This document shows, in pieces, positions 1 through 64,000 of a stretch of 64,000 nt of DNA. The position numbers and the translations under genes were made by a program. This DNA comes from Nemertoderma westbladi. Lineage: Eukaryota; Animalia; Xenacoelomorpha. Below the pieces are notes generated by a model that ran no database searches, was not told the origin of the DNA, and was given only the letters and a program-made list of their open reading frames with translations. The stretch spans positions 51,096 through 115,095 of the forward strand of contig JAUCBJ010007542.1 of NCBI GenBank assembly GCA_032718475.1, in the 5' to 3' direction. How positions within the stretch are numbered: the first letter of the stretch is position 1; each line of letters starts with the position of its first letter.

Positions 1-15
1 AGTAGTAGTAGTAGT
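1..15 (+). repeat. (TAG)n microsatellite, probably the 3' tail of an RTE LINE copy upstream of the window
   Basis: The same (TAG)n tail ends the RTE copies at 18531-18545 and ~53959-53975. Confidence 0.5.
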
Positions 16-1434
16 GAGACCCTAGTGGCTCGGCGGCAGGGGATGCGGGAACGCGGCCTAGCCTGCGTTCTTAGGGGGAGTTCGGAGGTGGCTGCAGTTC
101 GCTCTCCTCCGCTCAAACTCCCTTTGTCTGCGTGGTGGCCGGCGACCATGGAGGGCGCTGGGCTTTGGGGATGTTGCGGGTCAGCTGGGCAATGACCTCG
201 CAGGCCGATATTAATCCACGGTGCACCCCCTTTTTTAATTGTATTGAATTGAATGATATATCAGATCTTGTTGAATAATAATATAATAGCATATTACTTG
301 ATTGCGTTAGTATTGAATCTTTAATATATTATACTAAATAATAATAATATTTATTATATTATGTAAATATATTAATAGTATAAACAGCTTTACCATAAAT
401 ATATTGTTATACAGTATTTCACATTTAAAATTTATTTAATTAATTATTTTGCATTTTATACAAACACTGATATTATTTTTAGCGTATTTACAAAAGCAAA
501 GAATACAAAGGTGCTTTTGTGGTAAGTATGCAAATACAGTTTTTATGTTAATGCAAATTCTTACACAGTAATATTAACCAAGTATAACAGTATAACAAGT
601 TAAACAGTAAAATTCAGTTTTTATTCTTTCATAATATGTTATTTTTTGTTGGTTTTAAATAAAATTTGAAATATTTTTGGTACTAAACAAGATCCCCAAT
701 GTCCCGTCAACACCTTGGGTTGACGTGAGGGACATTGGGGCTAATCTGTAATAAGGAATTCAGTTTCCAACAATTCCTTAAATCACACTCTTATATGAAC
801 AGAACTTCACAGTCTAGTCCAATACTAGTGACGGGCCTAGCGGCCTGATAAGGAGCCCGACTTTTTATTTCAAATAAAAGAGACAACGAGAAAAATTATA
901 GAACTAATTATGTAAAAATACAATCATATTTCATACAATAATTAGTAATAAATTCGATCTATTATTATTTGCTCAATTCTAGAACAAAATCCACCTGCAA
1001 ATAGTGAAGACCTCGTTTTGGAATTTCGAAACCATGCTGGTCCGATGCGCGATGTCGAGTTTAGTTAATAAATAGAAAACTATATCAATTTATATGTACC
1101 TAGTAATTAGAAATCCTTATGAATGTAATCAAATGCTAATTATTATAGAAAAATTTCCTCAAAAAGTAAGTCTTGGCATTGGTGACGCGAAACTAGGCTA
1201 GTTAGATATTGCGTTTAATATAAAAATCGAAAACCCCCATCAAATTCCGTAAAGGCGTTAATAAAATATTTTTAAAATTTTTAAAATTGGTAAAATTCTA
1301 GAATTAGAAAAATTACATTTTGAACGGCAATATATGTGGTTCCGAAACATGGATAGGCTGAAAGAGGACTTCGTGAAAGAGGACATTCTGCCTATTTTAG
1401 TAACATCCAGGGAATCTGACTAATCCGCTTATCC

Positions 1435-1690
1435 GCTAAATGTCATTCACCTAACAAAACATTTTGAATGCCACAGTGAGTAACCCGATAAGATTATAAA
1501 GCAGTGATTTTTAAATTTTAAACTATAATGTTAACCTATGGAGAATCATATATGGCAGATTAAACATACACTTTTATAAACATACAGTCTCTACAGTATT
1601 AATGTTGGCCCAAAGATTTCTAAATAAAACAATTATGATTAGGCAATAGTGCAATACAGTGCAATAGATACAGTGCAATAGTACTTGATC
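1435..1690 (+). repeat. Dispersed single copy of the ~250-bp satellite unit found at 59530-60210
   Basis: CTAAATGTCATTCACCTAACAAAACATTTTGAATGCCACAGTGA...CAGTATTAATGTTGGCC is shared with 59531 onward. Confidence 0.8.
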
Positions 1691-2282
1691 AAATAGAAAG
1701 GCTGCAACAATAATTTGAAAGCAATAATCGTAATTCCTCAATTTTCGGAAAAAGGCTACAACGCTACGTACAGTATATTAATATGACCAATATGAATGAA
1801 AACATCTTGCTTGAAATAGTTTAATCCAAGGATACTGTTTAACTCATTAGTGGTTCGTCAATCCAAGGAAACTCCAGTTACGGAAACTTCATTTGTGTAA
1901 GCTCTTCTGCCTGCAACTGTTCTATTCCTGCTAGGTTCTTTGAAAGAGATGGCCTCCTAACTGTCAATACCAATTATTAGAGAATAAACATGGAGACCAC
2001 AATTATTGCGAAATTAATACATAAACAAGAAACCTGCGTGTTATCTACTAGTTACGTTAGTTACACAACTAACTTACTTTCTGGAATCCTGCTAGAAGTA
2101 ACATGTGATTCACAACATATTTGTTTACATATGTAATAACTTTTACTTAAATATAATTAGGTAATAATAAGTATGCCTATTTATCTAATTACCGGTATGT
2201 AGGCCCTAATATGTATTGACTTGGAAAACTGGAGTACTGTACTCTGATGTGACTTAATAAAGATGTTGACATAAAGTTGATT

Positions 2283-4655
2283 ATGAGATCTTCAGAGACT
2301 GCGCGTCTTCACTCAGAGGGTAATTCTTTAACGCCCGTGGAAAAAGTTGAATTACGCGAAGTTAACCGGTCGCCTCAAATACAGAAAAACGTAAAGGCGG
2401 ACATTCCGAGAGACAATCAACAAACAAACTGCTTGCGAAGACTGCTGAAAGATCATAAGAAAAAACTTATATCCGCAGGTGTCATATGTTTTCTCGTATC
2501 TCTTGCTGTCATATTACTAAGCATGCTGCTACCTGGGGCACCAGAGTCGGCACTACCACCACCACCACCACCACCCACCACCATTACAGCACCACCACCC
2601 ACCACCACTACAGCACAACCACCCACCACAACTACCAAGGCAGTATTCCCATGTGCCGGTAATTCCGTTTCTAATAAACCTGCTTCTTTTTTAAACAACG
2701 ACGTGATCTGCGACGGTGGTGATCTTATAATACAGTTTCGAGACGAGTCATCTTCCACTGATTTCAATAAAGATTGGGATTCTTATGAAAAAGGTTTTGG
2801 TGACATGAGTGGAAAAGGTTACTGGCTCGGGTTAGAAACAACTCATCTAATAACAACAGAATGGGAATGTGATCTAAAGATTAAATTTAAGGTATTACTT
2901 GGCCTGCCCCCTCCTCTCATTTATACAAAAAATTTCAGATCATGTTTTCAGTTTTCTTATACCGTAGATTAATGTTAACCAACTTTATAATATTTAATTT
3001 TATGTTAGCTAAGTCATTATTGATACCTTTTTTGGTACTACTATGTTATGGGTACCCACTTTTTGACCAATTTTTTTCTTATGAAAATGGCTTTTATTAT
3101 GAGGTTTTTTGTTCTAGAACTAATATTTGACCTTCTGACAGTTAGTTGGTAGCTATAAATTTTTATTTTCGTGTTAGCTAGTACTTTTTATTAGCTAGTT
3201 AAAAAAATAAAAAATATAATTTAATCCTCAATTACATTTATGTGGAATAATTTATGAGTAATGGTAGCTAGTAATTTGAATTTTTTAGCTAGGGGGTTAT
3301 AGCTAGTCATAATTATTTACTAGCTAGTTTTTTTATGTGCTGTAAAAATACAGTTAATATTATTCATGTTGTCAATCAAGTTGTGTAAATGTAAATATAA
3401 AATTATGTATATTTTTTATTACACTCAGTCAGAAATATAATATGTAATTTTAAAAACAGTAGCTACCTTAAAAAAAACACTAGCTACCATAAAAAAAACA
3501 ATAGCTATCGTCTCTAAGGAGATGAAATTTATGTTCTAAAAGAAAAACCCTCATGATAATAGCTATTATAATGGTCAAATAATTGGTCAAAAAGTGGGTA
3601 CCCATAACATAGTAGTACCGGTACCCCTTTTTTTTCATGCACTTTAATCAATTAAAAAAACAATCTACTTAAATCACTAGCTACCCTAAATATTAGTAAT
3701 TATAGTTAGTAATTTAATCTATAAATACTGTATATACAGTACTGTATTAAATCTACGGTGGCTGATCTTTGCCAATTAATTAATTTTTCTATTTTTTTCG
3801 GAAGTTCTCAATGACGTCATAATTTATGGTCGACAGTGGTGAGAGGAAATGCGACTGCAGTCCTCGGCACCTTCCCCTCTAACAGAAATCTAGACGTGAT
3901 TTTCTTACTTTAAATTGTAAACCACATGTGTCGAGGTGCCGAAAAGGGCACTAGTGTATATTGTGCACACCCCCCCCCCCCCCCCCCCCCCCCCTCCCCT
4001 CAAATTTTGTATACTAGCTAGTTTTTGTTACTTTTACTTATAATTGTTCTAGAACATATAATCTATTCATTTAATATAACAATTTTGTTCTATAACAAAT
4101 ATTTTTTGTTCTAGAACCAAAAATAGAAAAAACTAGTTAATTTGTTTATATTTACTAGTAATTGTTTTTAACTCTTACTAATCAAACATTATTATTTTTT
4201 TTCATTTACATGTTATTCAAAAAACCTAAAGAAAAACTCTAAATAATTAAACTCTCAATTACTAATAAAACTTTCAATAAATTGGGGAGGGAGGCATGCC
4301 AAGTAATACCGAATTAACAATTTAGTCTTCGAATTCTATTTGGCATGCCACATATAAGAATGTAAAGATAGGTTCAGGAGAAACAAATTACACGTTAATT
4401 TACGGAACATTTGGAATTTTCCAAAACATGAATAATGAAATGGCCGCTGCTAATGGTTCGCAGTTCTCTACTAAAGACGCAGATCATGATGATTCCGCCG
4501 ACACCTCGTTGGCTAGAGAGCGGACCGGCGGTTGGTGGCATACCACGGATTCCAAGACGAACCTCAATGGGGATTATCAGTCTGTTGAAAGAAACTTTTG
4601 GGGCGAAAAAAAAGTCGTTACATGGTCTACGATGATAATTCGTAACTGCGTTTAA
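2283..4655 (+). CDS. Type II transmembrane fibrinogen-related (FReD) protein, FIBCD1-like architecture, ~312 aa; exons 2283-2891 and 4326-4655
   Basis: Basic residues then a hydrophobic TM (LISAGVICFLVSLAVILLSML) and a Pro/Thr stalk. FReD motifs: IQFR, DFNKDWDSYEKGFG, YWLGLE, FSTKDADHD, GGWW, NLNG. Phase-0 donor AAG|GT at 2892 and phase-0 acceptor TTTAG| at 4325 join KIKFK to SSNSIWHATYKNVKIGSGETNYTL, which fills the missing FReD segment. An upstream exon is not excluded. Confidence 0.85.
2569..2640 (+). repeat. Coding 24-bp x3 tandem repeat (PPPTTITA / PPPTTTTA / QPPTTTTK), mucin-like stalk
   Basis: CCACCACCCACCACC(A)TTACAG-type units are directly visible. Confidence 0.85.
2891..4310. mobile_element. 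Non-autonomous DNA transposon with TIRs, occupying the FReD intron
   Basis: GGTATTACTTGGCCTGCC (2891) versus GGCATGCCAAGTAATACC (ends 4310): 17/18 inverted match. TSD is degenerate. Confidence 0.7.
3034..3619. mobile_element. Nested MITE with 39-bp perfect TIRs (GG-start, Merlin-like)
   Basis: GGTACTACTATGTTATGGGTACCCACTTTTTGACCAATT is inverted at 3581-3619 and extends imperfectly to ~90 bp. CCTTTTTT occurs on both flanks, with the right copy offset by GGTACC. Confidence 0.85.
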
Positions 4656-5321
4656 TTAAATGAATAGGAATACTGTTTGTTAAACGTACCTTTTAATTGT
4701 TTAAAACCGGGAATTTAATTTTGAAGCTCCCACTATAGCCTTTATAATGTTATTGTTACCGGTAATGTAAATTGGTTTTTTACTCTCCATCTTCGGTGTA
4801 CCTTACACGATACTACTTCGCCCTGTCGACACCCTCTGCTATTTTTTGCAATATATCTAATGTTTAGTTCAGAGCCCAACATGTATTTTTCGTGCGGGCA
4901 CCAAAATTGACTGCCACACGAAATTTTCAAAATTGATTGTTTCGAAATTATTATTATCTGACCTATATTCTCGCGATTTATAGGTTTTCTATTATCGCGA
5001 ATTGATAGGATTTAATATAATAATATACACCCGGGGTAAATTGAAACTGCTAAAATAAGCAACTGTAAAAGGCCGCACTATTAGTAAAATATGTAAAGTT
5101 AGTTATATAAAAAAATAAATATTAATTTAATTATAAAAGTTGATTAGTGTAGGCCTATTTTGCGGTTTGCTAGTTTGCGGATAACGAAGGGCTGCAGGGG
5201 CATGCCAGGGCATGGTACAGTAGAGGTTGTCACAGCGGTGCGAGCAGAAACTGCTTACACACTCTGAGGTTCTCGTATGGAATGGCTGGCGGTTGCAGCA
5301 TAGTTTATGATGGAACCCATG

Positions 5322-5707
5322 CACAGTGGTCCAGATGCGGCCAAAAGTCCCAAAAAAATGTTTTATTAAAATTTAATTTTAACCAACACAAAATGTTCAC
5401 AAGATCCGAGCAACCAGACGACATTTTTTTTTTTCATGTTTTTGAAAATTTCTTCCAAAACTGACCAAAATTACTTGAAATTTTCACATTTTGAAAAAAA
5501 AATAACATTTTATGTGTAATTTGTTTTTTTTATAAAATCAGAACAAGACGTCGGAATCGCAAATTTTTTTGTGCACATTATCTACTCATGAAGCTGAACG
5601 TTAATATGGACGTTTTTACATCATTCACTCAAAGGCAGAGTATTTGCACAAGATAACACCATATTTTTCTGTAAAAACTACCGGCTTTTTAAATTTAGGA
5701 TGCTAGA
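5322..5707 (+). mobile_element. Probable Transib-like DNA transposon left end, truncated at the LTR
   Basis: Starts CACAGTG followed by AT-rich subterminal-type sequence; no partner end found. Confidence 0.4.
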
Positions 5708-6753
5708 TGTTCGCGCTTTTAGACCTTTTAGCAGATAACCTGCCAATTTAAATGTCCCTTTAATTATAAATCGACTTTTGCCCTTACCTATTACATGGTG
5801 TACTGAATTTACATCCGCCGAAGCCAGTCCGTGCGCGGCGTATGACCCATGGATTAGGGTTCCCTAGAAAGTTATTGCGGTTTAGGCTGCTTTGTATTAT
5901 TCGATTGATCGCTACTATATAATCTCCGACAACTATATTTACTTTCGAGGAAATATTAGCAGTTCCTTTGGGACGTGGCGCTTTAAGTATAAAACAGAGT
6001 TATGACTTACACTAATCACAACTAGATGGCTATAGAATCTCGTAAATAGCGCATTCTTTAGGAAATGCTTTATTAACCCTCACACTACTTCACACTAATT
6101 CACACTAATTTGCCGATCGTCACTGATTTTGATCATATATAAGGAGGATTGCAACTGACACATGTAGGGATTATGAAACAGCATTTAATTCACACAAAAA
6201 CCACTATAATTTGAGTCGCAGTTGCTACCAGTAGACCCTTCTGCTTACCTCAGTAATTAAAAAAGTTGAGGGGTTTACGATTATTTATCGGTATTCTCCA
6301 AATATAACATCCATTAATATAAACAGCAATTAACAACAATATAAACAGCATTAAGACAGTGCGGTGAACAGAGTCAGTATGTGTTGATGTGATGCGGTTT
6401 GTGCCGATGATAATAGATTTACGTTCTTATAACTCTAGCCATCAGATGTTCTTTGGGCAAAGTCTGAAACGTCTGGACTTAGGGCTGAATCCAGAATGGA
6501 ATAGGATTCTCAGAAAAACTGCCGCATTACACCATTTTCTATAGGGCTCTATTGGCATAACAGGGAAGGTTGCTCTGATTGGCTAAAAATATGTCCAAAC
6601 AAAGAAACCTCCACATACACAAAGAATCAGCTGACAGATTTTGTCATCTCAGTTTATTTTCTGACAGAAGCGTAGCTGAACAATTCTCGGCCTTTTTAGA
6701 GTATTCAGCGCATTGTGTAAAAATAATTTGTTATGTCCGCAAAAGCTTTTACA
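5708..6753 (-). mobile_element. ~1.05 kb LTR (TGTAAAAG...GAACA), inferred 3' LTR of a BEL/Pao element
   Basis: TG...CA ends on the minus strand, CCAAT boxes (plus-strand ATTGG at ~6551 and 6578) and minus-strand AATAAA at 6069-6074. The U5 end 5707-5763 matches 36481-36537 at 54/57. The U3 start matches ~48170-48231. Confidence 0.7.
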
Positions 6754-6830
6754 CTGCTCCCAGAAAATGGGATTCAAGTCTATAAAATATAAAAATCACA
6801 GTTTCTAATATATAAAAATACTCTAAACTA

Positions 6831-9800
6831 TCAGTCCTTCTTTCGCAAACGGCGTTTACGAAGTTTTTTAAGACTAGTGAGAGTCTTTTTCTCTTTGGGG
6901 CGAGCCACTTTACTAGGAGGGCTATAACTCCTGGGGGAAGGGTGCAATACAATTGCATCAGAAGGTTTTGGATTACGGTCGTTGTATCCGCCGGTCAAGG
7001 TACCCGGTTGATCGATGTCGACATCGGTGGATCGAGGGCGAACAACCTTTAGAGCTCGTTTCAGGATGGCAGCTCTTACTGATCCTTGATGGGTTGTTTG
7101 CACGACAGCGGTAGGTTGACCGTGTGTAGTGAAAAATTTCCTCGGTTTGATTGTTCTCTCTAATTCGCGTTCTCTGGCTTTATATTCATATGGTCGTCTA
7201 TGAACTTCTTGTAACTCAGGATGCGAGTTTATGAACAAGTCACCATATTCAGGATCTTGGCGGATAAAGTTGATCAAGTTGTAGGAATCCGGGTTATTGG
7301 GATTGATATTCCTCAGATATTTGCGAACATATTTGGCTGAAATGTTCTCGCCAACACGTTTCATCAGTTTGTAACTGGGGGTGCGAGATTTTTGTTCAAT
7401 GGAGGAAAAGAGGTATGGGTGAAACGCATAAACTCCTTCATATGCACGTCTTGGATAGTATTGGTGACGTGATTCGCAATGGAGATCCGCATTAGCTTCC
7501 CAAGATCTGATGTAACGCAAGGTAACTATTTTGTCTATGCTTTCTAGATCTCGATTGAAAGGGCAATCGAAACTTGCATGTCCTTTGAATTGACAGTGGT
7601 GACATTGAGTCATAAATTGAGGGCAAACTGCGAAAATATGTAAATTGTTGAGTCTACAATAAGCACAATCAAGCAAGCAAACAGTCGGCCGAAGCCGGAG
7701 GCGACCCGAAGGCTCCTCTTTTGATAGCTGCTACCCGAGGGTAGGGGTGGGCGCTACTCCTATCCCAAGATTTGCTCCCAGTTATTTAACTGGTTCTCAT
7801 TTTATCGACCCCAGTGGATGAAAGGCTGAGTGGACCCTGGCGGGGCTGAACCTACAACCATTAGATTGCAGGCCCGGCGCTCAACCAACTGAGCTACCCC
7901 GCCTTTTAATATATATATATATTAGCACAATAAATCTCCATAATAGGTTGGTCTTTAAAGTAGGAGCAGGGTTTGCTGTAGTCCATTGGGGTAAAGTGAT
8001 CCCGTGATGCACATAATCGGCAACGTTTCCTAGAAATGTAATTGGCATGTCGATAATCATATGCCGTGAGACATTGTGGACCTTGATACCATTCCAACAC
8101 ATAATCATTATTGCTACTCCTGGACACTGCAGGTTGAATTTCTTCAGATTCCAAGCAAATTGGTTCTTCTTCAACTTGCATAGCTGCGATAGATGTAGCT
8201 GTTTTCTCAAGGGAACCCACTGTTTGAACTTCCACGATAGAATAACCCGTGGGGATTCGGGGTCTTTGTATGACAGATGAATGTAGATTCTGTATACAAA
8301 CGTCCTTAAAAATGGCAAATCCAGCGCTGTCCAACTTCTCAGCAGCGGAATCTATCAGGCTGAGTTTGGTCAAAGCACGGTCTTTAAACTGACTGTCAAT
8401 GTTACGGAACGGAGTCAGAAAGCGCCTGAAGCATTTGAATCGGATGAATTTATTGTGTTCATCTAACTTAGCGAGTTTAGTTCCAAGCACTAAGGGATGA
8501 GTGCTTATAGTTCGACTGCACACATCGGCTAGCCAACCGGCAAGTGCGGCGTTCTCGAAGATGGTATATATAGCTAATGAGGGACGGAGTGGAACACTCA
8601 TAAAGCTATAAACGACTCCAGGTGCTGTTAATGGTCCGTCAAAATATAATCGAGAATAATGGTCGCCATATATTTGTTGATAACTGACAGGATTTCCAAC
8701 TTTAAAATTCCATCCGTATTCTTGGAAGGCAAGATGTCCGATAGAGGTTCTTTGTACTTTATTGATTCCGGTCAGTGTATTGGCATACATAGTTCGGAAG
8801 AAACTTCGGCCTTCTGCCCATGGTGCTATCAGTTGGGTATCTACGAAAGGATATGGGATATTCTCCATATTTCTAAAGTCATTATGGAGATCTCCATAAA
8901 GTGCTGAACCGATTTTAATTATTCTCTCAACAAACAGCATCTCGAGGACTGGCTGGGGTAGCATAGATCCATCTATACCCATGGCCGGTTTGCACTCGGT
9001 ATCGGTAACATAATGCTGCGCGAGTTCGAATTGTCCATGTCGGAGTTTCTTTTGTATCTCTGTGAGAGTCTCAAAAGAATAATCGATCACGTCGGAACAT
9101 GCTCGAGTAAAAACATGGGTAGAACCAGCTAATCCTCGTATGTGTATCATTCGCGTAGTTCCTAGTTCTCCAAGAGTAACACTAACTTCCTTATCGTAAG
9201 TAACAACTCCGTACATTTCGATAACCTTAAGACTTTCGTTCCACTCTTTGGTGGTGTTTTATATGGTCATACCCACCGGATGCCATAATGTCGCGCATTC
9301 GCTGGCGTTAGGTAAATCGCTATACTTCAAATAATGTGTAGTATGTGTAGCTTCATCTCCGTATCGCTGTATTCTTTCTTCTTCAAATAATACATCGAGA
9401 TTCCAATGGACTAATCGAGTTTTAATGAATCCATCGAGATTATACGGAGGTATTACGTCCTTTTCTATTCTTGAAACATTATAAGGTTTTCTGAATGAGT
9501 TTACTTCAACCAATTGATCTAAATGTTTTTGTAGTTGTTCAAGTTCGACAAGATCGAGGGGATTTATCAATGGTAGAAACTTTAAACTATGTGTAGGATC
9601 TTCTGGTTTCGCCATATAATATTGAGTTAAATGGACATAATAGGGGTGATCTTTGATGCCGTAAAATGAGTTTGGTAAAGGTCTAGCGCGTAGGTTAACC
9701 TCGTGTACCATACGACGGACAAGATCCGCTCGATTGTCCGGAGGTTCAACGAGTATACCGTCGACACGTGCAGCCTCGATTGGCGGACGTTGTAACATAG

Positions 9801-11573
9801 GAGCGTCAGCGATAAGATCTCTAGATCTTAAGTTAATATCAACCAGTTGAGGTTGTGCTGTCGCAAAGAGTTTATCTCCGAAATGGGGAACCATCGAAGG
9901 ATGAATGATGCTTTTGGAATAGAGATCAGTCATAAGTATTTGAGCTTCTGGTTGAGCTAAAGCCGCTTCTTCTCTCTCATCCATTTCGATATGCTTCTCC
10001 TCGATCTGATTCTCCTCCACTTGTCGTTGAAAGCGTTCGTCTAAGAACTCTTGTAGAGAGTATGTACGTCCAAGTTCGATATCTTCCTCAAGATTCTCGA
10101 ACTGGGGTAAAGCTAATTCTTTTACCGCTTGGACTTGTTGTTGCAATTTACGTTTGTCTAAACAATAGTAGGTTCCATTTCCGATCTTTTGTCGAATCGC
10201 GTCTAATGCGTTTCGTATAACACTTTCCTCCACCTCGGTGACAGGTAGTATCGGAGTTAAACTGGTACGATTATACGGGTTGAACGGAGATATTAGATGT
10301 CCGCATCCCAATCTGGCTAGGTAGGATGGGCGAATATCTAGAGAGCCCACAAGTGGAGTGCCACTGACTATTTGTTTGGGTAACACTAGGTCTTTGAACA
10401 ATGAGTACAACTTAGGAGGATCCATCATACTATTAGGATCGAGAGTCTGAGGTCGCACCAGGGAATGAGGAGGTCGACCGAGTATTCTGGAACTCTGATC
10501 ATAGGTTTACTTAAGGATTGTTTGAGTCGAGCGAGCGTAGGTGGTACGTCGAACAAGTTTTGCTCAAAACTCCCGTAAGTATAGCGAGTAAAACTGTGTT
10601 TAGCGCAACGTCTCTGCAGATATTTATGTCTTTCCGTTTGTTGATTGGGTCTAGGGCATTCATCGCAGTAATACCAAAGACGCACGTCTTGTAAGGGAAA
10701 CGCTGGTGATCTTTCTCCAGTTTTACAATATTCCTCCATCTGTTCGAAGCTATCCGGTACAACAGGTAGCGGTCGATCGGCGGTAAGATACATCATAGTA
10801 AAATAGAGTCGTTTAAGTTGCATCATAGGGTTATGATGTATACCTTGAGGATATCGAGTTTCTAGATTTTGTGGACTAGCTACATTGAGATAAGTTTCTC
10901 TCAAGAATTTTAAATATTTGTTAAAGTCACCATGTTTGTCCGGTTCTTCAACATCTTATCTTTCGAGTCGGTTTCGAATATCATTTTCATGTTCAATTCT
11001 CAGTTTATCATTCCGAATTCGCTGGGCATGATATTTAAATAGAATCATTTCCTTTTCGGTGTCTACATCGTCAGTATCGTGTAAATCAATAGGATGACCA
11101 GTAGTTAAGAAGTCCATATACGTACCATTACGATGCGTATAGCGAGCGGTGAATTTTCTATAGTCCAATTCATGCTTAAGCTGTTCCTTTGACATTGGCG
11201 GTTCGATATAACAGCCATCGTCTTCCATCGTGTGTTGACTCGCGTCACCGCTTATCAAACTATCAACAAACGCTTGCAGTGGTAGGGTATATCGCTCTCT
11301 GATACCAAGATCATCTTCTATCAACTCAGTCATAGCTGCTATGAGTTTATCGATATTATAGCTATTAAGGCTAGCGGGCATCGCTGCCTTCCCCTCTTTT
11401 GCCCCGGACAGCCCTGAGATCTTCAGCGCTGATGTACTGTTGTCGTCGCTGTGCCCCTCGCCAACGTAGTAGCCACACAACGAAAACAATAACCAGCGCG
11501 AGTCACTCCACTGTCCATCCCAAGGGCTCGAATACACTGGAGGTACTTGATACTGATGTAGGGTAACTTTCAC
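6831..11573 (-). pseudogene. Disrupted ~1,490-codon accessory ORF: unknown N-terminal region + DnaQ/DEDDy-like 3'-5' exonuclease + 3 CCHC-type zinc knuckles + basic tail
   Basis: In-frame TAA at 10956-10958 and 9259-9261 with open codons continuing, a frameshift near 10460, and a SINE at 7670-7923. Motifs: ExoI VVTYDKE; ExoII LEMLFVERIIKIGSALYGD...FVDTQ; ExoIII-like PL..SLAIYTIFEN. Knuckles: CRLC..H..C, CAYC..H..C, CHHC..GH..C. Confidence 0.8.
7670..7923 (-). mobile_element. tRNA-derived SINE with 8-bp TSD (AGCACAAT at 7662-7669 and 7924-7931)
   Basis: Head GGCGGGGTAGCTCAGTTGG...GGTTCAGCCC (A/B boxes), central CCACTCAGCCTTTCATCC...GGTCGATAAAATGAG domain of the kind seen in metazoan SINEs, and (TTGC)n tail. 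Confidence 0.9.
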
Positions 11574-11911
11574 AATTACGACTCGCTACTGTAAACACAC
11601 TTTAGTAGTAACATTCACCTATAAATACACAAATTCCACATTCCTGCCACAATTTGTACAAATTAGAGCCATTTGTCCATTAGTCAGATGCCTTCCAGAA
11701 CGCCACATTATTATTATGTATCCTTAGATACTATCAAGGTGTTATTTATTACGCATGCTATTCAATGGGGTAAGCTTTCTATTGTTCTTTTAAATCACTT
11801 CTAATTCTAGCATGGTTGATACTATGGTGACATTATGCAAAGCTAGCGGTAGAATTAGGGTATTTCTCATTAAAAACAGATCTGGGATGCTATTTAATAG
11901 TGACTCTTTAA

Positions 11912-12105
11912 CCCTATTAAACCCGGGGGGGGGGGGGTCAATATGACCCCCCCCCCCCCCCCGTGGTTTTTTTATTATAATTCTGAAATAAACGCAGTTG
12001 GGAATCTGAAATTTTATCACTTTTCCTAAAAATCTATTGTCTTCATGGTAGTGAAAACCGTTTTCAAAAATATTGGGTACTTTTCGAGTTATAGCACCAT
12101 TTATG
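11912..12105 (+). mobile_element. piggyBac-type MITE, left end
   Basis: TTAA|CCCTATTAAACCCGGGG...GTCAATATGACCCC, the same start as the complete copy at 57064. Confidence 0.85.
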
Positions 12106-12680
12106 ATTTCCTGCAACCCATGATATTGCTTTTGCGCCGCTGTGCTTTGCAAAATCTCCCACGCAGTGGTGCGAATAGTTTAATATATAATAGGATAAAG
12201 TGTCTCGTCTTGCGAGACATTTAATTATAATTACTAAAGTAAATTATCTATATTTGCAAAGGGTGAGGGTTTAACAGACCCAGCGCAGAATTAACACGGT
12301 TAATAAGGCGACCCCACCCAAGCAAAAGCAATACCAATCAATATGGCAGTGCAACGGCATCCAGCTTTTGGTATCACTATTTTGTGTGATACATGATACA
12401 ATGTGAAATAAATTCGAGGGCTTTGCACAAGTTAAGTTTATACGTACCGGTACTGTAGTGGATAATTTGTTAATTACGTTCTGCTCCTTTGTTCAATAAA
12501 GTCTACAAATATTTCTAAAACGGAAATATTTACTCATGCAAACTACCATTATTAAAAAGAATGCGAACAAAGTATAATGCATTAATAAATGAACCTTCAT
12601 TTTCAAGTATAAAATCGTAAACACAGAGATATAATATGTATCGTATATAGAATATGCAAATTGAGCAATGAAAGTTTGAT

Positions 12681-13561
12681 TTATATAGATGCTGGTCGAA
12701 TATATTTCAGAAATGCATTTGAAGACCAGCGCCCTTTTGCTCTGATTTGGGCATCAGATAAACCTTCACGTGCTGCCTCAGTGGCCGCCCCTATCCGGAA
12801 GCTATGTGATTTGTAAACATTCGGAGATAAGTTAAGAAAATTGAAAACTTTGTTCATAATTGCAATGAACTGGGGGCGGTAGGCAAGCCGGAGGCCCAAA
12901 TAAAAAATTGGCTGTGCTTGCTATTAGAAGGGCGTAATTTAATATATTCATAAACAGAAGAAATTGCAAGTTCTGATTCGTTTTTGTTTATGTGGACACG
13001 TACTGGGGTATATGGTGGTTTTTGGTATTTATGGCGTCTAATTGTGATCGTAACATGATTAAGGGCCCATTCAACATTGCTAATGCTCAAAATCCATTTC
13101 CTCGGTATACCTGGTTTTGGAGTAAATTCTCCAACACGTAGGAAACCATAAAAAGCTACTAAAAACATACATTTAATGACGTATTGTGCATAAATATCTT
13201 GATAAATAACTTGAACAGCGTTTAACATGCGGTTTAGGATTGCTTTCGTAATTGGTAAATGGGAATCTCCAACCATGTTATTTTTACCCAATCCAATCAG
13301 TGCCCTCGTAACCAAGAACGCCTTCGTTGGGTCAGCAATATTCAATAACCGATGTGGGAGAGCTATCGCAGACATGTGGTTAGAAATTGTGGATCTTGAC
13401 AATTTCTGAGAGTCTAAATACGCAATGAAACATCCCAAAACAGTTGGGTCAAGTGGTAACACGAATGGGATGTTTAGAACATCTGCGACAAAACAGCGTA
13501 ATTTCTCCCATATTCGAGTATACGAATTAAGAGTTGCTTCTTCCCATGAATGCTCGATCAT
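12681..13561 (-). pseudogene. Tyrosine recombinase of the DIRS/Ngaro element (frameshift near 12890)
   Basis: FYGFLRVGE (R), SHSFRIGAAT (HxxR), GRWSS and KYIR (Y) catalytic set. Confidence 0.92.
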
Positions 13562-13657
13562 CTGTGTGTATCGAAGAATGAGTTCTGAGGTAGCATATGA
13601 TGAGGAATTGCTGATGGATACTTGTTGGCGGTTGGAGTGATGTCCATAAACGATTAT

Positions 13658-15277
13658 TTATACCTGCAAACGAGAAAGAAGTTCTGAACGAACATTCATG
13701 ACACCTGGTACATGATTTGAACGAAAAGGGATATTATGTTTCATTGTAAGAATAACAAGTTTGCGTATAAGAACCATAATTAAGGATTCTTTGGAAGATT
13801 TTTTATTAAGAATGGAGACAAGTCCTTCATTGTCTGTCCTAAATATTATTCGCTTTCCCTTTAATTCAATACCCCAGATATGTATAGCCATTACGATAGG
13901 ATAGAGCTCGAGGAGAGTAATATTTGTACACTCTTTCCACCTAGGAGGCCATTCTCCATAGAACCAATGATTACGAAAGATAGCAGCATATCCCTTCATT
14001 TTGGCTGCGTCAGTGTAAAGTTCCAATGTAGTATTGGAAGACCAATGTCGATTGAGGAACATTGTACATCCGTTATAGTGTAACAGGAAGTTCTCCCAAG
14101 CTATGAGATCTGCTCAAGCCCATGCCTTAAATCTGATTCGGTGATGCATACGTGTAGCAGTCACGGAAAGCTGTATTAAACGTCTAAGAAAGGCTCTACC
14201 GGGAATAACAACCTGACAAGCAAAGTTTAGAAACCCAACAATAGCGAGCAAATCTCGTTTTGTAACCCACTTATTGTGTTTCATACTCTTAATAAGGTCA
14301 AGACCCTTCTCTACTTTATGTTTCGGAAGCCTCTCAACCATTTCATTTGTATCTAACTCGATACCCAGAAAGGTAATGGTTTGGGATGGACCTTCGGTCT
14401 TATGAGAAACTAGAGGGATGTTCGCTTTACTACAGAAATCTATAAAGATGCTGAGCTGTCTTCTGCATTCACCCTTATATCTCGTTGCCATCAGAAAATC
14501 ATCTAGTATGTGTATTAAATTTGGTATTGAGAGCTTAGAACGACCTACCCATTGAATGGCACTCGAGAATCTTTCAAAGATTTTGCAACTTGAGCTAGCT
14601 CCCATTTCCAGGCATTTATCATAATACCATTTATTGTTCCATACTGAACACATTAGATGATAATCTAATTGCGATATAGGTATAAGTCTAAAGGCTGAAC
14701 ATATGTCAGTCTTTGCAAGATAACACCCTGAGCCTAATTCGATAATTATATTAATGGCATCTTCTACATGGTAGTATGTGCAGGTGGAGTCTTCATTTGA
14801 AATATTACTGTTCACTGAAAAGTCATTATATGGGGCAGAGAGATCGTGAATTAAACGAAATTCTGAAGGAGTCTTTTTTGGTCTCCCCGATAATGGGTTA
14901 ACATGGCAGACTAGGAAGGGCTGGTCATCGAATGGCCCAGCCATACGACCAGCTTTTATTTCGTTTTCAAGTTTTTGTGTGACAACATTGGGATTGTTTA
15001 TGGCAGACAATGAATTCCTGGTATACGTAGAAACATTAGGCCCATTATAATCTAAACGAAATCCATCAGTAAAACCAGAGTCTAGATAGGAGAAATCAGT
15101 AGGATTATAACCCGAGAGATAACTCTTTAGTACGTCCCATTTAATTGGTGTGGGGAGTTTGGAGGATTGGTCGACGGTTTGTACCACCTTGCGCATTATG
15201 GTACCTTCCCGTATTCCTGAATGCGGGCATTCTCCGATCCATTCCCCGTCTTTGATAGGGTGCACCTGCAGCTGCAC
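13658..15277 (-). pseudogene. DIRS/Ngaro reverse transcriptase + RNase H (frameshift near 14100)
   Basis: FRLIHDLS, KTDICSAFR, MGASSS, HILDDFL, FLGIELDT; RNase H motifs YTDAA, LLELYPI, TDNEG. Confidence 0.93.
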
Positions 15278-16662
15278 GTCCTCTATACGATGGACCGGAT
15301 CTTTGAAAGGGCCGTTTAGTAATTAGATCAGTAATTGGTTGGGTACACTTCATAAGACGGTGTGTCCCACCACAATTAGGACAAGTGTGATTATAATCAC
15401 AATATATACATTTATCTCCCTTATGGTAGGCATGGCAGTATCTGGTTGGAATGGACATACGACCAGTTTTTCTGGCAGTAGCTGCCATTGCGAGCTCCTG
15501 TATAGGGTTGCCCCAGTGGAACTTCGATGGGTTGTTCTGCTTACAACGCCAGAACTTCTTGTAATAGAGTAGCCATGATCCACCTTTATCCTTGATGTCT
15601 TTAAGGATTGCTGGATATTTCTTCAGCTTCCTACTTTCTTGTGGGAATTTGTCTTCATAAATAGCGGAGAAGATATTCCAAGCAAGTAGCCATTGTTCGA
15701 ATGAGGTTATTTCATTAACACCATTATCTTCCTCGAAATGGCTGTTGACTTGGGTGCTCAGTGGCAGATGTTAAGATAGGAAATCGTCGTTTTGATTTTA
15801 CCACTACTGGGTCACTCAACAATGATGCGAGATCTATAAATTTATGATTCCAGATCTTCTCCTTTATATCTAAAGGGACATATGCATCTACCTCTACAAA
15901 AGAGCTACACTCACCTGCTAAGGATGTCGACAATGACTGCTCAGCTGCAGGGAAAGTATCTGGCACCTGCGAAATGTTGGATGTTGACACTGCAGGACAT
16001 GCAGGTAGAGTAAGGGTTGTTGGTACTGGTACACCGACTGGTGCCGTAAGTGTAGGAGGAGTAATAACTGAAGCAGCATGAATTGGTGGTGAGGTGTGAT
16101 GAGTAGAAGCTGGTGTTAGACCTAACCCGGACATGTTAGATGGAGGTGCTAGCCCAGAGACTGGGTGTCCAGGTGGAATGGCTCCAGGAAAAACAGGTGG
16201 CATACCCATCCAGTAAGGGTTTATGATTGGGGTATGACCACTTTGGCCCTTTATTATAGGAAGGGATAGGAAGGAAGGGATCTAGGGGACATTGTTACTA
16301 TCACTTTGGCCCTGACTGAATGTATTGGGGTTGGGGAAGGATTGCGGATAATAAAATGGCATGTATGGGTTCCACTGAGGAAAGCTCTGCTGTATTTGTG
16401 GATTAGCAGTAAATTCTGTAGTGGTAGATGGCAAAGGAGCTGTTGGGCCGCCACCGAGTATATGGGCATTGGAAGAAGTGGAGGGTGGGGTTGGCATGGA
16501 ATCACCATCACCAATGTTTATTAGAGACGGGCGATGTGTTGTCCGTGGTGTACTTTTAGAACGCGTTTGGATCACCTTGCTGGAGGTTATAGCAGTTTTC
16601 CGTGCCTTTGACTTTAATCTTGTAGCCATAGAGGTAGACTTCTTCTTTGATGATTGAGACAT
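15141..16662 (-). pseudogene. Ngaro-type gag (fragmented) with C-terminal Cys/His finger
   Basis: S/T/P-rich N-terminus, IKEKIWNHKFIDLASLL, and CHAYHKGDKCIYCDYNHTCPNCGGTHRLMKC overlapping the RT start. Confidence 0.8.
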
Positions 16663-16850
16663 GTTACTGGTTGCTGGTGAGTGTGAGAGATTGTGTATGC
16701 ACAGTTATAGAACTGTGTACCGGTACTGGTATATATATTCCAGCATATGATATGATCATAATACAGTAATAATCTGATTGACATATAGTCCAATAAGCAA
16801 AAACATCAACTATAGAATTACGACATAGCTAGGCCTATATAACATGGGCA

Positions 16851-18533
16851 ATGAACGCTTATTATAAGCAGAGTTATAAGAAAAGTTGTGCAAAGGGGCG
16901 CCTCAAAGCCGATAGTCCTGAAGAACGTGTTGGGAAGTGGAAAAATCACTTCAGCAACTTGCTTGGGCAGCCACCAAACATCGAGGTCAGCCCTACAAGG
17001 AAAATATATGACAAGACACTACCTATAGAAACAGGGGACTTCACACCTGCCGAACTCCAAAGAAGCATTAAAAGCATGTCCAATAATAAAGCGAGTGGAT
17101 TAGATGAAATCCCAGCGGAGGTATGGAAAACCGGAGTGCTAAATAGACCATTATTGAATGTTTGCAACCGGATGTTAAAAGGGGAAAAGCCACCACCAAT
17201 TTGGACTAAAGGTCAACTAAAGCCTCTCCCCAAGAAAGGAGACCTCGGCATACCAACAAACTATCGTGGGATCTGTCTGCTTGTGGTAGCTGCCAAAATA
17301 TACAATAAAATGATTCTATATAGGATTAGGCCTCACATAGAGAAACTACTGCGTAAGAGCCAAAACGGATTTCGACCAAGTAGATCAACAATAGCTCAGA
17401 TACTTGCACTACGGAGACTGATTGAAGGAATTAAGTCAAAGAATCTCCCCGCAGTCATGACTTTTGTGGACTTCAAGAAGGCATTCGACTCCATCCATAG
17501 AGGTAAAATGCTTGAAATCCTAAGAGCTTATGGAATACCAGAAGTAATTGTTGCTGGCATTGGATTGTTATATTGTGACACAGAAGCGCAGGTACTCTCA
17601 CCAGATGGTGAAACTGAGTTTTTCTCAATCCTGGCTGGCGTACTGCAAGGTGACACATTAGCACCATTACTATTTGTAATTGTGCTGGATTACGCAATGA
17701 GGACGGCCACAAAGGGTGAAGATCTGGGATTCACACTTCAAGAACGCAGAAGTAGTAGATATCCGGCAACTACAGTCACAGACACCGACTTTGCGGATGA
17801 CATCGCCCTGCTCTCTAATACGCTAGCAGATGCACAGCTTCTACTAAATAAAGTGGAGAGGGCTGCTAAGGAGGTTGGATTGCATATAAATGCTACCAAG
17901 ACCGAATTCATGACCTTTAATGTTTATGGAAACTTGACAACCATTGATAATAATCAACTAAGGAAGGTCGATGACTTCCAGTACCTTGGATCATGGATAG
18001 AGAGTAGCAAAAAGGACATAGAAGTTAGGAAAGCAAAGGCTTGGGTAGCTCTATCAAAAATGGATACCATCTGGAAATCAGATCTCTCCAGGCACCTGAA
18101 GACTAAGTTCTTTCGAGCCACAGTGGAAAGTGTATTTTTATACGGGGGTGAGACCTGGACACTGACTAAATCACTTGAACAACGAATTGATGGTTGCTAC
18201 ACAAGACTACTAAGGGCAGCCCTAAACATCAGCTGGAGACAACACATGACAAACGCCGAGCTTTATGGTACAATACCACCTGTATCAACCACCCTCCGTG
18301 AACGCAGATTAAGATTCAGTGGGCACTGCTGGCGAAGTAAAGACGAGGTCATACCAGATCTACTTCTCTGGCAACCAACCCATGGAAAGCGTAGTCATGG
18401 ACGACCTGCCATAACATATATAGATCAACTTGAAAGGGATATTGAACTTGGGAGAAACGAAATTGCGACAACTATGGAGAATCGGGAAGCCTGGAAGGAT
18501 CTCATTTCCACTGTCCGAGTTCGCTCGACCTAG
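16851..18533 (+). CDS. RTE-clade reverse transcriptase (5'-truncated; first residues come from flanking DNA)
   Basis: NYRGICL, QNGFR, FVDFKKAFDS, GVLQGD, DFADD, YLGS and the LRFSGHCWRSKDE...GRP C-terminus. Confidence 0.9.
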   Translation: MNAYYKQSYKKSCAKGRLKADSPEERVGKWKNHFSNLLGQPPNIEVSPTRKIYDKTLPIETGDFTPAELQRSIKSMSNNKASGLDEIPAEVWKTGVLNRPLLNVCNRMLKGEKPPPIWTKGQLKPLPKKGDLGIPTNYRGICLLVVAAKIYNKMILYRIRPHIEKLLRKSQNGFRPSRSTIAQILALRRLIEGIKSKNLPAVMTFVDFKKAFDSIHRGKMLEILRAYGIPEVIVAGIGLLYCDTEAQVLSPDGETEFFSILAGVLQGDTLAPLLFVIVLDYAMRTATKGEDLGFTLQERRSSRYPATTVTDTDFADDIALLSNTLADAQLLLNKVERAAKEVGLHINATKTEFMTFNVYGNLTTIDNNQLRKVDDFQYLGSWIESSKKDIEVRKAKAWVALSKMDTIWKSDLSRHLKTKFFRATVESVFLYGGETWTLTKSLEQRIDGCYTRLLRAALNISWRQHMTNAELYGTIPPVSTTLRERRLRFSGHCWRSKDEVIPDLLLWQPTHGKRSHGRPAITYIDQLERDIELGRNEIATTMENREAWKDLISTVRVRST

Positions 18534-18545
18534 TAGTAGTAGTAG
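16875..18545 (+). mobile_element. 5'-truncated RTE-clade LINE with 12-bp TSD TATAAGCAGAGT (16863-16874 and 18546-18557) and (TAG)n tail
   Basis: TSD and tail are directly visible; RT ORF is open. Confidence 0.92.
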
Positions 18546-20675
18546 TATAAGCAGAGTCAGAGAGAGAGTGGGATAATCATCCACTAATTGACAGATGGGA
18601 TGTGCGGCATAATGTATAATATAATAACAGTCCGGTACAATATGTAGGCACAGCGCCCGGACAAGTTCAATTATCGGTACCAACACCAACAGAGCAACAG
18701 ACCAAGTGACTGTGTTTAATGTATAGTGTATAGGTTACTGCTGTATAGGGCTAAATGCAGACATGTGTATGGTGACGCGACAGGTATTATTGTATGGAGG
18801 TAGGCCCCATACCGTTCCCCGTTTCTGCATATGCAACTAGCTTGATACAGGTAGTTATAACATGCACAATATCAGTATATAGGCCTATAATTCTAATAAT
18901 AATAAAGTGGGAATATCATCCACTGGGAGACTGCTGGACTCACTGTACCGGCGATCCAATAATATCAAGTCCAGACATATTGCAGTAGTCTACTGCCATA
19001 ATCTTAGCTAGCTTCTGAGCTTGTGGAACATGGACTTGGTCTAATGAAACTGTGATGGGAATATCATCCATCGGCCCAGCTCAGGTAGGAGGTATATACG
19101 GGTAGCTTAAATATTTACCAAAAATTACTTTATATGTACCGGTACCGGTAATTTGTAACAGTGTCATCAGTTATTAAGGTCGCATGTATTGCTGAATTGG
19201 CATTGAGTTGAGTATATCATTCAATGCACTTGCACTACCGGTATTCAGGTATTTGGTATTGGCAACTGGACCGCATGTACATGGTACATGTGTTAGTCAG
19301 TCTCAGTACAGCAGTGTTGTAGTACTGGAAGCACAGATATAGGTATAAGCCAATTCCAGAATTCACTAATTCAATTTATGAACTGCGTTCATTAGGACTA
19401 TGCTGCTATGTGGATTGCAGAATTGTGTTATATCGGTACTTGTAGTCATATTCATAATAGCATAAAACTACTCTCTGATAGTAGGCTACTTACACACCAT
19501 ACACAATACTGTAAGATAGTACCCAGCTGCCGGGTAGGTACTGTACCGTCTGACCGTACCGGTACAGGGTACACAGTTAGTCATTACAGGTACTGCATTA
19601 GTCAGTTAGTGTAAGCGGGTATATCATCCACTTCTCACTTCTGCAATTATTAATTTGAGATTTTAACAAAAATCAAAATTGTTGGCTGATTGGCCAAACA
19701 ATTATTCCTATATGTATATTGCATTGGCCTATTTCAGTATTTGTTTATGTCGCGTAGGTTGGTAAGGAACTGTACTGCTGTACAGTGGTACGGATGCCAA
19801 CGGCCTGGTGTACTAAGTGCATAACTCAGTACTGCAGTACCCGGTAACGGACTGGTGCGGTGCCAGGGTGCAGTAGGTCCTGTATACAGCAGTATCGGCA
19901 GATCGGTACTGCATTACTGGGTGAATGGCTGCAGCTGGTATAATTAAATCTATTCCAGTCCAGTAGCAGTACTCTGGTGGCCCGGGTTCCACTGTCCACA
20001 TGGTCAGTGGTCACAATTAGTAGTTTCTTTTATTCTCTTTTTTTTAACCATGCAGTGCAGTGCAGTGTAGCTGGGTAGGTGACCAGACAGCCAGAGGACC
20101 AGAAAATGCATGCTGCCTGTTGCCATACCACACTGTCACGTCACATAGTACTCCTGTACTCAGATAGACCAACTGGCATGGGCCTACTCATATACAGCCA
20201 TAGTGCATAGCACCGCCTGGTTGCCAGCTCAGGCTCTAGGTTCAGAGGTTTAAACGGTACCGTACTGCCATAGGGTAACTGATCTGTTCAGTTCAGCAGT
20301 TCACATTTATTGCATAGTGGGAATATCATCCACTTCCATGTTGTCATGTACTGTGTTACGTAGGCCTACCGGTAGTCATATACCGTATTTCAATATTTAA
20401 AAGATATTTTATTATAAAATTAGAATGTGTACGCAATGTATCTGGAAGTCATAAATTAAATTATACGTTATTTTGATTAACAGATTACTGAATCCAGGTG
20501 CCGTAATGACTGAATACCAGTAATCATTTGTTAGACAAAGAGATTCCAGTGCACATCCTAGAGGATGGTATAGGAACTTGTTAATTGTACATGTTTTGCG
20601 GTATCATAAAATATATTGGGCTCAATGCTTTGCAATATTACCCAATACCCATTTTTTAACCCTACTTTTGGCACT

Positions 20676-20733
20676 TTTTTTGAGACGTTTTTTGAAAATT
20701 AAATTTCATTAAATATGAATTGTAACATCTCTA
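20676..20733 (+). mobile_element. Internal fragment of the piggyBac-type MITE fused to Gypsy gag
   Basis: TTTTGAGACG...GTAACATCTCTAT matches ~57123-57180. Confidence 0.8.
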
Positions 20734-21470
20734 TGAAACTCCCTTCTTTCTGGACCGCGCAACCCGAGGTTTGGTTCAAACAAGTGGAAGCTCAGTTAGA
20801 TTTAAAAGGAATTACGGCAGACCTCACTAAATACAACTATGTAATCCAGGCCCTTGATAACACCGTAGCAACTGAAATTGGTGCATTCATCTTGAACCCA
20901 CCAGAAGCTAACAGATATGAAGCTCTGAAAACTATACTCCTCAAAACTTATGGGCTTACAGAACAACAAAAGGGAGCCAAGTTACTAGCAATCAATGGCC
21001 TGGGTGATCGCCACCCATCTTCTCTACTACGATACAGGTATAGATGCAGGTTAGTTCCTGCTGACACCTACAGGGGATATACATTCCGTAGTCTATTCCT
21101 ACAACATCTACCTGAAACAGTCCGCATAGCCCTCGCCAGAGACCCTCCTACAGACATTGAAGATCTTGCATTTGCCGCTGACTCTATCATAGAGGCCCAA
21201 GGTCCAACTCATTATCGTGGTATAGCTGCAGTAGAAGTTGATGCCATAGGTAGACAACAGAAACACACCCAACAGCGTCAGAGCCAAAGGAATGCACCTC
21301 CCACTCAACTACCTCGTGTAAACCGCCGATCCACCACTCGCTGCGCGAATCACCAGCGTTATGGCACGCATACCTGGGCTTGCTGCACTATGCTCCCTGG
21401 TTCCACTTGCGACATGGCACACATCACAGTACCCAGACCTTCGGGAAACGCCACTGCCGACGCCCAGTAG
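20715..21470 (+). CDS. Gypsy (CsRn1-like) gag with CHCC-type finger
   Basis: KLPSFW...[26 protein letters not shown]; ends SGNATADAQ*. Confidence 0.88.
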
Positions 21471-24400
21471 CCGTCCAGGCCGTCGGCAACAAACTCAAAC
21501 AGAAAGATGGCATGAAAACTATGACAGTCTGGGACCGCAAGACCGGACGTCAGTTTCTTGTCGACTGCGGTGCCGATGAGTCCGTCATCCCAGCATCAAG
21601 ACTCGATCATTCACATACTCAAACTACACCTCTCATTGCTGCTAATGGCTCACGCATCTCAGCATGGGGGACGACAACAATTGCCCTCGAACTGGGCAAC
21701 CAAACCTTCGTCCAACGTTTCAACATTGCTGATGTACAACAACCAATCCTTGGTGCAGATTTCTTCATAGCTAATAATCTGGCCATCGATATGGCCAATC
21801 GGCGTTTAATTGACCTAGAGACATACGCTACAATACCGGCAGGATCAACATCAGTGATAGGAAACATCAATGGGCTCCATAAACCCAGAGAGGATGATGT
21901 CAACCTCGCTTCCATCCTCGATGAGTTCCCTGAACTCCTAATCCCACGTTTCCATGCCTCTGCTCCAAACTTACATGGTGTTGAACACCACCTCCCCACT
22001 AATGGCCCACCCATTTTCGCCCACGCGAGATGTCTTCATGCCGACCAGCTGGAGGTAGCCCAAGCTGAATTTAAGAAAATGGAAGACTTGGGAATCATCC
22101 GTCGCAGCAATTCTGCTTGGGCCACACCACTACATGTTGTACCCAAACCTGATGGTGGTTGGCGCCCATGTGGCGATTACCGACGCCTCAATGCAGCCAC
22201 AAAAGATGACAAATACCCGATACCACATATCGGTGACTTCAACACCAATCTGAATGGGAAAACTATATTCTCAAAGATTGACTTGGCGAAAGGCTACCAT
22301 CAAATCCCTATGACTGAAGCCGATATTTGTAAGACAGCCATTATCACCCCATTTGGCTTGTGGGAATTTCTTCGAATGCCCTTTGGTCTGAAGAATGCGG
22401 CTCAATCGTTTCAACGGCTGATGGATACCATCCTTCGAGGGATTCCATGTATATTCATATATGTGGATGACATCCTGGTAGCTAGTAGCAACCGCACTGA
22501 ACATGCTTCTCACTTGAGAGAGGTTTTCTCGGCACTGTCCCGCAACGGCATGGTCATCCAGCGCCCCAAATGTGTATTCGGTGTCAATGAGCTCACCTTC
22601 CTGGGCCATAAAGTCACTTCAACTGGCATCACCCCCCTACCTGAACGTGTTGAAGCTGTTACTAATTTCCCTGTACCCGTTGACAAACATCAGCTGCAAA
22701 GATTCTTAGGCATGATCAATTATTACCACCGGTTTATGCCCAACCTCGCTGCCCGCCTCCACCCACTCCACAACGCAACTAAAGGGAAAGGCAGACCCAT
22801 TATCTGGACTGAAGCATGTCAATCATCATTCGAGGAAGCTAAATCTGCCCTTGCCAATGCAGCTATGCTACACCATCCCAATCCTAGCTTTAAGTATTCG
22901 GTATCCGTTGATGCCTCGGACATGGCAGTAGGTGGTTCACTAGATCAGCTCGATAACAATGTTTGGCGCCCATTGGCCTTCTTTTCTAAGAAGCTAACCA
23001 ACGCTGAGAAGAAGTACTCTGCCTTCGACAGGGAACTGCTTGCTGCCTACTTAGGAATCAAACATTTCCGGAACTATATCGAAGGACGGCAATTTACATT
23101 GTTTACAGACAATAAGCCCTTAGTTGCTGCAATGACTGGCACCGCTGATCGCACCCCCCGCCAAACTCGCCACCTTTCCTTCATTGCCGAGTTCACTACA
23201 GATGTCCAACACATTAAGGGAACCTCCAATGTCGTAGCAGACACACTATCACGTGCCCCTGTTGAGTCCAATGAGCCCAACACCAGATCAGGTACAACAG
23301 TGTCAGCTATTCTAACTCCTACAATCAAATACGCACAGTTGGCTTCAGACCAGGCTACATCCAAAGAAATCGAAGCTTATCGCACAAGCACTGCTGTCAC
23401 TTCACTCAATCTCGAAGACCTTGCCTATAATGGCTACTCTATCTTATGTGTCACTGCCACTGGAAAGGCCAGACCAGTCATACCTGCCAATTGGACAAAA
23501 CGAATATTTGAGACTATCCATGGCCTTTCTCACACTGGTTACCGTCCCACATACCATGCAATAGCGAAACGATTTGTTTGGCATGGGATGAAATCAGATA
23601 TCCGCAACTGGTGTTGCTCCTGTCACCCGTGTCAAGTCTCTAAGGTCAGCCAACACATACACACCCCCTTAGAATCCCACCCCCCACCGGAACGGCGCTT
23701 TGGATCTCTTCATGTAGACCTTGTGGGGCCCCTTCCCATCTCTGAGAAAATGTGCTACCTGTTTACAATAGTAGATCGCTATACCAGGTGGCCAGAAGCT
23801 ATTCCAATTCCAGACTCCACAACTGAAACTTGCATTCGTGGCTTTCTTCGCACATGGGTGGCACGGTTCGGTATCCCAGGGGACCTCACATCCGACAGAG
23901 GCCCACAGTTCACATCACACCTTTGGGCCGAGTTACAACAAGTATCAGCCAACAACACTACCGCATATCACCCACAAGCCAACGGTATGGTTGAACGATT
24001 TCACCGTCAACTAAAGGCGTCACTTAAGGCGCGCATGACAGGACCCAACTGGATGGACCACCTACCCATGGTTATGCTCGGCATCTGCACAGCCTGGAAG
24101 GAAGACGCAGACAGTTCTCCAGCTGATTTAGTATATGGGACTTCCCTACACATTCCAGGTGAATTCTTCAAGACTGATAGGAACTCAGACCTCCAACCAA
24201 GTTTCTTAAGCGGTCTACAAGATGCCATGCGCTTAGCAAAGCCTCCCCCAACTAATTACCACGGCCAACGTGCAGCATCAGTTCCAGATAACTTAGCATC
24301 AACTGGTTTCGTTTATATACGAGTCGACAGCCACAAACACCCACTTCAGCAACCCTACACTGGCCCCCACCGCATTCTTGGGGTCAACGCCAAGCATTAC

Positions 24401-24661
24401 ACAATAGACTGCAATGGTAAAGCTGTAAACGTATCTATAGACCAGTTAAAAACTGCATACACTGACACTGGTTGCGCAAGCATGACAACACAACGAGCAT
24501 CACCAACAACAATGCGCACTTCTACAACACAAGCGATGGGATCACCTCCTCTTGTTGACTACTCATTGGAACCAGAACCCGACCCCATGTCGTACATACC
24601 CCCCATGTGCCGAACCAGAAGTGGAAGATTAAGTAAACCTCCAACACGTTTGATCTTGTAA
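21380..24661 (+). CDS. Gypsy pol (protease-RT-RNaseH-integrase), uninterrupted; expressed by -1 frameshift
   Basis: FLVDCGA protease, [35 protein letters not shown] RNase H, HHCC, and DLVG/SDRG/ERFH integrase. Confidence 0.96.
21443..21488 (+). promoter_or_regulatory. -1 ribosomal frameshift signal (G GGA AAC + stem-loop)
   Basis: Slippery heptamer at 21443-21449 in the gag frame; TGCCGACG/CGTCGGCA stem about 5 nt downstream; pol is in the -1 frame. Confidence 0.85.
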
Positions 24662-24724
24662 CTCGACTCACTGTTAATTCTCAACTAGAACACATCAATG
24701 ATCATAAACTTTCGTGCCCTCACT

Positions 24725-24887
24725 GGGGGGGGAGTGATGTAGCGTCCACTCGATGGCATACCTATCGTTCGGACACTTAACTCGTTTCCTTGAGTATTAC
24801 GTATTCTAGAACATATAAAACACAACAATGTTTAACAATAATAAAATAGCTCACTAGTACGTTAGTTATTTATATGTGGCATTTACA
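24725..24887 (+). mobile_element. Gypsy PPT (24725-24737) and 150-bp 3' LTR (24738-24887, TGTA...TACA)
   Basis: GGGGGGGGAGTGA|TGTAGCG, TATAAAA at ~24814, AATAAA at ~24840, ends TTTACA. The 5' LTR is absent. Confidence 0.75.
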
Positions 24888-26101
24888 TCCCCCACAATTC
24901 CAGAACAGGTCTGGGGACGCTGATGCTTGATTCCAGAATTTTTGTCTTTTAAGGGTATCGGTAAGTACTACGTTATCTTAATCGACTAAAATTGTAGAGG
25001 ATCTAAGGGTTTAACAGATTTGTCAGCATTTTATTATAATAATGGTGTAAAATTTTAACAGATTTTTCTCAGGTCAACAACCTAAATGTTTGTTGGATTA
25101 GGGAGGTAGTCGTGGGAAGAGTCTCTTGTTTTCCATAGTTCCGGACAACTCTCGGTCTCTTTCCAATAAACATAAATGACCAACCGGGCGATTAAGTTGT
25201 TGAGTTTCGAACACAATTCCAGGTTTCTTGAAGTTACGTCGCATGACGACAAGTTCCACCGATTTCACTAAACCATCATCGGATATATGAGTCTCGATGA
25301 TACGAACTGTCTGCCACCTCTTACAGGGAAGATCTGATTCCACGATAAGGACCATGTCTCCGGCAATGACGTTTTCTTGCTGTGCAAACCACGCTGTTCG
25401 AAGTTGTAGCGTAGGAAGATAATGTTTTTCGAAATGGTCAGCAAAACAACGGGATAATAACTGCATAAGTTGCCAAGTTTGTCGGCAGTACTCGTCTCCG
25501 TCTGTTATTTCCGACTGCGGGAGCATGGCTACAGGTTTCTTTAGTAGGAAATGCGCGGGTGTTAGCGCTTCTAGGGAGTCGGGACTCGGTGAGACTGGCA
25601 TAAGCGGTCTCTCGTTGAGATAGGCGGTATTTCCTCCATTAACGTCCGCAAAAGTTCGTCGGTGAGATACGCCCGGCAAGGCACTATAAAGTGAAATGTG
25701 GTCTTCACGCTACATATGAGTCTCTCCTAACTTCCTCCCCACCAAGGGGCGTCGGCGGCATTGAAGGTCCAGCTAGATGCGGTTACTCTTAGCTGATCGT
25801 CCACCTGTCTTTGGTTCCAATCATTTACGTACGCTTTAATCTCGTTGTTGGTGACAATGAAATTAGTACCTTTGTCAGATTTCATAGTGTTGCTAGTCCC
25901 AAAATGAGCGATTTGTCGGCGTAAACTCAATATGAAGCTGTTGGTAGATAGATCGTTCACCATATCAAGATTGATCGCTGTACAAGTCATATAAACAAAG
26001 ATGACGCACCATTGCTTGACTATAGTCCTAGCATGATATACTTCATTAGGGCCAAATAAATCCACACCAGTGGTTCATAACAGCTGACTCTTTCCCTAGG
26101 T

Positions 26102-29100
26102 GGGATAAATATTTCTCCATTTGACGCAACACCGCCGCGGCCGCTATGAGGGAGGTGAATACCGCGGCCGCTCCTAAAGCCGCAGGCCATCGCTAACTAT
26201 ATAGGTTAACTTGGGATTCTGGGGGACTTTTCGATGAAGGAACTGACCAAATTTTTTTATTTTCTCACCAGGGGAGCGGTTCGGAATTCTAAGATATTAG
26301 CAACTCTAACATTATTAAATCTAACCCTTCGACGGACACGGCGGACAAAAAACCGTCATTTTTTCGACAATTTTAACATTTTTTTGAAAGGCGCTCTACA
26401 GTGGCTCGAAAAAACCCTAGGTTATTGCTTAGCCGACGCCGGGATACGATAGAGGGGATTAATTAGTGAATTCGTTTCTTTTTTCAAAAAAGATTACCAC
26501 GCCTTTTTTCCGAAAATGTCCGTCAAAGTTGAAAAAACGGACAAAATGACTTTGCGGGATCCGCTATAACTCGGCTAATATTAATCGTACGGGGACGAAA
26601 GTAACGCGGTTGGAAAGGGGAAGAGTGGTACTACCTTCGTATCGAATGGGGGTAAGATATTTATTAAAATTTCGGGTGGAAAAAGGGGCTGTAAATTTGT
26701 ACGTTTTTGTCCGTCTTTTTTGGAAAACTTATTTCCGAAATGTTTAATTCGACAACGCGGGTAGGAATCCACTAATTCTTTTATGAAACTCGTAGAAGAC
26801 CATTGGGGCTACGTTCCTATCGAATGGGGGTACAAAAAATATGTCGGCAATAGGGGCCAAAGAGGGCCAGAATTTGTAAAGTAGTTTTTATCGAATAATT
26901 TTTTATTTTTAACTTTAGTTGGTTAAGGTACATTCTATACAGTCAATATCCATACGGGGAATTCAAATATGCTATCGGTTTTGCTCCAAGGATGATATTA
27001 AAAAAATGAGGGCCAAAATTATAATTTCGCGCTTCAAACTTGCTTCGCGGGAAATCGTCTAGCTCGAAAACTACTTAACTTACGGGAGATTTGTTTACAC
27101 AGACTTATAGTGCGTTAAATTATCTATCTAACAGCGTTAATCACAGCGCCGGAGGTATTATAAAACTTGAGCAGCAGGCGATCGTGTGAAATATAATATT
27201 TATAAAAAGGGACGAAAAATTTTTTTTTTAACAAATCGCTATTCCATTATAATTTAGCGTATTGCGCCAAAAGTACCTGTAAAAAGTGTCAAATTAACTC
27301 CGCTATCTTTTATCTTAACATATATAATTAAAATTACGAATTTTAAGGGTCGAAAAATATCGCGTTATTTTGGCCCTTTTTTTTAATTTTTTTGGGGCCA
27401 AAAATAACCCCTTCTCAAAAGATTAAGACAAAAATTACGGCAAAGAATATACCAATTTTATTGAATTTGGACCACCAGAACCGAAGTTAGAGCGATTTTA
27501 GTGAAAAAATAAAAATAATTTTTTTTGCAAAAAAATTAAGAATGGTCAGGTCAATATTGGATTTCGAACCCGCGAACTTAGGTTTCACTAACGTGATTGA
27601 TAACCACTAGACTATGTGACCAAGAGAATTTGAAATTTTCGAGTGACTATTTTTAAACATAAATAACTTCGGTTCTACAGGGCCGTTTAATCTGAAACTT
27701 TTTTCATTGGATAGAGGATAGATTGTAGTGTGTGAAATAGGATAAAACTTGGGAAAAGACTTATGTGCACTTAGTGCAAAATGCACTTAAATAGTGAACA
27801 TTTTTTCGATATTTCAAACACTATTATTTCCAGTTCTATTCATCGTAGAATGTTATTTTTTGGATTAAAATGTAGTTTGGAATGATTTCTAACTATAATC
27901 GTAACATTTGTTATCTTTTTATGTCTATAAAGTGACTTAAAATGTCCATGAATATGGTCCAAAATCGCAAATCCAGATTTATTAAATTCGATTTTTGACA
28001 CTTTTAGCTACTGACACTTGATCATACACCATCGTAGATCGGTAGAGGATAAACATAAGTTTGTTAAATAAGAGCCACCATTACGATCTGCTAAAGTGCA
28101 TTTGTACAAATAAGTGTGCAAAAGTGCAAATTTTTTAATAAGGTCAAATTATATAGTATTGGGTTATTTTCTTTGCAGATACTTTATTTTCATATTAATA
28201 TGTTGTTTGAACCTTACTGAGCGCATTAGGGGATATGCGTACAAATAACCGACCCTTATGAGGCTTCGATTGGGTAAATTAATAAAACATAAGGTTGTAT
28301 AGTATAATATTCTAAAAACCAGTGTGATATTAAATGCACTTTAAATAATAAATAGAAATCAAATAACAATTGGACTACACAATTAAAAACTCGCACAATT
28401 TTGTACTTATTATATCGCTTCAAATTAATTCAACAGTGGATATTTGGGGGAAGGGGGAAGTTACAGTGTGCATTCGGGGGAAGTTTGGTGAACTGCATTT
28501 ATGCAGTGAATCCAAACTTCCCCCTTTGATATATATATCATATACTTAAGACATGCTAGGGTGACGGGGAAATATTTGTTACTGTCACACTTTGCTTCCA
28601 TTTATCCTATCCTTTATTATTACCCCAGTCAGATAAGAGATAATAAATCAGTAAAAACTAAACTAAACTGTCTTTCATGCAAACAAATTTCTAACTAAAG
28701 ACGGGTGAATGACCATGACCATGGAAATAATTTTAAATATAATTGTATATCAACTATTTGGGGAGGCTTCCAAGTTAAACCCGAAAACAATTATTTTGTT
28801 ACATAGTAAATAACGTTGTATGTTCTTCTTCCTCTCATAATAAAATATAAATGAAATATCTCAGATCGCTATGCCCTGTAACATTTCACAACCAAAATAT
28901 TTAAGTGTGAAAAGTGTAGGCCTACCACACTCCGCCCAAACAACCGCAAACGCATAGCCAACAAATTTAACAAAAGGTTACATACATGTTGGGTTCATGA
29001 CGAGATGAGTGAAAATTGATCGCGTAATATAAAGTAAAAAATTAAGAGACGGGCTGGCTCTCCTCCACTTTCTTACCCAATGGATATGTTGTTGTAATAA

Positions 29101-29116
29101 TCTAATATTGGGGCGG
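26102..29116. mobile_element. Unclassified ~3 kb non-coding insertion in the BEL1 integrase
   Basis: BEL sequence is contiguous across it by comparison with BEL2 at ~38767. Flanked by CTTTCCCTAGGT / CTTTCTCTCGGT (10/12). Confidence 0.7.
27559..27621 (-). other. tRNA-like Pol III promoter segment (not a functional tRNA)
   Basis: TAGTCTAGTGG A box and GGTTCGAAATCC B-like box; no closing acceptor stem. Confidence 0.55.
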
Positions 29117-32100
29117 CTTTCTCTCGGTAATTCTGCCTCTCGCTGTGTTAAAGGCCTACTAAATGTTTTCCTACAGGGTATACAGTTCCTATTATATACT
29201 ATACAGTCCCAGTATTGGTTTAGAGCTCTATGGGGCTTATGGAAATAATAGCGAGATCGAATTTCGCTAAGAACTCGTTCTCTACCAGCGCGGTAAAGCT
29301 TACTGTGAACATCTACAATCATCTTGATTTGTATTCAAGATTTCTAATGAGTATGGGAAACTTAGTGTCAAAGGACATTGGAGCATTGGCTAATCTCCCT
29401 CCGACACGTATTAGCCCATCTATCATTGTGCTAGAGAAAGGATCCCTTAAGCCATCTGTGGATTTCTCAACAACAGGAAATACTTTTCGGAATTCTCGTA
29501 ACATTGCAGGAGTCTCAGTATCTGCTTGTTGGCATCATCATGTTCTTGGTAACTGATCTTCTCAGTCAGAAAACTATCAGGCAGCCGATAAGTGGGAAGG
29601 TCTTTGGTAGCATGGACCTTTTCAGCTACTACTGAAGTGGCATCATTAGCGATCTTCGCCCTGGAATAGTGATGATGGAAACATCGTTTTAATTACACAA
29701 TGGCCTTGCAAAGCCGATTCCAGGAGCTATAATGAGCCAACACTCTTTGGATGAGAGGAGAGAGTCCTTGTGAGACGTCTGGTGTTCCAGATTTCCAATC
29801 TATTTCCCTTATTTCTATGACGGATTTATTTATGGTTCGAGTAACATCCATGGATGGATTTGGATCCACAGTGGCATCAACGGCGGTGTGTAGCACAGAC
29901 AGATCTATCGCTGGCTTAAACAGCTTTGATTTACTCGTCCAGGTTTTCGGTTTGACTTGCCGCTCCCTTGGCTTGTCTGATCTCCGCCGTGGTGAGATGA
30001 GGGGGCCATTCCTCCTCTTCTTTACCTATGAAGTCGGGGCCACCTAAACAGTCTTGAGGAGTTGCTCCTCTGGAAGCGATGTCGGCTGGATTAATCGTCC
30101 CAGGGCAATGTCTCCATTGATCTATATTAGTGCGACGGAGTATAATAGCTACTCTGTTGGTAACAAAGATGCTGAACTGACAGACTTCATTAGTTATATA
30201 TTCCAGAATGAGTAATGCATCAGTCCAATAGACAGTTTTCTCTAGTGGATAGTAGATCTGTTCCGTTACATTCTGGCCGATGGCTGTGGCGTATAGCGCC
30301 GCTTTTAACTCCGCTCTGGGAACCCGCAGTTTGTTGTTTATTAGAGCCTTGGAGGCGGCTAATGAAACTTTAATTCCATCGGGAGTTTCAACCCTCAGGT
30401 AGGCTACTATACCTATTCCAATATTGCTGGCATCTCCAAAAACATGGAGTTGATAGGAATACGTGGGGAGAATGTGACCGAAATACGAGCGGGAAATCTT
30501 AAAGTTCTCGATAGATGGTAAAGAATCCTCCCACTTCATCCACTTCTTTCGCAGTTCTCCCTGGAGTGGATCATCCCATGAGTGGTTTTCGAGCCACATT
30601 TGTTGTACCAAGCTCCGAGCAACTAGGATTACAGGGCTAATGAATCCCAATGGATCAAAGTAAGTGCTCAGAATACTCAGGCAAATCCGTTTAGTTTGAA
30701 CGGGATTATCACGTTGTTTCAGTTGGAAAAATAAAATGTCTCTCTCTTTGTCCCATTTCAGTCCAAGGGTCTTGGTTTCTGGAAGATCGTACTTATGAGG
30801 TCAAGATCTTTAACACCTTGGTCTTCTACTGGGATCGATTCCAGGAACTCACGGGAGTTACTAGTGAATTTGGTTAGGCGAAATCCACCTTGTTGTAAGC
30901 ACTCTACCGTTCCCTTGGCAACATCGATTGCTTCTTCCACCGATGGGAGGGACTTTAGATTTTCATCCATATAAATATCCCGTTTGATGTTGTCGGTAAC
31001 CGCTTTAGAGAAGGCATCTCTATTATCGTCGGCAGTGGTGCGCACTACCGAACAAGCGTTCGAGGGGCTTGATATGATCACAAAGGCCTGGATTGTCATC
31101 CAGTACTGCATCGGTTTTCGGTTGAGGTCTCCTTCAGGCCACCACAGAAATCATAGGCTATCTCGATCCCTAGCTAATGCTTTAACTTGTAGTAACATGC
31201 CTTCAATGTCGGAGGCGAAGGCGATTGAATATTGCCGCAGTCGTAATAATATTCCAAACAAAGATTGGAGTAAGTTGGGTCCTGGCAACAGTTCTGACTT
31301 TAGTGATTGTCCCATATAAAAGGAGGAGCCATCAAACACTACCCAGACTTCGTTTTGTTTACCGGGCTTGGGAACATAATGGTGTGTCAAGTAATACATT
31401 CTTTCCATTATGGGTGTTTCTTTCGGAACTCGCTACGCATATCCCTTGTCAATGAATTTCTTTAGTTGCGTCTTATACATCTCTTTGACTCGATCGTTAG
31501 ACGTTAAGCGCTGATGTAGCTGTGCGATTCTCTTTACTGCTAAAGGTTGGTTATTAACGAAGCTGGGTTCTCTCCGCCTAAAAGGCAGACCAATCTCATA
31601 GAGACCCTCCTCCTTAAGATAACTAGTAGTCGTTTCTTGAATTTGCATAGCTATCTCTTCTTCAACGGATAACGCTTTGTCATAGGAATTAGGCTCTACA
31701 GCTTCTTGAGTAAAGAATCGTACCGCGTGTTCATAGCGTATCTTATCATTATATCGCTCTACCACCTCATTGAGTTCGTCGTCGTAAGTCAATAGTCCGT
31801 TGTTTTGACAGATGATATTACAAAAATTAACTTGGTTTGACCAAGTTTGATTCTCAGTGAGCAGTTCAATGGTATTCTCCTCGTCATATAGAGTCTGGAT
31901 GTCGTCGTTGTCTGAGGAGCATAGAGTTTCCACAGCTTGGATATCCTCTTCACTCACGGCTTTCTCACACTCAATTACCTGGTAGACTTGCTCTCCCTTC
32001 GATCTTTCCTGCAAAGTCCTGTGGGAAGGTCCCGTGAAATACCAACCTACTCTCGTTCTTCCCGCGTAGGTTTGTAGTGGTCGCGGATGAGCAGGCTGTT

Positions 32101-34722
32101 TCTCTAGGGTCTCAAGCACTTCGTGCGCATTCTGGCCGAGCAGTATCTGTACCCCTGGGTAATGTGTTCTGAATCTAGGTATGTTGTATTGCTGGGTAAA
32201 ATGGTCTTCATTCCAGTTGTAAGGCTCTACTTGGCTAGTAGCAAAGTTCTTTATTGCCACCATTTTAACTGACCTTATACTGTTCTCACCTAGTTCATCT
32301 TAGGGAGTGGACAACGATCCAACATAAAAGTCTGTGGATACCGTAGATTTCCAAACCTGCATAATCACGGAAAGGTTCAGTTTGGTTCGGAACCTTGGTT
32401 GACCAGCAAAGATATCTTCGGCCAGGTCCTTGTCAATGAAGGTACCTGAACTACCGGAGTCAAGGAGGGCATTCACTATTAAGCTCTTCGCATGTCCATG
32501 TACTCTTAGATGCACCACTGGGAACTCTCGGATGCCGACAGATGGTGTTGAAACTTTCCATGAAAGCTGTCGATCCGGAATAGATAGTTGGTGTTCTTCT
32601 CCCTCTGTTTCTGTCTCATATGTAATGGCTCGATATACGGTTGTGTTGATCATATAACAAGATTCATTTTCGTCAGAAAATTCATCTGTATAGAATCCTT
32701 CCATCTCCGAACTATGGTCAGTGTCGTTCACATCACTGAATTGTACACGTAGTTTGGGCTCACTTACCGGTACCTTATCAAACTCAGTGTGTAGTATGAT
32801 ATGATGTTTCGCTCCACACTTAGCACACCTCATGTCTGAGTAACAGGTTTTCCTTTGATGTCCTCGCCTGAGGCAATTATAACACAACCTTTTGTCCCAT
32901 ATGACATCACGTCTGTCCTTTAGTTCTTTCCTCAAGAATTCCTCACGCCCACTCAAGCGATGTGGCCCATCGCACAATACACACTTAGGTTTGATGTTAC
33001 TCACCTTAACTTGCATTGTATTTTGTTTGCTAGGTCTTTCTTCGGGCTTCCTACCATGAATTCTTTTGGGAGAAGTAGGGGGAGTTGTTATCTGTCTCTC
33101 TTGCCACTGGTTCGAGCCTTAGATTTACTTACGTCTTTTTTGACTTTATTTGTGTAATAAGATCTTTCGGTGTCTCTGCCACTATTTTCGTCATAAGACA
33201 TTTGAATTTCATAATCATCCATATAACACAATGGTATTACCTATCTCCTAGTAACGGGTTTTTCACTTACCTTGGTTTCAGGAGTCTTCTCTCTAGACTG
33301 TTTTATGAGCTGTAGTCTTACCTCTCCGTTTAAGAACGACATAAGGTCAGCCATGGTTGGATCCCTATGTTGTTGGTCCATCAAATAGAGAACCTTTTTG
33401 TCCCAGCGAGTACCTACTCCGCCCTTTGGCAAAGTTGATGCTACGGCTCCTACAACCATAGAACTCTGGTATTCATGAGACTTGCCCAACCAGTCTAACT
33501 GTCTACAGATCTCCTGAATCTCATCAGAAAACTCTATAATCCCGCTGCTAAGAAACTTTCTGGGCGCTACTAATTTCGCATACAGATAGTCCTATTATTT
33601 ATTTATTTATTTTATATATTTATTTTATTTATTTAGTCCTATTCTATTAATTAGTCCTATTACCACACCTGATGTTAAGTGTATCCCAAACTTGTCTCAA
33701 TCCATCCGGATGTCCAATAAACTTTAATGCCATTAACTTGGGAGGTCCTTCAAAGCACTCGATGAGGAATCGTAATTTCTCTCCGCTGGATAATACGGAG
33801 TTTTGTATGTTATCTTTGTAATATTCATTACAAGGTAACCATTTCAACTCATCTCCATTAAACTTGACGACCTCTCCCACCTTTACCGCTTGACGGGCTT
33901 CCGTTCTAGCCATCTGACGTGTGAAGCTTTCTTGAGCCATCGTACTAATTAATATCAAATTATCGGTATATAAATTTCTCAGATTATTATCAGATCGGAA
34001 TGGATATCATTATCAACAGGCTTATTAATACTCTTAATAGGGTTTACTATAGGAGTTTCTACTTCACTAGCAGTATAGATGCGTGTAGGCTCCACACCTT
34101 GCGCATAAAATACCTCAGACCTAATGGGCTGACACATTGTTACAGAGGGTGATGGTATACCCATTTGTATATTTACTAATTTATTGCGTTCGAGAGCGAT
34201 ATGTTGCTGTACTTCTTGCAGCTCTAATTTAATCTCTCTTACTGTTCCCTTTAACAAGTGAACAGTCCCTTCCAAGTTCCTTCCAAGGGATTTGCTAACA
34301 GGCCCAATTATTTCTGGCTCATCTACTATAGTAGGGAGTCTTTCTACTCTTATAACTGGGGCTGTTCACTCTCTATTCCTTAAGTCTACATTAGCTAATT
34401 CCCTTCTCACCGTAGGGGGTAAGTTAGACAACTTATGTCTTTGGGGCGCTCTTATACGTCCGTTTGAACGAGATTTATTACCATTACACTCAGAAACAGT
34501 AGTAGTACCTTCGGCCGAGGAAGTAAATCTGAGAGTAGATCGACTTAGAAGTTGCATTTGAATCACTGCCCTTTGTTTATTTAAGTAATCTTGTGTCGCC
34601 TGAATACTCTCTAACTCTAATTGGGCTCTTGCTTCATTTGCCCTCCTTTCAGCTTCCACTGTGGCAGCTTTAAGTGTGGCAGCTAGGAGACTATCTGACA
34701 TTGTTTGTTTTGTGTCAGACAT

Positions 34723-36481
34723 AATTTATTTACAGTTGAATGCCTATCATGATGATCACAGTTAAAGTAAATCTAGGGGAAATCAGTATCAACTGTCAGT
34801 CTCATAGTTACCAATATTGTTACTCAATGTAACGTGGTATATATCTAGTATTAGAATACCGGTATACACCTATAGTATATATAACAGTATTACTACTGAC
34901 TAGGATCAGCCACAGAATACCGGTATATAAGTTTAGCCTAAGTTATATAAATATATAATAAGCTTACTATAAACACCGATAATGTCAATAATTTAATAAT
35001 AACTGATTATCCAAATTTTTAGGAATTATTTCCCTTTACTTTATGACTGATATTAAGCAGTAGGTTCAACTGATATTAAGACCTAATTGATGTATAACAG
35101 GCCTATTAATTTATAAATCTGATTGAGTTGATTTATAAATATATATATATATATATACCCGTGATGGGTTTGTCAATATTTGAAATAAATGTTATTATTT
35201 CTGACTAAGAAGTCACTACACAGAGGCTGGATGCTCTCAGTGGAGTGCTACTTGTTAGACACTAAACACTGATAATTCTACTTAACTAAGTTACTTATCA
35301 CTACAAATTACTTACGTATCAGGTTGAGATTACACAATCTCTAAATACATACGTAAGTTACACGTACAATTTTTTAGGGTAATTTAACAAGAATTTTACG
35401 AACCAGACTAACAAGACTAACAGTTAGAATTTCTGGTTCTTAAGACTGACAGAAAATTACGGTATTTTGAAACCAATAAAGTAGTATTCAGTACGTTGTG
35501 TTGTCCAGATATTTAAATGCCACCGTCTGATGGCTTATAGTCTACACTATAAGCACTACGTACCCGGAGTGTCCTATACCTAGAGATTAATTATCGAAGC
35601 CAACTATAGCTAACGGACCTATTAACCACGTTATAACACAAATAAACTGCCTATGCACTAAATTAACTTTCAGGAAAGCACTGTACTCTAAACCCTAAAT
35701 TAGGTACTAACACTTATACAACATATAACTTGCAGTTAAATATACGTGAACAGCCAAAAGAACCATAGTATCTGCTGGAGTGACCGGAGCACTAAATCAC
35801 CAGTCTGTCCTATGCCAAGGAGTCCTGAAGTAGTACCGGGGTTAATTTAACTATAACAGTATGCATAATAAGCATAATTATTGTAAGGAATTAACTTGGG
35901 GACATGAAGGTTGCAAATTACTTGCATAAACTCTGAATATTACGCTACCCGTACAGACTATTCAAATAAAACACAGACCAAATGCTAGCAGACTACCTTC
36001 AAGCCTAAATAAACTACAGTATATGCAATCTCTGAAATGGTTAGTTAGTAAGCGTTCTAGACTACGTAGTACGACTTATTCCTTCGTGGAGGGTTTACCT
36101 TATAGCACTGGATGCCTCCACTCTCCTAACTAGCACTTTATCGGAGAGACACCCTACATACACTGTAATCGCCTCAGACCTAACAACAAACAGACAACAA
36201 TCCGGCCTACAAGTTATTTTTACAATCTGAGCAGGCTTACACGCCTTCTGCTCAATATTACACTTACCGATAAATAAAACTGACAGTAATGAGTAAACCA
36301 TACAAGGAGTAAGGGGTGATCAATCCCTAATCCCCGAGCAGCCCACAATATACAATATTTCACAATCAAATAATACTGGGTAAAGTACCGTTTCGAGTTA
36401 ACTAGGCCTACAATCTACCGTCCGACCGGTACGTTTCGGTTTTATGGCCTACTGAGCAATAAAAGAAACTTAATCTATTAA
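34723..36481 (-). other. Long 5' leader of BEL1, homologous to 45666-46530 of BEL2
   Basis: Shared blocks such as AATCAGTATCAACTGTCAGTCT (34781 / 45724) and ATGCCAC.GTCTGA.GGCTTATAGTCTACACT (~35517 / ~46494). Confidence 0.75.
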
Positions 36482-36537
36482 TGTTCATGCTTTTAGACCT
36501 TTTAGCAGTTAACCTGCCAATTTAAATGTCCCTTTAA
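36482..36537 (-). mobile_element. U5 remnant of the BEL1 5' LTR
   Basis: 54/57 match between 36481-36537 and 5707-5763; cut off at TTAA by another insertion. Confidence 0.7.
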
Positions 36538-36785
36538 GGGGGGGGGGGGGGGGGGTACACCATTTTGGTCCAAAATATGTTGAAATTTTTTTTATGGTCT
36601 ATTATAATGCACCATTGAATGGTGTTTCAAAATCTGAAAACCGCTATTTAATAGCTCTTTTAGTTTTCAAGTTATGTAAATTTCCATTTAGGGAATCCTA
36701 TTAAAATTACTATTACTATGTATAATGAAAGGTCGATCGATTATCTCCAAATATTTTTTTCATGAAATTGTTAACTTCAAAATCG
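36538..36785 (+). mobile_element. DNA transposon end inserted at TTAA (Kolobok-like RR start)
   Basis: TTAA|GGGG...GTACACC; LTR homology stops exactly at the TTAA. Only one end is seen. Confidence 0.4.
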
Positions 36786-36819
36786 AGGCGAGGGCAGCGA
36801 GTCAGCGAGTCAGAACCAG

Positions 36820-37345
36820 GTCAATTCGGCAAATCATAACTGGGTCGAGGTGAAACGGAACCGGGTTGAGTCTGCAAATCGTAACAGGATTGAATCAGCA
36901 AAATGGAACCAGATTGAGCGAGCAAATCCGAGCCGGATTGAGTCAGCGAATCGGACCCTTGTCGAGTAGGTGAAATGGAACCGGGTTGGGTTGGCGAATT
37001 GGATCCAGGTGGAGTCAACGAATCCGAACCGGGGCGAGGTGAAATGGAACGAGGTTGAGTCAGCAAAGCGGAACCGGATTGAGTCATCGAATCCAAACTG
37101 GGTCGAGGTGAAATGGTTGAGTCGGTGAAGCTGGACCAAGTTGAGTCAGCGTAGCGGAATGAGGCTGAGTCGGCGTAGTGGACCTGGGTTGAGTCAACGA
37201 AGCGGGACAGAGTTGAGTTGGTGATAAAGAACGTGGTAGAGTCTAAACAAAGCTGGGTTGAATCGACGAAACGGAACCGTGTTGGATTGGTGACCACAGG
37301 ATGGGTTGAGTCAGTGACACAGAGCCTGAACGAGGCGGGGTTCCA
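36820..37345. repeat. Diverged ~24-bp minisatellite (GAGTCAGCGAATCGGAACCGGGTT-like, roughly 20 units, some 21 bp)
   Basis: Periodic GAGTC...GAACC...GTT units; gives TQPGSDSL-type 8-mers on the minus strand. Confidence 0.85.
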
Positions 37346-37625
37346 TGGGGGGCAGCCGGGGGAACCGGAGCCCCGACGTCCCGTAAGGACAGGACCATGG
37401 GAAGTGTCCCACAACTGTACCCCAACATGGCAACCGCGTCACCCTGGGTGTAACCCTCCATGCTCCACAATGGATCCTCCGAACCCTGGAGATACAAAGT
37501 GGCGTGACCATTGTAGTCATTAAACAAATAACGAGAGCAGCGGTGCCAGTAAACCCGGGAATTCCACAACGCCACAGGACAACTCAAGGTGTTGAAAGCG
37601 TTGGATGCATCGACAAGAAGCGTAC
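37346..37625 (-). pseudogene. CRE-clade (RLE-type non-LTR) reverse transcriptase fragment
   Basis: LLVDASNAFNTL...ALWN..W...LFNDY...SMEGYTQGDAVAMLGYSCGTLP (RT motifs A and B'). Confidence 0.75.
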
Positions 37626-37754
37626 TTAAATAAAACGATCATAATAATATAAAATTACATAATAAAACGTACATAAAGACAAAATATACAGATAACATAA
37701 ATGGTCCTATGCCCGCTCCCCTAACTAAGAGTCAGTTAGTCTCTAGATGTTCAT

Positions 37755-40700
37755 TTAATCTGGGAGGTGGTCGTTGGGAGAATTTCCTGTTTACCGTAAT
37801 TTTCAGACAACTGGCTTTCTCGTTCTAGTAGACATAGGTGACCAAAGGGATGGTTCAGTTATTGTGTCTCGAAGACGATTCCTTTCTTCTTATGGTTTTG
37901 TCTCATTACAATGAGTTCTACCGATTGCACTAAACCGTCATCGGATATATGGGTCTCGATGATACGACCTATCTGCCTCCTCTTGCGGGGTAGATCCGAA
38001 TCAACTATTAAAACCATGTCTCCAGAACAGACATTTTCCTGCTGCACAAACCACTTAGTTCTGAGCTGCAGTGTTGGGAGATAATATTTCTCGAAATGGT
38101 CAGCGAAACAGCAGGACAACAACTGCATGAGCTGCCAAGTTCGTTTATAATACTCGTCTCTGTCGTTTATGTCCGAAGTTGGAAGCATGGCCACCAGTTT
38201 CTTCAGTAGAAAGAGCACGGGTGTTAACGCTTCTAGGGAATCGGGACTGGAAGAGACTGGTATGAGCGGTCTCTCGTTCAGGTAGGCGGCAATTTCCTCC
38301 ATTAGAGTTCATAGGAGTTCGTCAGTGAGATACGCGCGGCACGGCACTACAAAGTGGAATGCGATCTTGACACTGCGTATAAGTCTCTCCCAACTTCCTC
38401 CCCACCATTGAGCATCAGCGGCGTTGAAAGTCCAGCTGGGCGCGCTCACTCTCAGCTGATCATCTACCTGTCGCTGGTTCCAGTTGTTGACGTAAGCCTT
38501 TATCTCGTTATTGGCCCCGTATAAAGTTGGTACCTTTTTCTGATCGCATGGTGTTGCTAGTCTCAAAGCGAGCGATTTGTCAGTGTAGACTGAGTATGAA
38601 ACTATTAGTAGATAAATCGTTCACCATGTCCAGATGAATCGCTCTACAATTCATACGAACAAATATAACGCACCATCGCTTGACTATAGTTCGAGCGTGA
38701 TACACTTCAATAGGGCCAAATAAATCCACACCAGTGTTAGTAAAGGGATGTTCATAACAGCTTACTCTTTCCCTACGTAATTCTGCCTCTCGCTGGCTTA
38801 AAGGCCTACTAAATGCTTTCCTACAGGGTATACAGTTCCTAAGAACTATTATTTTCATAAGCCGCGTAGAGCGCTAAAGCGCTCTATGCGGCTTATGAAA
38901 GTAAAGGCACGTTCTAACTTCGCTAAGAACTCGTTCCCTACTGGCATGATAAAGATTACTATAGACATCTACAATCATCTTGATTTGTATTTCAAGATTT
39001 ATAATGATGATGGGAAACTTAGTGTCAAAGGAAAGTGGTGCGTTAGTTAATCTCCTCCAACACGTATGAGTTTATCAAACATCATGCTGGACAAAGAATC
39101 CTTTAAGCACATCTGCGGATTTTTCATCAACAGGAAATACTTCTCAGGATCCTCAAGGCACTGTAGAAGCCTCAGCAGTTGCTTGTTTGTATCATCATGC
39201 TCCTGATGAGTGATCTTGTCAGCTAAAAACTTAGTAGGTAGCCGATAAGTGGGAAGCTCTTTGATGGCATTGAACATTTTGACTTATCCGGGGATGGCAT
39301 TGGGAATTTCTTTAGTCTTGGAATAGTGATGGTGGGAAAGCCGTTTCAAATAAGTTATCGCTTTACAAAGTCTATTCCAAGAACTGTAGTGGGCCATCAC
39401 TCTCTTCACTATGTGTGAGAGTCCTTTAGAGACATCGGGTATACCAGTCTTCCAATGTCGGCTCAGAATATATACCACTGTCCTGTTTGTGGTGTGGCAT
39501 TATTGTCGTCATTGGCAGTGTGTAGAACTGATAGATCGAGCGTTGGTTTAAACAGTTTGGATTTACTCGTCTGAGTCTTTGGTTTAACAGTCTCCACTCC
39601 TTTGGCTTGTCTGATCTCCTCAGTGGTGAGATGGGGGGGCCATTCCCCCTCTTCTTTACTCATTAAGTCAGCACCACCTAGCTGGCGTCTCAGTTAGTTC
39701 TTGAGTGTAGCTCCTCTGGAGGCGATATCGGCTGGATTAATAGTCCCAGGGCAATGTCTCCATTGGTCCACCTTTGTACGACTGAGTATAATATCTACGC
39801 GGTTAGTTACAAAGACACCAAACTGACAGACTTTGTTGTTCAAATATTCTAGAACGAGTAATGCACCCGTCCAATAAACAGTTTTCTCCAACGGGTATTC
39901 TATCTGTTTGGTGATATTCCTACCAATGGTGGTAGCGTATAGCGTTGCCTGTAATTCCACTCAAGGGACCACCAGCTAGTTGTTTATTAGAGCCTTTGGA
40001 AGGTGGCTAAGGAAACCTTAATTCCGTCCAGTGTTTTGACTCTCAAATAGGCTACTATACCTATTCCAATATCGCTGGCGTCTCCAAAGACAAAGAGTTG
40101 ATAGGAATAGGTGGGGAGAACATGACCGAAGTATGAGTGAGAAATCTTAAAGTCCTCGATAGATGGTAAAGAGTTTTCCCACTTCATCCATTTCTTCAAT
40201 AGTTCACCCTTTAGTGGGTCATCCTAAGAATGGTTTTCGAGCCACATCTGTTGGACTAGACTCCGAGCAACCAGGATTACTGGACTAATGAATTCAAACG
40301 GATCGAAATACATGCTCAGAATACACAAGCAGATCCTTTTAGTTCGGACAGGATCCTTGCGTTGTTTTAATTGGAAGAACAAAATATCCCTCTCTGTATC
40401 CCACTTTAGTCCGAGGGTTTTGATTTCTGGGAGGTCATCTTTAATGAGGTTGAGATCTTTAGCACCTCGTTCTTTCTCTGGGATCACCTCCAGAAACTCA
40501 CGGGAGTTGCTGGTGAATTTAGTTAACCAGAATCCACCACGTTGAAGACACTCTACCGTTCCCTTGGCAACCTCTATAACTTCTTCCACCGTAGGTAGTG
40601 ACTTGAGGTTGTCGTCCATTTAGATGTCACATTTGATGTTATCGATGAACGCTTTGGGGAAGGCATCTCGATTTTCATCTGCAGTAGTACGCACTACTGA

Positions 40701-43700
40701 GCAGGCATTGGATGGACTAGAGATAATTCCTAAGGCGTGGATAGTCATCCAGTACTCTACTGGTTCTTTGTCAAAGTCACCATCAGGCCACCATAAGAAC
40801 CATAAGCTATCTCGTTCCCGTTGCAACGCTTTCACCTGAAGAAACATGCCTTCTATATCAGAGGCAAAGGCGATAGAATACTGCTGGAGTCGCAGTAGTA
40901 TTCCCAACAGTGATTGAAGTAGGTTCGGTCCCGGCAATAGCTCACAATTAAGGGATTGTCCCTTATACAGCGCAGAGCCATCAAACACCATCCGGACTTC
41001 ATTGGGCTTTCTGGGTTTGCGAATGTAGTGGTGTGTTAGATAGTACATTCTCTCCATCACAGGTGTATCGGGGGGGGGGGGGGGGGGGGGGACTCGCTCC
41101 GCGTATACCTTGTCGATGAACATTTTCAACTGGGTCTTGTACATCTCTTTGGCTTTGTCATTCCTTGATAAGCGTTGATGTAGCTGTTCGATTATCTTGA
41201 TGGCCAACAGTCTATTGTTTACGAAGCTGGGTTCTCTCTTATGGAAAGGTAAACCAATCTTGTAATGACCCTCCTCCTTTAGATAATGAGTAGTCATCAC
41301 TTGGATCTGTTTAGCTCTCTCCTCCTCCACTGATAGGGTTCAATAACATTCCCTTCATCATAAAGTCTTTGTATATCATCATTATCTGAGGAGCATGGAT
41401 TTTCCTCAGCTGTCAGAGTCTTATCCATCACGGCCTCTATGCTGTTACACACTTGAGGGACATGTTTGTCCTCTCCTCTTCCTCGGAGGGTGCGTCCCGA
41501 GGGTCCCGTGATGTACTAACCTACTCTGGTTCTTCCCGCGTATGTTTGTAAGGATCGCGGTAGCACAGGTCGTTTTTCTATAGTCTCGAGCGCTTCGTGC
41601 GTATTTTGGCAGATTAGCATCTGAACTCCTTGATAATCGGGTTTGAATCTGGGAACTCAGTGTTTCTGGGCGAAGGAGTCTTTGTCCCAGTCATAAGGTT
41701 CTACATGACTAGCGGCAAAGTTCTTAATAGCTACCATCTTAATGGACCTTATGCTGTTCTTACCAGATTGATCCTGGGGAGTGGATAGTGATCCCATATA
41801 ATAGTCCGTAGATACGGTTGATTTCCATACCTTGATGATTCCTGAGAGATTTAATTTAGTTCTTAATCTCTCTTGTCCTTCCTTTATGTCTTCGGCCAAG
41901 TCCTTGTCTATAAAGGTGCCTGTACTACCTGAATCAAAGAGTGTGTTAATGATTAAACTCTTACCTTGTCCATGTATTCTGAGCTGTACCACTGGGAATT
42001 CTCGTATGCCTCATGATGGTTGTGAGACCTTCCATGAGAACTGTTTATCTGGGAGGGATAAATGGCCTTCCTCTCCACCGGTAGTCACTCATGGGTAAGG
42101 GCATGGTACACTGTTGTATTAATCAGATAACAGGATTCGTTTTCATCGGTAACTCATCTGTGTAAAATCCTTCCATCTCCGAACTCTGGTATGTATCAAT
42201 CGCATCTCCAAATTGGACATGTAACTCAGGCTCACTCACCTTGTCAAACTCACTATGTAATAAATAATATGTGATGTTTGGCTCTGCACTTAGTGCACCT
42301 GGCATCTGAATAGCAATTTTTCCTCTGATTTCCCCTCATCAGACAGTTGTAACATAACCTCTTATCCCAAGTTACACTATGTCTATCTTTGAGGTCCTTC
42401 TTTAGGAATTCCTCACACTGAGGTGATGGGGTCCTTCACATGACACAGACGTAGGTTTAAGATTAGTTACCTTAGGTTGTACGGTGTTCTGCACTCGAGT
42501 TCTTTCTTCGTGTTTCTTACCACGAGTCCTTTTAGGTGACGTCGGAGGAGTCTTATGCTGTTCTCATTTTCCATCATTCTGCCTATATTTGGGTTTTCCC
42601 ACATCCTGTGTAATAGACGTTGGCAGTATCTGGTCCATCACTGTCATCATTGTAGGAGGTTTGACTCTCATACTCGTTACCTTTCTCCTAACTACTGGTT
42701 TCTCACTTACCTTGGTTTCAAGAGTTTTCTCTCTAGACTGTTTAATCAGATGTAATCTTACCTCTCCAGTCCGAAAAGACATAAGGTCCGCCATTGTAGG
42801 ATCTCTCTTATGTTGATAGTACCTTTTTGTCCCAACGAGTACCTACTCCGCCCTTAGGTAAAGATGCCGCTACAGCTCTAACCACCATAGAACTCTGGTA
42901 CTCTTAAGATTTACCTAACCATTCCAACTGTCTACAGATCTCCCGGATCTCATCGGAAAACTCTATAATTTCATTGCTAGGGAATTTTCTGGGTGCCACT
43001 AATTTTGCATACAAGTATCTAGCTATGTTAGTCCTATAACCATACCTGATATTTAGTGTATCCCATACTTGTCTTAGTCCGTCAGGATGTCCAATGAACT
43101 TTAACGCCATCAATTTGGGAGGGTCTTCCAAACACTTGATGAGGAATCTTAACTTCTCTCCATTTGATAGGACAGAGTTTTGTATATTGTCCTTATAATA
43201 TTCATTAAAAGGCAACCACTTCAACTCATCTCTGTTAAACTTGACGACTTCTCCCACCTTCATGGCTTGACGGGCCTCGGTTCTCACCATTTGACACGTA
43301 AAGCTCTCCTGAGCCATCGTATTGTTTAATATCGAATTATCCGAATATATGTTTCTCAGATTATTATCAGGCACATATGCAACATCATTACAAGTTGGTC
43401 TATTAATATTATTAATATTATTGGTATGATTTGCTATAGGAGTTTCCACTTCACTAGTTTCTACTTCCACTTCCGCTTCATGCGTATAGGCTCTACACCT
43501 TGCACATGTGATTCAGACCTAAGTGGTTGAAATGCAGTTACAGGAGGTGGTGGTATACCCTTTCTTATGTTTACTAATTTATCGCTTTCAAGAGTGATTT
43601 GTTGCTGTACTTCTTGCAACTCAAGTTTACTGTCTCTTAAAAGTTCCCTTTAATGTATTTACAGTACTTGTTATATCCCTTAACTGGTCCATGGACCGGG

Positions 43701-45665
43701 ATATTTTTATCTCGTCCAACTCCTGCCGCCCCTCCTCCATCTTCTCAACTGCTCGCGCAGGAGCCGCCAACGGAGTTGCCAGATGGTTCGTAGGAGCCAC
43801 GGGGGACAATCCCTGTCCGAATGCTTTTCTTTGCGATTCAACACAAAATTTTGTTTCGGGGATTTGACTGCTAGTTAAGGGGGGATTTGTTTTTTCTAGG
43901 GAGAATCTGGAATCATATCGGAGCAGTAGAGGGGTCTCCTTTAATGGAGTAGACTTAATAACAGGCCTACCTATTTCAGGCTCATCTAAAATAGTAGGAA
44001 GACTATTCAATTCGACTACCTACGTTATTGATTGGCCAGATTTTAAATCTGTGTTCGCCAATTCTCACCTCACGGGGGGGGGGGGGGGGGGGGGCAAGTC
44101 TGGTAACTTGCGTCCTATGGGAGCTCATCTATGCCCATTGGAATGGGATTTGTAACTCTAACATTCTGATCCAGTTGTAGTCCCTTCATCTGAGGAGGTG
44201 GTAAATCCATATCTCTTGGAAGTTAAACGACTTCTAATTTGCTCTTGAGCTGTTTCTCTTTGCTTCTGTATCAGTTCTTGTCTCGTATGGATAGCGTCCA
44301 ATTCCAGTTGAGCCAATGCTTCAGATGCAGCTTTAGCAGTTGCTCTTTTTGTTTCTTCTTTTACCTTTGCTGCTTCAGCACGTGCTTTAGCTGCCTAATT
44401 CCCGCTGAGCTCTTTCCTTGGCTGCTTCTGCTTCCCGTTTTGCTCTTTCCTCTGCTGCTTCTGCTTCTCGTTTTGCTTCCTCTTCTATCAGTCTCCTTTT
44501 CACTGCTCTAGATCTTTCTTGTTCGGTGAAAATTGTTTGGTCTGCTTTATCCTGTTCAGCAGCCTGCATCTCCACACCTATCGCGTCCAGTATGTTACCG
44601 GCTGCTTCACTGCTAGGGTGCAGTCCTGCTAGACGTCTTCTTAGCTTCCGATCTCCGATGAATCATTGGTAGTTCGACAAATAAATGTTGATAGCTTCTT
44701 TCTTAGGCTGCCCTCCAAGCTCCAAGCTCCAAGCTCTACCTGTCCTTCTCAATGAGAAAGAACCGTGTCAGTGGATTCCCCATACATGAATTGATCGGCT
44801 AACTGATTTTTCCACATGGCAATTCCCTGGACCTTATCGTGGATTCATTGAAATCATCCCCGCACCGCTACCTGCAGAGAGGTATCTTGTCTTCTTTTGG
44901 AGGCTTCTTCGAAGGCTGACAAAATTAGTCTAATCCTGAAGATCTGCTCCCGCACTTGGAACAAGAGTAGTCCTTGCGCTTGAGGTTCCAACTGTCCTCG
45001 GAATAGTTGAGTTTCCAGTCATCCTAGGGAGTTAAAGAATCCCTGCATGTAACCGGATGCTACCCTCTTCCACACCGCAGGGTCTTGGGTCTCCTGATTT
45101 ACTCCTAGCTGATGTAAGTCCTCCCATGGAACTTCGGAGAAGTTAAAGGGAGTTCCGGGTCCGGGAAAGTTCCATTACGATTCAACTAAGGACTCCAACT
45201 CCTCCCACGAATATCTACCATAACTCTCCTTAGTCGGTCTTCTATTCTTTATCCGATGTGCTAAATGCTCTTCCAAAGCTGGAAGAATTTGGGTGAGCAT
45301 CCCTCCAGGGAGAAAGAAGTGGGGGTTGGCGTCAGCTACTTCCGCTATTCTCTGATCAGCCACTTTAGGATTCAGTTCCTCTGTACTAGAGCAGTTGTCG
45401 CTGGATCGCTTAAGGGTCACCAGCGGTTCATTCTGACGTGGTTGTTCTGCTGCCGCAGCTTGAACTCGTTTCACTTGGGCCCTAGTGCCTATATAGACCT
45501 ATGGTGCTCCACTAACTTAGGTCCCGACACAACTACTGTAGGGATAGCCTTTCTTACAGTAGGTGGGGACTTAGACTTCGGTCAGATCCTTTCTACACTT
45601 TTATCGGGGTCACAGACTGTCTATTCTAATATGCTATCCGACAGGGTATATTTTGAAACAGACAT
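37755..45665 (-). pseudogene. BEL/Pao element 2 gag-pol (degenerate), related to BEL1
   Basis: Same domain series (FDSGS protease, LLPGPNL, MDDNL, VFGDAS, NPADIASRG, GVDLFGP, WWGGSWERL). Start MSVSKYTLSDS at 45665 aligns with BEL1 MSDTKQTMSDS. Confidence 0.93.
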
Positions 45666-46552
45666 TATAAGATGTTTTTTTACTGAATGCCTATTACTAT
45701 ACAACAGTCAAGTTGGCTTAACTAATCAGTATCAACTGTCAGTCTTACAGTTATAATGTATTGCTACCCAGGCAATAAACATATAACAATGTATAAAATA
45801 CCAGTATACAATATATAGTATATATAACAGTAATACAGAAAACTGATATCACTCCTGAGTACCGGTATATGCGTATAGCCTAAATTATATAGGTATATAT
45901 TAACCGAACTGTCAGTACTGGTACGATCAATAATTAAGCAATAAGTGATCTGTCAGTTATAGGAATTAGTTTCCGTTTACTCAGCGCTGATGTCAAGTAA
46001 TAGGTTCAGCATATATGGTTTAGACTTAGTTGGATCTAACAGGCCTAGGGGTTTTAAATCTGATGAAATAAAGTTTAAATTGAGATAGATATATATATAT
46101 ATACCCATAGCGGGTTTAATTAATATTTATCCAGGTGTTCAGAGGATTATAAACCACAGTAAATTATTGTTGTAAAACACAATGAATTATTGTTCTTACT
46201 CGGTCAGAGGTCATACCTAGGATGGTAAACACTCTTTAGTGAGAGTTTATAGACACTAAATAAGAATAATTTCTACTGACTAGGTTACTTATCACTACAA
46301 ATTACTTAAATACGTATGATGGGTTGAGATAACACAATCTCTAGATAAACAAAAGTTACAAGTACAATTTAAGGGTAAATTTAACAAGAATTTTACTATC
46401 CTGAACCTTGAATTTCTGGTACTTACAGGGGTAATACGGAATTTTGAAACTAATATAGTAGCATTCAATAATTCGGGTTGTCCAGAAAAGGAGATGCCAC
46501 TGTCTGACGGCTTATAGTCTACACTGTAATTGCTAGATTAACAGCCGTTAAA

Positions 46553-46860
46553 ATTGGCCCTGACGGGTTATCCAGCAAGCACTACACCAATGGTACGGTT
46601 CGCCTATTCTCCCACTTGGCATCAGTCTTTAGTTGGTTTAATGTTCACGGCTATATGACCGACGACCTCATACGATGTAATATTCTCCCCATTGTGAAGG
46701 ATAAGAACGAAGACATCACCATGTTTGACAATTACAGGGGTATCGCACTTGCAACTATAAGTAGTACAATTCTAGAATTTGTCTACCTTGAATGTTTTGG
46801 CGGTAAACTCGGTACTACTGACTCCCAATTTGGTTTCAAAAGTAAATTAGGCACCGAGTT
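46553..46860 (+). pseudogene. LINE RT N-terminal fragment (RTEX/CR1-like)
   Basis: GPDGLSSKH...PIVKDK...NYRGIAL...QFGFK. Confidence 0.8.
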
Positions 46861-47047
46861 ATCTAGAGGAAGACAAGAGAACTATAGACTGGTTAGCCCC
46901 CTTTGAATGTCACAGCTAATGGTCTAGTACATATCTGCCAAGTTTCAGCTTATACGGATTAAAAGCAAAGAAATTGCGGAGGACATTTAATGTTTAGATA
47001 TGTTGGAGACTGATGAACTGGGTTTCTTAAAGTTTTTAAAAAATCTC

Positions 47048-48231
47048 ACCTTTTGGTCCTGTAATAATGCCAATAAATTGTCAACATGACACAGCGTTAA
47101 ATCCGACAAAGTTATTAGCATGTCAAATCGTAACGAAGACTACGTCGCGGCGTCAACAACTATTTGTCATTATTGTCCCACCCCTAACATTGTCAGTTCA
47201 CAAAGGCTCCGGCAACGTCGTGGTTCACCCCACAAAGTGGGAGCTGTATAATCTTAGCACAGTACAGCCGACTCGCTGTAATATTTACCTGTACTGTACG
47301 TACAGGTCTATAAACATGGATAAATAGGCCAGGTACAGTACCATGAGATTTAGCCATAGTGCTGTAGTGCTGCAGTGCACTGACTACTGCTTCCTGAATT
47401 ATGGGCAAATACGTCTCACATACGGTAGCCTACGGTAGGCTATGGGAACTATTTAAAATACGTACACATACGGCAAAAAGACAAACCCCTAGGCCAGGGA
47501 TTACGCACAAAGTCTGACGACTTATTTCCAGTGCGGTCCCCCCAGAACTTTACTCCCCAGAGGAAACTCCAGTACTCATTTAGCGACCACTTAAGGATGC
47601 AAGGCAGAGATGCACCCTGGCCTATAACAGCATAAATCAGTATAAAAATGTGGTGTTGCGGCAATATCAGACAGTCAGGACGCGTTGCAGTGAGTAGCGA
47701 GTCTGCACGTGCGGTACTGTGGTGTCAACGTATAATAGATTAGCAATCTGTATCTTTCTAGCCACTGGTGTTTCTGGGCACAGAGTCAGGAAGTGTATAA
47801 AGACTCACACTGAGAGCTTCAAGAATACTCTTGCCTCAAGTAGTCCACAAAGCATGAATCACGCCGTAGAACGTATGGAACATGCAAGAACTCCCAATCA
47901 GGGGCCAGTTACCATGCCATCAACCCGTAACCAATGGATCCGTTAATTCAGGCTATGGGGTGACGTAGGAGGGAAAGTATACTGATTGGACGGTGACTAA
48001 CAAAGAAGTACGTAATCAAAGGGAATAGTATCCAATGACTGGTGATTTCGTAATCTGAGCATCTGATTTTCTGTGGGAATGTACGGGAAAGTGTTATACT
48101 TAGAATAAACGATGGAGAGTGTAAGTTTACATCAGTTCATAAAATATAAAGTTCTTAATAGTTTTTAAAGGGTTTAGAGTGACCAGCGCATTGTGTAAAA
48201 TGGGGACATTTTTGACGCAAAAGCTTTAACA
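47048..48231 (-). mobile_element. Probable 5' LTR of BEL2 (~1.2 kb)
   Basis: Starts TGTTAAAGCTTTTGCG...TTTTACACAATGCGCTG..ACTCTAAA like the 6753 end. Near 47048-47110 it resembles 5722-5775 (ACCTTTT..TGCCAAT..TGTC..TAAATC). It lies upstream of the BEL2 leader in the same orientation. Confidence 0.65.
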
Positions 48232-48249
48232 GTGAGGCCACGAGGATCG

Positions 48250-48704
48250 ATAAAGCCACGAGGATCAAACACTGTAAAGTACTTTGCAACAAGTATGTAT
48301 GTAGTTTTAATCCAAAAGTTTAACATTACGAAATGATTGTACATATATTATAAGTGATAGAAACTGCACAAATTAAATTAGTTGCTGTATAAATAAATGT
48401 AAAAATGACATAAATTATGTTATAAATAAGTTAGCTTATATTTATGGTGGCATTTGGAGCCATGTTAATAATATAGCTACTGGTTATTAATAGCTATACC
48501 CCGCCTACCGGGAGGTAATGCAGTAGGCCTATCTGGCTGTCAGGCAAATTTCCACCTATTGTTTACGTGGTAACCAATGAAGGCGTTAAGTAATGTCCAC
48601 TAAGGGGAAATTACTTAACTGATAACACCAAATACAATACGAAATGTACAAGCCAATACAATGCTGTAATGTCCTCAAAAGTTGTAAAATGCTAAATAAC
48701 AACT
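48250..48704. repeat. Unclassified dispersed repeat; inverted copy at ~52176-52577
   Basis: TAAAGCCACGAGGATC...TTTGCAACAAGTATGTATGTAG is reverse-complemented near 52520-52577. Confidence 0.8.
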
Positions 48705-48827
48705 AACGGATGAAGTGGTAGGCATTCACCAGCGGCAGCATAGTGTAAAGATGATAGAAAAAAGAAAGTATTGAGGGTCTTTAGCTGGTTATATTATATT
48801 AGATAAAGATACAATAGTAAACCTACA

Positions 48828-48867
48828 ATAGTAAACGTTTTCGACCTACCGGTCTGCATCAGACTAT
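48828..48867 (-). ncRNA. Minimal hammerhead-ribozyme-like motif of Penelope pLTR type (variant core)
   Basis: ATAGT-CTGATGCA-GACC(ggta)GGTC-GAA-AACGTT-T-ACTAT: stem I, stem II and palindromic stem III. The core deviates from CUGANGA. Confidence 0.55.
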
Positions 48868-51440
48868 GTACTGGCAACTAACAGGAAAATGTGGGGGTCT
48901 ATATATATATATAGATGTTGCGCTTAACAAATACGCCATGTCGAAATACGTATATTGGCGCTTTTGCGACCTGTTTATATAAGATGAGGGCGTTCTGTGG
49001 GATATAATGGCGTTTGGTAGGCATGTCATCTTAACGCCACAATGGCGATAATGCTACTTAAGACCAAAAAATTCATCATAAGTGGCGTTTGATTATCAGT
49101 TTATTTTCAAGCGTTCCTAGCACCAATTATTAACATATTATTAATCATCCCATCATCTCTTGTATTTCATGCAACGAAAAAAGCATATGTTCCTAGGGAA
49201 CGATTTATAATTCTTTTTGACAGCACCCTGGCTAGCAATAAAAAATAAACCATTTTTAATATAAACAATTAAAATGAGCATAATATTAATTAAAGCTATA
49301 AACTCATGGGGTGACTATTAATGGCATTTATTGTGGTATATAGGCCTAAGTAAAAACACGGGACCTACAGTAAATTATCAGCAATTTACGATTTATGTTC
49401 GCATAAGAAGCCTAAGAAGTTCGCTAGGTTCACCAAAGTCAGGTTTCTTAGGATCTAATTTAGACTTTTTATCCTGCAGGCTGCATCGCATGTACCAGTT
49501 ATACCAAACAGCCAATATACAAAAATTAAATACACAAGCGTGATTGGCGCAAGTTTGTGGTGCTGCTTCCCAGTGGATAGTTACTGCCCACAACTCTATT
49601 CGTTTCGTAGGCCGTTCCTTCCCCCTTTGAGGCTTCACTCTTATTGTCATCTCTTGGGCTCCCTCTTGAGAATGCCTTCATTTGTGATGCGAAACAGGAC
49701 GAGCGCAACCAGTCTAGTGATGGAGACGAGTTTATTCACGAAATTGGCAAATTGTTGACCTATTAATTGTTGGCACACTGTAAACATTTTACAACTAAAG
49801 TGGCGTTTCAATTCAAATTCCCATATAAAACAAATTAATAATAAGCAGAATAATTCTGCGGGTAATATTTAGGAATGTCCAGTCCAGTGTACTGTAATTT
49901 GTTTCGAAGGCCACATTATTTACATAAACTGAACCATAACATACATGGACCTTCAAAATCATAGGCAAAACCATACCGGTATCACCTGCACTGTGACCTT
50001 AAGAGATCTAAAGACTTACCCGAATCATCATAACCATATCGTCCCTTTCATTTTGAAACCACCTATATGCCATTTTTGCCGAAATGGTGATTTCTGCATT
50101 TCTTTATGTTAAAATGTATTCTGAAGCCGATTAACACACTTAGAAGGCCATACTCCCACGTATAACTGAGATATTTAACTTTTCAAAACCACCTATGTGC
50201 CAGTTTTGCATAGACCGCATGATAAAGAAATTTACGAAACGTTGATTTAAAATTGGAAACAACGAATCAGGAGCTAGAATTGTTGTTTATTATGATAGAG
50301 GGAGATTTGTTTTATATTTTTAAAACTTAATGATCGAATTTGTCTTAAGGGTTTTAATACTTTTTGAGTAATCATTGTGAAAAATGAAATATTTTTTTCG
50401 AAACAACCTATATCCCTATACATAGTTTCCTATCTAATATGTTACATAATTCCAATACCATAACTGTTTTTTGTTTAAAATCGTTACATTTAATGGATTC
50501 AAAAGTAAATAAGACCAAAATCCGGGAATATTACTTTCAAACAAAATTAGAATCGAAAATGCCGTTTTACAGGAAAATAGATTTAGGTTGTTTGAAAATG
50601 AAAGGGACGATATCTTGAAACAGAACCCTAACATGAAACCATAACACCAAAAAACGCAAAACTTAACCATACCCTTACTCTGGGCGTACTGAAGCCATTT
50701 TACATATAACCTGGCGATATGTAGACTTTTAATAACCACATTGGCAAATTGTTTACATATTTAGCATCTGGCGCATGCCGAATATTTTATAACAAAATTG
50801 GTGTTTCATTACATGTTCGTAAATATTACAAATTGAGACAAGTTTTTTGATGTTCGTGTGCCAGAATATACTTAGTAGAAATGCGGTGAAGAGCTCATAT
50901 TATATAATAATATAATATACATTATATATAATTATACAATATATTATGAAGAGCTGAAGAGATCATATTGGCTATCGACAATTTTTGTCGAATTAAAACA
51001 ATTTTACGTAGATACTGGCGTTATGTAGTCTTTTATTCACGAAATTGGCATATTTATAGTTGGCACATTGTAAACATTTTACATCTAAATTGGCGTTTCA
51101 ATTCAAATTCCCATATAAAACAAATTGATAAGACATGTTATTTTTTATATGTCAGAAACCAAAAAATTAACTGAGCAGAATTCTGCGGGTAATATTTAGG
51201 AATGTCAAGCGTACATTAATTTGTTTGGAAAGCATCTGAACCAATAGCCAAACCTTAATCTGAACCATAATATGGACCATAACAAAACCATACCGGTATC
51301 ATTACCTGCACTGTGACCTTAAGAGATCTAAAGAATTACCCGAATCATAATCATATCTTGAAACAGAACCCTTACATGAAACCATAACAACGATAACGCA
51401 AAACTGAACCACACTTACTCTGGGCGTATTAAAACCATTT

Positions 51441-52672
51441 TATTCTTAAAATGTTACTTTTTCGCTCGAATTTAGTCCAACATCGGGAGAAAAAGTTTCA
51501 CTTTTTTTCCCTAGGGAAAAAAGTTACCCATAGGAAAAAAGTAAATTAAAATATTTTTGGCGGAATTTCTTAAATCTTATTACATATATTGAAAGATCAT
51601 CGACGTAGAAAAGGTTTGCAAGTAATTTGAGCAAAATCCATTCACTCACTCACTCAAAAGTTATTGCCACTTTAGTGTCTGTGCGGCGTATCTCCAAAAC
51701 GGAACTCAATATCCAATATGGGTTTAGGTAATTAAGCGGCTCTCTAGTTACGTAATAAATATTCGAGAACACTAAATTATTTAACATTGAGTAAGGCAAC
51801 ATCGAGAGTTGAAGAGTACAGTAATTTGAATCGCAGTAACTATGGAAGCAATATAGTAAAATACTGCATTTCAATTTATTTTGTAACACTACTGTAGGCT
51901 ACTACAGTAATACTGTACATAGAATATTGCTATGTTTTATTAAAGAATTTAGCAACAAAAAAGTACCAATTTAAGAATAAAATTACGTATTACATGGGAA
52001 TAAAAAGGTAGAACATTTTTTTTCAATATTCTCTCCACCCTTTATTAACCTCGCTGATGCTCGGTAAATAAAATGCCTCGAGAATAATGAAAAAAGTTCT
52101 ACTTTTTTCCCAAGTCATAAATAATTATTATTCCAAAACTGTAACATTACTCAACGCCGTTAGTATTACCATCGAGTTGTTATTTAGCACTTTACAACTT
52201 TAGAGGACATTACAGCATTGTATTGGCCTGTACATTTAGTATTGTATTTGGTGTTATTGTTTACGTGGTAACCCATGACGGCGTTAAGTAATGTCCACTA
52301 AGGGGACATTACGGGGTATATCTATTGATAACCAGGAGGGCCAAGCTATATTATTATAACATGGCTCCAAACGCCACCAGAAATATAAGCTAACTTATTT
52401 ATAACATAATTTATGTCATTTTTACATTTATTTATACAGCAAATAATATAATTTGTGCAGTTTCTATCACTTATACTGTATATGTACAATCATTTCGTAA
52501 TGTTAAAATTTTGGAATAAAACTACATACATACTTGTTGCAAAGTACAGTTACAGTGTTCTGATCCTCGTGGCTTTATTTCCACTCACTCACTAACGTTC
52601 GTTCGTGTAAGAAAGCCACTCGGATCATTACACTGTAAAGTGCTACTTTACACACAAGCATGTAAATAGTTA
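51441..52672. mobile_element. Unclassified insertion within one internal module
   Basis: Interrupts CCATTTTA|CATAT..CCTGGCGATATG, which is contiguous at ~50695 and ~54288. Confidence 0.6.
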
Positions 52673-53455
52673 TTACATACTGTATACCCTGGCGATATGT
52701 AGACTTTTAATAGCCACATTGGCAAATTGTTTACATATTTAGCATCTGGCGCATGCCGAACATTTTATAACAAAATTGGCGTTTCATTACATGTTCGTAA
52801 ATATTACAAATTTAGACAAGTTTTTTGTTGTTTGTGTGCTAGAATATACTTAGTAGAAATGCAATGAACAGAGAAGCCGGCAAAGAAATGCCCTTGTCCC
52901 ATGTAAATTGTTGAGAAAACCCCCATCATTAAAATTGTCTGACCGCAAAACACGAACCTTTATCCTAACCTTAACACGAACCACATTAAAACCTTGTCAT
53001 TATTACTTGTAGGGCGTACCTAGACATTCAACAGTCCGTCATACCATACAGCCATACCAATACTTCAATGCAGAAACGTGATTGGAGCAAGTTTTCGGTG
53101 CTGCTTCCCAGTGGATGTTTACTGGTCACACATCTTTTCGTATCATGCAAAGCGGAACCATTTCCCCAAGACAAAATACGGCAATCAACCATGTCGTATC
53201 CAGAACCTAAACAGAACCACACAATAAGAACATATTGGCTATCGACAATTTTTGTCGAATTAAAACCATTTTACGTAGATACTGGCGTTATGTAGTCTTT
53301 TATTCACAAAATTGGCAAATTGTTCACATTGGCATATTTATAGTTGGCACATAGTAAACATTTTACATCTAAATTGGCGTTTCAATTCAAATTCCCATAT
53401 AAAACAATTTTTTTATTTTTACACAATTTTTTATATTTTGAATGATATTTTTACA

Positions 53456-53975
53456 CTTTAATGTTGATGGAAACTTGACAACCATTGATAATAATCAACT
53501 AAGGAAGGTCGACGACTTCCAGTACCTTGGATCATGGATAGAGAGTAGCAAAAAGGACATAGAAGTTAGGAAAGCAAAGGCTTGGGTAGCTCCCAAATCA
53601 CTTGAACAACAAATTGATGGTTGCTACACAAGACTACCAAGGACATCGCTAAACATCAGCTGGAGACAACACATGACAAACGCCGAGCTTTATGGTACAA
53701 TACCACCTGTATCAACCACCCTCCGTGAACGCAGATTAAGATTCAGCGGGCACTGCTGGCGAAGTAAAGACGAGGTGATACCAGATCTACTTTTCTGACA
53801 ACCAACTCATGGAAAGCGTAGTCGTGGACGACCGGCCATAACATATATAGCTCAACTTGAAAGGGATACTAAACTTGGGAGAAACTAAATTCGACAACTA
53901 TGGAGAATCGGGAAGCCTGGAAGGATCTCATTTCCACTGTCCGAGTTCGCTCGACCTTGTAGTAGTAGTAGTAGT
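53456..53975 (+). mobile_element. Short 3' RTE copy of the same family as 16875-18545, with an internal deletion
   Basis: Near-identical to 17917-18545 except for a ~115-bp deletion after GGGTAGCTC; (TAG)n tail. Confidence 0.92.
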
Positions 53976-55479
53976 ATATTTTATATGTCAGAAACCAAAA
54001 AATTCACTGAGCAGAATTATGCGGGTAATATTTAGGAATGCCCAGCGTACAGTAATTTGTTTAGAACGCCACATCATTTACATAATCTGAACCAATACCC
54101 AAACCTTAATCTGAACCATAACATGGACAATAACAAAACCATACCGGTATCATTACCTGCACTGTGATCTTGAGAGATCTAAAGACTTACCCGAATCATA
54201 ATCATATCTTGAAAAAGAACCCTTACCTGAAACCATAACAACGATAACGCAAAACTGAACCATACCCTTACTCTGGGGGTATTGAAACCATTTTACATAT
54301 AACCTGGCGATATGTAGACTTTCAATAACCTCATTGGCAAATTGTTTACATATTTAGCATCTGGCGCATGCCGAACATTTTATAACAAAATTGGCGTTTC
54401 ATTACCCCCATCATTAAAATTGCCTGACCGCATAACCCCAACCTTTATCCTAACCTTAACATGAACTACATTAAAACCTTGTCATTATTACTTGTAGGGC
54501 GTACCTAGACATTCAACAGTCCGTCATACCATACAGCCATACCAATACTTCAATGCAGAAACGTGATTGGCGCAAGTTTTCGGTGCTGCTTCTCAGTGGA
54601 TGTTTACTGGTCACACATATTTTCGTTTCATCAGCCGTTCCTTCCCCCTCTGGGGCTCCACTCCATTGTAATTACAAATCACATTCTATGAATTCAATAG
54701 CTAAATTTGCAGTGAAAACATTGTCAAAGGGAGTGAAAATAATGTAGTTGATTGTTTAACGCCATTTCTATGGAAGGAGTTAAAATAATGTTCTATTTTT
54801 AAATAAAATTTATTGGTTTTACAGTATTATATTATTAGCTTCACAATTTTTTTATTTATGGCGCATTTCCTACTAATCCCTTATTAGAAAATTCATTTTA
54901 ATCATAATTTGTTAATTCGTCATTTTTTATATTTATTGCGCATTGTTAACTGCGATCTGAACCAATATCATATATAAGAAAGGCGTATTTGATACATTAT
55001 ATCTATATATATATATAAGTTTTAAAGGGGAATACCTGATAGGTGAATCCCAGAAAGGTTAACGTGTATGTATGTACTGTATAACGTAAGGTAATTGTGA
55101 TAGGGAAAATACACCGAGTTAGTTGTAAGCTGTCAATCTAAAGTACAAATATAGGGTTGCAGGTTGGGTTATAAGGTTGGGAGAAGTTGATAGGGAAATC
55201 CCAGGAGTGGTCATGTGTCTACATACTGAATGGTATAATTGGATTAGGTAGGTTACATAGGATTATGAGGTATCTACTTAAAGCGCATGGTTAGGTAGAA
55301 TGCAACATAATGATAGCTGTAATTTTTCCAGAGTAAGAAATCACAAGAAACAGAAAAACCAAGACAAAAACAAAAGGGAGGTAGGGGAAAAGTACATAAA
55401 AACCCCGGAAATTCGCTATAGAGGGCACTGTAGTTGTGTAAGATATAGAATATAGGTTGTATTATATAAAACGTTGGGT

Positions 55480-56720
55480 TTAGATTGCTGGTCTTGCTAC
55501 GTTAAGTGGGGGGTTGTATGTATAGATCAGGTTAGCTTCCGTCGCTAGTAGTTCGGGTATGTTTGTGAATTGTTTTATGGCTGCGGTGCGTAGATTTTCT
55601 AAACCACAACCGTATATGTGTCTAGCTAGGAGTATGTCTTCGTGTGTTTTTCCGTCATTGGCTCGTGAGGGGTAGTGTCGTATGTTACGGTGTCCATTAA
55701 AGCGTTCGTGAAGTTTCTGTCTCGTTTGGCCTATGTAGTATAGAGTAGGGTGGCAGTGGCAGTGGCACCAGGCCAATTAACATACAGTGTGGGACTTACA
55801 TGTATAGTGTCCTTTTATCTTTTCACCCCATGGTGTCTGTTGTATGTTAGTGATAGTTTTGCATGTAAGGCAGCGGCTAGAGTTACATGGCTCATTAGTG
55901 GTGTTATTTGTGTGTGTTTGCGATTGAGTTTTATTTTTGGTTAGTATTTGTCCTAGTGATGTGGGGTTCTTCGTGACTACATTAATGCCGATGTCAAGAT
56001 CGTAGTTTTTGGAGTATCTACGTACAGTATTTTGGAACATGCCCTTCATCTGTTGGTTAGTGGATAGGTAAAATGTGGGTTTCGAGTTAGTGTCTTTAGG
56101 TCTAGTTTGGGGAGTCAAATGTCTAAGTTTGTTAAGGAGGTTCTGGGGGTATACTGCCTGAGTAGACATTCGCCAAGGAATTCGTCTCTGAGTTTGGTAT
56201 AGTCGTTAGACCGCTACATCTGCGGTGGATGCGTAGGAGTTGGCTACGAATTACGGATAGTAGTAATTTCTTATCGTGGAAGCTATTGTAGTGAATCGGG
56301 AGTTTATTGCTAGTTGGTTTTTTGTATAATGTAGTTGTTAGTGTTTCGTTGTTAATCTGTGTCAAGACGTCAAGGATAGGGAGTGATGTGTGGGAGTATT
56401 CAATGGTGAATTGTATATCAGAGTTTTGGAATAAGTCGTTACAAGAGGAGTTAGTGATTTTCTGTATGTTGTGAATGTCCTGTTCACTTAATATACGTTG
56501 TACTATACCATAGCTGTCGTCAACAAACCGTTTGTAGAAAGGAATAGGGTAAGTTGTATTATCGTCTGGGGGGGTTATGTTTGGATCCGAGGTTGAGGTA
56601 GTTTCGTTAGTTATGGTTATATTAGGATCTGAGATAGATAGGATAGTTTCTGGAATAGTGATGTTGGAATCTGGAGGTGTAAGGTTAGATATTGGGGTCG
56701 TTATTATTGGATCTGAGAAA
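55480..56720 (-). pseudogene. Penelope-like element: RT C-terminal half + GIY-YIG endonuclease (5'-truncated)
   Basis: YKRFVDD, IQFTIE, LPILDV, TLYKKPT, CNSSRCLTC linker, YYIGQT..ERFNGH, E..LI...PPLN. Confidence 0.9.
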
Positions 56721-57063
56721 ACAATAGCAGTTAATTTTTAATTAAAAAGTTAATAAAAAAAATTAATGAGTTTCTTATTTAGAATTTGATTTCTATTTTA
56801 TATTTACCAATATCTCAATTTATTTATTATTTCCTGAATCGAAGTAATTATAAAAAGCAATTTAACTTAGAAACCAATAGTAACTCTAACACATGCATCT
56901 GGCCCCTGTTTTACTTAGGCGTAATTGTCAAGGGTCAACTGCTCAGGGGGACCACCGTAGGTAGGGGAAATATAATCCGTATTCATTCTTTAATGCACTA
57001 CACATCTTATCATGATAAAGGACCCCTATAATTAAAAATGTTCATTTTCAGTATACTGTTTAA

Positions 57064-58478
57064 CCCTATTAAACCCGGGGGGGGGGGGTCAATATGACCC
57101 CCCCGTGGTTTTTTTATTATAATTTTTTGAGACGTTTTTTGAAAATTACATTTCATTAAATATGAATTGTAACATCTCTATTTTTGATTTACACCGGTTT
57201 TTTGGTGTTAGAAATTGGATGGAATTCATATCAATTGATTTAGAAATTTCAAACTTGTAGTTTTCGGCGGGTGCCAAATTTTGGTGCCAGCACCAAATTT
57301 TGAAATATGTCAATTTTGTTAATTGATTGTTTGAAACTTGTTTTTTACGCAATTGGGGTTTTTTGGGGTTATGGTTTCGATGAAATATATACGAGTTGCA
57401 CCAAGCGTATCAAACTTGTATTTTTCGGTGCGGGGTGCAAATTTTGGTGTTAGCACGAAATTATGAAAATCCATTCAATAGTTAAAATTGCTTGTGCAAT
57501 TTATTTTTTGCGTTTTAGAGGTTTATGGCTGTTCTGAATTCAATGGAATATATAATTATCGAACTAGACATCTTAAACTTGTATTTTTCGGAAGTGGGTG
57601 CAAAATGTGGTGCTAGCACCAAATTTTGAAACCATCAAATATATCAATTGATTGTGTCACCTTGTTTCTTGCGTTATACGGGTTTGTGAGGGTTCTGAAT
57701 TCAATGGAATCAGTAAAAATTTCATAAGAGTTTTCAAACTTGTATTTTTCGCTGGTGGGTGAAAATTGTTGTGCCAGCACCAAATTTTGGAAAATAAGCA
57801 AATTGATCAGTAGATAGTATTATCTTGTTTCTTGCGTTATACGGGTTTATGAGGGTCCTGAATCCGATGGAATCAATAAAAACAGCACTGGACATCGCAA
57901 ACTTGTACTTTTTGGTGATGGGTACGAAATTTGGTGCTAGCACCAAAATTTGCCAAATTACGCCGAAAAATACAAGTAGCAATGATCTGGCATATTAGAA
58001 ATGTATTCCATTAGAATCAGCGCCCTAGAAAACCTGAAAATGTGAATTTATAGCATCGTATAAGTGAATTAAAATTTTTGTGTTCTAACTGAAAAGTGCT
58101 GGTTACTTGTTTTTTTAATTTTTTTCCTACACAGAGAGGACTAAACAGCCATTTATAGTAATCATATCATTTTTAAATATTTTCCAATGTATTTTGCGCC
58201 CCAGAAAACCTGTATTGAAAAACAATTAGCCGAAAAATTTAACTTTCAAATTTTGTGAAAATTGTGCACTACTTGTAATTTTGGTGCTGCAATATAACCA
58301 CCCCAGTACATTTTTTCGAAAATTTTTTCTTTGTCGGATCCAGACTAGTGATACCTACGTACAAACAAAAAATCGGACGTTTTCGTAAAAATTTGTAGAT
58401 TTTAGAGGGGTGGGGTCAATATGACCCCCCCCCCCCCCCCCGGTATTTGTAACATTTTCTAGCCCGGTACTAATAGGG
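57064..58478 (+). mobile_element. piggyBac-type MITE with TTAA TSDs and ~120-bp internal tandem repeats
   Basis: TTAA|CCCTATTA...TAATAGGG|TTAA; subterminal GGGGTCAATATGACCCC palindromes; repeated AAACTTGTA..TTT..GCACCAAA. Confidence 0.9.
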
Positions 58479-58689
58479 TTAATAGTGTCTCTTTTAATAT
58501 ACAAGTAATATGATTTATCATCAATTTATTTAATTTGTAGCTATATCTTGTTAATCTATTATCTATATTAACAAATATCAATTAATTCCTTCTATAACTT
58601 AGTTACTATATCGTCTCCTCTGTTTTCAATTTAATTCCCCCTGGCTATAAATAACCACAACCCTGAAGAAGCAGTCCTAGAGCACATAC

Positions 58690-58810
58690 AGATTTCAGAA
58701 GAGGTCGTAGGTGCAGGTATTTCATCCTTAAAAACGAATGGATCTCCTGGTATCGATGGAATAAGTAACAGAGTTATTAAATCATTATCCGGCTCTTTAA
58801 TAGTTGGTCT
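58690..58810 (+). pseudogene. LINE RT N-terminal remnant
   Basis: ISSLKTNGSPGIDGISNRVIKSL (SPGxDGI motif). Confidence 0.55.
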
Positions 58811-58844
58811 AACTACAAAACTAAACTAAACTAAACTTTCAAAC

Positions 58845-59190
58845 TAAACCAACCAGTTAATGTTTGCTTTGACAGAGAGTGGTTGCCTATACAAACAGTA
58901 TGGGTGTACTGAGTATAATAATCTTGGCAACCTCATCGATTTATTACTAAGCCTTCTGTAGAAATGCATTACATAAGCCATTTTTCATCATGACACCAGC
59001 TGTTATTGGTGTTATTTTACCATTGCGCCTATGGCGTTTTTTCGTTTATGTCTATTTTTCGAGCCCACGGCTCATGGACGAAATAGCGGAACATACCAGG
59101 GACCTTAGAATCGCGGTATCAAGCCACTGTGAAAATGTCATCAAAATCGTTAGAGTAGTTTTGGCTGTAGATCAGTCAGTCAGTCAGTCA

Positions 59191-59233
<43 letters not shown>

Positions 59234-60762
59234 TCGAGCAATTCTTACAGTAATGAACCTCTCGGTTCCTAACTAGAGACGGCGTCAAGACGCCGTTAAG
59301 CAAGTCGGAAGTCGTCAATCAAAGGTAAGTTCCCTCAACAATGTTTACCTTTGTTCAGAAGGGAAGTGTTATTTATCTATGGTCAGAGAGAGATCCCACT
59401 CTGTAATTTGGCAATTGCTCAAATCCATTCAGCTGAATGACTCAGTAGAGTAAACTAAAGTAAATTCCCTCAGCCTCAACAATGTTTGCCTATGGTGTGA
59501 AGGGAATCTGACAGAGAATAATCTTAGCCACTAAATGTCATTCACCTAACAAAACATTTTGAATGCCACAGTGATTAACCCAATACAGATAATAAGCAGT
59601 TATTTTTATATTTCAAACTATAATGTTAGTGTAAGCCTTACAGAGTATCAGTATGAGGCTGAGTAAACATTCCGCCTTATAAGCATACAGCCTCCACAGT
59701 ATTAATGTTGGCCAAAAGATTTAAAAATAAAATACAGTGCAATAGTACTCTGTAACCTACAGTCATTCAGCTTGCACTAAATATCAATCACCTATAAAAC
59801 ATTTAAACATTTTGAATGCCACAGTGTGTAACCTGATACAGATAATAAGCAGTGATTTTTATGTTTTAAACTATAACGTTAGTGTTAGCCTTACAGTGTA
59901 TCACTATGAAGCTGAGTAAACATTCGCCTTATAAGCATACAACCTCCAAAGTATTAATGTTGGACGAAAGATTTAAAAATAAAATACAGTGCAGTAGTAC
60001 TCTGTAACTAACAGTCATTCAGCTTGCACTAAATGTCAATCAACTATAAAACATTTTGAATGCCACAGTGATTATTAACCCAATACAGATAATAAGAAGT
60101 GATTTTTATATTTCAAACTATAATGTTAGTCTTAGCCTTACAGAGTATCAGTATAAGGCTGAGTAAACATTCCACCTTATAAGCATACAGCCTCCACAGT
60201 ATTAATGTTGGCATAATGTAGCCGATACACTGTATACCTAATAGTCATTCAGCAGGGGGAAGAGTTATTCAGCTGAGGCGGTAATAGATTGCAAACTAAA
60301 CCAAACAGTTGACAGCCTCATCGATTTATACTAAGCCTGTGTAGAACCACAAACTAAATCAACCAGTTAATATTTGCTTTGACAGAGAGTGCAGGGCCTA
60401 AACAAACAGTATGGGTGTACTAAGTACAATAATCTTGGCAACCTCATCGATTTATACTAAGCCTTGTGTAGAAATGCATTACATAAGCCATTTTTCATCA
60501 GGACACCAGCTGTCATTGATGTTATTTTACCATTGCGCCTATGGCGTTTTTTCGTTTATCTCTATTTTTCGAGCCCAGAGGCTATGGACGGAGTAGCCGA
60601 TCATACCAGGGACCTTAGAATCGTGGTATCTAGTCGCTGTGAAAATTTCATCAAATTCGTTAGAGCAGTTTTGGCTGTAGATCAGTCAGTCAGTCAGCCA
60701 GCCAGTCAGCCAGCCAGTCAGCCAGCCAGTCAGCCAGTCAGTCAACAATTCTTACAGTAATC
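58845..60762. repeat. Helitron/Helentron-like composite: two ~400-bp direct copies with (CAGT/CAGC)n microsatellite flanking a 3x ~250-bp satellite (59530-60210)
   Basis: 58845-59253 resembles 60352-60762. ACGGCGTC-AA-GACGCCGT hairpin (59279-59296) lies next to CTAG. Confidence 0.6.
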
Positions 60763-60764
60763 AA

Positions 60765-61047
60765 GTCTAACGACTTGCTAATTATCGACCTATAGCTATA
60801 GCCTCAATATTTAGTAAATTATTTGAGTATATCCTATCTCGTATTGAATCTCAGTTAATTGTAAGCGATTATCAGTACTCGTTTAAACGCCGTAGTCACG
60901 TAGCAATTACTCTTCTGTAGTGTATAATCGTTTAAAGGTGGCATATAATAGGGCGGCTAGGTTGTTATTCTCCATACAAAGTGGTTACAGTACGTCCCTC
61001 TTCTTTGGAAATAACAATCTACCATGTTTCATACAAAGTTACAATTC
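60765..61047 (+). pseudogene. Deleted RTEX-like LINE remnant
   Basis: NYRPIAIASIFSKLFE, and YNRLKVAYNRAARLLF as a C-terminal-type motif. Confidence 0.55.
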
Positions 61048-61933
61048 TCGGCTAATTGTTTTTGAATACAGGTTTTCTGGGGCGCAAATAGATTGGAAAA
61101 TATTTAAAAATGAAATGGTTACTATAAATGGCTGTTTAGTACTCTCTGCGTAGGAAAAAAATGAAAAAAAACAAGTAACTAGCACTTTTCAGTTTGAACA
61201 CAACATTTTTAATTCACTTATACGATGCTATAAATTCACATTTTTAGGTTTTCTTGGGCGCTGATACTAATGGAATACATTTCTAATATGCCAGATCATT
61301 GCAACTTGTATTTTTCGGCGTAATTTGGCAAATTTTGGTGCTAGCGCCAAATTTCGTACCCATCACCGAAAAGTACAAGTTTGCGATGTCCAGTGCTGTT
61401 TTTATTGATTCCATCGGATTCAGGACGCTCATAAACCCGTATAAAGCAAGAAACAAGATAATACTATCTTCTGATCAATTTGTTTATTTTCCAAAATTTG
61501 GTGCTGGCACAACAATTTTCACCCACCGGCGAAAAATACAAGATTGAAAACTCTTATGAAATTTTTACTGATTCCATTGAATTCAGAACCCTCACAAACG
61601 CGTATAACGCAAGAAACAAAGTGAAACAATCAATTGATATATTTGATGGATTTCAAATTTTGGTGCTAGCACCACATTTTGCACCCACTTCCGAAAAATA
61701 CAAGTTTGATATGTCTAGTTAGATAATTATATATTCCATTGAATTCAAAACACCCATAAACCTCTATAACGCAAGAAATATATTGTTACAAGCAATTTTA
61801 TCTATTGAATGGATTTTCAAAATTTCGTGCCAGCACCAAAATTTGCACACAGCACCGAAAAATACAAGTTTGATACGCTTGGTGCAACTCGTATATATTT
61901 CATCGAAAACAGAACCCCATACACATAAAACCC
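61048..61933 (-). mobile_element. Inverted internal copy of the piggyBac-type MITE (~57356-58232)
   Basis: Reverse-complement identity; mirrored ORFs at 57734-57982 and 61299-61547. Confidence 0.9.
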
Positions 61934-61947
61934 TTAGGTACTCTTAT

Positions 61948-62330
61948 GGCATAGTGGTCAGATGGTTAAGGCGTTGGTTACATTACAGATAGGTTACGAG
62001 TTCGAATCCCGGTTGGGAAATTTGTATTTTGGGGCCATTTATTTTTCATTCGGTGCTAATTGGTGGACCAATGAGAAGCGTACAACGTAGCGAGAGATGA
62101 GCCAGGCCAATCATAGGGCATAAATTATCTTATTGCTCAAATGTGAGGCAATGGAAAATTCTGTTAGGATTCCATGTCCCAGATTAGTGTAAGGGCTGGA
62201 TTGCGTTGAACGATGAGCTGGGCCAATCATAGGGCATAAAGCACTTTATTGCTCAAATGTGAAGCTGTGGAAAATTCTGTTTGGTTTCCATGTGCGATAT
62301 TTAGTATAAAAGGCCGGTTTGCCTTCGGTT
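61948..62330 (+). promoter_or_regulatory. tRNA-like A/B box segment followed by a duplicated ~116-bp CCAAT module and TATA box; probable 5' end or LTR of an unclassified retroelement
   Basis: TGGTCAGATGG...GAGTTCGAATCC; GGCCAATCATAGGGCATAAA twice (~62105, ~62221); TATAAAA at ~62305. Confidence 0.45.
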
Positions 62331-64000
62331 ATCACTTCTACTTCTTGTAAAATTTACCCTTCTTAGTTTATTTGGTTTCTTGTTGAAACTTTGTTTGATA
62401 AATCCTTTGTAAAACTGTAAATACTGCAAATTCCTGAACATGTTTTCTTTTGGTCCAACTTTGGGACAGCCAAACATCGGGTAGATGGCAGCCTAGACCG
62501 TTAGGCCGTCAGCAACGCAGGGAAAAGATGTCCACAACACGCTAGCACCCACATTGGATTGACCGCGCACCCCCATTGCCCTTCGAAATGCTCAACTTGC
62601 CATGCAGCGCCCGCTTTGTGAGAAAGGTAAGACTTTGTTCGACGCCCTTGCCCGCCGTAAGACCTATAGATCATGGTAAGCGTGACGCCGTCCTGGACGC
62701 CGCAAATTTAGGATCAAATAATTATATTCAGACAGAAACACCCCCCCCCCCCTTTTGTCAGTCCTACGAACCCCTGGGTTAACCTGTACTTCCTACAGGT
62801 GCGAACTATTGCCATTCATCAGTACGCGAGTACATAGGTACGGACAGCATATGTTCCATAATTTAGTGATTCGTAGTACTGACTGTTTGGTACCAGTTCG
62901 CTTTGTAGAATGTACATTAGTACCCCCCCCCCCCTGTCTGGAGTTAGCTATTTGATCAGGCAAGGAGTATTTCTGCTACCGGCACACTGCTTGGCCTAGG
63001 GAGGTTTTATTAATATCCTACCGCTCCTTGCCACGCACTGATAGGTATTGCTGCTAACTACCGCAGCAACAAAGTTCTAGAATTAAATTAGTATACCAGA
63101 TCAGCTAACGTACGGTAGCGATTAACCCCTATTTATTATCTTACAACCAGAATCTGGTATTAGTGCCGATCACGGGTGTAGTTACTAACACCGTGGTTGC
63201 CCATTGGGTTGTGGATAGGAAGGAGAGAGCTTTGGCGTCATTTGTGAGTATAAAGTTCTACAAAACGCGACTAGTTTATTTTAGTAGCTAGCGCACGGTA
63301 TCATTTCGGTCAGAAAATTACTAAAACCTAGTAAAAAGGAAATACACGAAATTGTTTTATTTGTAACACACCCACACACACACGCCCTAAAACATATTCG
63401 CCCTTAGAGTTCTACTAGCTATAGCGCACTATACATTATTTTAGGTAGAAATTATCTGTATTTGTAAAATTAGGATCTGATATTTAGTTACGGCAAGAAG
63501 GAGTATTTCACTTTCGTTATTAAACTGTTGTTTTCTGCGCAGCAGTATTGTTACATTTAGGCCTGACCCTTTAGACTGATTTCGTAAAGGGGGATCAGTT
63601 ATTGTTACATTAGGCACGACCCCTTTCGACTGATTTAGGACTGAATCAGTGTTGTTACGCTAGGTCTGTTAACCCACTAGCTCGTATATAAACCATATAA
63701 ATCACACCGCGGCAAGTTACTGTATTTAGGACTGTCAGTGATAGTTAGGATTCGCTGCGCGGGGATTGTTTTCCCGTGAGTTTGGTCTGTTACTGTAACT
63801 GTACATCTGCCTCACTGGTTAGAGGACAGGTATCCTTTTGTCTAGTACGTAGGCATTAGACCCGCTCACGTACATAGAATAGATACTAGGCTCTGTTCCT
63901 CGCCAGTAGTCGTTTGTGTATTGTATCTGTTTGTTTAGATATCCTGGACTGGGATTTGTTGTCAGATACTGTACGAGCCCGTATACATTACTACAGCGTC

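Follow-up and report, generated by a model that had tools for sequence, protein, structure and literature searches.

A putative third gene with an RNase D-like domain and zinc knuckles at the env position of a BEL/Pao retrotransposon family in Nemertoderma westbladi

A 64,000-nucleotide stretch of the Nemertoderma westbladi genome (the window) contains a large, broken open reading frame (ORF) that lies beside a long terminal repeat (LTR) and in the sense orientation of a decayed BEL/Pao element (BEL1), in the position where env would be. This raises the question of whether the ORF, the LTR and the BEL1 gag-pol genes belong to a single retrotransposon, as an earlier note on this DNA proposed, and of what its exonuclease-like product might do for such an element.

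The LTRs, the accessory ORF and BEL1

The ORF, the LTRs and BEL1 are arranged as follows, with P0003 being the distant protein relative described below.

5708–6753, minus strand: 3′ LTR, 1,046 bp, TGT...ACA (from the sequence; the tail matches 36482–36537)
6754–6761, minus strand: short purine-rich, PPT-like tract abutting the LTR (from the sequence)
6831–7661, minus strand: ORF C-terminal piece with the remainder of knuckle 2, knuckle 3, a basic tail and the stop (similarity to the P0003 knuckles)
7662–7923, minus strand: AT run and tRNA-derived SINE-like insertion splitting the second knuckle, limits approximate (Rfam tRNA)
7924–10506, minus strand: ORF middle piece, with an in-frame stop at 9259–9261; ~415 aa without known relatives, the exonuclease-like domain, a linker and the first CCHC-like knuckle
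8431–9120, minus strand: RNase D-like (DEDDy) 3′-5′ exonuclease domain (alignments to P0003 and RNase D)
10428–11381, minus strand: N-terminal piece of the ORF, starting at its first ATG, no known domain, with an in-frame stop at 10956–10958 and a frameshift to the next piece
11382–11911, minus strand: repeat-family sequence 5′ of the ORF, the remaining 3′ portion of the spacer, bounded by a TTAA insertion site (high read depth; junction)
24888–25097, minus strand: BEL1 sequence past the pol stop, no LTR start (LTR-start score at shuffle level, 58/300)
25098–34725, minus strand: decayed BEL1 gag-pol, interrupted by a 3-kb insertion (~26101–29117) (PF05380, E 7e-37; DUF5641, E 8e-18)
34726–36481, minus strand: BEL1 5′ leader, 1.75 kb, the first 19 nt being the primer-binding position
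36482–36537, minus strand: surviving 56-bp tail of the BEL1 5′ LTR (similarity to the 3′ LTR tail)

The LTR starts with TGTAAAAG at 6753, abutting the purine-rich octamer and 77 nt past the ORF stop (6831–6833), just as the earlier note had placed it, and its ...ACA terminus is at 5708. Seven of the eight bases adjoining 6753 are purines, a short form of the ~10-nt polypurine tract of BEL/Pao elements, and the 1,046-bp length falls within their 0.2–1.2 kb range, with only 56 bp left of the 5′ LTR. The note's proposal that the far end of the LTR recurs upstream of the BEL1 leader is borne out: positions 5707–5763 match 36481–36537, immediately before the leader and in the same orientation, at 54/57 positions (94.7%, E 4e-18, 0/300 shuffles). 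The 5 bp on either side of the 3′ LTR are not identical, which excludes a solo LTR flanked by a target-site duplication. A proposed resemblance to the region upstream of a second element in the window, BEL2, holds for the LTR start, which is 72.6% identical to 48173–48234 across 62 nt (E 1e-5, 0/300 shuffles); the corresponding match of the LTR end near 47050 is at chance level (33/300 shuffles) and was rejected.

The ORF has ~1,430 codons from its first ATG at 11381, which replaces a start at 11573 and a size of ~1,500 aa suggested previously. It is broken by the two in-frame stops, a single frameshift (between 10506 and 10428) and the SINE-like insertion, within which there is an Rfam tRNA match (7838–7903, E 0.043, below the gathering score); gag-pol is also broken in many places, and the scattered stops and frameshifts described for both genes are evident. 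About 650 N-terminal residues of the ORF are without a relative, and the C-terminal piece matches zf-CCHC_3 weakly (Pfam, E 0.014). Neither a signal peptide nor a transmembrane segment of an env-like fusion glycoprotein was found across the three ORF pieces (top 19-residue hydropathy 1.39), and none of them matches a Pfam glycoprotein.

The BEL1 gag-pol genes are 72–78% identical to those of BEL2 and have the Pao-type pol order of protease, reverse transcriptase (RT), RNase H and integrase, with an aspartic protease motif (32303–33118), RT motifs placed by inspection (30800–31450) and PF05380 (29934–30800), followed on the integrase side by a weak zinc finger (29119–29334) and DUF5641 (25101–25709). 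Gag has DUF1759 (E 0.084 in BEL1 and E 3e-8 in BEL2, which is 72% identical) and zinc knuckles (zf-CCHC_4, E 0.008). The leader is 68% identical to that of BEL2 over 844 nt, and its primer-binding position does not start with TGG; the first 18 nt past the 5′ LTR pair with positions 326–343 of the element's own LTR at 15/18 bases (0/500 shuffles), a pairing equalled by 2/290 other leader 18-mers. No LTR begins within the 210 nt downstream of the BEL1 pol stop, or within the 171 nt downstream of BEL2 pol, so both elements continue past pol.

The exonuclease-like domain and its distant relative

The window's own ORF pieces have no direct match to a Pfam exonuclease, and a PDB sequence search returned nothing for the nuclease part, its other matches being to the knuckles only (e.g. 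7c42, which surfaces weakly at E 2.3). Two AlphaFold models have pLDDT values of 34 and 28, too low to show a DnaQ-like fold. However, a window piece has a sole match among 1.84 billion proteins, P0003 (E 7.7e-4), which is unnamed and a singleton cluster. It aligns with the exonuclease part at 29% over 162 aa (pairwise E 2e-12), also matches a knuckle piece that was absent from the original query (pairwise E 1e-5), and has the same order of an exonuclease followed by three knuckles; P0003 itself matches PF01612 weakly (E 0.039). The window domain alone scores 8.6 bits against an HMM of 20 RNase D-size bacterial loci (0/200 shuffles, maximum 1.8), and in hhalign against RNase D-size loci it gives E 0.0016 with a probability of 6%, the alignment failing at Exo III. 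A second HMM, built from 20 short stand-alone exonucleases (19 taken from the PF01612 match list and one from that of a two-row profile), gave no score above shuffles (27/200). The two-row profile found 43 weak places in a blind search of 301 bacterial genomes, 37 of them in frames of 372–461 aa, and in genomes also scanned with PF01612, 8/10 were inside PF01612 matches. From these alignments and profiles, the homology of the ORF domain to PF01612/RNase D holds, indirectly and at a level below Pfam's cut-off.

Other relatives were sought with little return. The window piece found none among 3,569 candidate longer proteins, and P0003, searched whole and as residues 40–250, found only itself among 7,989 and 792 candidates. 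Of the metagenome contig loci, 0/44 were related to the window piece and 0/182 to P0003; viral contigs scanned with two alignments gave 0/47 each, and a plasmid scan gave one match, at chance level. The Atlas first match for both the window sequence and P0003 is an exonuclease+CCHC cluster (0.79 and 0.86), and the second for P0003 is an EXD1-like cluster (0.77), all of which are leads only.

The positions of the Exo I, II and III motifs in the domain at 8431–9120 come from the alignments. In Exo I the aspartate is kept and the glutamate is replaced by serine, in the alignments to both P0003 and RNase D; the Exo II aspartate is kept, and Exo III, placed by inspection, is Y-x3-E, with E for D as in P0003. 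The four carboxylates and tyrosine of a DEDDy enzyme are thus not all present. A candidate placement of Exo I as D-T-E at ~9005–8997 and of Exo III as 'PLTAPGVVY' was rejected, as the two alignments put the motifs elsewhere. The previously suggested exonuclease-CCHC protein stands as homology to P0003 and RNase D, and is amended by the lack of a direct Pfam match and of one Exo I carboxylate. Without the Exo I glutamate, this copy is probably a pseudo-nuclease. The codon for the serine is at least two substitutions away from any acidic codon, which is unlike the simple decay of one copy. P0003 retains D-V-E in Exo I, the Exo II aspartate and Y-x3-E in Exo III, and given this D-x-E, relatives may be active.

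One alternative keeps the same layout with the protein as an active 3′-5′ RNA exonuclease like Trypanosoma brucei RND, which would trim the RNA of the element or small RNAs of the host; the serine would then be peculiar to this copy or subfamily. The motifs kept by P0003 and the Exo II and Exo III acids retained in the window copy are consistent with this, as are the bdelloid rotifer ORF3s, which keep their invariant residues (PMC5408684). A possible use would be to shorten a primer derived from the element itself until only the part paired with the primer-binding site is left, and the pairing of the leader with the LTR fits such a use, although two other leader 18-mers pair equally well. The serine and its codon argue against an active enzyme, and we regard this explanation as unlikely.

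Copy number and the case for a single element

Between the BEL1 pol stop and the ORF, 12,976 nt of the 13.5 kb (11912–24887) consist of other elements, in agreement with the earlier description of this interval as mostly other transposable elements. They are listed here, together with evidence from four public DNA runs (X1–X4).

11912–12096, plus strand: left part of a presumably piggyBac-like non-autonomous element (MITE), so labelled from its TTAA-CCC end (related copy at 57055–57181)
12097–20648, minus strand: low-copy Ngaro/DIRS-type element inserted in the MITE, with RT, RNase H and tyrosine recombinase (Pfam; depth ~100–250 in X1–X3)
~16863–18545, plus strand: RTE-type LINE inside the Ngaro element (records bridging 16862 to 18546 in X2 and X3)
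20649–20734, plus strand: MITE continuation, broken off at 20734, the deletion point
20735–24887, plus strand: Gypsy element without a 5′ LTR, with gag, pol and a 3′ LTR at ~24736–24887 (Pfam; other copies extend at least 334 nt upstream of 20734)

A joint of 12096 to 20649, on either side of the Ngaro element, is present in 4/4 runs. The right end of the MITE and the 5′ LTR of the Gypsy element are both absent at 20734/20735, and a deletion, not clean nesting, accounts for this; part of the pol–ORF spacer was lost with it.

Read depths, which are to be read as orders of magnitude only, place the ORF and LTR 150- to 4,000-fold above the nested Ngaro element in the four runs (Ngaro bins are 84–386 in X1–X3). 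In the same order-of-magnitude terms, summed depths for the two exonuclease bins (8118–9451) and the integrase-end bin (24793–25440) are 87k and 83k vs 94k in X1, 138k and 124k vs 156k in X2, 75k and 67k vs 76k in X3, and 810 and 408 vs 465 in X4. With depth so far above Ngaro, and the exonuclease similar to the integrase end, the ORF is a repeat and neither a single-copy host gene nor part of Ngaro, which disposes of two possibilities that the earlier note had raised, a single-copy host gene and linkage to Ngaro. In X1–X3 the depth at both ends of the ORF region exceeds that of the exonuclease bins 2- to 5-fold, and there are internal ORF deletions, with joints of 7244 to 9559 in 4/4 runs, 7179 to 9986 in 2/4 and 8094 to 10959 in 1/4. 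Among 33 substitutions (from 33 of 40 listed variants, 1,725 in all), 14 are synonymous vs 8.8 expected (P ~0.04).

A further alternative is that the ORF comes from some other mobile element or host gene and that the LTR adjoins it by chance; no relative with a known genomic context was found in the protein and locus searches, and no listed piece spans position 6753. This is very improbable given the depths, the LTR without a flanking duplication and with a purine tract at its edge, and the 77-nt spacer, which is itself high-copy (an indel at 6790 is in 27, 21, 13 and 1 contigs of the four runs). A less remote alternative, which we nonetheless doubt, is that the ORF is part of a LARD-like, non-autonomous relative with BEL1-type LTRs and without gag-pol, and that a deletion set its 3′ end beside an unrelated BEL1 copy. 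The deletion between the pol and ORF parts could have fused two copies, the LTR tails differ at 3/57 positions, and the deeper ORF ends and internal deletions suggest that non-autonomous forms are common. However, pol is not directly followed by an LTR in BEL1 or in BEL2, the exonuclease and integrase-end depths are similar in all four runs, and order and orientation agree with one element. No contig among the joints listed connects 24888 to 11911, and the 5′ end of the 5′ LTR is lost, so that gag-pol followed by the accessory ORF in one element is a layout that we infer, and it is probably correct. Of the proposed minus-strand element of LTR, leader, gag-pol, ORF and LTR of at least 15 kb, the high-copy sense ORF beside a BEL1-type LTR and a sum of parts of at least 15.6 kb are upheld; the uninterrupted element, with its spacer cut by a deletion and bridged by none of the listed contigs, is still a proposal.

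Proposed role and comparison with known systems

The explanation that we favour, at about even confidence, is that the ORF is the third gene of a high-copy BEL/Pao family, and that its product combines an RNA-binding RNase D-like fold with three knuckles, holding rather than cutting RNA 3′ ends. The element order would be LTR, leader, gag-pol, spacer, ORF and LTR, at least 15.6 kb, with the ORF expressed from an RNA of its own, produced by splicing or from an internal start, and its protein acting within the ribonucleoprotein of the element. Single-stranded RNA would be held by the knuckles while the nuclease-like pocket caps or sequesters 3′ ends, which could shield element RNA from host 3′ decay or hamper host small-RNA silencing. 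Action in trans would account for the internally deleted derivatives. A more tentative extension is that this large and successful BEL/Pao lineage, with a 1,400-aa RNase D-like pseudo-nuclease and three knuckles replacing the envelope, represents a little-sampled mobile-element protein family, acting in trans as a small-RNA counter-defence or in processing the primer for tRNA-independent reverse transcription.

An RNase D-like gene at the BEL/Pao env position would bring into one more superfamily an arrangement that we have seen published for rotifer elements only. In an abundant family with deletion derivatives, selection on the gene, loss of catalytic residues and the link to copy number are directly measurable, and a nuclease-dead, RNA-binding version would be a candidate transposon-encoded suppressor of small-RNA defence. 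If the more tentative reading is true, gypsy, Penelope-like and BEL/Pao retroelements would have converged on exonuclease capture as a strategy.

Juno and Vesta are gypsy-type clades. In Rodriguez et al. (2017, PMC5408684), a DEDDy (RNase D-like) ORF3 is described in these bdelloid rotifer LTR retrotransposons and in Athena/Terminon elements, and as here it is an RNase D-like gene at the env position of an LTR retrotransposon, with no transmembrane part and a putative function. An RNase D-like third gene is thus already published for bdelloid gypsy elements, and the BEL/Pao carrier is what differs. The present ORF is further set apart from Juno and Vesta ORF3 by its ~1,430 aa, long N-terminus, three C-terminal knuckles (the word CCHC is absent from PMC5408684) and missing Exo I carboxylate. 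The rotifer families are low-copy; this one is very abundant, with deletion derivatives. We found no DEDDy third gene of a BEL/Pao element in print; Repbase, subscription journals and the 7,861 sequences of PMC3118150 supplementary file 1 lay outside the search and may hold one. The word 'exonuclease' is absent from PMC3118150, PMC13524379 and PMC8556966, and PMC6338049 and PMC6431247, in their accessible portions, cite the rotifer case only.

The element resembles Belpaoviridae (PMC8742986) in its gag-pol with a Pao peptidase and DUF5641, LTR of 0.2–1.2 kb, purine tract and optional third gene before the 3′ LTR. The ICTV account gives a tRNA-Arg/Gly primer site and a length of 4.2–10 kb, whereas the element here would be at least 15.6 kb; in an automatic-detection survey (de la Chaux and Wagner 2011, PMC3118150) the median is 7.4 kb and the longest element 22.8 kb. 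The third genes described for BEL/Pao in PMC13524379 are env-like (roo F-like and chuvirus-like gB).

T. brucei RND (PMC7797062) is likewise a DEDDy exonuclease followed by several CCHC fingers, which provide RNA binding, and the cluster that comes first in the Atlas, mostly euglenozoan, has this make-up. Unlike the ORF protein it is a cellular, active, ~350-aa mitochondrial enzyme, and its nuclease domain had no significant sequence match to the ORF domain, so the two may have arrived at this layout by convergence. EXD1 and Maelstrom, both host genes whose likeness to the ORF product may be an analogy, are described in PMC5408684 as inactive DEDD derivatives in piRNA biogenesis; their DEDD-type fold, with catalytic residues lost and RNA binding kept, is the model for the explanation that we favour.

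An open reading frame beside an LTR

The candidate third gene is a broken minus-strand frame of ~1,430 codons (first ATG at 11381, stop at 6831) that shares its sense with gag-pol and is disrupted by two stops, one frameshift and one SINE-like insertion. Its position beside an LTR is a real feature, and these are the LTR and a nearby host gene:

6753–5708, minus strand: LTR of 1,046 bp, starting TGTAAAAG at 6753 and ending ...ACA at 5708
2253–4652, plus strand: host gene, intron-split, with a fibrinogen C-terminal domain (Pfam E 5.6e-12)

In the host gene, a Pro/Thr-rich stalk and a predicted membrane anchor (by inspection) lie ahead of the domain. A purine-rich octamer adjoins the LTR edge and the five flanking bases on the two sides are unlike each other, so this is not a solo LTR. 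As the earlier note had reported, the LTR tail matches 36481–36537 at 54 of 57 positions, directly ahead of the leader of BEL1, one of two BEL/Pao elements in the window. The resemblance proposed for the region upstream of the other element, BEL2, is borne out at the LTR start (72.6% identity over 62 nt, 0/300 shuffles), but the end match near 47050 is at chance level (33/300 shuffles). BEL2 (37743–48231) is a sister of BEL1 with gag-pol 72–78% identical and a related LTR start at 48231; its leader contains a LINE fragment and its 3′ part is lost from ~37640. The stretch 36800–37640 holds part of a LINE-type RT and, behind it, a 24-bp tandem repeat that has decayed.

The BEL1 primer-binding position is without the initial TGG. 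The 18 nt behind the 5′ LTR (36463–36480) pair at 15 of 18 positions with LTR positions 326–343 (6411–6428, minus), a score that none of 500 shuffles equalled, with four lengths tried and the two shorter ones not significant. Since 2 of 290 other leader 18-mers, examined as a control, also reach 15, we take this pairing of the primer site with an internal part of its own LTR as a faint hint of tRNA-independent self-priming.

Relatives of the candidate third gene and its catalytic positions

Pfam finds only a weak CCHC zinc knuckle in the ORF pieces, and no transmembrane segment was found in any piece. Among 1.84 billion proteins the 859-residue middle piece has a single match, P0003 (E 7.7e-4; 29% identity over 162 residues), an unnamed singleton protein in ENA encoded on a contig of 9,449 nt. 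The knuckles of P0003 match the C-terminal piece of the ORF, which was outside the query (E 1e-5), and the order along the window is the same. P0003 itself matches PF01612 weakly (E 0.039) and contains three CCHC-like motifs, and as judged from its sequence appears to combine a complete RNase D-like site with three knuckles. In the Atlas protein-cluster resource an exonuclease-plus-CCHC cluster is nearest to both the ORF product and P0003 (0.79 and 0.86, treated as leads).

Run blind, a two-row profile picked up 43 weak places, spread over 42 of 301 bacterial genomes; 37 of these places lie in frames of 372–461 aa, and 8 of 10 places fall inside PF01612 matches where genomes were scanned with PF01612 as well. 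The window domain alone scores 8.6 bits on an HMM built from 20 loci of RNase D size (maximum of 1.8 in 200 shuffles). This HMM and the profile run support a nuclease-like assignment for the ORF. With hhalign the window domain has an E value of 0.0016, yet a probability of 6%; an HMM built from 20 short exonuclease loci gave no score on it, and neither of two structure predictions was usable.

The alignments retain the Exo I and Exo II aspartates together with a D-T-Q motif, and Exo III, placed by inspection, is Y-x3-E, as in P0003, behind a ~35-residue insertion. The Exo I glutamate position is a serine, and P0003 retains D-x-E. The kept residues would suit an active trimming enzyme, the serine a pocket that has lost catalysis. 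Because the third gene has neither the character of an env nor the full DEDDy catalytic set, we liken it to the RNase D fold and regard the enzyme as putative.

Repeat status and a probable interrupted element

We compared contigs from four public DNA runs (X1–X4, labelled as one organism, at most three samples), each of which covers the window in part. Summed contig depth, which is not equal to copy number, is 55,000–620,000 for the LTR and ORF in X1–X3 versus 84–386 for Ngaro and 171–942 for Gypsy. Depths two to three orders of magnitude apart dispose of both alternatives that the earlier note had raised, a single-copy gene and an Ngaro gene. In all four runs the exonuclease bins and the bin that contains the integrase end have about the same depth; in X1–X3 the depth at either end of the ORF region is 2- to 5-fold greater. 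Several joints within 7179–10959 leave out 2.3–2.9 kb of the ORF, with the nuclease-like domain in the part skipped, one of them (7244 to 9559) in all four runs and others at 7179 to 9986 and 8094 to 10959; these are internally deleted derivatives of the family. Thirty-three of the 40 variants shown (total 1,725) fall in single-frame parts of the ORF, and 14 of the 33 are synonymous (8.8 expected, P ~0.04), which in this selected subset weakly suggests past coding constraint.

The DNA between the ORF and the BEL1 pol contains nested elements. A MITE begins at the TTAA at 11908–11911, with its two parts at 11912–12096 and 20649–20734, and the joint 12096 to 20649 is present in all four runs; an 8.55-kb Ngaro block was therefore inserted within the MITE. 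At 20734/20735 the MITE ends early and a Gypsy opens at gag without a 5′ LTR, and since other copies of each extend further, a deletion took the MITE right end, the Gypsy 5′ end and any BEL sequence that stood in between. In X2 the family sequence extends beyond 11911 with letters absent, by eye, from the 210 nt after the BEL1 pol, so the spacer is partly lost.

Several other insertions can be described. The low-copy Ngaro block (12097–20648) is ~6.9 kb without its RTE-type LINE and is absent or nearly so in X4; its 2.1-kb non-coding 5′ sequence (18546–20648) is contiguous in X2 and X3. The LINE (16863–18545) has an open 566-aa long frame and is missing from the records of X2 and X3, and is thus a polymorphic or recent insertion. 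An internally deleted copy of the split MITE lies at 57055–57181, and an AT-rich 3-kb non-coding insertion at 26101–29117 within the BEL1 integrase region. Two elements have long inverted repeats (48250–52578 and 57267–61920), the latter with arms built from 163-bp tandem units. The fibrinogen-domain gene and the BEL/Pao, Gypsy, Ngaro, RTE-type and SINE-like elements of the window point to an animal source.

Among the listed joints and pieces of the public runs, none bridges the pol side and the ORF side, as would be expected if the ORF were carried by a non-autonomous element, a reading that the deleted derivatives would also fit. That ORF and LTR are neighbours by chance is an unlikely rival. 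No LTR start is present in the 210 nt behind the BEL1 pol or the 171 nt behind the BEL2 pol, and this, with the equal depth and the fitting order and orientation, indirectly favours one element type. We consider a family layout of gag-pol, ORF and LTR likely, and lean, with less assurance, towards descent of this locus from one original insertion. The surviving parts, with a second LTR counted in, would total 15,567 bp. The description of the element as giant is apt against the 4.2–10 kb given by ICTV for BEL/Pao (PMC8742986) and against a survey median of 7.4 kb, which the element would double, but not against the automatic-detection maximum of 22.8 kb in that survey (PMC3118150).

Possible role and comparison with known elements

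The role we propose starts from position, repeat status, domain homology and the absent carboxylate. The third gene would be read from a separate RNA, and its knuckles may bind RNA by analogy with Trypanosoma brucei RNase D, in which finger deletion abolishes binding and most activity (PMC7797062). The nuclease-like pocket would be non-catalytic, by analogy with EXD1 and Maelstrom (PMC5408684), and the product, acting in trans, would shield the RNA ends of the element or sequester small RNAs.

The gag-pol part is a member of BEL/Pao, for which the third genes described in the papers examined are env-like (PMC8742986, PMC13524379). A literature search outside Repbase and most subscription journals turned up no exonuclease in BEL/Pao elements. 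Published examples of an RNase D-like third gene come from Terminons and from the Juno and Vesta elements of bdelloids (PMC5408684, PMC6431247); the third gene here is likewise RNase D-like, but its likely carrier is a BEL/Pao element.

Follow-up and report, generated by a model that had tools for sequence, protein, structure and literature searches.

A dead copy of a highly repeated gene of Nemertoderma westbladi with a probable RNase D-like exonuclease domain and three CCHC knuckles

In a stretch of 64,000 nucleotides from Nemertoderma westbladi (hereafter the window, to which all positions refer), we found a gene that belongs to a highly repeated, constrained family and that is dead in this copy. 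In the reading that we prefer, and hold with about even confidence, it is an accessory gene of a mobile element, and its RNase D-type domain and CCHC knuckles would handle the RNA of that element.

The gene in the window and its distant relative

The gene lies on the minus strand, and is decayed and intron-free, with about 1,430 codons from the first methionine (11381) to the stop codon (6831). Every motif quoted in the preliminary description was found on this strand, in the 3' half of the decayed 11381-6831 frame; the limits given there (6831..9270) were too short, and the gene reaches about 2.1 kb further upstream. The copy is broken by two stop codons, one frameshift and one SINE-like insert of 262 bp. 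The N-terminal part (10475..11381, minus strand) contains an in-frame stop codon (10956-10958) and one CX2C...H...C motif, and a frame break lies near 10475. This part had no family match in Pfam, NCBIfam or PHROGs (a benzoyl-CoA reductase match of 19 bits, with a cutoff of 487, was taken as chance), and seven of the 11 variants listed for it fell on third codon positions. The middle part (9262..10475, minus strand) was also without a family match. A stop codon within the first strand of the exonuclease-like domain (9259..9261, minus strand) was regarded as a break in this copy, because the residues on either side align with an open stretch of the relative described below.

A phmmer search against 1,835,955,588 representatives gave one match (E = 7.7e-4), P0002, an ENA protein of 648 amino acids from a 9,449-bp contig and the single member of its cluster. 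In their exonuclease-like parts the window protein and P0002 were 29% identical over 162 amino acids (pairwise E = 2e-12); the pairwise score was 152.5, compared with 25.7 ± 9.0 (maximum, 57.8) for 300 shuffles, in an alignment with cheap long gaps, and MAFFT misaligned ExoI between the two. The homology was regarded as secure, because the exonuclease part and knuckles 2 and 3 match separately and in the same order. P0002 shares with the window gene a D-E-D-Y-E exonuclease-like domain, a linker, three knuckles and a basic tail. It differs in that its frame is open, so that it represents a natural open sequence, and in that the long N-terminal part, the middle part and an insertion of about 40 residues, by which the window domain is longer between ExoI and ExoII, are missing. 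A homologue search with P0002 returned only P0002 itself among 7,989 sequences, and a search with a profile of the knuckles and C-terminus returned only P0002 among 127. No related loci were found in viral contigs (three scans) or metagenome contigs with scans that detect close relatives only.

All three of the claimed knuckles are present on the minus strand, but the spacing of the first is atypical. Knuckle 1 (7966..8022; assigned by motif reading) is CX2CX4HX9C, knuckle 2 (7623..7667; assigned by tblastn with P0002) is CX2CX5HX4C, with one residue more than the retroviral CX2CX4HX4C spacing, and knuckle 3 (7563..7604; zf-CCHC_3 match at E = 0.016, below the cutoff) has the retroviral spacing exactly, so that each of the three forms is represented once. 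When P0002 was compared with the window by tblastn, its residues 520-559 matched positions 7667-7545 (E = 3.7e-4). Knuckles 2 and 3 are two of only five matches to CX2CX3-5HX4C in the six frames of the 64-kb window, the other three being in ORFs at the gag position of other elements. The basic C-terminal tail (6837-6869) and the stop codon occupy 6831..6869 (minus strand), and P0002 likewise has a basic end.

The fusion of exonuclease and knuckles, as earlier described, stood in that both belong to one gene, but the frame is not open here, and the 262-bp insert lies between knuckles 1 and 2. The insert (7670..7923, minus strand) is bounded by an 8-bp duplication (7662-7669/7924-7931) and has a tRNA-like head (7838-7903), which scored 21.5 bits with the Rfam tRNA model (E = 0.87, under the gathering score); ARAGORN found no tRNA, and no ribozyme was matched with Rfam at E up to 5. 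Contigs of 2-3.4 kb in the DNA runs match the insert part only. We read the insert as a SINE because of this weak tRNA-like head and its presence in other contexts; the frame changes between knuckles 1 and 2 because the insert is 262 bp long.

Residues and fold of the exonuclease-like domain

The exonuclease-like domain (8490..9280, minus strand) is probably of the DEDDy (RNase D-like) 3'-5' type, with a D-E-D-E acidic set and the ExoIII tyrosine. The ExoI D-x-E (9187..9195; D at 9193-9195, E at 9187-9189) aligns with D62/E64 of P0002, which in turn align with D28/E30 of RNase D in hhalign, and the ExoII aspartate (8890..8892) aligns with D130 of P0002 and D85 of RNase D; both of these DEDDy motifs are thus found in the window domain by alignment via P0002. 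The aspartate of DTQ (8839-8841) was assigned by motif reading. At ExoIII (8554..8568; Y at 8566-8568, E at 8554-8556; Y229/E233 in P0002), glutamate replaces aspartate. The DEDDy signature is described as four acids with a tyrosine in motif III (10.1101/2025.08.03.668247); the strict Y-x3-D of ExoIII is not found, and the window, P0002 and the copy variants listed all have Y-x3-E instead. To judge from the alignments, the DEDDy likeness holds although the strict signature fails at this fourth acid, and the glutamate is, in the copies and relative compared, a family trait. Decay as its origin was ruled out, since P0002 shares the glutamate and the variant listed there is silent.

Conservation of the acids among copies, which had been named as a test, was borne out for ExoIII and DTQ: all the listed copy variants at the ExoIII glutamate, the ExoIII tyrosine and the DTQ aspartate are silent (those at 8554 and 8566 being third-position changes). 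The ExoII aspartate had no variant among the best 40 of 70 in 8520-8980, and ExoI was untouched by the best 40 of 1,458 variants in 5000-13000, which is a weak test.

For the fold, an alignment of 17 bacterial RNase D/PolA-type exonuclease domains (14 of 40 plasmid sequences and 3 of 80 loci) was used as the reference. The two-sequence profile matched it in local hhalign with a probability of 70% (score, 39.4; E = 4e-5), compared with scores of 13.9 ± 2.6 (maximum, 25.5) for 100 column shuffles and 19.1 for the reversed profile; among several hhalign settings, the column shuffles cover this local one only. With P0002 as match states, the probability was 87% over 175 columns, with ExoI, ExoII, DTQ and ExoIII in register, and in a global run it was 3.5%, with ExoI misplaced. 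The window domain alone reached 2.4%, and its score (21.9) was about as high as the highest (21.3) among 13 unrelated control slices. The exonuclease assignment of the preliminary description is therefore above chance through the P0002 profile, but is unsupported by the window protein by itself.

The check that had been suggested with Pfam and structure prediction gave the domain no direct support: the window protein alone had no match to PF01612, and AlphaFold2 models with one and two sequences had pLDDT values of 35.8 and 33.6. No exonuclease match of the window protein was obtained in Pfam, NCBIfam, PHROGs, the PDB sequence search or the Atlas, nor of the two-sequence profile in PDB, and a homologue search with the window ORF 7909-9258 retained none of 3,870 candidates. 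P0002 itself scored 11.9 bits with PF01612 (cutoff, 23.6; E = 0.2). Its leading Atlas cluster is eukaryotic, with PF01612 in 100% and zf-CCHC in 61%, at a score of 0.86, which is below 0.9, and with 163 shared features, below the guide value of 170. An HRDC domain of the Rrp6/EXOSC10 kind was found neither in the window protein nor in P0002 at E up to 10. As for the likeness to RNase D/WRN/EXD1/Mut-7 that had been noted, it stood for bacterial RNase D, the closest link among those compared.

These low-confidence structure models and the lack of a significant direct match of the window protein are what would be expected if the gene were real and its fold were other than that of an exonuclease, the resemblance being due to chance. 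Three independent comparisons (our own RNase D HMM, PF01612 on P0002, and hhalign) nevertheless all reach the same stretch from ExoII to DTQ, and ExoI and ExoIII lie at fitting distances, so we consider chance resemblance very improbable. The domain has, with high probability on these profile comparisons, the DEDDy (DnaQ/RNase H-like) fold.

Repetition, selection and the carrying element

The gene is carried by a highly repeated unit (5770..11911, minus strand; limits approximate, from contig depth), of which 5801-6334 may be a separate repeat, and the right end is cut by a later insertion. Four DNA runs, drawn from three studies, supplied contigs for comparison with positions 5000-13000 (28,489, 21,609, 13,276 and 729 contigs), and the stretch of 5.8-11.9 kb proved highly repeated in each run. 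In run X1, the summed contig depth was 4,208-465,986 in the bins of 5801-12208 and 91-132 in the flanking bins (5000-5533 and 12209-13000); such depth does not measure copy number, and the window itself may come from one of the runs. Internally deleted copies are indicated by contigs whose joints leave out 2.1-2.9 kb of the gene.

Variants in 8520-8980 were taken from two of the four runs at a likeness of at least 80%, and the best-supported 40 of 70 were considered. Third codon positions accounted for 29 of these 40 (p = 5e-7), and 30 were synonymous, where 23% would be expected without transition bias; among the variants under 90% frequency, 17 of 19 were synonymous. Indels were absent from the variants listed, and all but two of the 16 pieces shown were free of gaps. 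Among the variants listed for 5000-13000, synonymous changes were 14 of 35 coding ones (five non-coding variants were dropped), this set being mostly positions at which the window copy differs from nearly all others. From the synonymous bias in the family and the low bias for this copy, the copy is taken to be dead and the family constrained; the gene family was under purifying selection. Of the earlier assignment to a transposable element, this much is supported: by depth and synonymous bias, the family is both highly repeated and constrained.

The gene is in all likelihood cargo of a mobile element. No reverse transcriptase, integrase or transposase belonging to the repeated unit was found in the window, nor was an LTR pair or any terminal direct or inverted repeat of the unit. 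The start of a later MITE-like insertion (11903..11982, strand not assigned) truncates the repeat on the upstream side of the gene; it is 86% identical to 57055-57124, and its continuation (20676-20734) is 98% identical to 57123-57181. In run X2, 27 contigs run on with other letters past 11911. Given the cut at 11903 and the different continuation of other copies past 11911, an autonomous part may have stood upstream and gone missing from this copy. Of the loose ends of other copies, two motifs were sought in the rest of the window and did not occur there. We put at somewhat less than even the chance that the gene is a retroelement's downstream ORF3, with a gag-pol that once stood upstream of the 11903 cut and is now lost.

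The unit may instead be a repeat other than a retroelement, with the gene as cargo of a DNA transposon, as an amplified host gene family or as part of an endogenised large DNA virus. The window shows no linked retroelement enzyme or LTR pair, internally deleted copies are typical of DNA transposons too, and DEDDy domains are carried by Dada DNA transposons (PMC3706591). Against a DNA transposon, the approximately 1,430 codons hold no transposase domain; against a virus, the viral contigs had no relatives (three scans of low sensitivity); against a host gene, an intron-free 4.3-kb frame with copies of 80-99% identity is a poor fit; and the knuckles are like nucleocapsid fingers. We consider this group of explanations rather unlikely. 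Three specific candidates were rejected. An accessory gene of the adjacent DIRS-like element was dismissed, as 12209-13000 is at flank depth and the DIRS-like element is nested in later insertions; a link to the gypsy pol (21254-24661), as it is on the opposite strand with nested insertions between; and a Dada transposase, as no part of the ORF had a transposase match.

The window is dense in transposable elements (reverse transcriptase, integrase and Pao matches). The MITE-like element (11903-20734), of which another copy lies at 57055-57181, is interrupted between 11982 and 20676 by some 8.7 kb that comprise the DIRS-like element and a non-LTR reverse transcriptase ORF (16833-18533). The decayed DIRS-like element (12680-16700, minus strand) has gag-like ORFs with two Cys/His motifs, reverse transcriptase (14117-15322), RNase H-like (13661-14113) and tyrosine-recombinase-like (12857-13657) regions, and an end (12680-13000) at flank-level depth. 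A gypsy-type element (20703-24890, plus strand) has an open pol of 1,135 amino acids (protease, reverse transcriptase, RNase H and integrase), a DUF7041 gag and, by eye, a short 3' LTR near 24739-24888, for which no 5' partner was found. Two decayed BEL/Pao-type elements (25082-34000 and 37743-43500, minus strand) are about 75-83% alike. A 24-bp tandem repeat with open frames (36848-37332) and a large foldback (57055-61920), whose subrepeats measure 163 bp and whose arms reach 95% complementarity, were also observed. Exons of a fibrinogen C-terminal domain (2253-2972 and 4326-4655, plus strand), with a Thr-rich repeat, probably belong to a host gene. Positions 5800-6330 are highly repeated and non-coding, show TATA-like, TTAGT and AATAAA motifs when read on the minus strand, and are set off from the gene by a stretch of lower depth (6335-6601); they could be an LTR of the element, the LTR-like reading being by eye, or a separate repeat.

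Proposed role and comparison with known systems

In the preferred reading, the three knuckles and the basic tail would bind the RNA of the element, and the DEDDy domain would engage the 3' end of that RNA and trim or guard it within a ribonucleoprotein. The RNA-binding role was proposed because the knuckles of P0002 resemble nucleocapsid fingers (its knuckles 2 and 3 matched retroviral nucleocapsid chains in PDB at E = 1e-4), and RNA rather than DNA was chosen as the substrate from the knuckles. Trimming of 3' ends is the role proposed, as a proposal there too, for the ORF3s of rotifers (PMC5408684).

Whether the domain would form a working two-metal site, with the glutamate as the fourth ligand, we judge from the residues to be about evenly balanced. 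Conserved acids are no proof of cutting, because Egalitarian is described as keeping all five catalytic residues and working by binding (10.1101/2025.08.03.668247). A pseudo-nuclease would be the same gene with the same fold, the site of which would hold RNA 3' ends uncut, and the protein would package or transport the element RNA. The glutamate as the fourth acid in both known members speaks for it, as do the descriptions of Exd1 as inactive and of Egalitarian as independent of its catalytic residues (10.1101/2025.08.03.668247); on the other hand, all four positions are acidic and the tyrosine is retained at about 29% identity, and rotifer ORF3s with an Asp-to-Glu change (DEED) are read as possibly active (PMC5408684). 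We regard a pseudo-nuclease as distinctly less probable than the preferred reading, that is, an RNA-handling accessory protein that may trim.

By analogy with host proteins, the gene product might also act in counter-defence, degrading or sequestering small RNAs and so shielding a very abundant element from silencing. In its favour, the family reaches great abundance, host DEDDy proteins are described as acting in piRNA pathways (PMC5408684; 10.1101/2025.08.03.668247), and an EXD1-like cluster was second in the Atlas for P0002 (score, 0.77). That score, however, falls within the range of shuffled proteins, and in rotifers the reported link between DEDDy ORFs and copy number is not clear-cut (PMC5408684), so this function is improbable. 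No better founded is the boldest form of the idea, in which the gene would stand for a new family of mobile-element proteins, with a DEDE-y site and three nucleocapsid-like knuckles, in distant eukaryotes, which breaks down or sequesters the small RNAs of the host and so leads to very high copy number, in a possibly undescribed class of elements; should the protein prove to target small RNAs, animals would have a silencing suppressor encoded by an element. The preferred reading is still the handling of element RNA.

Among known systems, the E. coli RNase D/PF01612 domains (including those of Egalitarian and Exd1) share with the window domain ExoI D-x-E, the ExoII aspartate, DTQ and PL...Y-x3-acid, in this order. 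The window domain differs from them in its fourth acid (glutamate), in two insertions and in an identity of 17%; knuckles stand in place of the HRDC domains, and the gene is highly repeated whereas theirs is a single host gene. In the Dada DNA transposons of Laccaria and Ectocarpus, a DEDDy domain is described within a transposon gene, and the Dada-U6_DR transposase has 1402 amino acids with Cys-rich motifs at both ends (PMC3706591). The DEDDy domain of Dada sits inside a DDE transposase and keeps DEDD according to that description (PMC3706591), whereas no DDE was detected here.

The nearest parallel in kind is the DEDDy ORF3 described in the LTR retrotransposons Juno1/2 and Vesta2/5 of bdelloid rotifers (PMC5408684); DEDDy cargo is also described in Athena/Terminon retroelements (PMC5408684, PMC6431247, PMC5718144). 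As described for the rotifer ORF3s, a probable RNase D-like exonuclease is here an extra gene of a repeated element, one aspartate of the acidic set is changed to glutamate, and some rotifer ORF3s have a Cys-His-Cys motif. The altered acid is reported to be the third in rotifers (DEED), whereas it is the fourth here (DEDE); three C-terminal knuckles, about 700 codons without a family match before the domain and the lack of a linked pol further distinguish the window gene. This comparison was made with the published description, not with sequences, and does not imply relatedness. In the literature searched, which took in few subscription papers and no Repbase entries, we found no report that combines Y-x3-E and three knuckles in so long an ORF; the rotifer alignments could bear on the point. 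Published accounts of retroelements with exonuclease cargo concern mainly bdelloid rotifers, for which the activity is described as yet to be shown (PMC5408684). A second, very divergent lineage that keeps the ExoIII glutamate, has three knuckles and is clearly under purifying selection suggests that mobile elements retain such nucleases for a real function. The combination of exonuclease and element is thus of a kind known from rotifers, to which the present gene, with its probable DEDDy domain, would add a glutamate variant with three knuckles.
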